From assembly GCA_023231475.1 (NCBI GenBank), contig JALJEE010001331.1:1-64000 (forward strand): a stretch of 64,000 nt of DNA. The letters run 5' to 3'. Origin of the DNA: Seison nebaliae (lineage: Eukaryota). The translations under genes were made by a program, and so were the position numbers. Under the pieces are notes generated by a model, which was not told the origin of the DNA, did no database searches, and saw nothing but the letters and a program-made list of their open reading frames with translations. Numbering within the stretch: the stretch's first letter is position 1; the number at the start of each line of letters is the position of its first letter. Below are positions 1 through 64,000 of the stretch, in pieces.

Positions 1-301
1 GATAATGTATTATAATGATTTATAATAACTTATAAGACATGACTTCTAAAATATTATAATACATTATCAGGTCTGAAATTCAATTTATTTATTACTTTAA
101 TATGTAACTTTTAGTAAATATTAATTTATTATTTAAGAACAATTATTTTTTTTTAAACGAAATAAATTTATTAGAAAAAAATTAATAGAGAAATAATTGA
201 AAACGTATAAAATTCAAATTATAAAAACAATATTTAAAAAAAACGAATCATTTTTCTAATGTCGGTTTTGTCCTAATAAAAATAAGGGTAAAAGTAATAA
301 C

Positions 302-1664
302 TTAAAAGGTTGAACTTCTTAATTTCAATCTCGCATCGTTGCATAATTGGGCGATTATTTTTCTTATATCTTGGCGATAATTCAACGGCAAATTTGTATA
401 TTTTAGGTCAATTAAATCTAAAATTTGAATTAACCAGGAAATAATAAAAAAAACTTTCAATTTTTACCAATTTTTCGGAAGGTAATTCTGGGAATAATGT
501 AACTTTTGATTTATATCCGGTCGACACCGTAAATTCTTCCAAATTTTCATTTTTAAAAATGAACTTTGCTAAAATCCTAGCATCCACCAAGTAATCTGAA
601 AATGACATAATTGAAAAATACCTATTACGAAAATAAAATTTGGAAAAGTAAGATGAAAAATAACTTTTCATTCTCTTCTTGTAATTTTTGATTTTTATCA
701 ATATCTTTTTTTTTCATTTGAAGTAAATCTTGTAGCAACTGCGTATTCTTTTCAGTGGCATTCCTAATACCTCTCAAAACATCTAGCATTTCCGATGAAT
801 GATCAAGTTCGATATTTTGATGATTATTTGATAATGAGGAATCGGCTGAAAAAGAAAGTAAATTAAATTAAAAATAAATTTGATGATGAAAAATGGTGGT
901 AAAATAATTTAACTTTTAAATTTAGAAGAATAATTAGTTGATGTAGGAGAATATCTATTTATTGATGTGCAATAGTGATTGAGAGGTGTATGCTGACTGG
1001 AAAATGGCGAGGAATTATTAAATGATGAATGATTTTGATTATTGTAAAATGGTGATGACTCATTTGATTTATTTGAATCACTCGATGATAATCGATCAAT
1101 TGATTCAATTGAAAAAGGATTAGGAGATAGAAGAGTCCGATTATTCCGTGGATCATGATGATAAGTTACATCAGTTTGATTATTTATTGAACGTTCTAAT
1201 ATTTTCTTGGATGGTTTTCTCTTCTTTCTTTGACTTGGCATTGACTCTATATGGCATTTTCTTTCAGCCAATTCTCTTTTCTTCGAATTTGTATTTTGGA
1301 TAATTGCGTCCATTATGCATTTCAGAGGACCTTTTTTACTTCCCACTTGTACGATTTCACCTACATATATACATCCTCCAATTGAAATTTCACATTTCTT
1401 TTCTTCTACATATTTCACAATCGACTTTTCTTCGTAAATATCATAGGTAGTTTGATTATTTTGAGTAGCATTATTTTCAAATTTCAGTAAATAGTATTTC
1501 ATTTGACTATGTATCTTACTGATTGGAATTTGACCGATAGCCTGAACACATTTTTCATTTGTAGAATTTTCAATATTAATAATCAATTTTGAATTCGTTG
1601 ATGAACAATCTTCATTCCGTTCAATGTTATATCTGATGTTTTTTTGGTGCAATGTTCTATGCAT
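302..1664 (-). CDS. BEN-domain protein, 4 exons (about 1664-914, 845-665, 621-455, 417-302)
   Basis: Three GTT..AG introns join the track ORFs into one frame. The C-terminus ARILAKFIFKNENLEEFTVSTG..ELPSEKLVKIE..DIRKIIAQLCNDARLK fits the BEN helical pattern; there is a Ser/Asn-rich middle and a basic RKKRK motif. Confidence 0.65.
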
Positions 1665-3874
1665 TTTTATTGCGATCGATTTATTCTAAATAAATTCAAA
1701 AAGAATAATAAATATGATATAAATATTATAGTAATAAAATAAATATATTATGTCGCTCATGTGAAGTGTCACGTGATGTAAATCAGAAAGTCAGACATCA
1801 GAAAATAAATATTTAATTTCTTTATTTATAATTATAAAAATATATTTATACTTAAATAAAAATTATAAACTTAAATAATAATATCTTAAATTATAAAACT
1901 TAAGTTTTTCAATTAATAACATGCTCATGGATTATAATATATGTCGAATATTTCTGAAATTTTAGCAAAATTTTCACAAATTCATTAACATATGGATATA
2001 TATGATCATACATGAGAATTTCTCTATTGAACAATTGAAACGCTTCCCAGGGGAGGATTCAGATATGGAAATTTTCAGTTTTCATACGTGCTGTCATATA
2101 TATATCAGACAAGTGAATGCATGAAACATAACTGAGTAATATATGATTTTTTACGTGAAATATATATTAATTCTGATCTGTCTAACACATGGCCCCATAT
2201 ATTATCCTATGTTTCGCCGGTATAAAATAATTGATCTTAATCAAAATATTATTAAGATTATTTTTAAAAGTTTTATTTTCGTTCCATACGATTTCCTCTC
2301 ACTTCTCTACCTTCTTCTCACGACAGAAATCCCTATATCATATCAGTATTTTTCTATTTTATTGTACATGGGCTTATTTATGTCTTTGTTATGTAATTAC
2401 CTTTATGGTTATATGTTAAGTTATTATATGTTTTATGGTTATTTGTTTTGCACTTTTATATTTTATACAAATTAAATTCATGAACGTATGTCATGACATG
2501 ACATAAGAAATACACGAACAAGACCACTGCGCTATGAGATATATATTATTAACGTCGTATTGTTTATTACAAAGAACGTGTATGGTTACTATATTATGGT
2601 CAAATGTATTTGCAGTATTAAAGTAACTCCTTATTGTCTAAATAGGAGAAAACCGAATGAGAAAGAATGAGAACCTCACAAATAACATATGTGGTCAATC
2701 CATTTAACGAAGAATCGTTTTCAAATTTTATTAAGTAAAACATTATTCGCAAATCTTTCAACTTTAAAAAATGAATTTTCTCCACTAATTAGAACGTGTT
2801 AACTTTAAAATTAAATTAATGTAAAATCAAATTCAATTTAATTCTTTATAGAGAAACAAACTTATTTTTTTATTTTAAGATAAGGCTGTATAAGAACGAT
2901 ATTGTATTAAATTTGAGTAAATTAAAATTTTTTGAAAGTGTGAATCATAACCATCAGTGAATCACTGAGTTATTATGTCTCGTAATTTAAAAGCGAACCG
3001 ACCAGATAAACAAAGAATTGTTTATGAAAGGAAACCTGATAAGCGAAACCGATGCTCTAGAAAAAATGAACATCGAAACGGAATGGAGAAACCAACATCT
3101 CAAAGAAGTTGTGACGGGCCATGAATATTGAAAGAGATAAATTGAATGGGATGACGAGTGTTGTCCGATCAGGGAGATCGGGATCATTCTTCTCGTTTGA
3201 AAGTACGGTGGATCTTTGAATTGATGACGACGTCTCTACTGACTGAATCATCGATGGGTCACCGGGATTTTATTTATTCCTTCAACACATCTCTCAATCA
3301 AGAATTGATTTGTTGATGGATAGAAGACAAATTCGTCACAAATGCGATCCTAGAATCCAAAAAAAAAAAATTTTTTTTAATTTGTTCATGATTATTTCAT
3401 TTATTAAAAGGGGGCGAACTAAAACCATTTCCTTTCGTAGTTCGTTTCCCCATCACTACGAATTAGATGCCAATTTCTTAGATCTTTTTATTCGTTTCAT
3501 CATCGTTGCAGATATTTCTCGATTCAATTGAAGATCAACTTATTCGTCACATACTGTTACGATTTTTATGGACTAGCCGTTTCTTTGCCCAACAATTATA
3601 ATGCTTTTTGGTTGTTATAAGGCATTTAATATGCCGTTTATGTTTTCTGTCTGCGTATTGAAACCCTTTTTGATTTTTGATCTAATTTTCTTTTTAATTT
3701 TGATTTTACAATAAATAAATTAAATACAAATGATTACGATTTTCAATTTAGTTGATAATTGAACGGAGAAAATTGCATATGGGAAAAATTGGTGAGGAAA
3801 CGAACAAAAATATCATCATCCTTATTTTTGTGTGTTATCCTGGATTCCTTTATACTGAAATGTAAGCTTTAAGT

Positions 3875-4183
3875 AAATTATTTATTTCTTAATTTACGAA
3901 GAAAGGGGAAAAAGAAAAGAAAAAGAAATTAAAGAACAAAGTCGGGAGGAGTTGCAGAAAATCCACTAACTTAAAAAAAAACAGACAATTAAAGAAAAAG
4001 AGAAGAAAATAGAAACAAAAACAAAAAAGAAAAAGTAAATTCCCATACAGGGACAATTCAAGTCTCGCTCTCAAGTTGTCCGTAATGGGAAATGGAAGAA
4101 ATTCGATTACCGAGAAAGTCAGATTTCGATTGATTCTTCTGAAACAACCTATGAGGCGACGGATGATGTTGTTGTACGTACGA
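3875..4183 (-). mobile_element. Short, internally deleted 3' fragment of the same non-LTR retrotransposon family as 4192-5165
   Basis: 4035-4075 matches 4269-4309 (gtaaattcccatacaggga..) and 4088-4180 matches 4596-4680. The minus-strand translation TYNNIIRRLIGCFRRINRNL..LELSLYGNL parallels the larger copy, with a similar T-rich 3' region and AAATAAATAATTTAC end. Confidence 0.7.
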
Positions 4184-4191
4184 TAATAATC

Positions 4192-5165
4192 GTAAATTAT
4201 TTACTTATTCTTATTTATTTATTTAAAGTAAGAAAGAAAGAGAGAAAAAAAAAATATAAAATAAATCTGTAAATTCCCATACAGGGATAATTCAAACGGC
4301 ACTCTCGAGGAGAATCCTCAGAGCACTAGACTGATTTGTTTCTATCAGGGTCTTGGCAGAATTTAAGGTGGCTACCTGTTCATCACGTAACCGAGACACT
4401 GGTGAGAACGAGAAGATGAACTCACGAAATTCAGTAGAAAGAGGTGAGTGCTTTATCGAATAATACACGATGGTGTGAAAAAAGATAGAATGATTCGATG
4501 TGATACAGCGTTGAATGAAGGATGGGATGTCGGGGAAGAGCCACGATGACAAAAAGTTGTCTAGGACGTGGAAAATGCGTCGACGATATAAAATAGGAAA
4601 TGGAGGAATATCGGTGACTGTGAAAATAAGATTCCGATTAATTCTTCGGAAGCAGCCGACGGACGATATTGTTGTAAGTTCGGTCCATTCTGAGGAATGA
4701 GCTGTTGGTGACGAATAATAATGAGTCGAGTCCATATAATGGGAGGACAAGTGAAGAGAAAACACGAATTCGGATTGAGAGTAGAAGATACTTCGATCGT
4801 GTTGCCAATGAGAATGATGTGCGGACGAAGTTATTTCGGATGTGATCGAGTGAGTCGGATGCCATCATTTTCGAATCGAGAAGAACTCCTAGGAACGTAT
4901 GATTTGGGGCAGGAGAAAGAGAGATATTCCTCAGGAGAGAGACAATAGTTTTCGTCGGATTTATCTTAACTGATATTTCCGCCTAGAGAATCTGTGCTCT
5001 TTCGCGAATTCGAATGAGTTGTCGAGGAGAAGTAGGAAATATGAGAATGTCATCAATGTATGCGAGTGCTACGGGAATTCGCATGCCCTTAATGTTGGTG
5101 TTATAAAGTTCATTCAATTGGAGAATGACCCAGTGAAGAGTGAGCGAAAAGCCAAGGTCCCAATT
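4192..5165 (-). mobile_element. Decayed 5'-truncated non-LTR (LINE-like) retrotransposon, reverse transcriptase C-terminal half
   Basis: The minus strand reads LGPWL/FSLTL..ALAYIDDILIF (YIDD at 5049-5060)..VKINPTKT..FLGVLLDSK..RIRVFSSLVLPLYG..YNNIVRRLL, which are RT palm/thumb motifs of LINEs. It has an in-frame stop at 4983-4985, frameshifts, and a (TAAA)n-like 3' tail near 4195-4225. Confidence 0.8.
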
Positions 5166-5508
5166 ATTAAGTTAAGAAATTCAACGGAAATACTAGTGAT
5201 GATGATATTAATAATAAAATAAATACATATTAAACAAGTCATTAAAATCAGAACAAACAAAATGAGAGAAAAAACTATTTACGAATAATTAGGTAATATA
5301 ATAGAATTTATATAATATAATAAAATGTCCTCCAAGTATTCAGTTTCCGATCATTTCAGTTATATGAGTTCGACCAATTAATAGTTCCTGAAATTATCTG
5401 TTTATTGAGAATTTGACAATGAATATAATTAATGATTTAATTATAAATGATAAATTCCTCTATTTATAAACTGTAGAAAGTATTTCTGGTAATAAAAAGT
5501 TTTTGAAA

Positions 5509-6252
5509 ATGAAAGATATCGAAAGACAAGAAGCAAATGCTCATATGGCTTCGGTGTTTAGAGCTCAGCAAATCTTGAATGGCAGATTCAATCAATTATT
5601 AAAAGAGAATATATCTGGAACTTTTTTGAAAATCTGTACTTTAACTATCGTTGGTCTAACTTTACAAATTATATATTTATTATTAAAAATTTTTGAAGTT
5701 CATTTGTACAGCTATTATGATTACTATGGAAGTGTTAAAACCAAAATATGCATGGTTCTTTCATACGAGGCCTGGAATTGTTGCTTCATGTATAGTAGGC
5801 GGCCTTTTGATAACACTGGTGATAGCAAGTTCATATTACTTTTATATTGTACTGCTAAAATTGTTCCTCAGATTTTAGGTTAAATCATGGAACTGGTGGA
5901 TTTATTTTGGCGTTTGGAATTAATGCAATTGTTTGGACTATATATGTATTAGTAACGGATTCTTGGGGAATTAATCGTGGTCTAGAAAAAAGTTACTTTT
6001 TCGTTTTTTCAATCGTTTCTCATCAAATTTTCAATATGGATAGCTGAAAAGGGTCGGATTATCTTGATTGTTCAAATAACGACCTGTGCGGCAATAATTA
6101 TTACTGCGGTATTAATCATTTATTTTTTCAGTAAAGTTTTATGTTGTTGGCGTAAAAGAATCACCAGACAGTTGATAAATGAGGGAGCCTTTAATGAGAA
6201 TGAAGTGAATATAATGAGACAATTGAATTTGGACAAACAAAGTTGTTGGTGA
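5509..6252 (+). CDS. Orphan membrane protein of about 199 aa with four hydrophobic segments, paralog A (4 exons)
   Basis: Introns 5650-5698, 5829-5871 and 5992-6043 (all GTT..AG) give a 600-nt open frame. It is collinear with paralog B at equivalent intron positions (EVLK, TRPGIVA, NA(I/L)(V/I)W, WRKR..L..EGA.N.NE). Confidence 0.75.
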
Positions 6253-6894
6253 ATGAACTGAGACCTTTTTAGCTTTTCCGGATAAGACTGGTAACTCTGT
6301 AATATAGAATCTATATCATTTGATATTTATCAAAATATTATATAAAGAATAATTTATTGATGATTCAAATATTTATCTAAAACTATTTAACACACAACAA
6401 CATCTTCTTGTTGTACTGATTGAGATTGGAAGTGATTAGCCAATATTGGAAAAATAATTGACTTTTCTTTTTCTGAAATATTTTTCATAACGGAACTCGT
6501 AGAATATACAATATAGTAGACATGCTTAATGATTAGGATTTCAGTTAATTAAAATTTAATGATCCTTGATGATTATCGATTTTTTATGCGAATATTTCAT
6601 TACAATTATAATTTATAACTGAACTTAGTTAACCAACTATAGTTGGTTCAGATTAACGTGATTAACGTGATTATACTGTTTATGCAGTATACTGCATGTG
6701 ACTGTTTATAGTGATTTATATTTAACATTAATTACTAATTCAAAAAATGTAACCTTACGCAAGAGTAAACACTAGTTTTTATCTATTTTTCTTGAGTAAA
6801 TATTGAGTTCACTTAAAAAGAAATTTCTAAGCGAGACACCTTAATAATAAAATATTTTACTCTTTTAACGAATTTCAATAACATTCCGAAAGAT

Positions 6895-7627
6895 ATGAAG
6901 GATCTAGAAAGACATACCGGGAATGAACATCTTGCAAATATGATGAGAACCCAACAAATATTTTATGAGCGTATGAATCAACTTTTGCATGAAAGTATTT
7001 CTCCCGTAAGATTGCAAATGGTAACTCTTTGTATTGTTGGTATACATTTAGTGTTAAGGATAACATCAATCTTATTCTTAGTGTATTAGTTCTCTTGGGT
7101 TAACTACGTTGGAAGTTCTGAAACGTTACTTTGCCGTAGTGTTTATTACAAGACCGGGAATAGTTGCCGCCTGTCTTTGTGTTTTACTGGCGATAGTGCT
7201 AATAATTGCAAGTTTCTTTTTTTAAATACTGTTTTGAATATACATGAAAACAGATTTTAAGTTAAACTTGCAGGTTGCCGGCATCACATGGGCGGTGGCG
7301 GTTAATGCGTTAATTTGGGTTATTTATGTAATGAGTACTAATATATACATTACAACCAATATCCACCTTAGTATTCTTTTTTAAATCTTTTCGTTGGTCT
7401 TATAATATTCTGTAGTATTATTTAAGAGAGCTCTAGGAATTATGATTTGTGAGATTATTCTTTGTTGTATCTTAATCATAGTCTTATTTATCATGTTAAT
7501 TGGTATTGGAAGATTAATTTTTGGTTGGAGAAAAAGAATGGTCAATCTTTTGGTCTCTGAAGGTGCATTGAATCAAAATGAAATCAACTCTATTGGAATG
7601 ACAAACTTTGGAACTAATTGGTGGTAG
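6895..7627 (+). CDS. Orphan 4-TM protein, paralog B (4 exons)
   Basis: Introns are 7036-7081, about 7212-7253, and 7371-7415. The protein aligns end to end with paralog A. The third donor is GTA, one of only two non-GTT donors I found. Confidence 0.75.
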
Positions 7628-7881
7628 GAGAAGGAATTCAAGAATATTATTATGAAAAGTAACATTTTATTCACTTATATTTACTCACAATTACAATAAA
7701 CAATTTTCTATCAGATTTTTTATCTTTATAACAATCTTTTCTTTGAATATCATATTATGAGATCACTGAATATAAATGTTTATCAAACAAAAAGAGAAAC
7801 TTAAAAAATCATTTTTCTTTCAACATGTTTTTTTTGTCAACAATTGTTATTATTAAATTATTACTTATTAAGAATATGATT

Positions 7882-7976
7882 CATTATTACGATTCATTAT
7901 TATGAAGCATTATTATGATTCATTATTATGAACCATTATTACGATTAATTATTATGAAGCATTATTATGATTCATT
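7882..7976. repeat. 13-bp minisatellite, about 7 copies of cattattaYga(tt/ag/ac)
   Basis: Read directly: cattattacgatt cattattatgaag cattattatgatt cattattatgaac cattattacgatt aattattatgaag cattattatgatt. Confidence 0.9.
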
Positions 7977-8278
7977 TAACCCTACTAGGTAAATGGTTTA
8001 CGAAAAATTGGTGTAACATGTAATTAATTCGCAAATAATTTCATAATCATAAGACCATTTACGCCATGTGTTTTCAGATAAAATAAATCACATCCTTGTT
8101 GCATGAATCTAATTAATTTAAGGATTAAATTATGAATTAATTAGGTGAGTATTCGAATAATCTTTATTAAAAGTATTGGAATACGATAATAATATAATAA
8201 AATTAAGGTTATTGGACAAACCTTTGAAATTTGTTGTAAAACTATTCTAAAATTTGAGAAAGATAAAAAATTGAAAAA

Positions 8279-11200
8279 TTACAATGTCCAAATCGGATCT
8301 TCATTTAAATCACCCATATTCCGTGAGATAATTGATTTTGTTGGTTGGTATGGTGGTTTCCTAACTTGTTGCCCTTGTTGAAACCAAGCTAACTTTCTTA
8401 TATCATTCGTTCGACCATCATAAGGTGATAATATTTTAGAGCCAGCACGTATTTCTGGTGACCAAGCCAAACATGAATTTAAGAAAAATTTGAAATCTTC
8501 CGACCATTTTCCATCATCCGGTTCTTTTATTTGAGTTTCAATATAATTCTGAGGTGTCTTAGTTAACCTTAATTTAATATTGTTATGATTCCTACCTAAT
8601 TCTACCGCTGTTTTCCCTTGTGAGAATATATTCCTTACCAAGTGAATATCCTGATGAACATATGGTTCTTGTCTGGTCAATAGTTTAAATAAGGTCGCTC
8701 CATAACTAAACCAATCACAATTGTAACTATAACCTTTTCCCGGTTCTCGTTCTGCTTCAAATATTTCTGGTGCCATATATCCGGCAATGCCTTTCGCTGA
8801 ATACGTTCTTCCATATTTGTCAACTCGAGTCGCAAATTGATAGTCGATAATCTTTGGTCGACCTTCTACATCTAATAAGACATTCATTGGACTCAACATT
8901 CGATGTATTATCCCAATTTCATGTAAACGATCTAATCCATTGTGTATTTCAACCGCATAATATTTCAAATCTTCTTCATCCAACGTCTGTCGGTTATAAG
9001 AAGAATTATCTGATAACTCTTGTAAAGAGCCTCCACATATATATTCAAAACCCACGTAAATTCTTTGAGGATCTTCTTCAACGAAAAACATTTGACATAA
9101 ATTTTCATGTCTAATTCGTTGGAGGTCATCCGACTTTAACAAATCAAAATATTTTCTATTTTTCTTAGTTGACGGACGATCTTTGTCATAGACTTTCACG
9201 CAAATCACATCTTTCAAATCTCGATACCATGCTAAATATAAGGAACTATTATGATGCAAAGGATGTGAATTCCCATCATGGTATTTCTTCTCGTCGTTGA
9301 CGGAATGCAAGGTTTTAAAAGCATAAACTGAAAACTTTTCTTTTCCTAAATCATATACGCTAGAAGTGGTTGATTCTATATTTTTTCGAATTTTATGTTT
9401 CTGATACCGATGCATATCTTCCCGATGTAACTGCTGTAACATTGCTTGTCTTTGCTGCTCAGCCAATTTCACTTGATCAATATTACTCTGAAGATTTTTG
9501 GATTGGTCGTCAGGTGAAAATTTTCGATAATCCTTCGAATGGTCAAACATTCCCAAATCAACACCTTTCAACACGTCGGCATCAGGTTTCCGATACTTTA
9601 TCAGATCTACATTAGTTATACGTTGTCCATTCTGACTATCTACTTCTGAATCACTAACATCTATAATAACTTTCTTTATTCGATGATTCAGATGTGGTTT
9701 GTCTGCTCCTTCAATTTTAGTTAATCGATATTCTTGATCGTCTGAATTATCTTCATCGATTACTCTCACTAATTTTCGACGTGGTTTCTTAATTTCTTGT
9801 TTACCATACTTTTTATCGAAGAAATCTTTTTCGAAAACTAAACTTGGTGTGCTTAAAGTTCTTTTAAAAATCGAACGCTGAGTTGGGTAATCTTTTGAGT
9901 AATCTCGTGAATAATTATTCGAATAATTTCGAGAGTAATTTTTCGAATAATCTTGTGAATAATCTCGAGAATAATCTTTGGAATAATCTCTGGAATAATC
10001 ATTAATATCTTCACTATTCAAAGTTGTCTCATCACCAGAATTCATGGGAATTCTTTTATATTTTTTAATAACTTGAGCTCGTTGAATTGGATCATATATT
10101 CGTTTTTTGATTGTTGTAACGTATTTCTTTGTGGTACTTTTTGGTGGTGCCACTACCGATTTACTATGTTCATGTTTGTTTTTCGGTTGTTTCATTTTAT
10201 AATCTCTAATTCTCATTTGTTCAATTTGATGTTGATTTTCAGCTTCATTTACAATTTGATGAATAAGATCAATTCCATGTCGTATTTTATTAATATCCTC
10301 TTGTTTCTTCGCTAATTCATTATCGTTCTCATAACGGAAACCATTTAATTTGTCTTCCAATTCCTTCATTTTCTTCTTCAATTCTTTATTCATTCTCAAC
10401 TTATCTTCCATTTCTTTCTTTAATCTGTCCAATGTTATACTAATCTCAACTTCTTCTTCTTTTCTTATTTTACCATACGTCTCTTGTTGTTGTTTATATT
10501 GGATTTTTGCCTCTTCATACTGTTCTATGTAATAATTATTCCAATCTTCTTTCGTCATATCATTCAATTCTTTAAAATCTTTTCTTAATTTTTCTATAAT
10601 TTCTGGTAAAATCGATTTATAATATTCTTGACTGAATGTTGTAGAGAATTTCTTTTGTGCCTCCAATTCATTGATTAATGCTAAATGAACATCATTCTCT
10701 TCATTGATCTTTCTTCTTAAATGTTGATTCGTCAATTCTAAATCGGTTTGCTTCCGATGTTCATCATCAATTGTCAATCTACTCTCTTCAATCTGTTTCG
10801 TTAATCTTTCGATTTCTTTCTCATATTCATTCACTTTCCCCAATTTGGCTTCTTGTGTTGACTCCAAAAGATTCTTTTTATCAATTAATTCTTTCAATAA
10901 ACTTTCTAGTAATCGAATTTTTGATCTTTGATCTTTCCTTTCCACTTCCAAATGAACATTACGATCACGCCATAATTCGCCCATTCGTTTCGCTCTTTGA
11001 TATTGAACGTCAATTCTTGCTTGATCTACTGTCGATTTTGTTAATCGATTTTTTTCATCATCTAAACGTTTGTCATCCTTCAATTTTTCTTTATCAGATT
11101 TTTCAAATAGTTTTACTTTTATTTCATTCATGTCCATCATTAAACGCTCCTGAATCTCTTCCAAAGATTTAATGTTTTGTATTAAACTCGTTAATCGTCC

Positions 11201-11629
11201 ATTCAATAACTTCAATTCTTGTTTTTCCGTTTCAGCTTGATCTCTTATCTTCTGGACTTCTTGCACTTGATAATTAAGGAATTCATTTTCTTTCAATTCA
11301 GCATTTTGAAGTTCATTTAAATTCGTTAAAGATTTTGATTGAGAGATTTCATTACGTTTATACTTTCCTCTCCCATTATATTTCCCATCATATTGAGTAT
11401 TGCGCACAATTGGAGATAATTCTTCTAAAGAATCATTGTTGCTTGATGAATTGGTATGGTAATGATAATAGTGATGTTGACGGGTAGGTGAATCATTCTC
11501 TATATTCTCAGGAATTGATGTAGAAGAGCCTCCTTTCAATAATGTGGAAGAATAAGGTGTCCGCGAGATAACAGTTACACCAGGTAATTCTTCAACAAGT
11601 ACTGCGGAGGAAGTATTGACAAATGTCAT
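8279..11629 (-). CDS. Intronless 1116-aa protein: intermediate-filament rod domain fused to a C-terminal kinase-fold (pseudokinase) domain
   Basis: IF coil 1A signature EKQELKLLNGRLTSLIQNIKSLE and L12/coil 2 signature YYKSILPEIIEKLRKDF..DWNNYY. Kinase motifs are CVK, HENL, FEYICGGSL, IIHRMLSPMNVLLD, DYQ, GIAGYMAPE, DWFSYGATLF and CLAWSPEIR. Confidence 0.85.
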   Translation of the reverse strand: MTFVNTSSAVLVEELPGVTVISRTPYSSTLLKGGSSTSIPENIENDSPTRQHHYYHYHTNSSSNNDSLEELSPIVRNTQYDGKYNGRGKYKRNEISQSKSLTNLNELQNAELKENEFLNYQVQEVQKIRDQAETEKQELKLLNGRLTSLIQNIKSLEEIQERLMMDMNEIKVKLFEKSDKEKLKDDKRLDDEKNRLTKSTVDQARIDVQYQRAKRMGELWRDRNVHLEVERKDQRSKIRLLESLLKELIDKKNLLESTQEAKLGKVNEYEKEIERLTKQIEESRLTIDDEHRKQTDLELTNQHLRRKINEENDVHLALINELEAQKKFSTTFSQEYYKSILPEIIEKLRKDFKELNDMTKEDWNNYYIEQYEEAKIQYKQQQETYGKIRKEEEVEISITLDRLKKEMEDKLRMNKELKKKMKELEDKLNGFRYENDNELAKKQEDINKIRHGIDLIHQIVNEAENQHQIEQMRIRDYKMKQPKNKHEHSKSVVAPPKSTTKKYVTTIKKRIYDPIQRAQVIKKYKRIPMNSGDETTLNSEDINDYSRDYSKDYSRDYSQDYSKNYSRNYSNNYSRDYSKDYPTQRSIFKRTLSTPSLVFEKDFFDKKYGKQEIKKPRRKLVRVIDEDNSDDQEYRLTKIEGADKPHLNHRIKKVIIDVSDSEVDSQNGQRITNVDLIKYRKPDADVLKGVDLGMFDHSKDYRKFSPDDQSKNLQSNIDQVKLAEQQRQAMLQQLHREDMHRYQKHKIRKNIESTTSSVYDLGKEKFSVYAFKTLHSVNDEKKYHDGNSHPLHHNSSLYLAWYRDLKDVICVKVYDKDRPSTKKNRKYFDLLKSDDLQRIRHENLCQMFFVEEDPQRIYVGFEYICGGSLQELSDNSSYNRQTLDEEDLKYYAVEIHNGLDRLHEIGIIHRMLSPMNVLLDVEGRPKIIDYQFATRVDKYGRTYSAKGIAGYMAPEIFEAEREPGKGYSYNCDWFSYGATLFKLLTRQEPYVHQDIHLVRNIFSQGKTAVELGRNHNNIKLRLTKTPQNYIETQIKEPDDGKWSEDFKFFLNSCLAWSPEIRAGSKILSPYDGRTNDIRKLAWFQQGQQVRKPPYQPTKSIISRNMGDLNEDPIWTL
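9887..10000 (-). repeat. In-frame 12-bp tandem repeat encoding about 9-10 copies of (D/N)YS(R/K/Q/N)
   Basis: Translation DYSRDYSKDYSRDYSQDYSKNYSRNYSNNYSRDYSKDYP. Confidence 0.9.
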
Positions 11630-13968
11630 ATTCTCTCATAAGAAAAAATATTTTCTAAAAATTAATAAATTGTTTCTTTACGAAAACGGTTCGGGTCAAA
11701 ATACGAACGTCAGTAGTACGTTGTACAACTGACAATTGAATAGAATTAGTAAAATTGTATAAAAATAATATTCGTATAACTTTTCTTACAATTAAACATT
11801 GGTCTATTATATTCTTCAATCGTTTTCATTGAAATCAATTATTATTGATAATATTATTGGAAACACATTGATGTTATTATCAAAAATTTTAACTTCATTC
11901 CTACATAAAAAAACTGTTCGATGTTCTCATATATACTCATACTTTCAATTCATGGTCTCTCAATAATAGAATGAATATTAATTTGCATGCATCACCTTCA
12001 ATAGCTACCTCTCATTTCCAAATAAACAGGTCCCGACTACTCAAACAATAACTTATTCTCAATAAGTGTCATTCTCAAATAACAATGCAGAAACTTTAAA
12101 TTATTTTTAATAAATTTTAAAGAAAATTTTACTATCGATTATGATGACCAAAAAAATCTCAGTGACATAATTGTTACTAGTGATATTGATGCGAAGTGCG
12201 AAGGGAAATTTTGGAAAACGACTGGATACTTTTAAACATTATTATTAAACTATTATGATAATTTTCGTTCAATTCTTCTTTTATCGAATTAATTTCATTA
12301 ATAAATATTTCTAATTCGCACAAAATTAGTAGAAATCTGAATGAATTGAGATCAGTTACCTAATAAAAATCGAATTACACATGGACCAATAATAATAACC
12401 GATTATGAAAGTTATCAAAGATTATCAGCTTATCAGAGATTATGTAAAAAATTTTCTATTGAACCTCCGTTAATTATCTGGAGAAAATTTATTTGTTTAT
12501 GATTAATCAAATTATGTAATGTCATTCATTCCCTTCACATAAACATAACTACGAGAACGTTAATGTGCCATCTGGAAAGAAGGACGTAACTTTTGAGAGG
12601 CTTAAATCTTCTTCCTATTTCACAATTCTCACACCAAAAAGGAAATAGACAATATTTTGGAAATTAAGTATAATCTCATTTTAATTATTGTCATTAATCG
12701 TCTGCGTTCCAATACAACTTACTACCTGTAGAAATTAGACGGAAAATTCTAATATAAAATCTTGCCGATCAGTTGCGATGAAAGGTGGAATGAATGGTAA
12801 AAATACCGAAGAACATCTGAAAATCAAATTACCTTCTCTCACTATGTAAATTTTGTGGAAGAATAAATAAATAGAAGAGAATGTTCTCTTTTTTCTAATT
12901 TCATAAATGATAATGGAATGAAATCATAAAGAATCATCGATTCTTTAACAATATCATCATTGACGTCGCGTAAGAAATGAAAGTGAAATCATCACGTTTT
13001 GATGTCATTTTTAAGAGAAAGAAATTGAATATGTAAGCAAGTGTCTATGTATATATATGTGGATGATGATGATGTTGGTGACGATGATGATTGGAATAAT
13101 TGTTATTGTTCTTATTATTGGAACTCTTATCAATGTTGATTTCGTTTTAACATTTCCCGTCAATGAATTATTTTAATGTTTAGTGTAACCATATCGTACA
13201 TGACTCACATAGTCGAATGTGCTTATGTAGATGAGTTTATTTGTCATATAACTGATGGAAGATTATGGAATAAGACATAATAAATTTCATCTTTCCCATT
13301 TCATTTCACATTTCCTTTCGAACCATCATAAAATTTATGTATATGTCATTCCTTCACTGTCGTTGTGTGTTTGTATGTTATATAATAGACAATAGAAACC
13401 TTCCAATGTACTTATATTACCAATGATATCGACTAATAATAAGAGAAATTGCATTATCTCTAACGAGAATTACTAATAACAAAAAGAATTTTATTCGTTT
13501 CACATTTATCGATAAGTAAGATAGTTTTAATTGAATTTAATTCAACATATAATTTAGAAATAATTATACTACTACTATTTTACTATTGTAAATACTAATT
13601 AGTCATAAGTCATACGATTTATTAAAGTGGTATGTAATACTGTTATATTATATACGTAATAATAATAATATTTTATTTTGAAAGTAATTGAGATTTTCAG
13701 AAGAAACTTAAACTCATGAGAATATTGGTGTAAAAAATAACTCTATCAAAATCATTTATTTCGTTTAATAAATAAAATGGAAAATATTTTTATGAAAAAT
13801 AATAATTGTCTTTCTTCGTTTGGGGGTAGCGATTGATTGACGATTAATTCCATTCAAATGGGGAAAAAGAGTTAATTGGAAAATTGAAATTATAACGATT
13901 GAAACAATATGTTGAACATGTGGAAATTGGCCGATAAAAATTATATTTGTGGATTTAGAAGTGTTCGT

Positions 13969-14346
13969 TTATGCATCAGGAATTGAACATAAAGGATTCA
14001 ATGGAACGCATGCTCGCAATTCACCAGGTTTGGCATGTTCGCACAATTTTTCATATCCTTTGTGTGCCTTTTCTCGATTCTTTTCCCGTTTAATGTCATT
14101 AGCTTTCTTAATTTGGGCGGGAGATTTGGAACTCCAGAAACGTTTCAAAAACGTATGAGCTTCATCTTTTTCTAAAGAAAATGAGTAGTCAAAAATTATT
14201 TATATCAAAATTATTAGTCCAAAATATTAACGTAAGAAATTCACCAAGTCTTCCATCGAATCGTCGTCGGATTCACATCTCACGGATGTGAATAGAACGA
14301 AGCTCGATACGAGCAATAATGTGACAATGGACAAATGTTTGTACAT
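13969..14346 (-). CDS. 105-aa secreted protein precursor with a Gla-propeptide-like motif (matrix Gla protein-like); 2 coding exons, not in the ORF track
   Basis: Exons 14346-14232 and 14171-13969 are joined by a 60-nt GTT..TAG intron, giving MYKHLSIVTLLLVSSFVLFTSVRC-ESDDDSMEDLVNFLQKDEAHTFLKRFWSSKSPAQIKKANDIKREKNREKAHKGYEKLCEHAKPGELRACVPLNPLCSIPDA*. The signal peptide is clear; the family assignment is tentative. Confidence 0.65.
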
Positions 14347-15084
14347 GGTCTATTCGTTAAAGAGAAAGAAGAATAAGAAAGAACTTTAGAACAATTAATA
14401 AAAATGAGACGCAAGAAATTTTACGGAAATTATTTATGTTCGAAATATTTCCGAGAAATGATGGAAATTTCTCACAATGAAATTGTTGAAGAAGAAGTTC
14501 TCTTTATCGTCGATTTATAGCTGATTTGTACCTCCGACGCATCATTTAAATTCTTACCTAATTGTCAATGGACCAGCAAACATCAAATAAACTAATGAAA
14601 CAATTTCTTATTTTCCTCCTTGACGATTGAAAGAATAGAAGTTAACAAAACAAAACTAGTCAACGGTTCCGTTGAACGATTGATAATAATCATGTAGAAC
14701 AGTTTTATGCGTAAATGACAAATGGCAATGATTCATTCATTCTCTTCCATAATAATTCATAATTCTTTTGTAATGATTCCTCATTATCACTAGTTGAATT
14801 TTTACATAACTATTCATATGTTGGTTAATAGTTTGAACATAATCATTGAGAATGATCTTGATCTAATGTCTCTTTTAAGAAATTTTCTTTAAAAATTTTA
14901 GATTTCTTTTAAGTTAAAGTTGATGAAATGATGTTGTAAACTTAAAGTTTTCATATATCAAATGATGAGAAATCAGAATGTTATTCAATAAACTTTACAA
15001 ATAAATGAATGATAAAGAAAAATAGAAATGGAAACAAAAAATTGAAAAAGAGAAAATTTTTTGAAAATTTTCACGATATAAATC

Positions 15085-18000
15085 TTAATCAATCGTTAAA
15101 TTATCGTTATTGTTTTCCGTATTTTGTATTGTCGAGGCTAACGATAGACGAGGTAATCCCGGTTCCAAAAAGGGAGAGAAATCTTCGTTTCGTGAATAAT
15201 AGATATGATTGTTCATTGGGAAATTGTTCGTTTTCTTTAGGTCATGACATTCACTTGATTCGTTGTTGGAGGTGGAATAATCGAAACTGAGTTTTTTCGA
15301 ATCCGTCAGAAATGATGTGGTACTAGCTGACATTTGATTATCATAATTCAAATGAGCTTCTCCTTCTGTTATTGATGATTCCTCAAATCGTTGTTGTTGA
15401 TATTGATATGAAGGATTGGTGATCGCATAGAAGGGAGTGACATGATTATCTTTCCATTTGGATAATTCTTTCGATAATGTTTTAATATTTTCACTATTCT
15501 TTATTCGTTGCATTGTTGTCTCATTGTCATTAGGGTTATTTCCTGAATTACATTCTGGAATATTCTGATTCACGGTATTAGTAGTAGTTGTAGGAGAAAG
15601 TGGAAGATTGGAGCAATTGCTAATCATCGATTTGTCATTAATAAAAAGAAATTTCAAATGCTCTTCAGCTTGTTCGATAGCTGCATCAATTTTGTTAACT
15701 GTGGAATTTAATGGAGAATCGAACTTCCAATCTTCAGGTAATAATTTAGGATGTAAATTGGCGTTGACAGAAAATACTGAACGAGAACGTTTTCCGTTGT
15801 CGATGGAAGTCCCATTAATTTTCTTGGTAAGATTTCTGATGAATTCAATATTATTATTCGTATCCAAATTCTTCATTCTTCCATCGATCTCTTCCGTTTT
15901 ATCATGTTGACTCTCATCTTCATCTTCTAATATTGTCACTTTGATATTATTCTTCTTATCGTCGACACTTAACATTGATTGTTTCGTTGAATTGATTTGA
16001 TGAGCTTTTGGAGAAGTATTCATAATATCAGTCAATGATGAAGAGGAAGCAAATGACATTTTTGAAAGAATATTATTGTCATTTTGGGTACTAATTGACT
16101 TATGCAGAAAACCATCTGATGGTTTCAATCGGGAAGAACGTCGTATAAAACATCGAACTGATATGATCATAATGATTGAAATGATTATCAAACTAATGAT
16201 TATTACAATCAATAACGTCGTTGATCGATGGAAACTTACCGTTCCATTTAAAATTGCATTATATTCATCATCTTTCCTCTTATTCTCATCCATCGGATCA
16301 TCCGCCAATAAATTGTCGGTTAATTTTCCTGTTTCTATTAAATTCTTATCGTTCGTTTCATAATATAATGCATTGAATGAATGAGTTAAAAGTAAGTTGA
16401 CTTTAACATAATTATTATATTTTTCTTTCGAAACAATTTGCATATTTTTATTATGAAATTCAAGTTTCATTTCATCAGACATCTTCGGGATAATAATTGA
16501 TAATTTGATGATAATTTTGAATAGATTTCTCTCATTCTTTACATTCATTCCATTTAACATATTTTCCGATAGAAGAAACTTGAAATAAATTAATCGATTT
16601 TCTGAATATTTATATTTCAATCGATACATATTGTCATCCAAATAATTGTCATTGGAACGATCAAATAAATTTAACGTTCTATTCTCACGAATTTCCACGT
16701 CGATACCGATTAGGGAAATATCTGTCAAATATTGTTCATTCGTCGGTCGTAATGATAATAATCCATACAACATATCACCAAAATGAAAGTTGTTAATTTC
16801 ATTTTTTTCCATACTATTCTCTTCATAAAACGGAAAAGTTTTCATCGAAAACGTCAAATCGAATTCCGATAGTAATTCTAAAAATTTTATCATAAATAAC
16901 TTTATGAAGAATTTTCCAAAGCAAAATTTAAAAAAACTTTTCGGACAAGTTGATATCTGTTTCACTTTTATAATTTCAAGTTTTTCGTTGTTGATTTCTT
17001 CTCGTAGAATTAAAGGTTTCTTTTCAAAATATCTACATTCCAACATCGTACAATTACAGACGACATGCTAGAAAATACATATAATTATTATTAATGGAAA
17101 AATGGAGATAAAAATTGATAATAACAATAGTTCTTTTCGTTTGTTCCGAGGTACACGATAAAGAATTTACGTCGAATAAGAAGTTATCGAAATTAGATAA
17201 TTTCGTGGACGTTCTCTCTTTTTCATAAGACAATAAGAATTGTTCCAATTGTAAATTGATATTCATTTGTAACTGACATGAATTCGAATTTTCTAAATGT
17301 TTCATTGATGAATTAATTTCATGAAACTTCGTATCAACTAATCCGTCTTGATTTTTAAATAAAATTTGTTTCAGGTTTATAATCTTGGTCCAATTTTGTA
17401 ATGCATTTATTAATCGAAATTCGATAATATGAGGTAATTCATTGTTATCGATCAGTTCATTGACAGATATGGACGAACGTTGGAAATACAACGGAAACAA
17501 GAAGGTAATTAATCTTTCGAAGTTCTTCTCAATCTCATAACTCATTTTTGGTAATTCACGAGTTGTTCCGTTAATAAATTTTATGAGGCATTCCACAAGT
17601 ATTCTTTCTTGACTTTCTGATTCTCCATCAAGTCTCAGAGACAAATTTAACTTCTCATTAATTCTTGTTAACCAAATATTCTTCTGATTAATATTCAACT
17701 GAATATTCTTCTTCGGTGCAATCGGTTCATTTAAGAAATGTTTTAGTTTGAGAGTAATATCAGTAAAATTAAATTTCGATAAATATTTCTTCATCGATCC
17801 CAATGAACGGCGATCTTTTTCTGTCAATTTTTCGGGCGGTATCAATTGAATCAATAATTCATCATTCCCACTCACCAAAGTATATTGAGCATTCGTTAAA
17901 ACTATTTTATAAACATGTTCACTCCTTTAAAAAAAAGTTAATTATATTATTATTCGAAAAGTTCCACAAAATGATTCTAACTTGTTTAATGGCGTAACAA

Positions 18001-21000
18001 TTTGACAGGGTTGAAGACTTTCGCCTTCATCAAAATATATTTGGTGAGAGAATATGACTTGTTCATTTAACATCGTCAAACAATCGATATTAGCGTGATG
18101 TTGAAGATTACCAATTCGTTTGACCAGCAATTCGCCCACTTGTATTTCCGTTTTAACATAATTCAATTCCCATGTTGAATAATCTAAATAAATGGAAATG
18201 GATTAATGGAATTGAGAGAATAAATAATGAGCATTTCTAACCATTTGTTAATGCAGAAACGATATCTATATAATCTTTTTGATTGATATTCTTCAAATTT
18301 AAAATTGGTGCTGGAACTTTAATGGAATTTTTATTTTTCTCAATTTTAGCGAACGAATTCGAAACAGTTGACACCGATGTAACAATAGAGATGGTGGACG
18401 GTAGACGTTGTTTTAAGAATTGGATGACCGACCATTGAATGATGAAAGTGAATTCTTTTCGTCGACAAGAGTTCTGTCCATTACAGAGGAAGAATGTAAA
18501 ACGGTCGTTTGTAGGAATAAGATTAGATCGTTCGTCCATTTGATGATATTGAGAATATCGACGATATCGATTATTTTCTTCACTCAATAACGAATGGTAA
18601 TCCAATTCATAAAATATTTTCCTATTATTTATTTCGATTTGAGAGAACATGGAAACGATTGAATTATCTCTCATGACTCGACCATATTTCGGTTGTGTTT
18701 GAATCTTATAAACGATATTAGAGATTGACCCGTATCGTTTATTTGAATTAATTGCCATTAATTCATTTTGTGTAATAACACGTCCATATGAATCATTTAA
18801 TGATAATGGATTATTGCTCAATTGAAAGATGTGAGCGAATCCTTTGTTTTTCAGCAATTCGATTTCATTTAATAAATAATTTCGACAATGAAAATACTCT
18901 TTCAAATCTATTTTAATGATAATGTCTATCCAATTTAATCGATTCCATTTCTTCCCATTCACATAAAATACAATTGATGAATTAGTTGTGAAAAATTTGA
19001 GGGAAATTGAAATTTTATTCTTTGTGGATTTTGGCTCTTTCATAATCATTCTTAATCTTCCTTTACCTCTCAACCAATCGTGCAATGAAATTTGATTAGT
19101 TACTCGCCACAAATGATTACGAGAACTCTCTAAATTAAAAGATCTACCCGATTTTAAAATGAGATAGATTGATTTATATTTTTCCAAATCGTTTTCCTTC
19201 TCAATTTCTAAAGATGAATTAGTTGAATAATAATAATCGATAATTTGGTTGTTCTTACATGATCCATCTCTTGTGTTCCATTTGTAAATCCATTCAGATG
19301 ATATCGTCATTGAAACATTCTCCTTTCTTACAATTTCCACGGATTGTTTCATTTCCATATCATATGCTATTTTATTTAATCCATCGTCAATTGTAAAGTT
19401 CATGAAGAAATTATCATAATAATTCCGATGAATATTGAGACAAATTGTATTTCTTAAAATATCACTGATTTTAAACGAGTAAATGGCGTTTCCTTTCTCA
19501 AACAAGCATTGACTTTTCGTATTATTTTTGAATAAATAAACTGATTCGATAAAAGATATTGTTAAAAAGAGATAATTAAAGAACAAACCTGATGGATTTC
19601 TTGAAATTAAATTAACATTTAATTCTTCGGGCGAATTGTCGACGTCATATATGAAGAATGCTTCGGTCATATCGAAACAATAACATTTAGTTTTGTTAAT
19701 TTTCCTATTCAATTGAATTTTCGTTAGTTTACTCCCGTGAATTTGAGGTTTCATCGATATTCTTTGAATTTCATAATGAAATTTTTGTTTTGAAAGTTTT
19801 TGTTGATTCGTTGAACAAATGATGTCGAATTCAAACCAACCAATTTGACGAGGTAATCGATCGGTTTTCATTCTTTTCAGTTTCAGTTTTTCTGGAAAAT
19901 CAGTAGAGAATATTTGTGGAAAAGAATTTGAATAAAACTTCTATTAATATCATTTTGAGTAAACGTTGTATTTGGAGGAATGATTTGTTCATTCAACAAC
20001 AAACTGATTTGGTTATTTGATGGATGAATAGTTCGATAAATATAAAAAATATTCGTACTCTGATTGTTATAACCATTGATTGAATACAAATAATTGTTAC
20101 TAATGATTACAGATGATTCTAAAAAGAAAATAATGAAAAGATCAGAAACTAAAAGAAAAAAATAGAACTTTCTTTCATTACCAATAATCGATTGCGTTTA
20201 ATAATAGGCAATGCATAATTCATTTGCATTTCTTCTTGCAATTTCTGATGTAATCGTTTTCGATCTTGTTCGAAGAATTCTTTAGGAAATTGAATGAAAA
20301 TTGTATAATTTTTCTTATTTTCATTTCGATCACTTAATCGTACGATGAAGAAATCTCGTTGATATTTACTTTCGATATTCAACGGATAATTCTTTTTGAA
20401 AACGAGCAAGAAATCTTTAATTTGTAAATAATTATATAGTTGTTTCATTTGAATATGATAAATTTGTTGTGTGTTTGACTGAAAAAGAATCTTTCCAAAT
20501 AATGGGAAAGCAATAAATTCGATGAAAATATCTTTCTCTTTCGTATCAGAATCTTCAATTGATTCAAATAAATTCTTAAATGCACAAAGTGATCGATTGG
20601 ACGAGAAATAGTTGCAAAAATATCTAAAATTAGTTTCATCGAATCGACTAAAATAGGGTTCATCGTCATCAATTTTCTACAAATAATGAATAATTCTTTT
20701 AAGTCAAATAATATTGGAACTTTAATATTGATAATTAATTTCATTGATTCGTTACTTTGTTGTATTCCATCGAAAGCTTTCAAGTGAATAGTCGCACTTT
20801 TCGTTTTACCTAACGGTTTTATATAAACCTTCTTCTCTAAAATATCCGTCAACTTAAACCGTTGGAGTGATATCTTCGGATCTAGAAACGAATAATAAAA
20901 TAAATTTCATTTAAACGGAAGTTTTAAACTTTGTTGATTATAAATTATGTAAGAATCATCATTTCCCATATGCACGATGGACAATTCGCTCAATTCACTA

Positions 21001-23581
21001 TCATGATCTTTGATATTGAACAAATCTTTTGGAAGGAGAATATTCTCATTCTCATTTATATGAAACTCATAAAGATATTCGGTAGAATTTCCGGTTTTGT
21101 AAACTTTGACGTTTTCCTTAAATGGCTGGGCAATTGTAGGGGCGATATTGTTAATTGGCTTTATTAGGATCGTTAATATTTGATCAGTTAAACGATTATC
21201 ATTCGAATCAATTACGTCAAAATGGATTTTATCAACAATCATGGAAGTTCCAATTTCTTTCGGTGCTTCATATCGTAATTGAAGATTATTTAAGTTATTC
21301 GTTGTAAACATATCACCAATAGTCAACGCAGTGATTGTCAAGTCTTCATCAGTAAATGTCTGGGATGATGTTAATTGCAATTGACCATAAACCGGTAATT
21401 TTATTAGAATAAATCGAAGATTTTTATCATTGTCTTTATAACAAATCGATTGATTTGTAATTGTAATTATCGAATTTTCTGGTATGCCATTTAACGTAAT
21501 CTCATCCAATTCATCATATGACAATTCTTGCAATCTATCATATATTAATAATGTACAACCGTTTTTTAATTCGGGAACTGTATCATCCATGTTATCCAAC
21601 CAACTTTTCTTATCGATTATCGATTCGAGATTCATTATATTCGATGAAGAAATATATTCATTCCAATCGAATGGTAATCGAAATTTTAAAAGTAATCGAA
21701 CCAAATTTAATCGATCACTCACTTCCACATAAATTTTCGTTTTTAAATTATTAATTTGTTGAATATCGTTTTCGATTGAATAGATATTGGAAAATTTTAA
21801 TAAGAAATCTTTATTCTTCATTTGGTCTAGATTCATCATTCGATCTGTTGATCTCACTCGATATCTATCCGTCGCGTCCTAGAAAAGAAGAAATTCGAAG
21901 AGATTAGACTTGCAGATATGGGAGGTTTCTTTTCAAAAAATTTAGAATTACCTGAAGAGAAGGCGAAGAAATATGCGAAATATTATAAAATGGAAAGAGA
22001 GGAAGTGAAAAATTGTTATAAGGATTTCATTATCGACTGTCCTACCGGCGAAATGAATTTTGATACATTTCATAATGTTAGGAAATGTATATAATTCGCA
22101 TATTTTTAGAAAAGTATTTGAAAATAGATTATGAAAACTGAATATTCAACAATAGAAGTGAGGAATATATCTCGTTTTTTATTTAACGCAATCGATCTCA
22201 ATGGCGATGGAATTTTCAATTTTTCCGATTATTTGGCAGTAATTCAAAAAGTGAAATCTAAACACAATTTTGATAAGTTATCTGTATTATTCAATATTTT
22301 AGATACGGAAAAAAAAAGTTCTTAATTTTTTGCCATAATTCTCTCCTAATTCATTCCTTAGAGCTGATTACTTATCGAGATCTTTGTATTGTGTTCAAAG
22401 AATTATTCTTATTATTGGGAGAAGATGAATCTGAAATCATAAACTCGATTAGTATCTGTGTTACAGCTCTGTATCAAGAACTTAATCTGAGGAAGAAGTC
22501 AAATATAAATGCTGAACAATTCTATCAATTATCTCTGAATCGATGAACTTAATTTAATTCAATGAAAATTAAATTTTAAACTAACTTGTTTAATGATGAA
22601 ATATAATTGTTGTAGATTGGTTGTTAAATCGTATATACTCTCTAGACATCCGCTAATATTGAAATGGAAATTAGAGAATAATTCCTTTTCTTCATAATTT
22701 CCAACAGTTAGAGAATTCTGTTGTAATCGATTATCGTCCAATAACTGTAGTTGCACTTGACATTGTGCTGTTTCAATTTCATGATTCTTAATATAAGTTG
22801 AATTAAAGAATGTTGGAGCCCAAAGATCGGTTGGAAGTATGAGAAGTCGAAAATCGAAGTTCAGTTTCTGCAGTTTCTCCAATGATGATATGGGCCATTT
22901 CCGTTTCAAATGTTGGAATGTTCGACTTTTAATAAGTTGCTGAATGTTAATTTTTATTTTGAATTGTAATTTCCCAAGAAAATATAAAATGATTTTCGAT
23001 GAAGACAATTCGTTGTTTGTCGCATTTTTGAAATATATCAATTTTCTCCATTTGATTTGATTGTGAGATACAGTTTGAATATAAACCTTTCCATGATTCA
23101 ATTGTTTCTGTGAAAAAGCATAATCAGATACTTCTCTAACATGTCTTTCTCCATCGACAAATAGCTGAATATTCAAAGGAAGTGAAGTAATTTGATAAAT
23201 TAGGAAGTTTTCGAATTCTTGTAATTGGACAATCTTTCTTAAAATGACTACTTCTTTCTGATTCCAAAGTTGCTTATCTTGATGCATATGATTAAATATG
23301 TCGAATATAGTCAAAGTATATATCTGTTGTTCGTTCAATAACTTGATATTGTTATTTTGAAGAATTTGCTCTTTAAACAATTGTGCTGCACCTTCTTCGG
23401 GTAAAAGGATTTTTCTTCTCTTCAACGATTGTTGAAGAAGAACATTGTTACGAGAATGTAATGAATTAAGTTGATATATTCCATTGTTGGATATTGATGA
23501 CGAAGAGAATAAGTTGCAGTAATATCGATCAATTGGAATAATGGAAATTATTAATATGAAACTCAATATGGATTGCATCAT
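15085..23581 (-). CDS. FRAS1/FREM-family extracellular matrix protein: signal peptide, CSPG (NG2-type) repeats, Calx-beta-like region, single TM, cytoplasmic tail; at least 9 exons
   Basis: Nine track ORFs join in frame via GTT..AG introns (707, 48, 44, 50, 47, 58, 57, 58 nt). CSPG motifs include LPVYGQL..FTTNNL..LRY..D.IHFDVID..IKPINNIAP, QPKYG..FSQIEINNRKIFY..DRFTF and FIIQWSVIQF. The TM segment is LLIVIIISLIIISIIMIISV. Confidence 0.75.
21918..22546 (+). CDS. Neuronal calcium sensor / recoverin-family EF-hand protein of about 177 aa, nested antisense in intron 1 of the FREM-like gene
   Basis: Exons are 21918-22076, 22128-22317 and 22362-22546. It has an N-myristoylation-type start MGGFFS, the NCS EF1 motif YKDFIIDCPTG, EF2 DLNGDGIFNFSDY, and KL..LF..LD before EF3. 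Confidence 0.85.
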
Positions 23582-26500
23582 TTAATGATTTTAGAAAATT
23601 TTTATAATTCAATAATTTCAATTTTCATTTGCAAATTTTCATTCATTCAAAATGCTCTTCTGATTTCTCTTATTGTGAAGTTCAATTTCCTTTTTTTTCA
23701 GTGAGAGAAATTATATAAAATCTGATTAGAGGATATAATAATGATGATGTAAATGAAGATGAGAAGAATGGAAAAGAAATGATTTGAACTGAATAAAGAT
23801 GGAGCTTGATTGAATTAAATGAAAACGAAGAAGAAGTTGAAGAAGTAGAAAAATATAAGTTATCTAATTCTTAAAGTAATAACTCATCATTGCTTATATA
23901 AGACAATGATCTAATTACATAATGTTTTTGTTTTCATCTGTAATAAATAATCATAAGACGTACAGGTCTCACAATAATAATAATAATTATAATGAGAACA
24001 ATAATAATGATGAGATGATGAGTAATTTATCATATTTTCATATCGAAACGATTCTATGAAAATATGTGAGATAATAAGTGGAGGAATTGTGCACAAAAAT
24101 GGAAGAAATGGAAAATTAAATATATAAAATAATTGCTAAGAATAAGAAAATGATGAATTGACGTTAAAGAATAGACGATCTTATAAAATAGTTGTTGAAA
24201 ACGAACGAATGGTAGCAGAAGGCACTCCAAAATTTCATTTGATGAGTGCCGCTAGAATGGACGATATCCACTTCCTCTATTTGAACAATCAATTAATTGA
24301 CAATTTATATACTTATTGTCCCCAATCGATCTCATACATAATATCAATCATTCACATATTGGTTTGATGTTTCATGCATCGTCTCAAAATAATAAATTAA
24401 TATTTAAAATAATCTTTTATTGAAAATTTATTCTAAATAAGAATCTTTAACTTTTTAAGAACTTAAACGAGTTCTTAAGAAAAATTCCAAGAAATATTTT
24501 ATAGCTACGAACGCCTATTTGATAAGAGAAACAATAATTAATCGTTGGTCAGTTATTGTAAAGTTGTGCTGGTTTGATGTATAGAAGTTTCTCATATTCA
24601 TAGGAACAGGAAACGGATATCCGTCAATCATCTCGTTTGTGATCGGTTCAAGTATCGATGACTAAAATCTTGAGTTTGTTTAACTATTCTCACCTTCTAA
24701 GACACTAATGGCCATCTGGTGGAAATCGTGACAAAACAGTGCATGAAAGAAAGAAGAAAAGTGGAGTATTCTCCATTGTTTTCTTTACTATTGGAAATAT
24801 CTATTGTAGAAAATTGTCGAGGGAGACTCGTAAGGCTTTGTGAAATATTTAAAGTCAATGTTCAACAATGAAAGTGATTTGAGCCATCTGAAACGAACGG
24901 AAATTCGTAAAGAAATATTGACGAGCTACTTCGTCACGATCCGATTCAAATTATTTACATCGTCAACGTAAATGTTGAGGAAACACTGTTGAAATAAGAT
25001 AAGTGAAGTTCTTTCAATCGCGTTTCCGTCATTAGTAGTAACCGAATCAAAGAAAGAGACGACAACAAACAATGAGACGTATGGGAGAAGAAGAATTAAA
25101 ATCGAAATGTCAAACTATATCAAATAGCTCCAAATTGTCGATATTGGATATATGTAAGAAATGCAATTTCCTGTAACAATCAATGAGAAGATTGGTCAAT
25201 TAGAGAATAGGAGAAGAAGATATTATTCCTCAATAATCGAGGAATTGAAGACGATTCCTTTAACAATTCAGATAATAATAATCGAGAGAAATAATGGTGA
25301 AGAAATATAAAAGAAACAGTTTTTAATTGAATCTCTCAAGTGACCATTGGTCACTCATAAACGAGTTTTCTATCATGGTTTCTAATTAATAATTTTCTCA
25401 TTTATAATTGACATCAATCGACATTTGAAATACCTTACCAATTACATTCTTATTGAATGACAAATTATTATTCCTTGCAAATTCTCTGCACTTACCACAA
25501 TTCCCCCTCTTATCACTTTCTTTTCGTTGCTGGATCTTTTCGTCTTAAAATATTATTAAACAAAATTATATGACATATCACATAATAGTAGTCGGTTATA
25601 CCTCACAATTCTATTATTGATTGAAAACGTACAATATCCGATTTCACTATATTGTCATAAAAACTCTGAATGGAATTTGAGAAAAAATCGATAATTGTTA
25701 ATTGTATTGATTATTGACTATTCTTACATAAGAATGAATGATTTAATGGAATACCTAATATTTACTAATAATACTTACCGGAATTTTGTACATGTATCGC
25801 GGATTAAATACGTGATCAATTTAGAGTCAAGTACCGATTATTAGCAACCGATAATTATGATACATGAAAACACAGAACAAAGTAGAAATGCAACATAATT
25901 GTATATATTATTGTGAAAGTTGTTCTTGCCTTTAACATCGAAATAAGGTAATACAATACACGAAAATCAGTTATTACGTATAATTAACTATTTGAACATT
26001 CATTACTTTAAATTTCCTGGTTTATTTATTTCTTGACAAAATTTCATTCAATTTCCTATCTCAGATATTCTTATCTCATTGTTTAATGTGCATTATAATT
26101 AAAATGTTAGATTGTATTGAATTGATATTAAATGACAATATTTTCTTCATAAAAAGCATTATTGATCGATAATTTACTGATAATTCTCTTTCAATATATT
26201 TTCCAATAAAAATCAAAATTCTATACAACTTTTCCTATTCAAATATAACTCATCGGAAGTTATTGGTTTTCGTCAATAAAAAAATTGATTTATTGTTCGG
26301 AAATGCCTCAAAAATAAAGGAAGAGAAAGAAGATTTTCTCATTGAAATAATTTTTCAATTCAACGGATTTATGACCATAGTTCATAATGATATGTCATAG
26401 AATCGAAGTAAATGATGTGGGTAAGAAAATTCTTTTGCCTTCGCGCGACCAGGAGAACAATGAAAACTTATTAATTCTAATTTAGGTGACGATCGAACTA

Positions 26501-29500
26501 ACTAACGAACTAAAAATTGAAAATACTTATCTGAAAAAATATACCATAGAAAAGCTAGTTTTACTTACTTTCATAATAAAGCACAACATCCTCGACAGCT
26601 ATTATGGGGGAAAAGTGTTAAATATTATTTCAATCTGAATATACAATCAGGGGAAATATGTTTGATGCATTGATATCATGAAACGTTGGTAAAAGGAGAA
26701 GAATGCATTGACACCTTGTAAGGGGGGAAGACAATGATAATAAGTTGAACAATCATATTGTGAGACTTATGAACAGGCGTGTTAGGAAACACTGGTGAAC
26801 TCTGACACATATTGAACGAGATACACATCATTCAAAAAATCACTGACATTTAGTTGAAAAAAATAGAAGATAAAGAAGGATATATTTTTTTAGATTGAAC
26901 ATAAAAGGAACTGATATGAGAATAATGTGTGATTATTTATTGATAATTCATAACTGGATCTCTTAAAATGAACGAATATTATATATACATATATTTCAAT
27001 TATTTGCCATCCAATATTTAATTGAAACTGTACTTATGTAATGTTTGTTATGTCCTAGATCGCACATCATGAAAATAAGCAGAATTTCAGTTATCGGATT
27101 ATTCTCTCCATGTTCATCTCTTCTTCACAGAAAATGATCCGATAAGAAGAAAGTTTCGTCTTAAAACTTCCAAGTTGCCACGTAACAAAAAACCTAATCA
27201 ATATTGAACCGGTTTTGATGATGAGCTCAGGCGGAAATGAATTAACACGTTAAGTTGTCCGAGGCCAATGTCGATTGTGATGTATTGTGAGAAGTAGCGA
27301 ATAAAAGGATTACATAGATTGAACAAAGATTTAGTTTATCCAAATCAAAAAATATAGTGGAAATATTTCTTTCTTTCTTTTTGTGTTCTATTACAATCCA
27401 CATTTCGTTCACGATCAAAAATTTATTCATTCGACGAACAGAATTCTTCTAGGACAAGATTGGCACCTTGAAACGATTCATATTCATTTGAATATAGCCG
27501 TTTATTTTCTGATTTTTTTATGAATTTTCGTCTTTCAGTGAAAGAATAATTTGAGGAATGATGAATGTGAAGAAAAAAATGTTTGAGATGTCGCTATTTG
27601 GAGAAGATACTCTATAATTAAAATAGTCATAGCATGGTAGAGTAAAACAGAATAACGCATTACTCAGAATATTCGAAGATGAAACACCTAAAATTGGACT
27701 AACATTTGATAAACGAAATTCACGTTAGGTTCATTATCATTTTTTACAACATTTCCATTTATCGATTATTATTGTAGATATACATCTTCAATTTTTATTT
27801 GTCTTTGAGGTTTTTCACATACCATCGGAGGTAAATGGGATATATTTTTACGATTATGAGTCGATGATACAACGAAATATATACATGTACACAAATAGAA
27901 TATATATATATATAAATGCGATCAGTTACTAACAGAAAAGAAATGGAAGAAAATAGATCTTTGTGTGTATGTGCGAGAGACTGATGAATGGTGAACGGGG
28001 TCAATGAAAGTTTTCAAGTGAGAAATGTGATGATGAGAACGAGTTAAGTGGCTCGAATTGAATGAAACATGAAATCGATTCATTACTTCACTACCTAATC
28101 GCTTCACACGTTTTACTTTTATCGCATTGATGACCATTGGCAATGTTTAAGAGACGTAAAGCACACACTCAATGATTAAGACGAGGCATTTTATGCAACA
28201 CGATTACATGCCCGATATTAAACAATTTAGAACGAGGTCATTATAAACTCACGTTACAAGATCGCATCAGGCGAAATAATAATTCATAATGAAATTTCAA
28301 TTTAATTTGAAAGTTGCTAACATCACCTTTACTTCATTCAGTTTTTTCAATCCGTTTCATCTATCTGAAAATTTGGTGGCCAAAAAACAAAAGGAAAATA
28401 AATAACACAACCCTCTTAATTCTTATGAAGTAAAAAAAAGCAATTTTGCATAAATGAAACTTTAACTTGTCGACGATACAATTATAAATCCATCACTACC
28501 TGACATATTATCTAACACAATAGAACTATACAGAATTTGATTGACTTTCGGTGATGAAGTTTCTTCCTAATTTTTTATTTCTATCAATTGTTCAGTGGAT
28601 ATCTTTTGTCAGATTAGGTAAGTTACTAATTTCGGATTTTTATATAAGACGAATATAAGATTGATTTTTAATGATTACACCAACTCATCCCAATTGCTTG
28701 ACTTTACTAAACAATCATAAAATGGTTCAAATGAATAAAAAGGGGAAAAATCTCAAATTTAAAACAAATCGAAAGAGTATCTGATTTATTCTTACTCTCA
28801 AAGAGTTTCTTATTTACTTTTTTTTGTAAAAAAGCAAAAATTGCATTAAACTTTAAATGCATTAATTATAATTAGGATGATTATTACGATTATATGCATA
28901 AACAAAAAATTCAGATAAATTCACAACATAAGTGACCAACAAATAGTCATGAAATTAAGATGATGATGATAATTATTATACGATAGAAGACTTACAAAGA
29001 ATATTTCAAATAATATCAGATATGATCGATTAATCGGAAAGCAAGACTTAATTCATAATTGACGTAATATTTCATAGGAATCATAATAGTTTGCAATTAT
29101 ATTTTAAAAATAATTAAATTGTCAAAATGAATAAAGAAAAAAAATAAAATTAAAAAAGTACAACATACGATACAATCGATAGTGAGGTCAATCTAGACAG
29201 GTGTATAATATAGGATCAGGAAAAACATCAACGAGTGTCTAGCAAGAATGAATGAAAATAAGAGAAATTCGCTTCCGGTTCATAGAAGTTGTGATGGTGG
29301 AAGGAAAGCTTCCTAAAACATCTTGTTCCTAATACCTCTTTTGAAGATGACTAGAAATTCTGTTTATTTTCCAGTTTCCACTTGATTAATACAATTAAAC
29401 AGGAAATACCTCATCGGCCACTGCGGGATCTTTTCAAGAAAGAGATAGTAAAAAGAGATTTATGTTTCCAATACGAAATTTTTGTACAAAGAGAAATTTT

Positions 29501-32500
29501 AGTCATATTTTTTCCAGAATGAAAGTTTTTTTTGAAAAGATAAAATAAATTGGATTCCAATTTTGGTTGATAGTAATGTTGATGTATTCTCTAGACATTT
29601 GTCATTCAATTTCTTTCTTTTATCAATGTTACTATTGATATCGATGTTAATCACATTTTCTCCTAACACTCTTCAATGGGAATGTGATTCCATATTTCTT
29701 CCATCGAGAATAATGATTGTCTCCTTATCGAATTACAATGATAACAATAGTGGGAAATGAAATTTATTCAGATTGGATGCTCATCATGATTCTTTATCTG
29801 TTATTAAATCTCATTCCTTTCTAAACAACTCAAGAGTGGTGAAAGAGGAAGTGAATTACTTTACAAATAATGTTCCTTCCCGAAATAATTGTCCCAGAAT
29901 GTTAATCAAAATTCATCTAATTCATTAATCAATGATACATCAGAAGATGTCGAATATCTCGTTGGATATTTGAGAAGAAGAAGAAGAACTGATATCTTTC
30001 CTACTACCGATATCCTTTTCGTACTACCGATATTTTTGTTTCAGTGGAAATAGGAACAATAAATTGATGACATTATCTAATGAAACTTCTTAAAAAATAC
30101 GAAATTGTTGTAAAACAAAACTAAAGAAGAATATGGAGACACAGGAGAAAAATTTCTTTCGTTCATCCTAAACAGAAATGGATAATAAAACAATTTGTCA
30201 CGATATTTATATCATGTCACTTTATCATTACTCTTGATAACGTAACTATTACAATGTGTTAGAGTTCGTATTACCGTTGTTGTTGTTGTTGGGAACAAAA
30301 TTGAAGTTAGATGTGAACGAAAGTAATAAAAGAATCGAAATACTCTAACCATATTCTCTACAACACCAATTGATTGCCACCTACACAAATATTGACCGAT
30401 TATCAATAGATGGGAATAAAATGATCATTCCCATCATCCGTTATCTTAATTGAAACGATATCCCTATTAATCGATATAAATACATACCTCATCGACAATT
30501 TTATTAATTTTAATGAATATCCAAAAAAAACATTATCTACTCAAACACAATAACATAATGGAATGGAATCACCAAATGAACCTCAATTTCTAAACAAAGA
30601 AATAAATAAATGGAAAATTGTTTTAAAAATAGAAAAAAATGTTCAATCTACTACATTTAGATTATAAACAACGTCATTTCAGACGAGGGATTAAGATATT
30701 TAACTAAAAATTAGAAACTTAAATTTTTTTAGAATTTATTGTTTGTATCGAATTGTTATCGAATAAATGAAATATTAAAAATGTCGTTAAAAAATAAAAG
30801 AATTATTATTAGTTGGAATGATGTCATAGTTATTATTTAAAGATAATTTCATGGTATATTTGGCAACTATTAAGTGTTGAAAGAGAAATGAATGAAATGT
30901 GCGAAATTACCGCTGAAACTTTCCGTACACCTGATAATATAATTACTATATCATATTAGATGATGTCTGTGGACAAGTTATTAGTACGAGAACGATGTTA
31001 CTCATTAGATATTCAACCAATTACACAACAACAAATTTCACAAAAATTTTCTACCATTTTCTCGGATACATAAACACAGAGAATTAGAACGTAAAATTTA
31101 AATATACGTCTATGACCATAAAATCATCGGTAGTTAGATAATTAGGAATTGGAAACTGAATGGAAGCAACGTTTCATGTCACATGTCTATTACATAATCA
31201 TTCAAATTTATTTCTGTAGAAAGAATTAATTCTTTTTTCGAACGATTATTGTTAACTGCCGAAACTGATGCGACAACTGCTGACCATAATAAATGAGTTG
31301 AAAATGAATTGTTCATTCCGATCACACATAAGGAACTTTAAGAAAAATGAAAAATAACTCGGAGAATTGCATTGACGAGAAATTTGCCAAATTCTTATTC
31401 CCATCAATTTTCATGGTGCGAGTTGTTAAACTCAAAGAATTCTCTTTAAATCCTTCTCAAACTACTGCAACATTAATGGTGAATTAACACAGGATAAAAA
31501 TGAAGTACTTATATTATTTCGATGAATTTCTTCCACAAAGTTGACGTGAGAAAATAATAAGAATTTATCTTAAGAAATTTTCTTTTGTCAATATAGATCT
31601 ATCTATCTATCTATCTATGAAAAGAAGGAATGAAGCATTAGATGAACATCGTAAATATGTCAGTTGTTTAGAGCCACAATCATCTCGCCAGCTGAGACGA
31701 CAGTGACGAGATTAATCGAAGTTCAATGGCTTCTATTCTATTTGAAAAAATTCTACTTTCAAGATTCTGTTGTTCTTGGAAGAATAAAAATTTCTTCTGT
31801 TAATCTGGATTTCATCAAAAAAATCGATTATTCAATTATAATTGTTTCATCAAATTTAAGGAAAATTAAATAAATGAGAGTTGAAAATTAATACTTGATA
31901 AATGTTTGATAATGTTATCAGAAAGTGAACGAAAATGAGAATTGTTAAAGTAAAAAAAGAACCGGAATATAATTCTACCATTCATTAGGCAGATGAATTG
32001 ATAAGGTGAATAAATATTGAAGATATAACTGATGAATATATTATTATTGATGTGTAAGAGAATGGAAGGAAGAGAATTTTATTCTTCGTTTATTGACAAG
32101 AATTCTTGATAATAATAGTTATAGTAGTTGAGAAAAGTTTATAATATTTTCTTGCTTTTCCCTCATCGAATTGTTTCAACGTTTACTCTATTTCTTTTTA
32201 TATTTCTGCTTCAATTTCCGCCCCACAACCACAACAAACGTTCCGTTTAATATCGAAAAAAATTTACGACAAATATCAACACAATCATATGTGAAACAAT
32301 GTCAATCTTTTTTTTTCTTCACCATCAAAAACTTCGCAGATGTACCATTTAGACCAATCGACAATAAAATGTTACAAATAGTTATGTCTCTACAGATCAT
32401 AACTGTTCCTTCATAATGATAATAAGGAAATCGATATGCCTCCAACTCGATCGGTATCAAAAAAAATCACAACGACTATCCTCCCTCACCAAATCATAAT

Positions 32501-32851
32501 ATTCTTCTATGGACTTTCTTGATTGATTTGGTGAGAAGAAGTAGAAAGAAGTTCAAGAAAGGAAATCTAAAGAATTCGATCGTTAAATATCATTTCTTTT
32601 TCAAATGGAAAAAAAACTGTTCAATTAACAATCGCCTCAACTAATATCAAATCGAAAGAATTTCTTCTATTAATGCATTCTTTCTTTTTCCGACGAACAA
32701 CATTCTCACTAACAACTATTTTCCTTATAGCCATCTTTAACTAATTAGTTGCAATCAATTCAACCTTTTGACTTCTATCCACCAAGAAAAAATCCTAATT
32801 TTTTTATAGTTAAACTACCATCACTAATTTCGAAAATAGTGTGAATTTTTT

Positions 32852-33644
32852 TTATTGAATATGAAATTGATTAGATGATTCTTCTTTCGTTTTATGATCA
32901 GCGGGATTTGCTCTCATTTCATAATTCGTAATAACAACTCCTTCTTGCTTCCCCTGCAAAAGATGATAAATGAGAACATTTGAATTATCCAAAGAACGAA
33001 CTTGAAGAAAATCGCCTTTAAGTCCAATATAATAAACTTTTGTAGTTGTATCGTCATCACCAGAATTGTTTGATGGAATGAATAATGTCAATGAATAAAC
33101 ATTATTAAATTTCGTCACTCTGTGAGAGAAAGAATGAGAATAATAATTAAAAGAATTAAGAACTTCAATGGATATTCGAGAACGCCATTCTCATCATATT
33201 GCAAATCGAATTTCTGTTCACACTTCTTTGATTTAATGGCATCGAACGACAGTTGTGAATCGTTCACATTTTTAAACAATTCAACACAATCCGGATGTTC
33301 ATCACCTGGTGGTGCCATAATAATGATCGACTTCACTTTCACTAATCCGTTGAAGACGATATGAATCAACAATTCGCTATCACAATCACTTTCCACAAAC
33401 TTCCATCATCTCTCAATAATTATCATAAGAGGAAAAATCAAACTTTCGTTCTATCCATTCTCTCAGCATATGATCGAAAGAGATTCAGACAAGAATTATC
33501 AATTTTTTCATTGAAACATTTCGTTTGAAGATTATCAATTTTCTTGTAGAGAGAATATGCATTTTCCATCTCCTCTTTTGTCGTATGATCCAATTCATTA
33601 TGGTCATGATGACAACCACCATGATGATGATGGGGATGACTCAT
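32852..33644 (-). CDS. PITHD1: PITH domain-containing protein 1 (4 exons)
   Basis: Motifs MSHPHHHHGGCHH, YSLYKKID..CFNE, FVESDCDSELLIHIVFNGLVKVKSIII, LEYPLKVTKFNNV, TKVYYIGLKG and NYEMRANPADH. Introns are 33400-33443, 33120-33163 and 32954-33001. Confidence 0.93.
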
Positions 33645-33879
33645 TATCACAAAAATATTAAATAAATCCTCTGCCTTTATGGGATCATAAATTTTCGAAG
33701 AAATTGAAAAAATCACATAAATGGAAATTTCATGAAATTGAAATATTCATCCAGAATTATTTTCAAATAAATCTTATTAAATTAAAAATTTGAAAAAATT
33801 TAAAAATTTACATTTCTATTTGTGGCTTCGTCTCGGAAAAGTATTTTCAATTTTCCGAAAGATAATTCATAATAACTCA

Positions 33880-36419
33880 ATGGATTTTGAAATAGTTACC
33901 TTTTATTTTCTTCTATTTTCAAGAATGATATTGTAAAATCAAAAGATCAATCTTTCTAATTCTTTAGATTTTCCTTCTTACATCTTACAAGATGGAAATG
34001 TGACAATTCTATTTGAATGTCCATTAATTCCAATACCGAAAGAAAAGTTTCTCTTAATCATTTCTTCTTAATCAATCATTTAATCAGTTGTTCTTATGAT
34101 ACGAATGAAAGTCAACCGACTTGGTTCGATTATGCCACACCAAATGTTTGTCAATTTCAAACACTTCTCCTATATTTCCCATTTGTTTTCAGTTCAATTT
34201 AATCGATGTTAGTCTCATCGATGTAGTTCTATTAACGAATGTCAATTCAATGTTGGCATTACCATTTTTGATGAATGATAATGGATTTAATGGAAGAATC
34301 TTTTGCACTGAACCTGTCTTTCGAATTGGAAAGTTCACCATTCATTAACTTTCCAATACCTTCAATTCCTTTTTAGAAACACTTTATTCAATTTTAGTAA
34401 ATGGTTACATTCCAAACCTGTCATCAGATTAATCGATCGAGGGAAATATCAAACGTTATTTCTTTTATCATTTCTTATTTCAACAATAAGGTCATATAGT
34501 TCTCAGAATTGTAATAAGGAGTATTATAATAGACGAATAATTTCCAAATGTTTATCAAAAATTGACCAAATTTATTTCAAACAATTAATTGTTGGTTGAT
34601 TTAATTGAAATTGGGAAGACTTTATTGGAAGCTTTTCTAATTAGCATCTGAACGATTATATTTGTCTCGAAGCCGTTTCCTCTGGATATTCATTAGGATC
34701 ATGTAACTGGCTCGTTTATGTTGGAACGGAATTGTTAGATTCAACAAAATTGAATTTCCTCGAAGCAACTTATCCATTTCGACGACCAATTAAATTCTCT
34801 TATATCTCTCATTCTGCCGCAGTTCCTGACAATTTTATTTCAGTTAGAATCTCCATTCTTTCAAACATTGTAATGACTTAATAATTAAAAAAGACTTTTG
34901 ACGATTCAGTTTTCAATAATGTCAATTATACGTTATTGGGATCCGGTACGAAATCTATCGAATGTTTGTCCATTGATGAAGTTTCAAATATTATTGAAAA
35001 GAAAATTAGTTAAATATTTTGTTGATTCGATAATTAATTTTGAAAATTCGATTTTTTTCTAGGAAGTTGCGTTGATATGCAAACAAATATTTTAATACCA
35101 ACTCATCTATTTGCGACAACTTTACTGATTTTGGAGAATTTGTATAGAATTTTCCTGAACGATATAAAAAATAATGATTTTGGAAATATTCCTCCAATCT
35201 ATCTCATCGGAGAGAATATACATTCTGACTTATGTTATGCCACTATCATGTCAGAATGGTTATCATCACGAATGCAAGACATCGCATTCCTTCCAGAAAT
35301 CCCATTCACATTCGAAACTTTGAAGAATTTATCGATTTTGAAAATTTTTAAGTCGATTGATTCTGATGATTTCCGCACATCATTTAAATCTCCTTGTATT
35401 ATTCTGACTGGTAATTCCACATATTTTTGTGGAGAATTATTAGAAGTAATCAAATTATGGGGCAAGTCAAAAAATAATCATGTAATTCTTACCGATCCCA
35501 TTAATTATAATGAATATATGGAAAGTGGATGGAAACAATCGAATTTGTCGGTTTCTTATATACCAATTGAAACACGTTTAACTTGCAAACAAATCTTTCA
35601 ACGGACCAATGCGTCATTAATTTTTGGTTGTTCGTCTCTAAAGGACGAGTGGCGATCGATCGAATCAAAATTGGAAAATAAATCATTTTATGTTATCGAT
35701 CAAAACGATCATTTTCATTTTCCCATTAATCAAAAGTACGAAATCGTACTCATCGATAAACAGGTTTATATTTTAAAATAATTAAATTTTTATTATATAA
35801 TTTCTCGTAATTAGTTAATTAATAATTGTAGAATGAAATTATTAAGAAATAATTCGACAGAGAAATCGAATTCTATCGTATATTATGGATTGTTGAAGAA
35901 CGTTAAATTATCTAATCGTTGTATTACTCCGGTTAGAACTTTGGACAATCAAATTCATTAATATTTTATTGAAATTTCATGAAAATTTTAAATTAATTTT
36001 TATAGACAACATCTGATGTTGGAGAAGAAACATTAAAAGATTTGGTGAAACGAAAATTTTTTGGAACAATCAACATTTCGATATTGATCTGGAAATTTTT
36101 AAAAGTTTTTTTTTCTTAAAGTTAAAACAGAAATTTAATGAAAGTTACAAATCAGGCGAATTATGAACCAGAAATAAAGAAAGTTACAGATTATCGAGAA
36201 TTCATCTTGTGCATCGTTAACTTTTTCTGGAGAATGTTCATGTTTAATTTTATTTTCCAGAATGACGGTTTAGCGACATGTGAAATTAATATGGTGGAAA
36301 AGGAAGGGAAGTCAATCAAATGGAAAAGTAAAATAAATTTTGGGAAGAATTGTAAAGGAATGGATCGGAAAGCAGTTAGTTCCATCTGTCTGACATGTCT
36401 GACTTCCTTCCACATATAA
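33880..36419 (+). CDS. INTS9: Integrator complex subunit 9 (MBL/beta-CASP fold), about 13 exons
   Basis: The spliced product contains LIDVSLIDVVLLTN..MLALPF..GFNGRIFCTEP..IG, CLSKI, SSGYSLGSCNW, NILIP, IMSEWLS..Q..FLPEIPF, F..PCIILTG and LWGKSKNNHVILTDP, matching INTS9. About 12 short GTT..AG introns. Confidence 0.88.
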
Positions 36420-36437
36420 ATTAAATGAGAAGAAATT

Positions 36438-39400
36438 CTATTTCTCTGTTTGGGGAACTGCCAAACAATTGTCTATCAATGACTGTTGCATCAATATGAA
36501 TTGAGATCTTTCCATTAAATCCGATTTCTTTACGAGTTCGGGCGATGACGAATTGTTAATAGATGAAATATCTTTTAACAAATTATCAGCATCCTTAAAT
36601 AAAAAATCATCATCAATATCATCCAGAATTGAGTCGTTTGAACTTTTATCACTTCCGTTATTTTGTTCTTTCGGTGTAACGGACGACAAATCAGTTTGTT
36701 TCGAATTGTATTTCAAATTTGTTTCATCAAAACTATTCATATTTTTTTCGACATCCACTTCCGTACTCTGATATCTAGGAGAAGAGGAGAAGTTATTGAA
36801 ATCCTTTGAAAAATAATTGATATTGTTATTCGTTTTTTTATAAGGTGTGTTAATATCAATATTATGATTGTTTTGATGATAATTATGTTTGTTGGAATCT
36901 TGAGATGGTCCTTTACTAGAATATTCCGTCATATTATTTACAATTAATTTATTGGATGATGCAGAAATAATAGTTTGTTTCATATGAGGATCATTTGGAG
37001 GAACGGGTTTATTCTCCATCTTTTTCATAACATTAGATGACATAGAATCGGGAGTTAATGGAATGTAAGGAGATATCATCGGAAATGGTGGTTGAGGCAT
37101 CGGAAATAAATTTCTTTGCATTATTGACATTGGCGGATTTCCAGGATTAGGTGGCGGTCCCGGTCCCATATAAGGGGGAAGCATATATTGATTATTCATT
37201 TGATTCCATTGCATCATATGATTATATTGTTGATGATGATGTTGTTGTTGTTGCTGTTGTTGTTGATAATGCAGTTGGAAATATTGTTGTTGATTTTTCG
37301 GTTGTTGATTATTCAATGTCAATTGATTTCGTTTAGAAGGTTTTAAAATTTTAGATTGATGTGATATTTCTAAATTAGTTTTAACGGGCCAAGTGGCGAA
37401 TCCATTATTCGACATTTGTTGGGATATCGACTTATTTCGATTATAACCAAATTTCATATATTGCGGTGTAGTGGGATGTGAAGGACAATTGGGATATGGT
37501 TGTTGTTGTTGTTGTGGTGATGGTTGTTGAGATGGAATTGGTGATAATTTGGATGGATGAAGAAATGGTTGTTTCATAAACGATTGATTTTGTATTCTAC
37601 TTATTGTTTTCGTTGATTTATTTTTCTCATTAACTTTCGTCGGTTTTTCAATTTCCGTCGTTTTATTCTCTAAATTCTTTTTACTCAATTCTTTCTTTTT
37701 CTGCATTTTCTGATGTTCATTATAATTCGCTAACGTACCAGTAATCGATGCAACTTCTCTTATCAGATCAGCTGATTGTTTATTTCGATTAATCAGCAAT
37801 TTAGAATTCTCTAAATTCGATGATTGACTACAATCACTATCTTTTATTAGAATATCTTTCTTCGATCTTTTTAATGAGGTTGCATCATCTCTCGATAAGT
37901 TACCAGCTAGTTTTGGATTAACTGGGAAGAAAGAGAATTGAAAACGATTCAATTCTGGATGGACAATATAATACATTTTCAATTCATTCATTTTATGTAG
38001 TAAAATCTTCTTAGTAATCCAATACTGAGTGATTGGAACAATTCCAACACTAGCCTCCTCATATAATTGGGAACTTGGTGTAGAAATACAAAAAAAATCG
38101 TTAGTAGTCCTCACAATTTTCATTGTCATATTATCGAATGCATTATCTTTCCTTATGAATGATAAAAGTAATTGTAATTTAATAATTAAATCATGATCGG
38201 ATATAGAAGGATAATTGGCTTCGAAGAACCATTCCTTCTCTTGGGCAATCTGTCGAGCAAACGGTCTAGTTAGCCAATTATAATGAAGTAAAGAATTGAG
38301 TAGACGATTTTGTAGGACTGTTAATCGATAATTGAAAATTACATCAGTTTTCTTATAAACTGTATTTTCGATCGACGAAATTTTTTTCCCTTGTAAATTT
38401 CTTAAAGAATCTTGTTGTAAACAATCTAATAATAAGATATCTAATAAAGCCGTATCATCTTCCGTTAATATCATCGAAATATTCATTTTAATATATTTGA
38501 TGTTACACTTCATAGTTGTTGGTCTTATTCGTTTTATATCAACATTCTCTTTCAAAAGATCATAAGTCTTCTTCTCATTACCTTCCTCGTCTACATTAAT
38601 GAACTGACGGACAGCGATCCATTCTTGTTTCATATATCGATCCCCAATGAAATATTGTGATATGACCGTTTCACTTTTTCGGATTTCATTCACTTCCGCA
38701 CTCGTCCATTTGTAATGACGTCGATGGCGTAATCGGAAAATTGTTGTTTGGTCATACATTTTCACTATGCCGAATTTCCCCATAATAAAATTACATTGCT
38801 AAATTTAAAAAGAAAAAAAGATAGAAAGTTTTCCGATGAATAAAATGAAACTTCTTCGATCATTTTCTTGTTACTACTATCTTCTTGGAATGGCATCGAT
38901 CCAGTCAACATGATGAAAGCGATAACACCACTCGCCCAAATATCGACTTTTCGTGGATCATATGAATGTCCTTTCAATATTTCGGGAGCTGCATATGCCT
39001 TCGAACCACAAAAAGTTCGGCTTAAACTAACCGGTGCCATATCGTCAAAATAAGTTTCACAATTATGACCACTGAAATAAGCATCTTTTATTCTTAGAAA
39101 AAGAATGATATTCTTCTCTTCTGAATCATCCATGTAAGCGATTTCGCGTCTTCGTTTCTCTAAAGCTGAAGTGTTTCGAGAACCATAAATCTCTTTTCTT
39201 AAAAAATCTTTACAATCTTTTGGAATATTAAAAGCATTGCTCGCTTTCTCCAAATAGAGTTGTGTAGCGAAACCGAAATCTGTCAATTTCAAATTTTGTT
39301 TGTCATCAAACAAAATATTCTCACATTTCAAATCGCGATGAGCAATATTATTAGAATGAATGTAATCTAATGCTTCCAACAACTGTTTCATCCATCGTCT

Positions 39401-40252
39401 CACCAAATAGAATTGAATTGACGAATTTTGTTGGATATAAGTCAATGCGTCACCACCAGACGCAAATTCGATAATTGAATATACGTTTGCCGAACCCATA
39501 AAACTATCGTAGAATTGAACGATGTTCTCATGTTTCAATTGTGGCCATAGAAGTAGTTCTCTAGGTAAGAATTTGCGACAGAAATCTTTCGGTGCTAATT
39601 TCAAATTAATCACTTTTACAGCACAAACTTGATTATTATATGGTAAGAGGAAAGTTAATCTTTCCTTCAACTTCTGAATAATTTCACATTTAACCGAATT
39701 CGTCTTAATTTGCCCTTTCTCTTCCTCCATGTCAATATCCAACAATTGAGTAACATGATCCGTATTATGTTTCAGGTAAGTTTCTGCACATTTCGCTTTA
39801 ATTTTCAACGTATCACACGCACGATATACTCGAGAATAAGAGCCTTGTCCTAACGCTTCTCGTAATTTAAGACATCTGGAATTCGTTTCTATATTATAAC
39901 CAATTAGCGTATCATCGTCGAAATTTAAATCTCTATCACTTATCGAACTTTGCAATTCATTATTCTCATCATTCTTAATCTCCGAATTCTCATTATTGTT
40001 AATCTTCATTTTATCTGTCTTTTTGATACTAGTGATACGTAAAGAAGAATCTTTCAAATGAGAAAGATTTGGACGAAAAATCGCACGCACAATTCTTCCA
40101 ATTGTTTGCACATTATCTTCATTATCATAAATTGATAAGGCTTCTCTCAGACGTTGTTGAAGATACTGTTCATCTGGAACGACGGCAATGTGTCCTGAAT
40201 CCCGATCAATAATCATTAATGGTCGTGCATTAACGGTGGAAGGTTCATTCAT
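36438..40252 (-). CDS. Testis-specific Ser/Thr kinase (TSSK) family protein of about 1250 aa, with large insertions and a Q/P/N-rich tail; 2 exons
   Basis: A 53-nt intron at 38799-38851 (GTTTC..TAG) joins the two track ORFs. TSSK motifs are LGQGSYS, APKDFCRKFLPRE, HRDLKCEN, DFGFA, LSRTFCGSKAYAAPEIL and YDPRKVDIW; a subdomain XI-like LLNSLLHYNWLTRP..WF lies in exon 2. Confidence 0.85.
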
Positions 40253-41076
40253 CTCTTTGCTTCTTCACAATAAAATTTTTCCACAATAATTATAATTTCC
40301 TATCAAATTATTTCTTCGTAAAATGGTTTTTTGATATGGAATGAATAGATATTTAAACGTACAATTTAACGATATTAAGGAATAAGATATTATTATATCT
40401 TATTCTTTTTTGACAATAGGGATGATTCAAACGCGCACAATTCATCCTCAACAGTCTCCAACGGTCAAACAAGAATCACATGTCATGACTAAATTTTAAA
40501 TTTCTTCTCGATTAAAGCTACGTGTTAATGAATCATCATTCTTACATTGTTAGTTAAATTTAAAAGTTATAAATATTAAATAGTCTTAAATAGAAAATAT
40601 TAATTTTTAGTTAGTCAATTCTAAAAGAAAGTTTGAAACATTTTTTCTTTATAGTGACTGTAAATAATTTATAATAAAAGGAGAAAATTAATTAAAGTAA
40701 CAGAAAATCAATAGAATTTACTAGATAATTAGAAATTATTTGGTGATTTATATTTAACTTTTCTTTCTTTTTGTGTGATGGGGATAAGAGAAAAGAATAA
40801 TAAAAAAAATTGAATATATGATTTGTTTGAACATAAATGTATTTAATAAAAAGCTCAAATTGATCCAAATTACATGTGTCTGCATGTACACGTATGTTTG
40901 TTTGTCTGTCTGTCTGTGTGTGTGTGTGGGTGGATGAAAACATGAGAATTATGAACATGGATATTTGGAGGACAATAAGAGGGAGATAGAATGAAACGAT
41001 AAGAATAAATTTTGGAAACTTTTCGATAAAAGCATCGTAGAAAATGATTTCTTGATAAAAAGAAAAATCTAAAAAT

Positions 41077-43063
41077 TTATTGATAATCAGAATCTGTACA
41101 TATAGGACGGGAGCGATATGCGTCAATCCAATCATCGATTAACGTTGAGACCACCGGAGTTTCCATAACTAAAAAGACGAATTAGATGATTTGAAAAAAT
41201 TTAGAGAAATATTCAAACTGACTGACGCCTTCGCTACCAGATGTCCATTGTTCGTTTCACCGATATCCATCCATTCGTCCAATAATTGTCTTTCATGTCC
41301 CATCTTGAACAATAAAGGAAGATTAATAAAGAAAGAGTAAATAGATGAACTTGTTCGGATGAAACAAAATGAACAGGAAGAAGATCTCCATTGAAATCTT
41401 CAATAGGAAGATAATATTTATTGAGAATGGTATTGGTCGAATTATTATTATGATCGCGACGATTAAATGAAACATTCGCATGTTGATTAATTGCACGATT
41501 ATTTTTCTGATCAACGGCTAACAATGCACAAAAATGATCTTTTACATATCCGAGAGCAATTGGCGATTTGAAACATTTCGTCGATTGTTTCCATAATAAC
41601 GGCAAATAAATTCCTTGAAATCGAACAAAGTCAATCGCCTCTCCATTCAGATTACATGCATGCTTCACACTATAAATGATGATCGGTCTCCTCAACACAT
41701 GAGCTAATACGAACACGTGTACTTGATCGAGTGCCGAACCATTTTCCCTGCCCATTCTCAACATAGCTTTCCATTCTTTATCCCAATTATCTTCGGATAA
41801 TTCATATTTCAAATTATTCGATGCCACTTCCACTTCATATTCATAGCAACGTTTCTTAAATTGAATTGATGAACGTTCCATTGAACGTGCCATTCCATTT
41901 CTGAGAATATTATCAGTGTCTAACACACCATAAAGTGCTTGGAGGACACTGTTCAAAAGACAATCGCCTGCACCCTTATTCCAAATGGCAAATAAACAAC
42001 TCGTATCTCTGACATCTTCACACCAATTAATGCAGAAACCTTTCTCCAACTCTTTCTGCATGAAACGATCAAAACTATCGTGATATAATTGTTCGATCGA
42101 TCGTTTTCTCAAACTGAAAATATTTGCGGGAAGAATAAATGTTGGCCATTCGTCCAACGTATAACAAATAAGTGACGATTCGGGAACTTTTATTAAAGAT
42201 AAAGAAACTGTCAAATGTTTCTGAATTAGAAATGCCGCTTCCACTGCATGTGAACATGGCGTCCGTCTCACATTTACATTATTCTTCATTTTATTATCTT
42301 TCATTGTGTTCAATCTATCTGAGGTATTAGCTGGATGTGGTTTATGTTGGAGGAACGATCTCGATTGTCCACATAATGTGCAACGACGACTGTTCTGATA
42401 ATTCTCATATGTACATGCATCACATTTCCACTTGTTTGATGGTATGACAACGGATTCCGATTGATCTGATGATGGAGAATTTCTTATTTTATTTTCATTC
42501 GATTCATCGTTTATAGTTATTTTTGGTGAATTGTTTCTATCTATTTTTTCTTCATTTGTCGTCGTTGTAATGGAAGTCTCTCTATTGTCATTGGATTTAA
42601 ATTCTAAATTTATCGGAGATTCCTGACCACACATACAACAATGTCTTGTCTTCAAATAATTGAGATATGTACATCTCTCACATTTCCATTTGTCAACGAT
42701 ATTCTTCTTATTCTCTTCATTCGAATTGATATTTGAATATTTATTTTGTTTATCATCCAACGTTGTTGTCGAAAGAGAAGATGATGGTGATCTTCTCATG
42801 ACTGATGATGTTGTGGAAGTGGTAAGAGAATTCTTATTATCATCATTTTCACATTGTTTCTCATTCGACTCCTTCAACTTCCTCCAACGTTTATTCATTG
42901 AATAATTATTAAAGTTGTTGTTTGTCGTTCTCTCATTAGAATTGTCCGATTCAGTTTTCGATGTAGTTGACGAATGTGGTTGACGACACATCGTACATTT
43001 CATTGTACGTCGATAATTCAGATAAGTGCAAGATGAACATTCCCATTTTTCTGAATCAGACAT
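41077..43063 (-). CDS. ZRANB1: TRABID OTU deubiquitinase with three NZF zinc fingers (3 exons)
   Basis: Three W.C..C.Y.N....C..C fingers; OTU motifs WNKGAGDCLLNSVLQA, HVFVLAHVLRRPIIIY, FQGIYLPLLW and KSPIALGY..HF. Introns 41304-41350 and 41169-41218 restore the C-terminus LLDEWMD..LVA..PVVSTLIDDWIDAYR. Confidence 0.93.
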
Positions 43064-43785
43064 CGATCCTAATCTTCTTCTCTTTGGGGACTTAATATTC
43101 GGTTCTAAATCAATTCTTAAACATCGAATAATTCAATTTCTCTATTTATTCAATCAATAGAATTCTGCTTTTTCATTTTATTAAGAATCAGAAAAGAAAA
43201 AAAATGATAATATTACAATTGCTTCTTTTATTATTTTTCTTATCTACCACATTCATTCGCTACCAAGAAATTAATCGATAAATTATCAGGAAATATTCCA
43301 CACATAAACATACATTCAAATACCTCTTTTCATTTTCTTCTTTCAAATTCTAAAAATGTAGTACGAAAGAATAGTTTGAAAATTTTTAGAATTTTCTTTA
43401 TTATTTTCGAAAAAAATATTTCATGTCGAAATATTTGAAACAATTCATTGGCATTAACCTCCTCCTTCGTCGGCGAGTACGTGAAGAGTTGAGCAATGAA
43501 GATAAGTTTAATGGGAACATTTCTTCTTCGAACATTCTCCAAACAAAGATAATTAATCAGACTCGTGTCTATCCTCCTGATGTGAGAGATGAAATAATAA
43601 TTTGTAAAATATTGAACATCTAATTTATGGGTAGTGGAAATATACATGAAATTATAAAGGTATTTATTTATTTGTAAATAAAATTACCATTATTTACTTT
43701 CACTGACATAAGAGGTAGAAATCATGATTTATGTTAATTCAAAAATTAAGCTTAAATAAACCTATCTATTTGTTGTTTTTTCAAG

Positions 43786-46700
43786 ATGTTTTTCAAATTT
43801 TGGATACTTTATGTTAAAAATTTTTTCATTATTTTTTTCATTATTATAATAAAATTATTTTTAGATTTTATTCCATTCAATTCGTGGAAATGCTGAGAAG
43901 AACCATACTCTGAAAATTATTCAATTGGATTCTGAATTGAATCATCGATGGAATTTAAACCTTAATTCGTCAATTATCTACTTCATCAATTACAATTATA
44001 CTGTAAAAATGAATAATGTTTCTACTAAAATTTATTGAAAATTAAACTCATCTATTATTACTTCATTAGATTATTCAAGCAAGCACCAGATTATTGACGG
44101 ACAACATTCCATTTCCCGTTTTTTTTACAGCGATGCAAGATGAGAATATTGTTAATTGGAAATTACCATATAATAAATCAATGGCAGTACATCGATCACT
44201 TAATCGAACTATTTGTTTTACGAAAGAGAAGGGAACACATCATTCGATTCATATCGAAATATCAACATCGTCACCGGGAAATGTGACGATTGAATTGAAT
44301 ACAACATATTGGAATTATCATTATAAGTTCCATTCGATTATTTCTCCTTTTATTGATTAAGTTTGAAGTCTTGGAGAATCCATGGAATTTGAAGCGTCAA
44401 CTGCTGATGATCGTTTTTATTTGATTGTCGATTCGAAAATTCCGATGAATTTAAGTGATCGATTCATGCTCGATTTCACTTCTCCAACTTCCAGTTGTTC
44501 AACCATCTATCTATTCTCTTCAAAAGTTCATTACATTAAATATTCAACTAATTTTATTAATTCTCAACTAATCATAGACTCATTGTCCGACATTAATTGG
44601 CGATACGAATCATCTATTATTTATTGATAAACTCTCCATGACGAAAGTGGCAACGATCAACTTAAAACATACAGCCATTCGAAATGCATATTATTTCTTT
44701 AAAGTATCTGTGGAGAATACGGGAAAACCATGTAAAGTATTAACCGACATTTACAGTTGATATTATTTAAATTATCATAATAATTTCTATTTTCCTTGTT
44801 AGGTGGAAGATCAAGAGGAGAAATTAAGAAATCCATCACCGTTCAGACACACAGTGGTGAATCAGGTCAAATTGAATTTTTTCATTCTTTTATCAACTTA
44901 AATTTGTTAATTTACTTAATTATTACTTTATAGAGGGGGTAATTTTACTATCGATCTTGCTACCATTGTGTCTTATATTTATCTTGTATATTTCTCAAAT
45001 CTTAATAGTCTTATCTCCAGCTATGAAACATAAGTTTAGTATGAAGCATTTACAATTTTCAACATGTTCTTTAATCAGATTATTTCCTTATTCTGTAGAT
45101 GTTGATAATTTAGTCCTTGAAGAAGAGAATAAAACAGTTGATGAAAATGGATATACTCATCTCATAGGTTAATATTATTTAAATTTAAATATCTCTCTAA
45201 TTTAAATAGATAATGATAATGTATCTTATGAACGAGATAATAATAATTCTGAAGAAGATGATAAATTGTTACAACTATCTCCGGAACATTCCAATATATT
45301 GAATTTGTCGGAAGATGAGAATCTACTGGATTTACCAATAAATGAGGCGACGAATGAGAAAAAATTATTATTGAACATTCCAAAAGAAGATGAAAATGAA
45401 GGAGATCATTTATTAATCAATGCAATTCAACCATACAATACATCTAATGTAAATGACAATCAATTATTCCTTCCCGACAATGCAAGTATCAACAGTGACA
45501 TCTTATCCCATAGTCATCATTATTTATCTGGAATCGAAATTGAAAATGTGAAAGCTGATCAAATTTCTTATCCGAAACTTTTATTCTCCATTTCAATCTT
45601 CTACTCTTTACCGAGTTTGCAATTGGTGTTGAATTATGAATGGTTCCGCAATTCCAATGGTAATAACGACGCATGTTATTATAATTTTCGATGTCTCCTT
45701 CCCGCTGGTCAAATAACATCGTTCAATCGTCTCTACAGTAATATCGGATATATTTTACTGGGAATCTTATTCTTTCTCATTGTTCATATGAGAGAAAGGA
45801 TTAAACAAAATTCTCCATATTCATTTAACGAATCTCGAACTGGAACGTTACAACAACGAGGTATGTTCTATGCAATGGCGATCTCTTTGATTGCTCAAGG
45901 ATTTCTCTCAGCCTTCTATCATATTTGTCCCAATTATGATAACTTCCAATTCGATACAAGTTTCATGTATACTATGGCTGTGCTCATCATTCTCCAACTA
46001 TTTCAAAATCGTCATCCAAAAATGAGATTAACAAGCAATTCACTCGTTTTACTCGTTGCTACAATCATTGGAATTGTTGTTTGTGGTGTAGTTTAGTCTT
46101 CTTTTTTACAATATTGTAATATTCCATTGTAAATTGTTTAGTTTTTCAATAGTTACTTAATCTTTTGGATAGTCTATGGTATCTCACACAATATCATCAG
46201 TTCGGTCGTTTGTGCCTTATTATGGAATGGTGGCAATCTGAACTTCAATTGTATTGATGGTTCAAATTTCTAAAAAAATATTTCCTCTTATTTTATTTCT
46301 TATTCTTCTTATGGTCGTTGATTTAGTAAACAAAATTAATATTATCAAAACGAAATTGGAAAGAAGAGTTTTATGTTTCTTAATTTTTATCGTAAATTTC
46401 GTGATGTTACTTCTTTTCTTCGAAAAAAAATTTTGATTAATGTATTTCCTTTGCAGAAGTATGGTTGGGTACCAGGTGAAACCTCCATTCTCAACATTAA
46501 TGGTCTCAATCATGATGACGAATGTTCTCCTGTACTTCCTCTATTATCTTATAATGAAAGTTCTTCTAATTAGATTACTGTAGAGATATGATTCTAACAA
46601 AAATTTCTATTTTGAAAGAGAGTCATTTGTAAAGAGAAAGTGAGATTATTGCCAGCCTTATGTTTGCTACTTTCGGTCATTATTTGGTTTGTTGCATCGT

Positions 46701-47043
46701 ATTACTATTTTGATCAATCAACATCTTGGGAAGTTTCGATTTTCACTAAATGGAATTATAGTTATGAAACGGTATCTCTTGTAATTATTTTAGGAGAGTC
46801 CCGCTATTTCAAGGGAACGCAACCGTTTTTGTATATCTCACACGATTTTCGATGCCCATGATATCTGGCATTTCCTATCAGCATTGGCGATGTTTTTATT
46901 ATTCATGGTTAACTGAAAGAATTCTTTTTTTAGAAAATCTAATTTAACATTTCGTTTCTTCCTCTCATCAAAAATAACAGTGTCTATTAACGATCGACGA
47001 TGATCTACTCAACGTACCTAAAACGAGAATTCGTGTGTTCTAA
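43786..47043 (+). CDS. SID-1 transmembrane family (SIDT/CHUP-1-like) protein, about 15 exons
   Basis: Motifs [90 protein letters not shown] and LTIDDDL..RIRVF*. The start codon and 5' exons are less certain. Confidence 0.9.
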
Positions 47044-50000
47044 ACAAATGATTCTGTTCAATTTGCGTCTTTCGTTATGCTTTGTACAGCAGATTGCACA
47101 TTATTCTATTATTAACAATCCTTTTTTTTTTCATAAATAATTATATTCATAAAATTTAATCAATTTCCATGAATATGACAACATCGAAATACATTTATTT
47201 GAATTAATTTTGCATTTACAATAAATATTAAATTTCAGACATTTCTAATAATTATCGTAAGTGTCCATCTGACATTGAGGTTATCGCAAGCAGTTGTTCT
47301 TCCACTAAAAATGTTTTTCTTTTAAATTTTCATTAATGTTGATGGGAAGGACGAAGAAGTCCTTGATAATTGCTTTAGATAAGATCTTCTCCTTTCGACA
47401 AATATATTTCTCTCAATCTTTCATTTATTCTTATTTGTGCAAAACAAATTTTTGCTTCTACCATCAGCTGTCGAGAATGATGGAAATGATAATCTCCATT
47501 TATTATGTGGAATGGGAACAATTGATTCACAGTAATCTCCAATTGATATAGATTGGAAATGAGAGAGATCATTAGACTTTCAACTATTCGACGAGAGCAG
47601 AGGAGAATGAGAAAATAAAAATAATCAGTCTTCACAAATGGATGGAAGTATGATGGAGTAATAAAATTTTCTTTCAACATTAATAAACACCAACAATATG
47701 AATAATAGTGGATTTTCCTTTTTTCAGTAGTAAATTTTTTGATAGAACAATTAGAAAGAATATGATGAAATAATTAACAAATATTATACAGTGCATTCTA
47801 GTGTGTGATGGGATGAGAGATAATTGGAAAATAGTAGAGAAATTGAAATAAATCGTGACGAATTGAACCATAAGTAACAGATGTTATTCAAATCGTCCGC
47901 AAACGATTATTTCCTTAATCGATTGCAGACGTTCTTACTATGCGTTCTGCCCATCCAGAATTAGTTTAATGCATTTATAAATCTCTTCTCAACATTATCA
48001 TTTGCCATATGTATATCTGCTGTTGCATTCCGTTTATGGACGAGTTCTTTTGAGATATAAATTTGCTCACAATTCAGGTAATATGATCAATTTCTTCTTA
48101 TATAACGACTATCGAACGAGGAAATAAGATACAATTTGGAGCATAAATGGAAATATGGAAACAACTTCTTTTGTTTATGAAAGTAAATGGCCATTCTGTC
48201 CTATCTGCCTTCAAGTTAAAGGAAATAACAATCTTTATAATAGTGAATTTGAAATGAAACATTTTCCAACTATCGTTTCTCCTCTACGTAACATTTTCTA
48301 TTATCATCATATGGTTCCTGATGGAAACGCATTCCGAATGAACTGCGGTTAAACATCATTCTTTCCAGAACTCCATTTCCTCATCTCCGTGAAGTAATAC
48401 AACAGTTGTATTATGAATACACCTTGGAAGTAATTTTTGAAGAATGAAGGTCATTTATTAAAATCAATAATCATTCACTTCCTGAATAATTTGATAAGAT
48501 GAAAAATGATAAAATTCTTTCTCAATATCAAAATTGACTCTTCTAGAGAATCTTTGTTCAACAAATCATTTTAGCAGACTATGGAAAATTTATTTATGTT
48601 AGATTTTTTCTGCCTGGAGCGTCGAATGTATTTATCAGATGTCGATGATGAGTTCGAATATTCATTCCGAATTAAATAACTCTGAGATTAGAATAATAAC
48701 TTTTTCATTCTAATAATAATTTTCATATATAACTTACTATGAATGCCATCTTTTCGTTGTCTCTTTCTTTCTTTTACTATTAGGAATGGATCGACGAACA
48801 CAGTATTGTAAACTCTAATTATTCTTATTATTATTATTATTATCTCTTAAATTTTAATCTAGTTAATTTCTCGTTAATTCTCGAAGAATAATCTCTTCCC
48901 ACAATTAATTCATTCTCATATAACTTTAAAAACTCAATTTTTTTCTTTTTAGATTTATACAATATTTCTTAATTTCATTTATTTTTCTTACTTCTCCCAC
49001 ATGTGAGCGAGAAGTATCTATATATATTTACATTTATCTTACGTTTAATTCAACACATCAAACAACGGCTATTGTACATAATTGTGTCTCAATAAAACAA
49101 TTAAAATTAAAAAATTATTCGATTAATAATCTTATCAATGAAATTTAAGATATGTTAGTATCAATTTCTCACCAAGTTATTTATTGAAATTAAATGTGTT
49201 GGCTAATTCTCATCAAGTCAATTAGCCCTCTCATCCGTTTCTTTCATTCATTCATTACCAAAAAATATATAAGATCACATAAAAAAATTTTCATTGTTAT
49301 TTATTATGCGATTTTCTTACTACTAATAAATTGACGAAACTGTTTGATATTTTTGTTTCTAGTTGTATGATCACCATACTATGGTGATCTCTGTTCATCC
49401 AGTTGGGAAAAGGAATAGCTAAATAAATTTTATGAAATAGAATAATTTTTCAAATTTTTGAGAGTATTTAGTTAGTGTCAACAATTGACATAATTGTTAG
49501 GAAATGTCACAATAAGATAAGTCGTTTGATCTAATAAAAATGGATCATCATATTTATTATTTTCTTATTATTATTCTTCTTCTTACTAGAAGTTTAGATA
49601 GAAAATAGGAAGAAACTTGAAAACATTCGATTTTGAAGAAATAGTCTAAATTATTTTTATTTGAATGCGATTCACATTCAAATTGCATGAGATGAATATT
49701 TGGATATCGAATGATCTTTGATTTCGTAAGGATTCATTTCTCTTCTTATCTTGATTTTATTTTTTCGTAGAATTTTTCTTATTTGTTTCAAATAAAAATT
49801 GATTTTCTTTATTAATGAGCTTTATTTTTTTCCGACATTTAACCTGTTCCTACTACGAAGAAAAACAAAGTAAAAAATGAACAGATAATTTGTATGTAAC
49901 AAATTGTTATTTAGAAGAATTGGATCTTCTAGTGTAAGATTTCTATGGGGGGAAGAAATTGACTGTTGACAAATGATTAATGTTTAAATGAATAATTCGT

Positions 50001-53000
50001 AAGAGTCATGTTAAATGATTGCACTTGGTGATGGTAAAGTTTCAAACGGTTACTGAAAAACGGAAGGCGAGGCTAAAGAGCAATATGATCAGTTCAAAAT
50101 AACAGAATCATTGCATGTTTACTACATCAATTGACGAATTACAAGAATTTGTTCAATTGATGTCTTATTATGAACGTTGTACATCATGAGCAACAGTCAT
50201 CGTATTTATTCTTTAAATAATTTCATTAATAATCATTATTTCTTCTTTAAGAATTTCCCTTTAAACGAACATTATCTAGGAAATATTCTCATCATAAACC
50301 ACTTTTTTATTTGTTGATGTTTTAATATTCATCATCCCTCTTCTTCTTATCAGACGAAGTTCCATGTACATATCCACACATAATTCCCACCAGTTGCAAC
50401 ATGGTCATCGTTCTTCAGATAATGTTTTCAACCAAAAAGTAAAAGAAGATAAATATGAGAGAAGAAGGAAAGAAAAGAAAGTACAGTTCTCACCAAAAAC
50501 TATTATTTAGATTTATTACATGTGAATGATTGCGAGTTGTGTATTGTTGTACTAAAGCGCCTAGTGCACAACGAGGCGCAATGATTGAAGTATGTTGAGG
50601 AAGAATCGTTTTCATGTCTAAATATCCTTCCTTCACTTAAGACTTTTCTTCTTTAATTGATAAGTTCTAAACAATCATATTCTTCTGCTTTCCTACTTTT
50701 GGCATTTTTGATATACTCAAGTCATCTAATTTTAATCATTGGGAACATACATTCACATTCATCGATAGTAATATAACGATCTTGTTTTCATATTGATCAA
50801 CCAAAGAATAAGATTGGTGGAATTTTAGTTTATCTCGTACGGTCATATATATTCAAGCAATAGTGCTTGACCGAAGAATTATCAAATTTTCGAATAATTA
50901 TTTAGTGACTAATGAAATAGATACACCTTGAAACGTTCCACAAGAGGGTGGTAATTTCTTACGCTGAATGAAAACAAAAAAAATATTAACGTAACACCGT
51001 AAAAGAATAGATTCCATCTGTAAATGCATCCAATGTTATAGAATTAGTTGAAATATGTAAAAAATATTCAAATCTGTTGTGACAACAACATGATTGAAAA
51101 TGTTGTAAAATTCGTTATTTTCAGATGCTCGGGAGGATTTTATTTATTAGTAACCGATGGGTTTTTCTAAGATTTTCTAGTTCAACAAATCAGTTCAATT
51201 TAATAAAATCATCAATTAAAAATTCTATGAAACATTTTCGAAGTCCCATTTTAATATTTATTTGCATGATTTTCAATTGCTTCTTTTATCTAATCATTTT
51301 TTACATTCGTTTTATTACTTTCGTTCAATGATAATAATGTTTTTTGTTTTATAGCAGAGAAGAAAATATTGCGTCTCTTGGAATTAAATTCAATTGACGT
51401 GAACAATAATTCTTCAACGGAAATGATGGCACGGTAACTCTTGGAAATAAATCAGAAAATTTATTTAATTCACTACATAGGAGTTCTCTCAAATTTCCTT
51501 TGGGCTCAACTCCTATATCAACATCAAAACATTTTATAACAGATTTCAAAATAACTTTTTGTCCAATTGATTTGATATATAACAATTTCACATTTATTTC
51601 AATCCGAATCAATTTCATCTAAATTCATACGATATATTATCAATAATTTGTTCAATTCAAGAAGGTTAATATGAATTTATTAAACTCCTAAACTTTAGAA
51701 GTACAACTTAATGCAAAATAGAATTGAGCGCTAAAATTAGTAACTTATAATTTGTTCCAGGACGGAATGATTGATTTTTATTTCGAACAATTATGTAAAT
51801 AACATATCCATAAAATGGAACATCAATGAAAAGATCGATGTAAGATCAGTAAATATTTATTCCGTATGCACATCAACGTCTTACATGTTTTCTTCAGTTT
51901 AACTCTCCATTCGCTGAAGTCGCTAGGTGACGAATGCGATTTGGATTCCTGTTGAGTAGTGACCTGAATATCTAATGATGATTGGCGTTGCATCAACAAC
52001 AAACTAATCAAATACAGTTGGCAGCTGTGCAGATATTTAGTGAGAAACGATATTTTTTTCATATCTTCTAGGAGCATTATATATTTTTGCTCCAATACTT
52101 TCATCTCGTGTATGTGTGTGAGAGAGAGTGAATGCGTATGAATGATAATGAAAGAATTCCATATCGTAATTTATTTATATTTTCGATTCGATTATATTAG
52201 AACTTTGTTATATTAGTTATCCATTCTTCTTTCGAAATCTTCCGAATCTATTAAATATATATTAGTAATTAGTGACTAGATATTATTATGGAGATTATTT
52301 GGAAAATCTTATTACAAATTTCCCAATTTACAACATTCGGCTATGATAAATATCTTTATAAATTGTAACGTATAAATTTTAGGGCGTAAAATGATTAAAT
52401 TGATTATTACCACCGAACTTCAATTAAAACGAAGAAAGTTTACAGAAAACTCCTAAAACTCTAAACCATATTTCATTAGGAAAGTTACGTTATATCTACT
52501 CATATCATACGGGAAAATGATAGAGGTAATGAAACGAGCACTTACCTATCGCCGCGTAATAATTATGAATTTGGTGAATATCTTCCGCTTCATTCTTTAG
52601 TGCACATCTGATTGTGGCACAATGCGTCGAATAACCTCTTCCCTTATTTAAAGTTTTGACAGCTTTTTTTAAAAAAAAACAACTTTTTTGGTCATTAGCA
52701 CCATATCATCATTAAATGTTTCCACTTTTCATCATTCTTTCCGTTTTAACGCTTCTTCGTTTATTACTTTTCCTCAAACACTTATCTTTCGGTTATGTTC
52801 TCTAGCTTGTATCATTCTCAAATTCATTTACAAAAAATTTACCCATTTCTTAACATTCCTTTCTAAACCCCTCATTTAATAAGAATAATAATGATAGTCG
52901 TTCATTACAGTGTGGAAATATACTGTAGATCTAAATTTTTCTTCCAGAAATATTAGTCAATATTTCATGTTACGCATCCTTTTCCTTCAGATAGCAAAAA

Positions 53001-53823
53001 AACCTCATCAACCTCATCTATACGAAGTATTATTTGCATATATGTAATAGTTAATAGATGCATGCAAAATATATATAATTTATGCATGACTCATATAATT
53101 TGTATATGTATTGCCAACAGATACAAATTAATCGGGTAACTAGTTCGGTTTTTTTTATTTTCATAATTTTCCTATTCACATTCAATTAGTCATTTCCAAT
53201 TTTTCATGGACATATTAGACAGATTAATCAGTAATCAACAAAAATATTGGTTCGAGGTTTTTTTGTTACTTACATGGAAATTTGTTCGACTAACTAATTG
53301 TAATAACACTAATAAGTTGAGTAGATTCAAAGAAATTCTCTTCCCATTTTCAAGTCGTAATTCGTTTATTAGTCTTTCTACGGAATTCTTTCAGTTATTA
53401 TTCCGTAATACAATAGTGTACATGATGTGCCCTTAATTTATATGGATTCCTTCCGATGATAAGGTTAATCATTTGGATGAAGAATTTAGAAATTCATTTA
53501 AATAGTATCATAATTGTGTGATGTTTATTATGATATCATTGGAAGAATAATTTTCTCTTATGATCTAGTAAATTATATTAAAGGTTTTCTTCTCCAAAGC
53601 GTTTATGTTGTGTCAGTGAAAGAATGAGCAATATTTCTTTAAGACATATTCGAAAGAATGGGGTAATAACAATTTAATGATTTTCTTGTTCGGAATGTAG
53701 ATTTGTATAAAATCGTCGTTGAATGGAAATTGATCAATAGTTGATTGATTAGGTCTCTCAAAAGAACTTAAGAAATAATGGTAATTTGATGAAAGCAAAT
53801 AAGTGTGCTGAAGAATATCTTCC

Positions 53824-56800
53824 ATGAAAGTTATGGACGGAAAGTCGAACAATTTCGTTAGTTCGACGATAGCCTCTCTTCAATCTAAATTCGAACCAAA
53901 CAAATCAAACTCTAAGTTTTCGTCCAGATATCAGCCAGCCAACAATAAGACATCTCATGTCCAAGTGAGATCAAACAAGTCCGACATTTTCAATAAACTA
54001 TCTAAGTTTGAGAATGATCTGCAAACCAATCGTAATAGTTTCAATAGAAGTAAAAAGTCTAGTGAATCAACTGACCAGATTAATTCACCCAAACAACTCT
54101 CATCCTCAAATTTAAGTAACAAAACATTCTTTTCGTCAGTCGGTTCGATTGATGAAGATAATAGTTTCAAGTTTAATATAAATAAATCAAAAACGAACGA
54201 GGATTTCAATGAACATAAACATTCTAACGTTCCTCAATCAAACTCATCCTCATCAACACTGACGTCCAAATCATTATCAACGTCAACAACATTATCAGAG
54301 TCGCCAACATCTACTTCATCTATAACGATAACAAAAAAGTTACAATCTTCTATCTTACCAATCGTATCATCATCAACATTAAATACATCGGCTAAATCAA
54401 CAACAACAACAAAAACAGCAGTGGCAGATGCAAGATTATGTTCTAATGAAATATCATCATCGAATATATCAGATTCCTTCTTACTCTCTAATTCTAAACC
54501 ATCACCGATTGATGATGATGTCATAAATATTCCAATAACATCAACAATGTCCGTTTTATCATCAGGCATCTCATCACCATTAATTACAACATCCGTTCCA
54601 ACATCCAGTTCTTCGTCATCTTCATTAACCAGTACACCTCTATCAGCGACAACTCTCCCATTTACATCATCAACAACATCTAAACAAATTACAGTGGAAG
54701 ATAATGATGTAATCAATTGGGAGAAAATCGAGCGAGTGCAACAGGAGAAGAAGGAGATAAGAAAGGAAATTGAAAGTAATTCTGACGATAAGAGTATTGG
54801 AATAAATAATGATAAAGAAAATTTTGAAAATGTTATCTTGGACGAGAGTGTCACTCCAACTAATAAATCAAATGCATCCTCAACGATTGGCGATGATTAT
54901 GGAAAGAGTAGAACTGATAAATTTGATTCCTCCATCACGTTCAATAACAACATGAACAATCATTTAAAAAGTTAATCCTATTTTCCTCCTATCAATAGTT
55001 CATAAGCGATGCCATTTATTTGTAAAAGAATGCCATTTATTCCTATAACTAACAGAAATGAATGAAGGAATAGGAATAAATTGACCCTTATTAATTTTCC
55101 TCTAAATTTATTATTAATCTTTTCATAATTTTTATTAATTGGCCCTCAGTTACTACATAGATGCCATAATCATTATGTTTTCGTCTCTCATTTTCTTACG
55201 AAAGAAGAGAATATACTAAATATTCGGAAGAATATTGCAAGACAAATTGATAAATGATATTCTACCATTTCTCTTCCTCATCATCATTGTCATCATTAGA
55301 ATTTAACATTTAATATGAAATTCATTTAAACATCAAGAAGAGTTAAACCGAATTGGAACAAGTTTAAAGAATTTCATCTTTATTTCATTTCTCATTATTT
55401 CCATCAATTAATAATTCAGAGTAATAAATTAATATTTATTCTCATGTGAAATCAGGAAGATTGGTTTAGAGTAAATCCGAAAGAAAAACTACTTTTTGCA
55501 CAAGTATTAATTTTCTGTAGTTGAATAAGCGTTCTTTCAGAGATGTATATTAATTCGACTTTTCCTTGAATCATTTCGAAATAAGTTCGTCGATGTAATG
55601 ATGAGGATATGTAATGTTTGATTAGTATGAGCATCATACCATTCAATAACATTCGAATCTGCCAATATATTCGATAGATATAGAGATGAACATTTCTACA
55701 TAACTATCCTATCAACTACTACCTATTTGTGTACGCTGTATTTGGGTATTGGGAGACTCTTATGAGACGTACTATCTACTTTCACTGAAGAAATAATATA
55801 ATTGTTCATAATAAGTAATAAATTGTGGAAGAATCTTGTACGAAAAAATGCCATTGAATCTCATGTGTAGAAATAGTGTAGTCTTAAATATATTATTATA
55901 AACTTTTCTACTTATTACTACTGAAATTCCAAAGATAGGAGGACTATACTATCTTCAAATTCTTCATCTACCCCATTCCCTTCGAATGGTGAGGAGACTG
56001 ATTATAGTAAACGAACGGAATTCTTACAAAATGTAAAAAGTGTTTAATTCAATTTTAAAGGTAACTCAAAAGTTCAAAATAGGTTCAACGAATTAAGGAT
56101 ACATAGCTACAGAACATGCATGTTTAATAATGAGGAAATGGCATTAGCTCCATGAAAGATTTCACAAGAATCATTTCTAATTAATCATATAAATTATAAT
56201 TTTTCTTATTATAAATTAAAGAGTTGGAGAAAGAGATAGAAATAGAAGCAGCAAATACAGAATCGCTTATTCAATCCCATTATGAGATCGAAGAAGAAAC
56301 GATAAAAGAAGAAGAAATCGAAGAAGAAGATATCAAAGAAGAAGAAGAAGAAGTTAAAGAAGAAGAAAACAAAGTAGAATCAGTAATCGACAAAGCAGAG
56401 TCAGGTAAAATAGAAGATAAGAATCTTCAATTATCTTCGGTAACATTTGGTCAGGATTCAAATGATCTTTTGGGGGTAAAGTGTGAATCGATTGAAATTA
56501 AATCAGCAACATCAATTGATGAATTCTCCTCATTTGGTCTCAATGAACATAATCTGATCAGTACGGAGAGTAAGAAGGCGATTGATAATCAATCTCCCAT
56601 CAATAATTTAACTTCTTCAACTACGAAAAATAATGAAACGATGGAAGAAGAGAAAATTGTTGATAAGAATAAAACTGAATCAGATTACCAAGATCAAACT
56701 GTTACCATGTCAACGTTGGATAATATGATGGATTTCCAAAATTCCGACGACGAAGAAGATGTGGAGCAACGACGTAAAAACATCGAAAAATTTGTCGACG

Positions 56801-59800
56801 AACAAAGAAAGTTGACAAAGGAGGAACTCGTCCAGAAGGCCTTATATCTCCAAAATGAGTATGAGAATGTTTATTTGCAGAAACAGGCACTTCAAGATGA
56901 ATTAGAAGAAATGAAATTGGAGATGGAGGAGTTGCAAGATCAATTTCGTGTTGAAGATGCCGATCAACTTCGAATTCTTCAATCCGAATTGGATTCTGCC
57001 CATCGTTCGTGTCGAGTGCTCCAATTTAAAGTAACAAGAAGTGAACGGAGAAATGATGCATTGGATGATGATAAATTTAAATTAGAAGAGAAAATAAGAG
57101 ATTTGTTGAGACAAAGTGAACGTCTTGAAGAATTGGAAGATGAACTGCAAATCGCAAAAGAAGTCAGTGTCCGTTTACATGCCGAATTGTTGCACAATGA
57201 ACAATGGAGAGTGGCGACTGAAAGATTGAATTGCCATTTACGTGAACAATTGGACACGCTAAAGGATGCGATTGATGGAAAGCTGAATATCAATGAAAAT
57301 GATCAGAAAGGAGAAGTAACTGAGAGAGAATTACATGATGATATTCATGTCTGGAGATTATCAAATGAATTATATGATTGTTTATTAAGAGAATATATGT
57401 TACAAGAAGAATTAGCTGTTCTCACAAGACAACAGTCAGTCAATCGCAATATAGCTAACAGTTCATCTTCTGCCGATCTCCCAAATAACAATCAAACAAA
57501 TGTGCAATTGCCAAATAATGATAGTTTAGCTGTTCGGGAATTAGGTCGAATGTTATCGAATGCTCAAGAGAAAAGTTCCGGTTTACGTGAAGATGTACGT
57601 CGATTAGAAAATGAATTATCAACAAAAAAACATGAAATTGATCAACTGAAAATTTCATTATCTCGTCGTTCTCGTTCGTCATCAAGATCTCGACGAACTA
57701 ACAACAATAACAATAATAATCAGAATGAGAATGGAGAAGAGAAGAAATCGAGAGCAAATGAATCAAAGACGATGGTCGATGACGGAGAAATGACATTAAT
57801 GAGAAATCGTATGTCTCGACTTGCTGACGATTTACAACAAGCTCAAGAAGACAATAATTTATTGGAAAGTCGATTGAAAGAAACGAAAAAACAGAAAATC
57901 GATCGTGCATCATCACCAGTTATGATGACGATGGAACCATCGAAAGAAATTTCAGAATTGAAAGAGCAAATATCTGATATGTTGGAAATAATGGAGGAGC
58001 AAGAACATGCGAAAAGAATTGCTGATAGAGAATTGCAGAATTTGAAAGAAATTATTGAAAAACAAAAAATATCGGAAGAAATGGAAAAGAAACAAGTTTC
58101 AATGGAATATATGGAATTGGTTGTTAATAATACGCAGAAACAGAAGGAAGTTGAGTTGAAATTACTGCAACAGAATATTGATGAATTGGAATCGATAAAT
58201 AAGAAGAAAGAAGAACAATTATTAGAATTGAATGACAAATATGTTAGTTTGAGAATCGAATTGGAAAAAAAGGAAAAGGACAACCAATTGCAAGTGATTC
58301 AGACGAAGTTGGGAGAAGAAGAAAAGAAAGTTTCAAAATTAGAAGGCGATTTGGAGAAAGCAAAAAAATCGATTGTAGAAGTTGTGCGGAAATTTGAAAT
58401 AGAGTTTGAGAAACGTCGAATGGATTTGATTACGAAGAAAGAGAATGAGTTAGTTGAATTGCAGAGATCGACACAACTCAAATTAAGTGAAATGACAAAG
58501 AAACATGAGAAGGAAAAGAATGAATTACAAATGAAAGAGCGTAAGCAAGATGAAACGTTCAAGAATGACCTTACAACAAATAATCAGAAATTTGATTTAT
58601 TAGAAAGGAAATTGAAAGACTTACAAAAGCAATTGAATGAGAAGAATGAAGAATTAAAGAAGCAGCATGTTCGACTAATTTCTCGTGGTGTCATTCCAAA
58701 CAAGATCTTGGAATCATCAGCATCTTCATTCGCTTTATCATCAACTACTCCATCAATTATGGCGAATAATCATAAAACAACGTCAACCGATTCCCAATTG
58801 AATATGACAACTGTCTCTTCGGGTAATACATCATCAAGATGGTCAACGACAAATGACCATCAGAATCATTATGAGAATGATGTGCATTTGAAAGAGATAA
58901 AGGAATTTGAAAGACTTTTAGAAATAAAAGAAACGGAAATTGATCGACAACAAAGAGAATTACGAGACTTGGCAGATGAAAAGTTGGAATTGCAAAAGAA
59001 GGTGCGACGATTGAAAGTAAAAATCGATTCAGGAGAAACCACATCGAAATTGAATAGAACTGAAATTGACAATTTCGAAACAAGATTGAATATGTTGAAC
59101 GCAGAGAATAACATGTTAAAGAAAGAAAAGAAGCAATTGCAGAATGAGAGTGATGATTTAAAAATTCAATTGGAACAAACTCAACAGAGACGACGATTGA
59201 AATCAGTTTATAGATCAACGAAAAATTCGGCAACCCAATGCTCGACCATGAATGAGGTAGAAGACAGATTGAATAGTGAAGTGAAAAACATGAAAGAAGA
59301 ATTGGAATGTGCAATTAATCAGACGAAAAAACTGATGAAAGAAAAGGAATTAGAGAGACAAGAGAATCGAAAGGAGATTCAAATGTTGAAAGAGAGATTG
59401 TTATTGAAAGACAAAGAAAAGATGAAGAAAGAATGTGAGAGGATAGAAACGTTAAAACGAGAATTAGATTACAATGAAATCGCTAGGAAAGAATTAAAGT
59501 CAGCTGCTGATAAATTGAGACAGAAATTACAAATGATCGATCAAGAAATGCATAGACATCAATTGGAAACTTCATTCGAAAAAGAGGAATGGAGTGTAGA
59601 ACGTGCGAATTTCTTGTCTCTAGTCAATTCGTTGCGTGAAGAGAATTCGAAATATTCCGGTTGTACATCATCTCAACAAGCAAAATATGAATGGACTAAG
59701 GAACGTCATGAATTGTTGAGAACTTTAGATTTATCGCATAATCTTAATCTGAATCTGAAGACGCAACTGAATAATAGTGAGCGAAAACAAACATCTTTAC

Positions 59801-62716
59801 TACATTCGATGACTGTGAAGAATTTGGATGATAATCCAAAAGAAGGTGCAACAGATAATTCAAAATATGAAGTAGAAAGTTCTCGTCATTTGATGAAAGC
59901 GTTGAAAGACGAGAATGAAACGTTATTAAATAAAGTACGTCAAATGGAAAAGATATGTATCGATGTTGACGCCGTTCGTGATCAGTTGTTTTTATTAAGA
60001 GATTCATATCATTCAGAAAAGAATGAATGGTCATTCAACAAACAATATTTGGAGGAACATATAGGAGAACTTGTTGAGATTAAAAATAACTTAACAAAGC
60101 AATTCGCTCAACTAAAAATGACACAATCAGAACCAAGTCAAAAGAAGAAAACTTTATCTGTTTCCACATCTCCAATCATTCTTCCACATGAACAAAGTAA
60201 ATTTAAATTCAACCTCAAAGAAAATGAAAATATCAAAAAAAATGAAAATAGTAAAAAGAAATTTCTACATATTAAACAATTATCTCCAATTGTTTCAAAG
60301 AAGCAAATCGAGACGGAGCCAGAGAATAATGCTTCTTCGAGAATTAGCGACACTGTTAAGTTGTTGACGAAACGATTTGAAAAATCTAAAGTGAAAAGTG
60401 TATCATCAGGTGAAGAGAAAGTTAAGGTATCAACATTAGTCAAAGTACAAGACAGAAGTAATACAATATTGGCGAAAATGGAAAAACAGAACTCAGTTTC
60501 ACGAACCGAATCGCCATCAAATACCACTATTCCACTATCGATGAGAGGTAAAGTGAAAAGTTTGGAGAATTCTTTTATTTTTCTGTTTGAATCTTTATTT
60601 TACTTAATATTTTCCAGAATCCTTCTTCAAGAAGACAACACAAGATGAAAAATCATCAACAGCAATTTCAAATATTCGAAATTCCAAATATAAATCGTCA
60701 ACTCTTCTTCCAGGCAAAGTCAAAGAAGTTAATTTTTCATTAGTACTTGTAAAGTACATCAATAACATTTCTCATTCTCACAATAGCCAACGACAATTAA
60801 TGAATTCTATTCATCGAGTGAAGATAAATTATTATCAGAGAATAGACAACCAACTAATACTCCGTCGAAGAATGGCGATGAATTAAATAAATTTGCAACA
60901 AGTCTTTTACAAGCTGATGACCAAAATACGAATGAAAAGAAATCAAAAAATTTCGAAGAAACTTTAGATGAGGTTACATCTTTTAGGAATACTTTTATTT
61001 AATAAATTGTTTAGGCGATGAAAAAATTGGAATCGTTGAAAGAACATTTGAGTTTATCAACCAGTGAAATTTTTCTGGGAAATGTTCCATTTGAAGAAAA
61101 GAAAAAAGTGAAATTATTAACATTGAACAAAAGTCATTTTTCTCCGATGAAAATTACGAAAAGGCAAGAGAGACAACCTTCACCGGCTGTCTTTTCACAA
61201 ACCCAACTCGCTAATAAGATTCTGGGAATGAACATCATGAACAGAAGAAGTAAAAGTCGAGAGAAAAGTGTAGGGAAACGATTAAATACTCCAGTGGTGA
61301 TATTACCTTCTCATTTCCCCGATATTACTGCCACCAATGACACTGGAGCATCCATCGAAAATTTATTAAACTCAACTGAAATTCTTGATAAATCATCTCC
61401 TAATCGAACTCCAATTCTCATACCTCAAACGTTGAGTACGCCAAAACAGAATGGATTTGTCTCAGATAAAAACGGAAAGTCATCGACTCGGTCGATCTCA
61501 ACTCCAAAATCACAAAAATCGAATTTGGGTAATTTGCTAAAAAGACCAAATAAGATACCATTAAACTTCTCCAATAATTCTTCTACACCTGAATCGTCTC
61601 CAGGCAGAAAAACTGATAGAAGAATCTGGCGATCGATATCTCCATGGAACGGTTTTTTCTTTTGCTTTTCAATTTTTATTTCAAATTTTCTTTCAAATTT
61701 ATTTTTTAGGATTAAGAAGTCGTTCATCGTCTCGTGATCGTGAAGGGAAGACATCTGAAAGTAAATTGAATTTATTAAAACAAATTTCGTTGAAGAAACA
61801 GAAAATCGAAGAAAAGGATGAAAACGAGAATGAATATGAAATGTCTGACAACAATTCAATGGTGAAAAATGACGAATTAATGGAGACATCTGTAGAGATT
61901 CTTCGAGAACTTCATCCATCGAATCGGATTGATTTAGGAACGGATTCTAATAAGTCGATTAATGATTCAAATTCAAATAAACCTATCTCTCGTCAAGTGA
62001 CGTTCAGTGACGATATTCGAATATCTGAAAATAGTCAAACAATTCACGAATATCAACAAGCTTCTAATGCTGCAGTTGGTTATGCGTCAATGAGAAGTAA
62101 TTATTCAACTGATCATACATTGTCACCAAATTCACCACAATTATATATGAATAATTCCACAACTAATTCCATCATGGATGCCGATGAACATTTTATGAAT
62201 AATGGACAAATAGAAAATAATAATGAAATTATACCGGAGTCATCATCAAATCATCCATATTGGTCAGTCGATCATGTTACTCAAGATACAATTCCAGATT
62301 TAGTCCAATCGACGGTTCCCACTCGATCTCAACGTTTATATAATAAAATTTCCAAAAAATCAATGAATAAAAATAGCAGTAATAACAATAATAGTCACAA
62401 CAACAACAACAATAATAATACTAATGGAAATTCTTTAAATAGATTCCAATCGTCCAAAAATAAAAGTTCAAGTTATTTCCCTTCGTCTCTTCTCATAAAT
62501 TCTTAATATGTTCGATTTTAATCATATCGTGCAGTAGATAAAGAGAATAACCAAAGTACAGTAGAATCACCAAATCCCAATAAGAATATCAATACCAATT
62601 ATAGATGTAGTAGTGTAGATAGTCGTTCGTCAAGCTGCTCATCCAATACACGTCTTATGTCCAGTACGGCTAGACCGTTGATGATGGGCAATAATGGAAT
62701 GGAAGAAAACTATTAA
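53824..62716 (+). CDS. SOGA/MTCL1-family long coiled-coil protein, about 7 exons
   Basis: SOGA-like motifs ELEEMKLEMEELQDQFRVEDADQLRILQSELDSAHRSCRVLQFKV and LEDELQIAKEVSVRLHAEL. Downstream exons join via GTT..AG introns to a stop at 62714-62716. Linkage of the Ser/Thr-rich 53824-54970 exon via a 1251-nt intron (54971-56221) is frame-consistent but less sure. Confidence 0.75.
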
Positions 62717-64000
62717 GCCATCACAACATCTTTCTTTAAAAGAAAACTTAGTTCTATTTCTATTTTTTTGCCGATAATTATATATACGATAATTGAAAAT
62801 TTTGTTAATTACTTTTTGTAAAGATTTCTATTTATTTCTAACTCCGTCAACTCACTCTCTTTACTTATCTAAAAACTAATTGCCCAATATTACGGAATTT
62901 CTACTAAGAACTGAATAAAGACAACTTCACTTTTTTTTTCATGCAACAAACAAACCGATCTTTCCCTTTCTTTTTTCCACCATCTTCCCAGATATTTCTA
63001 AATATTAGAAATATTCTAATTTATTTCAATCAATTTTTGTTTAGTAACAAATTTCTTTCGCAACAATTTATCTTTTTCATCAAATTAAAATATTTTCCAG
63101 AAAATTTTTTCACCATTTGATTTCAATTTTGTTTAAGAAATTGATAAATTATTATAAAATCTTGATAAAACCTTATACAATGAAAACTTAATGATGAATA
63201 TTAAATAAAATTCTATAGAAATGTAATTAATCTATATATTATATAATAAAACGTTTATATACACCAATTTGAGAAATGAATGGATTTTGTGACAAATGCT
63301 GAGTTAGACAATTGCTTCTCTTTTTTTTCAATCACTTTAGTTTCACTTCACATTTTAAAAATTGCCAACTTAGAACTTAACAAAAATTTTTTTTTTGAAG
63401 TTTTTTCCCATTGGGTTCGAAATATCTTCACTAATATCTAGTCAAACATATCGTAATGGGCACCATTGGATAGTGGATAAAAAATACTTTAAGAATATAT
63501 GCTTTTTTATTATTCTCTGCTTAACTACTTTTAAATGCAAAAAACTAAAGTGGTTGGAAAAAAAGAGGAGCAATTGTCTCACTCAACATTTTATCATCAC
63601 TCACAATGTCAGAGGAGGAATATGCCCATATTAGTAGATCCGTTAAATTCTAGATCACTAACCTTTTTAACCAATTCAATCCAACCAATCAATATAACAA
63701 AAATTATTATCGTTGAATCTGGTCAATTGTATTGTTGACAAAGTGAGACAATGAAAACTGTCAATTGAAACTAATTCTGCAATTGTTAATATTTTTAGTT
63801 TTTCGCTTGAGAATTAATGTTTATACACTGTTGATCAACTGAAGTCATAAAATTATTTCGGATAAGAACACAAAGATTCAATTTATTTTTAAAAACAAAT
63901 CACAATCAATAATATTTAATTAATAAATTACCGATAAAAAACCTTGTTGGAACGGAAATAAATTGAATAAACGAATATCGAAAAAATTAATAAATCAAGC

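Follow-up and report, generated by a model that had tools for sequence, protein, structure and literature searches.

Introns of the rotifer Seison nebaliae start almost universally with GTT in a 64-kb window, pointing to a probable change in the reader of donor position +3

Genomes rich in introns are regarded as unable to alter the pairing between U1 snRNA and the 5' splice site, since a change would disturb every gene at once. In this duplex nucleotide 6 of U1 pairs with donor position +3. Among the sources covered, a consensus with U at +3 and a changed U1 arm is described only for the intron-poor Entamoeba, where donors read GUUUGU(U) and the U1 arm co-evolved to ACAAAC; compensatory U1 arms were described for both Entamoeba and Mastigamoeba in the parts of that study covered here (Roy and Bowser, 10.1101/2022.06.08.495308). 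In Saccharomycotina switches from +4A to +4U are tied to the loss of METTL16 and SNRNP27K (PMC10581693). Two classes of donors have been distinguished, U5-type (AG//GUNNN) and U6-type (NN//GURAG; PMC11732430). Seison comprises two lineages with compact genes, donors being unmentioned in the parts of the paper that were covered (PMC8351084). Likewise, the covered parts of PMC10125929 hold nothing on donors, and the terms splic, intron and snRN are absent from PMC12256650. A literature search with most subscription journals outside its range yielded neither a description of splice signals in Seison nor an animal whose donor consensus is GUU. Going by the sources covered, a +3U donor consensus is of the kind known from Entamoeba, and Seison is apparently the first case in an animal.

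Seison nebaliae is an epizoic marine rotifer. We analysed one window of 64 kb, i.e. the whole stretch of DNA under study, with a GC content of about 30%. Junctions were taken from annotation plus homology or prediction, on the basis of DNA only. Three exons of the window match the NCBI Seison nebaliae proteins SNEBB_009595, SNEBB_009598 and SNEBB_009599 at 99-100%; the NCBI gene models are predictions with unknown training. The three annotated proteins were mapped back exactly onto the DNA without a preference at +3. Each of the 32 annotated introns had exactly one GT/GC-AG placement, which was always GT. Thirty-one of them start with GTT and one with GTC (Wilson interval for GTT 0.84-0.99), while GTA and GTG donors were absent (0/32), i.e. 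neither A nor G was present at +3. For comparison, the GTT share among all GTN was 41% in the non-coding training regions and 43% window-wide.

The annotated introns are carried by three genes on the plus strand. INTS9 (SNEBB_009595, 33880..36419), in which a Beta-Casp domain was found, has 12 introns of 41-74 nt within 643 residues. According to protein mapping all twelve start with GTT (donors 33895, 34047, 34146, 34333, 34455, 34591, 34843, 35009, 35764, 35932, 36105 and 36216). The protein is only 23-37% identical to its relatives, Seison proteins being highly diverged. The SID-1/SIDT gene (SNEBB_009598, 43786..47043) has 14 introns within 831 residues, 13 with GTT and one with GTC at 44866. 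The SOGA/MTCL-like coiled-coil gene (SNEBB_009599, 53833..62716) has six introns, all GTT, including one of 1251 nt (54971-56221), for which a +3-blind predictor picked the GTA donor 54908 instead. In low-depth divergent sequence joints were seen that end 8 and 11 bases inside introns (36223 and 46918), too weak a basis for statements on donor conservation.

Further introns were located in genes outside this set. PITHD1 (32852..33644, minus strand) has two GTT introns (33443-33400 and 33163-33120), and the PITH profile positions are continuous across both junctions. Two GTT introns (41350-41304 and 41218-41169) are also present in a ZRANB1-like gene with RanBP zinc fingers and OTU (41077..43063, minus), and one (38851-38799) in a protein kinase gene whose C-terminal exon is long (36438..40252, minus). 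A Cadherin_3 (CSPG/FRAS1-like) repeat gene (15085..23578, minus) has nine predicted introns, all GTT and all from +3-blind prediction only, including one of 707 nt (22585-21879). Inside the latter a small gene lies antisense (21919..22546, plus) with two GTT introns (22077-22127 and 22318-22361); the label NCS given to it by the initial annotation was unconfirmed, its fragments having no Pfam match. An unnamed gene (302..3251, minus) showed the GTT introns 913-846 and 454-418 in the blind run; two further donors are ambiguous, being called GTC at 3155 and GTA at 628 blindly and shifting to 3071 and 664 with a GTT prior. One GTT intron (14231-14172) of a small predicted gene (13969..14346, minus) was found only with the GTT prior. 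Finally, homology does not settle the junctions of a tandem paralogue pair (5509-6252 and 6892-7627, within 5509..7627, plus). Its second member holds the GTA donor 7371 and an in-frame TAG (7087-7089) at an aligned, gap-free position, and its sequence suggests that it is possibly a pseudogene.

The six introns cited in the initial annotation were all found where it had placed them, with the ends GTT...AG, and the two exceptions named there are indeed GTC (44866) and GTA (7371). That both long introns start with GTT was borne out as well, by the annotated protein for the 1251-nt intron and by +3-blind prediction for the 707-nt intron. The count of about 56 GTT introns in about 58 stood as far as GTT is near-universal; it was examined for 52 introns and four more in the paralogue pair with its unfixed junctions.

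Because the annotation is itself a prediction it was tested in three ways. For the 26 introns of INTS9 and SIDT all frame-open options within -60/+45 bases were scored, with neighbouring introns fixed, against two profiles built without Seison from 79 and 72 homologues. Fourteen of the 26 had no frame-open GTA or GTG alternative in this range. In 11 of the 12 others the annotated donor outscored the best such alternative, six times by at least 5 bits and five times by less; the exception was intron 7 of SIDT, where conservation is lacking and the annotated donor lost by 2.5 bits. Among all alternatives the annotated intron ranked top in 21 of 26. Next, a profile-guided spliced alignment that scored GT/GC-AG only gave 18 introns (15 GTT, 1 GTC, 2 GTA), 16 of them with donors identical to the annotation. 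Finally, an ab initio predictor with GT alone as donor information returned 39 introns for the 64 kb, of which 35 start with GTT, 2 with GTA, 1 with GTG and 1 with GTC. The window itself served to train its coding model, and the weights for length and acceptor were chosen once introns had been seen. For introns up to 80 nt the predictor gave 32/33 GTT (p=8e-12 at 41% background), and outside of INTS9 and SIDT 21/24.

The donor signal was characterised in a pooled set of 52 introns, made up of 32 annotated ones, 16 that the blind run gave and 4 added by the GTT-prior run. The share of 51/52 GTT in this set is not an unbiased rate, because ambiguous non-GTT blind calls and the paralogue pair were excluded. 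The logo reads AA|GTT, with 30 distinct hexamers among the 52 donors. The initial annotation had overlooked the signal at the exon end, where A is present at -2 in 38/52 and at -1 in 33/52, G at -1 in merely 9/52, and AA in 27/52. Its statement that positions +4 to +6 vary freely was right for +6, which is at background, but not for +5G (11/52 against a background of 6%, p=3e-4) and +4A (23/52, p=0.03). Thus the normal U1 register is still visible in the matches at -2A, +4A and +5G. C occurred at +3 only once, while about 21% would be expected from a pyrimidine-tolerant reader such as G (p=6e-5). The near exclusion of C therefore points to A as the facing base. T makes up 50% and G 6% of the intron interiors, the median intron length is 51 nt, and acceptors are YAG or AAG with few other signals. 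T-rich drift was considered as a source of the GTT excess and rejected.

The introns share the GT...AG ends and conserved positions of U2-type introns and lack the purine at +3. U12-type donors have A at +3 and TCCTT at +4 to +8. Assignment to this type was rejected since +3A is absent and only 2/50 donors are within one mismatch of TCCTT at +4 to +8. The motif ATATCC is given within the U12-type donor in the covered part of PMC3033335.

A comparison with bdelloid rotifers was made through SIDT. Nine bdelloid SIDT proteins identified 24 loci (L006-L029) in metagenome contigs, with best matches to Rotaria or Adineta in 23; L027, with best matches to insects, was excluded from the counts, and duplicate introns were dropped. 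The same spliced aligner gave 143 distinct introns. Flanks were well aligned in 128 of them, and the other 15 failed this filter. The 128 introns carried A at +3 in 115 cases, G in 7, T in 5 and C in 1; with the 15 filter-failing introns T rose to 11/143. At other positions the counts were +4A 82/128, +5G 63/128 and +6T 63/128. These introns are not independent, because they represent about 16 orthologous positions each seen in many loci. The frequency of +5G differed between Seison and bdelloids (11/52 vs 63/128, p=5e-4). After GT, no donor position of the bdelloids is under stronger constraint than +3. Position +3 of Seison is constrained as strongly as that of the bdelloids, but to the complementary letter. 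When the blind predictor was applied unchanged to 17 bdelloid loci of similar GC, it returned GTA 93, GTT 30, GTG 12 and GTC 9 of 144. Since it favours GTA there, GTT was not manufactured by the predictor.

Four of the 14 SIDT introns (donors 44018, 44327, 44866 and 46091) are at the profile column and phase of bdelloid introns, three further ones are within six columns, and seven are without a nearby bdelloid counterpart. At the four shared positions the introns start with GTA in nearly all bdelloid loci. The exact sharing implies that old introns had their third base converted. A shared position also settled the tandem choice between GTA at 46088 and GTT at 46091 in favour of GTT. Relative to bdelloids, GTT donors are specific to Seison. 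The annotation, two +3-blind methods and the bdelloid control rule out a selection bias from manual splicing, and the same lines of evidence, with the bdelloid contrast, support the lineage-specific donor code that the initial annotation had proposed.

The near-universal GTT suggests that the machinery reading intron starts has a changed part. Extrapolating from one 64-kb window, we consider it very probable that the GTT code holds genome-wide, and the introns are very likely removed by the major spliceosome. These ordinary short GT-AG introns starting AA|GTT would be spliced with an altered +3 reader. This reader would be an adenine that forms an A-U pair with +3, probably located in U1 rather than in U6. 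U1 would hold the donor chiefly through +1 to +3. Loop 1 of U5 is U-rich, and the A-rich exon end could pair with it. Intron definition may add the remaining information, the introns being short (median 51 nt), U-rich and G-poor.

We favour a change of U1 nucleotide 6 to A, with a rough probability of 0.45. The constraint at +3 is kept while A is flipped to U, as expected if one base of its partner had changed. The mean number of matches over -3 to +7 would rise from 4.6 to 5.5 of 10 by a single U1 change, a gain due to +3T itself; bdelloid donors have 6.0 matches to the canonical arm. U1 is preferred to U6 because U1 arms changed in Entamoeba and Mastigamoeba while ACAGA of U6 is invariant across 240 fungal species in the parts of the study covered (PMC10581693). 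On the other hand, nucleotide 6 alone explains neither -1A nor the loss of +5G, and the curated set of 52 introns tilts towards GTT. Moreover, most lineages with altered donors have retained a canonical U1 according to the portions of the literature covered (Giardia, Trichomonas, Thecamonas and Micromonas), and 236 U1 candidates of Saccharomycotina are invariant (PMC10581693).

The search for U1 in DNA bears on this reading. A pattern scan located the U1 gene of an animal in locus L005 (Rfam 143.8 bits), and contigs of three DNA runs were aligned to it. Each run gave one U1 contig, which extends from 2 bases upstream to nucleotide 116 and is followed by an Sm-type site. It differs by 18 substitutions plus 2 gaps and is about 83-85% identical to this animal U1. 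The whole 5' arm aligned gap-free, so the arm is at least largely conserved, which counts against a changed U1 as far as the uncertain origin of the contig allows. Nine substitutions are located at nucleotides 34-80, including G34U in loop I. The other nine lie nearer to the alignment ends; stem pairing accounts for about 4-5 of these, and the remainder may fall within the arm or stem-loops 2-3. Depth was 5.4, 16 and 15, compared with about 15 and 28 for single-copy DNA of the window, and the flank is GC-rich. The contig may be Seison's, the host's or another animal's; depth and flank fit either. An Rfam search of the 64-kb window reached no family at gathering score, its four chance-level matches (E up to 5) including no snRNA, and a U1 pattern scan of viral contigs gave four matches at chance level.

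The gap-free 5' arm would also suit canonical snRNAs combined with a changed protein (U1C, LUC7, Prp8, Dim1, SNU23 or SNRNP27K) that reads or tolerates only +3U, while U5 loop 1, paired to the A-rich exon end, would carry most of the RNA side. In the sources covered, donors have more often shifted with the snRNAs unchanged, Seison proteins such as INTS9 are strongly diverged, and the exon-end AA together with the weak +5G suits the U5-type class. Yet, the protein-linked shifts known from the covered parts of PMC10581693 affect +4 and are not a near-complete switch at +3, and we regard a protein reader as unlikely, though a serious contender. Distinctly improbable in our opinion is U6 as the reader, either because G44 of its ACAGA box became A or because an unchanged G44 takes +3U by G-U wobble after U1 pairing weakened. 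Position +3 is opposite G44, where purines interact weakly (PMC11732430, in part), and GUUUGU could pair better with U6 as noted by Roy and Bowser (10.1101/2022.06.08.495308, in part). However, an unchanged G should accept C, which is nearly absent at +3, +5G as the main U6 contact is weak in Seison, and the invariance of ACAGA in fungi opposes a mutated G44.

An annotation or prediction bias, or the plain T-richness of introns, might produce an excess of GTT; the junctions rest on DNA, the NCBI models are predictions, half of the intron bases are T, and non-GTT donors did occur in the blind runs (3/18 and 4/39). The scarcity of frame-open GTA/GTG options, the success of annotated donors on non-Seison profiles and the GTA preference of the same predictor on bdelloid loci make such an artefact very improbable. 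A canonical U1 bound one base out of register (GTT-AAGT type) would be compatible with the first three bases and the common +4A and +5A. Because +6G is not enriched (5/52, p=0.22) this register is rejected; AG at +5/+6 was seen in only 2/50 short introns whereas enrichment is found for +5G, which belongs to the normal register, and we consider the shift extremely improbable. The seven SIDT introns without a nearby bdelloid counterpart could be taken for young copies of an Introner-like element starting with GTT. We give this origin next to no weight, as four introns share exact column and phase with mostly GTA-starting bdelloid introns, intron bodies resemble each other no more than shuffled sequences do (maximum score 31 vs 31-37) and they are unstructured (mean z -0.18).

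Returning to an adenine as the +3 partner, in U1 or U6, there is in our estimate an even chance that Seison is the first animal with a recoded major-spliceosome donor, in which tens of thousands of ancestral introns would have gone from GUA to GUU without the mass intron loss seen with such changes in amoebae. An intron-rich animal with +3 switched from A to U, and a sister clade that keeps A at shared positions, would make the co-evolution of spliceosome and introns and the reading of +3 testable, and a public genome and mRNA-seq data are available. As the covered part of PMC12766944 states that minimap2 and miniprot favour GTR donors, gene models in the Seison lineage may be distorted.

Compared with the bdelloids, Seison has a similar median intron length (51 vs 53 nt), similar GC, several common intron positions and the same strong constraint at +3, but T in place of the A found in 115/128 bdelloid introns (T in 5), where +5G occurs in about half. 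From the parts of the cited studies covered, Saccharomycotina likewise changed a donor preference lineage-wide within the major spliceosome; yet there +4 switched with invariant U1 and U6, whereas in Seison +4 is nearly free and +3 switched. With the U5-type class Seison shares weak +4 to +6 positions and information on the exon side, but its exon end is AA instead of AG and its +3 is fixed as U instead of being free. With Entamoeba it has in common a near-universal +3U, short GT-AG introns and an AT-rich genome. Entamoeba is, however, an intron-poor amoeba with a strict motif of 6-7 nt (96.9-98.5% GUUUGN) and a demonstrated U1 change, as far as the covered parts of the report go, while Seison is an intron-rich animal in which only +3 is fixed, GTTTG is found in 4/50 donors, +5G is weak, the exon ends in AA and the U1 change is a candidate only. 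Thus Seison works like Entamoeba in fixing +3U, yet it is no member of an Entamoeba-type system.

At window 46088-46093 on the forward strand, a GTA and a GTT donor lie in tandem, both in frame, which makes this a natural test site for the preference at the third intron base. From the annotation and the intron position in the bdelloid SIDT loci, we favor GTT as the donor that would be used here. The sole GTA donor among the introns reconstructed in the earlier note sits in the second of two tandem paralogues (5509-6252 and 6892-7627, forward strand), whose product, a hydrophobic protein some 200 residues long, had no match in Pfam. The second paralogue also carries an in-frame TAG at 7087-7089, which may reflect a pseudogene, an allele or readthrough.

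The Cadherin_3 repeat gene has a 707-nt intron (21879-22585, reverse strand) that fully encloses, in antisense orientation, a small two-intron gene (21919-22546, forward strand). On the reverse strand, an intronless ORF of 1117 residues (8279-11629) combines an intermediate-filament-like rod, which scores under the Pfam threshold, with a protein kinase domain. A further kinase gene (36438-40252, reverse strand) has a single intron between its kinase exon and a 786-codon exon, which includes a Q/P-rich part and had no Pfam match. The roughly 8 kb at 24400-32700 contained neither a predicted gene nor an Rfam match. A GC-richer stretch at 4292-4982 (reverse strand) holds short broken ORFs resembling the remnant of a non-LTR retroelement; the one fragment submitted to Pfam had no match.

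The metagenome contig L005 is catalogued under a gammaproteobacterial MAG. At positions 1-758 it bears an animal U1 gene with part of a 5S rRNA linked to it, most likely as host contamination. The U1 gene derived from the sequencing runs, aligned to L005 43-160, may be Seison's or another animal's; it shows a U at position 34 in loop I, and its stems are compensated.

The DNA-like runs X1 and X2 contained a second, low-depth sequence with about 85-87% exon identity over window 32700-52600. Where pieces of it fall, near 47.2-47.7, 49.5-49.8 and 51.7-51.9 kb, there may be exons belonging to genes missed by the ab initio predictor. PMC8351084 describes two lineages of S. nebaliae.

Follow-up and report, generated by a model that had tools for sequence, protein, structure and literature searches.

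Can an intermediate filament (IF) rod and a kinase fold belong to one protein, and what might such a protein do? Kinases regulate IF proteins, and IF proteins scaffold kinases in trans. Within the window, the whole 64,000-nt stretch of DNA that was analysed, a single-frame ORF at 8279..11629 of the minus strand, to which all feature coordinates below refer, spans 3351 nt and 1116 residues and reads as a head, an IF rod, a linker and an AGC pseudokinase. A reading made from the letters alone, hereafter the sequence-only reading, had reported one uninterrupted frame, and the stop counts agree, with one stop in this frame and 42-130 in each of the other five. The ORF is single-copy, and single genomic contigs span it, rod and kinase halves together, with no differing letters in three sequence sets; minor variants are identical in the two studies, whose source material may overlap. 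The two halves are contiguous in genomic DNA, as had been claimed, and the exact 1116-aa protein is recorded in NCBI/nr as a singleton cluster. The fused 1116-aa ORF is genuine.

Judged by sequence, residues 135-487 (10169..11227) are an IF rod in the protostome-type cytoplasmic register, with the long coil 1B of lamins and protostome IFs; Pfam Filament, heptads and register all point this way. Taken alone, the rod scores 40.1 bits against Filament, barely reaching the cut-off of 40 (E 4.5e-10), and in the whole protein the match to residues 135-453 (E 1.8e-7) scores 31.6 bits, under that cut-off. Rod pieces 135-257, 261-453 and 341-453 match profile positions 2-124, 93-279 and 168-279, respectively, in colinear order. 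As a control, none of five pieces of the window's own 1335-aa coiled-coil protein matches Filament, and the view of the rod as a generic coil is not borne out. All ten of the best Atlas matches that have a family are Filament (top score 0.90), and the heptad power of the rod exceeds nearly all shuffles (3, 4 and 5 of 500). The 42-residue longer coil 1B is present, 319 rod residues covering 278 Filament profile positions.

The rod register was compared by hand with two printed rows, one of a cytoplasmic IF and one of a lamin. Asn143 to Tyr477 measures 334 residues by hand count, the same as in the cytoplasmic-IF row of the PMC4448529 supplement, and ten inner rod landmarks are in register with that row, also by hand count. 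The coil 1A consensus LNxR..YI.KV..LE is recognizable as EKQEL..LNGRL...I..I..LE, with Leu for Tyr and the Arg kept in LNGR (residues 142-145, 11195..11206), and the L12/coil 2 start reads YYKSIL (10607..10624), whose double aromatic and linker length resemble those of cytoplasmic IFs. At the other end, IRDYK (residues 474-478, 10196..10210) is a degenerate rod-end motif: the consensus EI..YRKLLEGEE is matched in register by Ile474 and Tyr477 alone, Lys478 stands for Arg and LLEGEE is lost. The Pfam match ends at profile position 279 of 313. The sequence-only reading had picked out these coil 1A and L12/coil 2 motifs and the degenerate rod end, and all three are present. A single-sequence search with the rod as query turned up no IF (E <= 10) in 6838 shorter-protein candidates. 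In the PDB, lamin A ranks below unrelated chance matches, reaching no better than E 2.2-2.6, with one match of equal length (3-189 against 5-191, E 2.6); PUR-alpha and MmoZ were dismissed as chance matches.

Rod length, register, coil 1A motif and L12 signature are those of protostome cytoplasmic IFs, but those proteins end in a lamin-tail Ig domain, whereas a degenerate rod end, a linker and a kinase fold follow here. In the available part of PMC4448529, protostome cytoplasmic IFs are described as rod plus Ig domain only. The linker (residues 488-764, 9338..10168) is of low complexity and sits where the lamin-tail domain usually lies; three pieces of it gave no such domain in Pfam at E <= 10, and the linker has no match in the Atlas. 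The repeat that had been noted in it is a 12-nt tandem repeat of 9.4 copies (9888..10000) encoding (D/N)YS(R/K/Q/N) about nine times, and a helix is predicted at residues 708-754. The head (residues 1-134, 11228..11629) is Ser/Thr-rich and without a Pfam match. A predicted helix from about residue 100 would continue into coil 1A; the full-length single-sequence AlphaFold model behind both helix predictions is poor (pLDDT 39) and was taken for helix extent only.

Residues 765-1116 (8282..9337) form an AGC-group domain recognized by Pfam, PDB searches and predicted structure. Pfam Pkinase covers 795-1063 (E 8.8e-36, whole protein), and the model of the domain (pLDDT 78, pTM 0.81) has ROCK and MRCK as its best fold matches. 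The complete AGC-like fold proposed by the sequence-only reading holds for the core but not for the tail, which is short and lacks a hydrophobic motif, the C-terminus following 20 residues after the PxxP motif PPYQP (8342..8356). Two of five active-kinase features are kept, the VAIK-type beta-3 Lys812 (9194..9196) and the Mg-binding Asp929 of DYQ (8837..8845), and the Gly loop, alphaC Glu and HRD Asp are gone. In place of the Gly loop stands a segment carrying some 12 inserted residues (9245..9319), modelled with low confidence. Lys832 (9134..9136) occupies the alphaC position, where 47 of the 48 other kinase domains have Glu and the remaining one is a fragment. The HRD Asp, present in 48 of 48, gives way to HRM (8897..8905) in the catalytic loop HRMLSPMN, such that Met stands for the catalytic base and Ser for the catalytic-loop Lys, with Asn916 kept; the P+1 Thr is Ile. 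Also preserved are APE (8765..8773), the hinge and the alphaF Asp. The absent Gly loop, the VAIK-type Lys and APE had been called correctly, as had HRM and DYQ, these two at their exact positions, and the losses of the alphaC Glu and the catalytic-loop Lys extend that account. Because the Gly loop, alphaC Glu, HRD Asp and catalytic-loop Lys are lost, the domain is predicted to be a pseudokinase, in line with the status first assigned to it.

We tentatively derive this domain from STK32/YANK. The lengths of its activation segment and APE-to-alphaF loop (26 and 17) are shared with STK32 and occur in 1 of the 48 compared domains, and it is 29% identical to STK32 across 206 residues. STK32 kinases conserve DFN (bioRxiv 10.1101/2020.03.04.976555), and both DFN and DYQ have an amide at the Gly position of DFG. 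DYQ is present as claimed, and it is probably a variant of the STK32 motif rather than a decay from DFG. The STK32 clade has an SH support of 0.857, with long branches; PDB searches score RSK above STK32 (89 vs 73 bits), and the STK32-type tail helix is absent. STK32 kinases are active, stand-alone enzymes with HRD, a Gly loop and a full C-tail, whereas here those features are lost and the domain is fused to an IF. A GRK ancestry, raised by the motifs GYMAPE and DWFS, found no favour in either the scores or the tree, and the C-tail searched by itself against the PDB yielded no informative match.

Contigs of a second lineage cover parts of head, rod, linker and kinase at 81-90% identity, in short pieces of depth 2-3.5 chosen at a likeness of at least 80%, and keep the frame; residues 539-571 and 628-648 are uncovered among the pieces listed. 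Both junctions are crossed, that of rod and linker by a piece covering residues 456-538 and that of linker and kinase by one covering 731-863, with indels of 3 nt and 4+1+4 = 9 nt that are net in frame. Selection was counted for residues 773-852 alone, from 40 of 138 differences listed: 35 codons are changed, 32 synonymously and 3 conservatively, and the 38 differences listed for this segment fall 32, 0 and 6 at codon positions 3, 2 and 1 (pS 0.76, pN 0.023). Conserving selection acts on the kinase N-lobe. All 14 changed codons in residues 773-800, across the Gly-loop replacement, are synonymous, and Lys832 at the alphaC position shows a synonymous change only. The 85% contigs have a depth of about 0.1-0.2 of single copy, for which reason they were not attributed to a paralog in the same genome, and matches of 21-28 nt from other full-depth contigs were treated as chance or low-complexity rather than as paralogs.

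The explanation that we favour, with slightly better than an even chance of being right, is that the rod is a minor subunit assembling together with ordinary IFs, the linker replaces the lamin tail and the kinase domain, predicted inactive, serves as a docking arm. With its heptads intact in coils 1A, 1B and 2, and with the Arg of coil 1A in place, the rod would form a parallel coiled-coil dimer. Because the rod-end consensus is down to Ile and Tyr-Lys, the rod alone would elongate filaments poorly and may instead ride in, cap or cross-link the filaments of a partner IF, by analogy with nestin, which co-polymerizes with vimentin (PMC2698154). Mutations at the rod end perturb assembly (PMC2119649). 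The large loss of a motif important for assembly counts against this model. The Tyr/Ser repeat could be a flexible, phospho-regulated spacer. The kinase domain would carry out no phosphotransfer; its partners might be substrates, an active kinase or the other copy that dimerization keeps near, and nucleotide or a cation may also be bound through Lys812, Asn916 and Asp929. Such a protein may act as a filament-anchored scaffold. The wider proposition, that this is a germline, long-conserved IF subunit whose pseudokinase side arms anchor or allosterically control filament signalling, with the remodelled and strictly conserved N-lobe loop as a new binding surface, seems to us evenly balanced. The gene would have arisen when a duplicate of a cytoplasmic IF gene was joined to a duplicate of an AGC kinase gene, the latter probably of the STK32/YANK type, at a time old enough for synonymous sites of the two lineages to become nearly saturated.

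The degenerate rod end, together with a divergence that hides the rod from single-sequence searches for IFs, also suits a different reading, in which an IF-derived rod has left filaments altogether and, as a dimerizing stalk or spacer, does no more than bring two pseudokinase domains together. There is precedent in the LMNA-NTRK1 tumour fusion, in which an IF-family coil lies N-terminal to a kinase domain, as here, and the LMNA coil is the dimerization domain of the fused kinase (PMC6371745). That fusion is, however, somatic and joins a partial rod to an active tyrosine kinase, unlike the germline, conserved, full-rod and predicted dead arrangement of the present locus. A mere dimerizer would not need the full 350 residues, yet rod length and inner register are preserved to the residue, coil 1A retains its Arg, and the rod piece of the second lineage is 90% identical. 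We regard this reading as unlikely, although it carries some weight.

The long, low-complexity linker also invites the suggestion that the continuous frame yields separate products, a tail-less IF and a free pseudokinase, by alternative starts, splicing or proteolysis. Against it, the linker is open for 283 codons, for which the chance is ~2e-10 at the stop frequency of the flanks, and none of 1000 linker shuffles is open (minimum 10 stops). In the second lineage the linker is 81-85% identical with net in-frame indels and is therefore coding, and the deposited protein model comprises the same 1116 residues. This makes separate products quite improbable.

Could the protein instead be nuclear? 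A lamin-derived, CaaX-less protein would place the pseudokinase in the nucleoplasm or lamina, and a long coil 1B is common to lamins (PMC4829535). CaaX-less and tail-less lamins exist, basic clusters lie behind the rod at 522 and 614 (the latter, KKPRRK, residues 614-619, 9773..9790) as candidate NLSs, the head has one CDK-type SPTR site (residues 47-50) and lamin A is the sole IF among the PDB matches listed. The PDB is not known to contain a protostome cytoplasmic IF that could compete with lamin A. The L12 segment has the double aromatic and, at 26 residues from His to Leu by hand count, is near the cytoplasmic row (27) rather than the lamin row (30); the SPTR site lies 85 residues before the rod; and the protein ends in IWTL, with no CaaX. 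A lamin derivation is therefore highly improbable. Less probable still is an active, if atypical, enzyme that phosphorylates or otherwise modifies filament proteins in place. In its favour, the domain retains Lys812, Asn916, Asp929, APE, the hinge and the alphaF Asp, its fold is predicted with confidence and selection on the N-lobe is strong; against it, Met, Ser, Lys and Ile stand for the catalytic base, catalytic-loop Lys, alphaC Glu and P+1 Thr, the Gly loop and hydrophobic motif are absent, and the HRD Asp is kept by all 48 comparison domains.

Returning to a co-assembling IF subunit with a pseudokinase arm, parallels are found in the type VI IFs (nestin, synemin, transitin and tanabin), in which the rod is likewise followed by a long tail that bears repeats and serves for interactions (PMC2075511); nestin, too, co-polymerizes with a partner IF, as proposed here (PMC2698154). 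The type VI proteins differ in being chordate and short-rod, and the available part of PMC2075511 mentions no kinase-fold domain in them, although it reports nucleotide hydrolysis by the transitin repeat. Salmon louse LhsLamin-C (PDZ-lamin) is similar in that a natural IF-family rod is without its tail and has acquired a signalling domain, but it is lamin-derived, its PDZ domain is N-terminal and it has no kinase fold (PMC4448529). ROCK and MRCK, the top fold matches, likewise join an AGC domain to a long coiled coil; their kinase is N-terminal and active, however, their coil is not an IF rod and the match is to the kinase part only.

The architecture had been called novel, and searches ranked by kinase score, which are blind to an unrelated Filament+kinase fusion, support this by finding no fused homolog. 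Among 7979 scored candidates, the 40 homologs of the whole protein besides itself are all kinase-only, and in 1.84 billion representatives the best 149 non-self matches all fall on the kinase; none of 189 proteins matches the rod or linker at E < 0.3. Shorter proteins gave seven kinase matches in 520, to generic kinases, and metagenome scans confirmed 0 of 46 and 0 of 131 pattern matches. Titles and abstract beginnings in the literature yielded no IF-kinase fusion. The survey of IF architecture likewise names, in its available part, no kinase-fold partner and terms the PDZ gain the most surprising case (PMC4448529). A natural IF-pseudokinase, known so far from the genomic sequence of two close lineages, would show that the IF tail slot can accept an entire signalling module. 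Three questions could be put to it: what pseudokinases do when paired on a filament, how much of the rod-end consensus an IF needs to co-assemble and how kinase domains are repurposed, here with a new, strongly conserved loop in place of the Gly loop.

The absence of introns had been taken to hint at retroposition. No poly(A) scar was found in 1.2 kb downstream, where the longest A run is 8, and no direct repeat above 10 nt flanks the ORF, leaving the hint unsupported. Neighbouring genes do have introns, as in a PITH domain divided among three frames, but the window contains six further open frames, 499-1477 codons long, so long exons are common here. A candidate polyadenylation signal, AATAAA, lies at 8163..8168, 111 nt past the stop.

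The minus strand at 8279-11629 holds a single uninterrupted ORF of 3351 nt (1116 residues), as the sequence-only reading had claimed, and every other frame there carries 42-130 stops in a window of ≈30% GC. The motif coordinates of that reading (HRM at 8897-8905 and DYQ at 8837-8845) are likewise correct to the base. Because single 7.1-kb contigs from three sequencing runs (X1, X2, and X3) cover the entire ORF with 0 letter differences and a depth equal to that of the flanks, an assembly join is ruled out, with the qualification that the contigs of all four runs, possibly the window's own source, are no independent support. The fourth run, X4, has one break across the ORF, with an overlap at 10397-10426. 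The surrounding genes are animal-type with introns, and an identical 1116-residue protein is present in NCBI/nr as a cluster of one member. A 13-nt tandem array of ≈8 copies lies at 7875-7976, 300 nt beyond the stop codon.

The lack of introns had been read as a hint of retroposition, for which we find no support. Long open frames are common in the window, with six of 499-1477 codons elsewhere, and there are split genes nearby, such as a PITH-domain gene (32852-33746, minus strand) spread over three frames with short introns. Neither a poly(A) remnant around the ORF nor a target-site duplication flanking it was found; old scars of either kind would have been erased.

The proposed intermediate filament (IF) rod proves to be genuine and not a generic coiled coil. 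The isolated rod reaches Pfam Filament with 40.1 bits (E = 4.5e-10; cut-off 40), and on the whole protein the profile covers residues 135-453 with 31.6 bits (E = 1.8e-7), under that cut-off. Three of seven rod sub-pieces match colinearly (135-257 to profile positions 2-124, 261-453 to 93-279, and 341-453 to 168-279) and the four shorter ones scanned do not, nor do any of five control pieces of the window's 1335-residue coiled-coil protein, a 4.4-kb open frame (56215-60648, plus strand) with no Filament similarity. Filament is also the family of the ten best family matches in an Atlas feature search (top score 0.90, graded borderline by the tool). Counting against the rod identity, single-sequence searches with the rod recovered no IF, in the PDB it reaches lamin A at E = 2.2-2.6 only, and of the rod-end consensus just IRDYK is left. 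The linker pieces scanned gave no lamin-tail match. The heptad power of coils 1A, 1B, and 2 is equalled by 3, 4, and 5 of 500 shuffles, respectively, and that of the linker by 197 of 500. Register was counted by hand against one supplementary alignment row, which we take from its motifs to be a protostome cytoplasmic IF. In the excerpt of that supplement (PMC4448529), which lacks the row name, the Asn of coil 1A and the Tyr of the rod end lie 334 residues apart, as in the ORF rod; Asp296, His315, Leu322, Lys390, Asn414, Leu417, Leu424, Ile446, Arg450, and Ile474 are in register, L12 has paired aromatics in both, and the L12 His-to-Leu distance is 26 in the ORF versus 27 in the cytoplasmic row and 30 in a lamin row. 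The Filament match uses 319 residues over 278 profile positions, an excess to be expected because coil 1B is 42 residues longer in lamins and protostome cytoplasmic IFs (excerpts of PMC4829535 and PMC2075511).

The C-terminal kinase fold (Pfam Pkinase, E = 8.8e-36) is upheld as a predicted AGC pseudokinase: in an alignment with 48 other kinase domains, Met911 replaces the HRD Asp that all 48 possess. Its top PDB sequence matches are RSK, ROCK, STK32A, and PKA, and a structure model from a 20-sequence alignment (pLDDT 78, pTM 0.81) resembles AGC structures, a result that depends on the alignment because the latter was built of kinases. The Gly loop is absent, and the stretch in its place, modelled with low confidence, exceeds it by ≈12 residues; the αC Glu (47 of 48 compared domains) is Lys832, the catalytic-loop Lys is Ser913, and the P+1 Thr and hydrophobic motif are both missing, while Lys812, Asn916, Asp929, APE, and the tail PxxP are kept. 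Because established kinase chemistry leads one to expect no phosphotransfer once these catalytic residues are lost, the domain is predicted to lack this activity.

An STK32 origin of the kinase domain is tentatively suggested. Only the domain named STK32C, among the 48, has both loop lengths of the ORF kinase, and its DFN-VAT resembles the ORF's DYQ-FAT; DFN is conserved among STK32s in an excerpt of bioRxiv 10.1101/2020.03.04.976555. A FastTree phylogeny of 49 domains places the ORF kinase within an STK32-containing clade (SH 0.857), where its branch is long and adjoins two others that are also long. Dropped from this tree were 13 near-identical MRCK rows and every domain scoring below 205 bits, save for one added fragment and four domains serving as outgroup. 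By phmmer, RSK outscores STK32 as a match.

Runs X1 and X2 both hold a minor second lineage over 8000-11900, ≈85% identical with synonymous sites near saturation, which suggests a related or cryptic species sequenced together with the main one; both studies carry identical minor variants, and their material is possibly common. The short contigs, aligned at 80% likeness and thus selected for it, are 81-90% identical to the main copy, and their depth (2-3.5 versus 14-27) points to a co-sequenced lineage rather than a paralog. The pieces, separate and not joined into one contig, span at least residues 1-16, 216-253, 456-538, 582-627, 649-735, and 731-863; one crosses from rod end to linker and another from linker to kinase. 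Among the differences listed (40 of 138 rows), 38 lie in residues 773-852, at third (32), first (6), and second (0) codon positions (binomial p = 1.4e-10). The changed codons among them are synonymous in 32 cases and conservative in 3 (pS 0.76, pN 0.023), including 14 of 14 synonymous among those listed for the Gly-loop region (773-800), and Lys832 is unchanged. Linker indels of 3 nt and 4+1+4 nt are net in frame, and across 30 loose letters at 9886, read by hand, the frame continues with a YSR unit; the linker's 12-nt tandem repeat seems to be present in this lineage too. The fusion has been conserved, and selection acts on it as judged from codon counts covering residues 773-852.

No protein with both an IF rod and a kinase was found in homolog, representative-protein, and metagenome searches, which unrelated fusions would escape, nor was an IF-kinase fusion reported in the literature searched, most subscription papers lying outside it. 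In the excerpt of PMC4448529, protostome cytoplasmic IFs comprise a rod and an Ig domain, the most surprising architecture is a PDZ-bearing lamin, and "kinase" occurs 0 times in the main text. The IF-pseudokinase is a real new architecture whose constituent families are both already known.

We somewhat favor a role for the ORF product as a minor IF subunit, and infer all functional steps of this mechanism. With coil 1A intact and the rod at full length, dimerisation and co-assembly with canonical IFs would be possible. Self-assembly would be poor because the rod end is eroded, its consensus reduced to IRDYK; rod-end mutations disturb vimentin assembly (excerpt of PMC2119649). The linker and dead kinase could form a side arm for docking partners, comparable with the tails that type VI IFs carry. 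That the rod is purely a dimerising stalk, for which LMNA-NTRK1 offers a comparison (excerpt of PMC6371745), seems rather unlikely beside its register with a cytoplasmic IF. Separate products for the two halves are improbable; the linker, on sequence grounds, is coding with no cryptic intron, because a 283-codon open frame would arise by chance with a probability of ≈2e-10. We hold a nuclear lamin derivative, weighed on lamin features from an excerpt of PMC10125929, to be quite improbable; the protein does not end in a CaaX. An atypical active enzyme, despite the kept residues, is scarcely credible with the HRD Asp lost.

Elsewhere in the window, a high-copy repeat at 4300-5100 (contig depth 10-20x single copy, many variants, no Pfam match in its frames) is probably a transposon fragment. 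A multi-exon gene with Cadherin_3 matches and a C-terminal hydrophobic segment (15085-23581, minus strand; exons ≤2 kb) is presumably FRAS1/FREM/CSPG4-like, and Pfam finds an Integrator/CPSF-like Beta-Casp domain exon at 35077-35781 (plus strand). At 38765-40252 (minus strand) lies a kinase whose HRD and DFG are intact and which carries two inserts; we take it to be TSSK-like. Immediately after it comes a 781-residue Gln/Pro-rich frame (within 36438-40252, minus strand) with no Pfam match, and the two may be one gene. RanBP zinc fingers and an OTU domain mark a presumably TRABID/ZRANB1-like gene (41234-43063, minus strand), and a SID-1 family dsRNA-channel gene of several exons lies at 44070-47551 (plus strand).

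Follow-up and report, generated by a model that had tools for sequence, protein, structure and literature searches.

Two predicted secreted proteins of the rotifer Seison nebaliae with a candidate gamma-carboxylase docking site

The gene and its surroundings

The window, the whole 64,000-nucleotide stretch of Seison nebaliae DNA analysed here, carries on its minus strand a two-exon gene for a 105-residue protein that is letter-for-letter the NCBI model SNEBB_009590 (P0001; Table 1). Seison is a rotifer that lives on crustaceans. The first-pass annotation had listed a signal peptide, an acidic stretch and an F-x5-A-x3-L-x-R motif, and all of these motifs were recovered at the same positions on the minus strand. 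The last of them is present in the spliced protein but requires the removal of a 60-nt intron, which had been tacitly assumed. Because the intron separates F37-L38 in exon 1 from the remainder in exon 2, the docking-like motif depends on the splice. Eight donor/acceptor combinations give more than 70 aa, and the chosen one gives 105 aa. The predicted splice at 14231..14172 is backed indirectly by the register of a paralog, by the low GC content of the intron (0.18, with exon values of 0.41 and 0.38) and by a diverged contig whose match ends inside the intron. Contigs over the locus are DNA-like, contain no joints and are silent on expression.

The sole hydrophobic stretch of the protein is N-terminal (Kyte-Doolittle 11-residue maximum 2.64), and the paralog, SNEBB_007320, likewise has a single N-terminal one (maximum 2.85). 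The signal peptides of both proteins were judged from hydropathy only.

Table 1. Features of the SNEBB_009590 gene and its predicted protein (positions are those of the window)
Feature	Position	Strand	Basis and remarks
Exon 1	14232..14346	-	codons 1-38 plus base 1 of codon 39; matches NCBI model SNEBB_009590
Intron, 60 nt, GT..AG, phase 1	14172..14231	-	splice enumeration; GC 0.18; predicted
Exon 2	13969..14171	-	rest of codon 39 to stop; within ORF 13969..14199; 99% identical match to SNEBB_009590
Predicted signal peptide, residues 1-24	14275..14346	-	hydropathy; putative cleavage site
Acidic Ser/Asp/Glu stretch, residues 25-33	14248..14274	-	one S-x-E (Ser30); MGP-like
GGCX docking-like motif, residues 37-47	14146..14238	-	F37, L38, A43, F46, L47 = -16, -15, -10, -7, -6; intron between -15 and -14
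Dibasic K48-R49 and conserved Trp51	14134..14145	-	complete furin site (R-x-K-R) at this place in the paralog
Conserved Glu/Cys region, residues 68-100	13987..14085	-	E68, E72, E79, E83, E89 (candidate Gla sites); C82, C93, C100

A diverged copy of exon 1 was also detected. A low-depth contig (depth 4.3) matches 14332..14222 with 15 differences in 111 nt and then departs; the match covers exon 1 through codon 39 together with 10 intron bases. Eight of the 15 differences, those away from the ends, were listed; they cover codons 17-30, and the residues at F37/L38 of that copy lie outside them. All eight fall at third codon positions (P=1.5e-4), six being synonymous and two Asp/Glu swaps, and exon 1 is therefore under coding constraint. 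The contig may represent the second genome type known for Seison nebaliae (PMC8351084, in part). One of its changes replaces Glu25 of SNEBB_009590 with Asp, which leaves an MGP-like N-terminal Gla site unsupported. Separately, a 45-nt stretch at 13874-13918, located some 50 nt beyond the stop codon, is retained with two differences in a second low-depth contig and may be a conserved element of the 3' UTR.

Nothing in the flanking genes hints at the role of SNEBB_009590. An uninterrupted frame of 1118 residues at 8279-11635 (minus strand) joins an intermediate-filament-like rod (Pfam Filament, residues 137-455, E=1.7e-7, below the cut-off) to a Ser/Thr kinase domain (residues 797-1065, E=8.8e-36), an unusual fusion, with a short tandem tetrapeptide repeat between the two. 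Directly upstream of the SNEBB_009590 gene, at 15085-23581 (minus strand), lie long frames with Cadherin_3 repeats (FRAS1/FREM-like) and, downstream among them, a frame with a transmembrane-like stretch and a long tail; together they are probably one large, very divergent matrix-protein gene. Further along are a Ser/Thr kinase with long inserts (38765-40264, minus strand), an OTU deubiquitinase with RanBP-type zinc fingers (41234-43132, minus strand), which we take to be TRABID-like by its architecture, and a gene of the SID-1 dsRNA channel family (45206-46096, plus strand, E=3.9e-60).

The paralog and the conserved motifs

A phmmer search of 1.84 billion representatives at E≤0.001 returned three matches: SNEBB_009590 itself, SNEBB_007320 (P0002; E=2.2e-6) and P0003 (E=4.8e-5). 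SNEBB_007320 is a Seison protein of 95 residues, identical to SNEBB_009590 at 36 of 92 aligned positions (39%). P0003 is a tandem-repeat protein with neither signal peptide nor docking motif; its hhalign probability was 6%, and it was rejected as a chance match and left out of the profiles. When a profile of the two Seison sequences was used in a word-based search, only these same two proteins were confirmed among 43 candidates. None of 311 pattern matches in prokaryote genomes was confirmed as a relative, and the count for viral contigs was 0 of 450. No relatives from outside Seison were found among the 1.84 billion representatives, though rotifers bearing the gamma-glutamyl carboxylase GGCX are in protein databases. 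SNEBB_009590 is thus a real, constrained gene of a two-member family that is so far confined to Seison.

The docking of substrates is described by cryo-EM of human GGCX with five of them. Three pockets accept hydrophobic residues at -17 to -15, including an invariant Phe-16, then Ala or Gly at -10, and finally a hydrophobic residue at -7 (Phe in matrix Gla protein, MGP) with Leu, Val or Ile at -6 (PMC13187478, in part). All five structurally defined positions (-16, -15, -10, -7 and -6) fit in both Seison proteins, and the pattern occurs once in each. The counterparts of F37, A43 and F46-L47 in SNEBB_007320 are F25, A31 and F34-L35. Position -15 is Leu in SNEBB_009590 and Met in SNEBB_007320; position -17 (Asn and Gly, respectively) is hydrophobic in neither. 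Both paralogs have the same F, A, F and L in the same register (P=0.027 given 31/74 identity; like the other conservation statistic below, this value comes from two sequences and from a test picked after the alignment was viewed). Of the F-16, A-10, L-6 and R-4 spacing that the first-pass annotation had compared to vitamin K-dependent propeptides, the first three residues are kept in SNEBB_007320 but R-4 is lost there.

In 200,000 shuffles the five-position pattern appeared near the N-terminus at a rate of 0.19% for SNEBB_009590 and 0.58% for SNEBB_007320, and anywhere in 0.7% of SNEBB_009590 shuffles. The three-position motif originally pointed out is more permissive (3.5% of shuffles anywhere; near the N-terminus 1.0% for SNEBB_009590 and 1.8% for SNEBB_007320). 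The window's 14 long frames, 7,946 residues in all, contain the five-position pattern once. At the scale of a genome or secretome the motif of one protein could be due to chance, and the real evidence is therefore its conservation in the paralog.

The docking site of MGP is defined by an ANxF motif, which SNEBB_007320 carries exactly; SNEBB_009590 has A-H-x-F, as does catshark Mgp1 (PMC8006282, in part). The R-x-K-R site of SNEBB_007320 ends 17 residues from the docking Phe, and in shark and human Mgp2/Bgp the furin site lies 15-16 residues from it (by eye, from the supplements of PMC8006282, in part). R-x-x-R is absent from SNEBB_009590, where only K48-R49 is found.

After the motif, conservation is selective. 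All five Glu residues of SNEBB_009590 are identical in the paralog, vs. 24 of 55 positions overall (P=0.012, with the limits given above), and among the other residues Cys is kept at 3/3 positions, Lys at 4/9, Asp at 0/2 and Ser at 0/4. The acidic stretch at residues 25-33 is not kept (0/6 aligned). With regard to the N-terminal serine phosphorylation cluster of MGP, SNEBB_009590 has one S-x-E and one S-x-D, and SNEBB_007320 has no S-x-E. The part of SNEBB_007320 after the furin site holds 11 Glu in 54 residues; residues 50-105 of SNEBB_009590 are basic, with 5 Glu, 2 Asp and 12 Lys/Arg in 56. No Gly-basic amidation signal was found.

An AlphaFold2 model built from the two sequences has low confidence (pLDDT 60, pTM 0.30). 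In this low-confidence model the Glu residues of SNEBB_009590 are arranged as two i,i+4 pairs along a helix predicted at residues 56-83. Foldseek returned no matches for it, and VIA-align returned generic helices only (best Z 5.1).

Comparison with vertebrate Gla proteins

The two-sequence profile was compared with 177,635 PDB sequences and gave 11 matches at E≤10. Human MGP (9nub_A) came second, with E=0.073, and was the only Gla protein among them; the top match was an unrelated STI1-domain protein (E=0.036). The alignment is collinear over MGP 5-62 and takes in S-M-E, the docking site, Trp, N-R-E, Tyr and L-C-E. The acidic stretch of SNEBB_009590 aligns with MGP 5-9, and E68 and E72 align with Glu48 and Glu52, two Gla sites of MGP (PMC13187478, in part). 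A profile of the post-docking part only found six PDB matches at E≤10, none of them a Gla protein. Because the match vanishes once the docking region is removed, the likeness to MGP stems mainly from a motif common to any GGCX substrate. SNEBB_007320 alone gave 10 PDB matches, again with no Gla protein. The by-eye alignment with MGP in the first-pass annotation was reproduced by HMM, but it ranks below an unrelated match and is lost without the docking region, and it therefore does not establish homology with MGP. The profile check against Gla-type families came out negative: no Gla, MGP or UCMA family in Pfam was matched by either protein or by their parts. For UCMA, neither protein had a Pfam match at E≤10, a threshold to be read with the HMMER filters, which drop matches above about 0.1.

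MGP of jawed vertebrates (PDB 9nub_A) and SNEBB_009590 share a size of about 100 residues, predicted secretion, a basic overall charge, and an acidic, Ser-bearing N-terminus with S-x-E. Both have an internal docking site with Phe at -16, a hydrophobic residue at -15, Ala at -10, Phe at -7 and a hydrophobic residue at -6, and Trp, N-R-E, Tyr and L-C-E follow in the same order. However, the core Gla motif of MGP and osteocalcin (BGP), ExxxExC (PMC8006282, in part), has no match in either Seison protein: in both, E68-x3-E72 is followed by Lys-Ala, and the caveat of the first-pass annotation that the first Cys is missing holds for the pair. Their three Cys residues follow another pattern, and the C-terminal A-Y-x-x-Y/F segment of MGP is lacking (by eye). 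The E-value of 0.073 is not significant, and no likeness to MGP is detected beyond the docking region. Gene structure differs as well. The Mgp gene has four exons, with the docking site in exon 3 and the Gla domain in exon 4 (PMC8006282, in part), whereas SNEBB_009590 has two, with the intron within the docking motif. Intron loss is possible, since Seison genes are compact (PMC8351084, in part). With ExxxExC and the four-exon structure both absent, SNEBB_009590 was not filed as MGP/BGP.

Osteocalcin and shark Mgp2 resemble SNEBB_007320 in layout, as a docking site, a furin site and then a mature peptide with Glu and Cys. They differ from it in the lack of ExxxExC in the Seison protein, and no PDB or Pfam osteocalcin match was obtained at E≤10. 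A likeness of the C-terminal C-x-x-L-N-P-x-C to human osteocalcin was set aside: the stretch varies among vertebrate Bgp proteins (by eye) and gave no PDB match. GRP/UCMA also has a signal peptide, a short propeptide, a furin cut and a Glu-rich mature part (PMC13204790, in part), comparable to the Glu-rich mature part of SNEBB_007320, but it gave no Pfam match and the Seison proteins have three conserved Cys. The available part of the same source reports UCMA as absent from invertebrates (PMC13204790).

The rotifer carboxylase and possible roles of the family

A search with a metagenomic GGCX fragment (L027) as query found 931 proteins, the first five being from Rotaria, Adineta, Didymodactylos (two) and Brachionus. 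GGCX is therefore present in four rotifer genera other than Seison and goes back to the ancestor of the clade. The Brachionus enzyme matches its human counterpart with E=1.5e-209 and keeps the equivalents of His160 and Lys218, as well as an aromatic residue at Tyr425 (alignment by eye). No Seison protein was among the best 120 of the 931 matches. Seison sits on a long branch, and about 35% of metazoan BUSCO genes are absent from it (PMC8351084, in part); with so many missing, GGCX too may have been lost there. The available supplements of PMC8351084, and part of those of PMC12256650, have no entry for GGCX or VKOR. One of the Didymodactylos GGCX models (P0011, 912 residues) also bears EF-hand domains and is either a fusion or a merged gene model.

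On balance, the most plausible reading of the pair, made from sequence, is a Seison family of secreted candidate GGCX substrates. The earlier proposal of a carboxylase substrate has gained support from the five of five docking positions fitting in two paralogs of 39% identity, from the five of five Glu residues kept and from GGCX in related rotifers, but the proteins remain candidates. If this reading is right, the proteins would enter the ER and lose their signal peptide, residues 37-47 would dock at the propeptide site of GGCX, and E68, E72, E79, E83 and E89 would be converted to Gla. Outside the cell, the Gla residues paired at i,i+4 along the predicted helix could then bind calcium, giving a secreted helical peptide with a single disulfide and a third, unpaired Cys. 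SNEBB_009590 would either keep its docking site, as MGP does, or be cut at K48-R49; SNEBB_007320 would lose it at the furin site in the manner of osteocalcin and GRP. By analogy with vertebrate Gla proteins, we guess at a calcium-dependent extracellular role in matrix, in adhesion to the host or in the control of mineral deposition in sea water. Several points stand against the substrate reading: GGCX may be lost in Seison, no relatives turned up outside Seison although rotifers with the enzyme are represented in the databases, and the conservation statistics come from only two sequences, with tests picked after the alignment was viewed. The docking pattern is also one face of an amphipathic helix and could arise by chance a few times per genome, and SNEBB_009590 has only 5 Glu, vs. 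12 Lys/Arg, between residues 50 and 105.

A less likely alternative, though one to be kept in mind, is an ordinary secreted peptide or prohormone specific to the lineage, whose F/A/F/L pattern marks an amphipathic pro-helix that is conserved but unrelated to vitamin K. It would account for the dibasic or furin site directly before the conserved Trp in both paralogs and agrees with the retention of all three Cys and the lack of a Gla-type Pfam match. The unrelated basic tilted helix bundle (BTHB) domain of HECTD1 also aligns about as well by eye, so such matches arise easily. A prohormone leaves unexplained why all five positions fit exactly in both paralogs, why ANxF is present and why Glu is conserved selectively, and the Gly-basic amidation signal is missing. 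Descent from the BTHB domain itself is very improbable. BTHB belongs to a large cytosolic ligase, and both Seison proteins start with a signal-like peptide. PF18410 is the only Pfam match of SNEBB_009590 (residues 20-85, E=0.0084; PDB 2lc3, E=0.47), but it scores 16.5 bits vs. a cut-off of 25.6, the paralog is unmatched and the match drops out with the two-sequence profile, which largely refutes a BTHB identity.

It is also doubtful, and less probable than the prohormone, that the pair is a true, deeply diverged MGP/osteocalcin homologue, a possibility that is mostly a subset of the substrate reading. The Seison proteins would then be the outgroup that the family lacks, one paralog being MGP-like and the other osteocalcin/Mgp2-like. 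The collinear match to human MGP, the only Gla protein found in PDB, speaks for this, as do the placement of E68 and E72 on two MGP Gla sites and the A-H-x-F shared with catshark Mgp1. On the other hand, that match ranks below an STI1-domain protein and the post-docking profile finds no Gla protein, ExxxExC is absent and the exons number two, not four. The Trp-to-NRE spacing common to the Seison protein and human MGP is inconstant among vertebrate Mgp proteins (by eye). Homology would require many independent losses, as no relatives of MGP/BGP are reported in lamprey, hagfish or amphioxus in the available part of PMC8006282, and the protein searches made here found none in other invertebrates.

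As small protostome peptides whose docking site is exactly of the vertebrate type, the pair offers a cheap and direct test of the role of GGCX outside vertebrates. For the MGP/BGP family no outgroup is known; not even lamprey or amphioxus provides one (PMC8006282, in part). If homology with MGP were true, the pair would be the first outgroup of a family whose origin is otherwise placed in jawed vertebrates, and a small secreted Gla protein would date back to the ancestor of bilaterians. An uncleaved MGP-like form and a furin-cleaved osteocalcin-like form would then stand side by side in a rotifer, and the origin of calcification regulators would be earlier by several hundred million years. If the likeness is convergent, a docking site and a Glu helix can be reinvented.

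Cone-snail conantokins and the Gla proteins of Ciona are known invertebrate substrates, so a GGCX substrate in an invertebrate is no novelty in itself. Conotoxins use recognition sites of a different type, and the Ciona proteins have Gla domains of the clotting-factor type. Other invertebrate proteins have been proposed as substrates, namely anemone Sym32 (PMC3141003, in part) and fly Comm, for which an offset propeptide is proposed and in which the first Glu residues are missing (PMC5578492, in part). With the Seison pair these proteins share a use of GGCX, actual or proposed, beyond the vertebrates. Unlike Comm and the others, the Seison pair matches the vertebrate docking consensus in exact register, and does so on small, free-standing peptides. 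A literature search, with most subscription papers outside its coverage, found no report of a rotifer Gla protein or of an invertebrate MGP-like peptide; further context is given by PMC12647623 and PMC4555119 (both in part). Invertebrate GGCX and VKOR work; fly GGCX is functional but dispensable, its knockouts showing no obvious defect, and roles other than clotting are open (PMC5578492, in part). Long intronless GGCX-like frames were also seen in metagenome contigs (L026, L042, L028, L044 and L045; GC 0.37 to 0.61), which suggests that animal-type GGCX is present in varied, possibly non-animal, eukaryotes.
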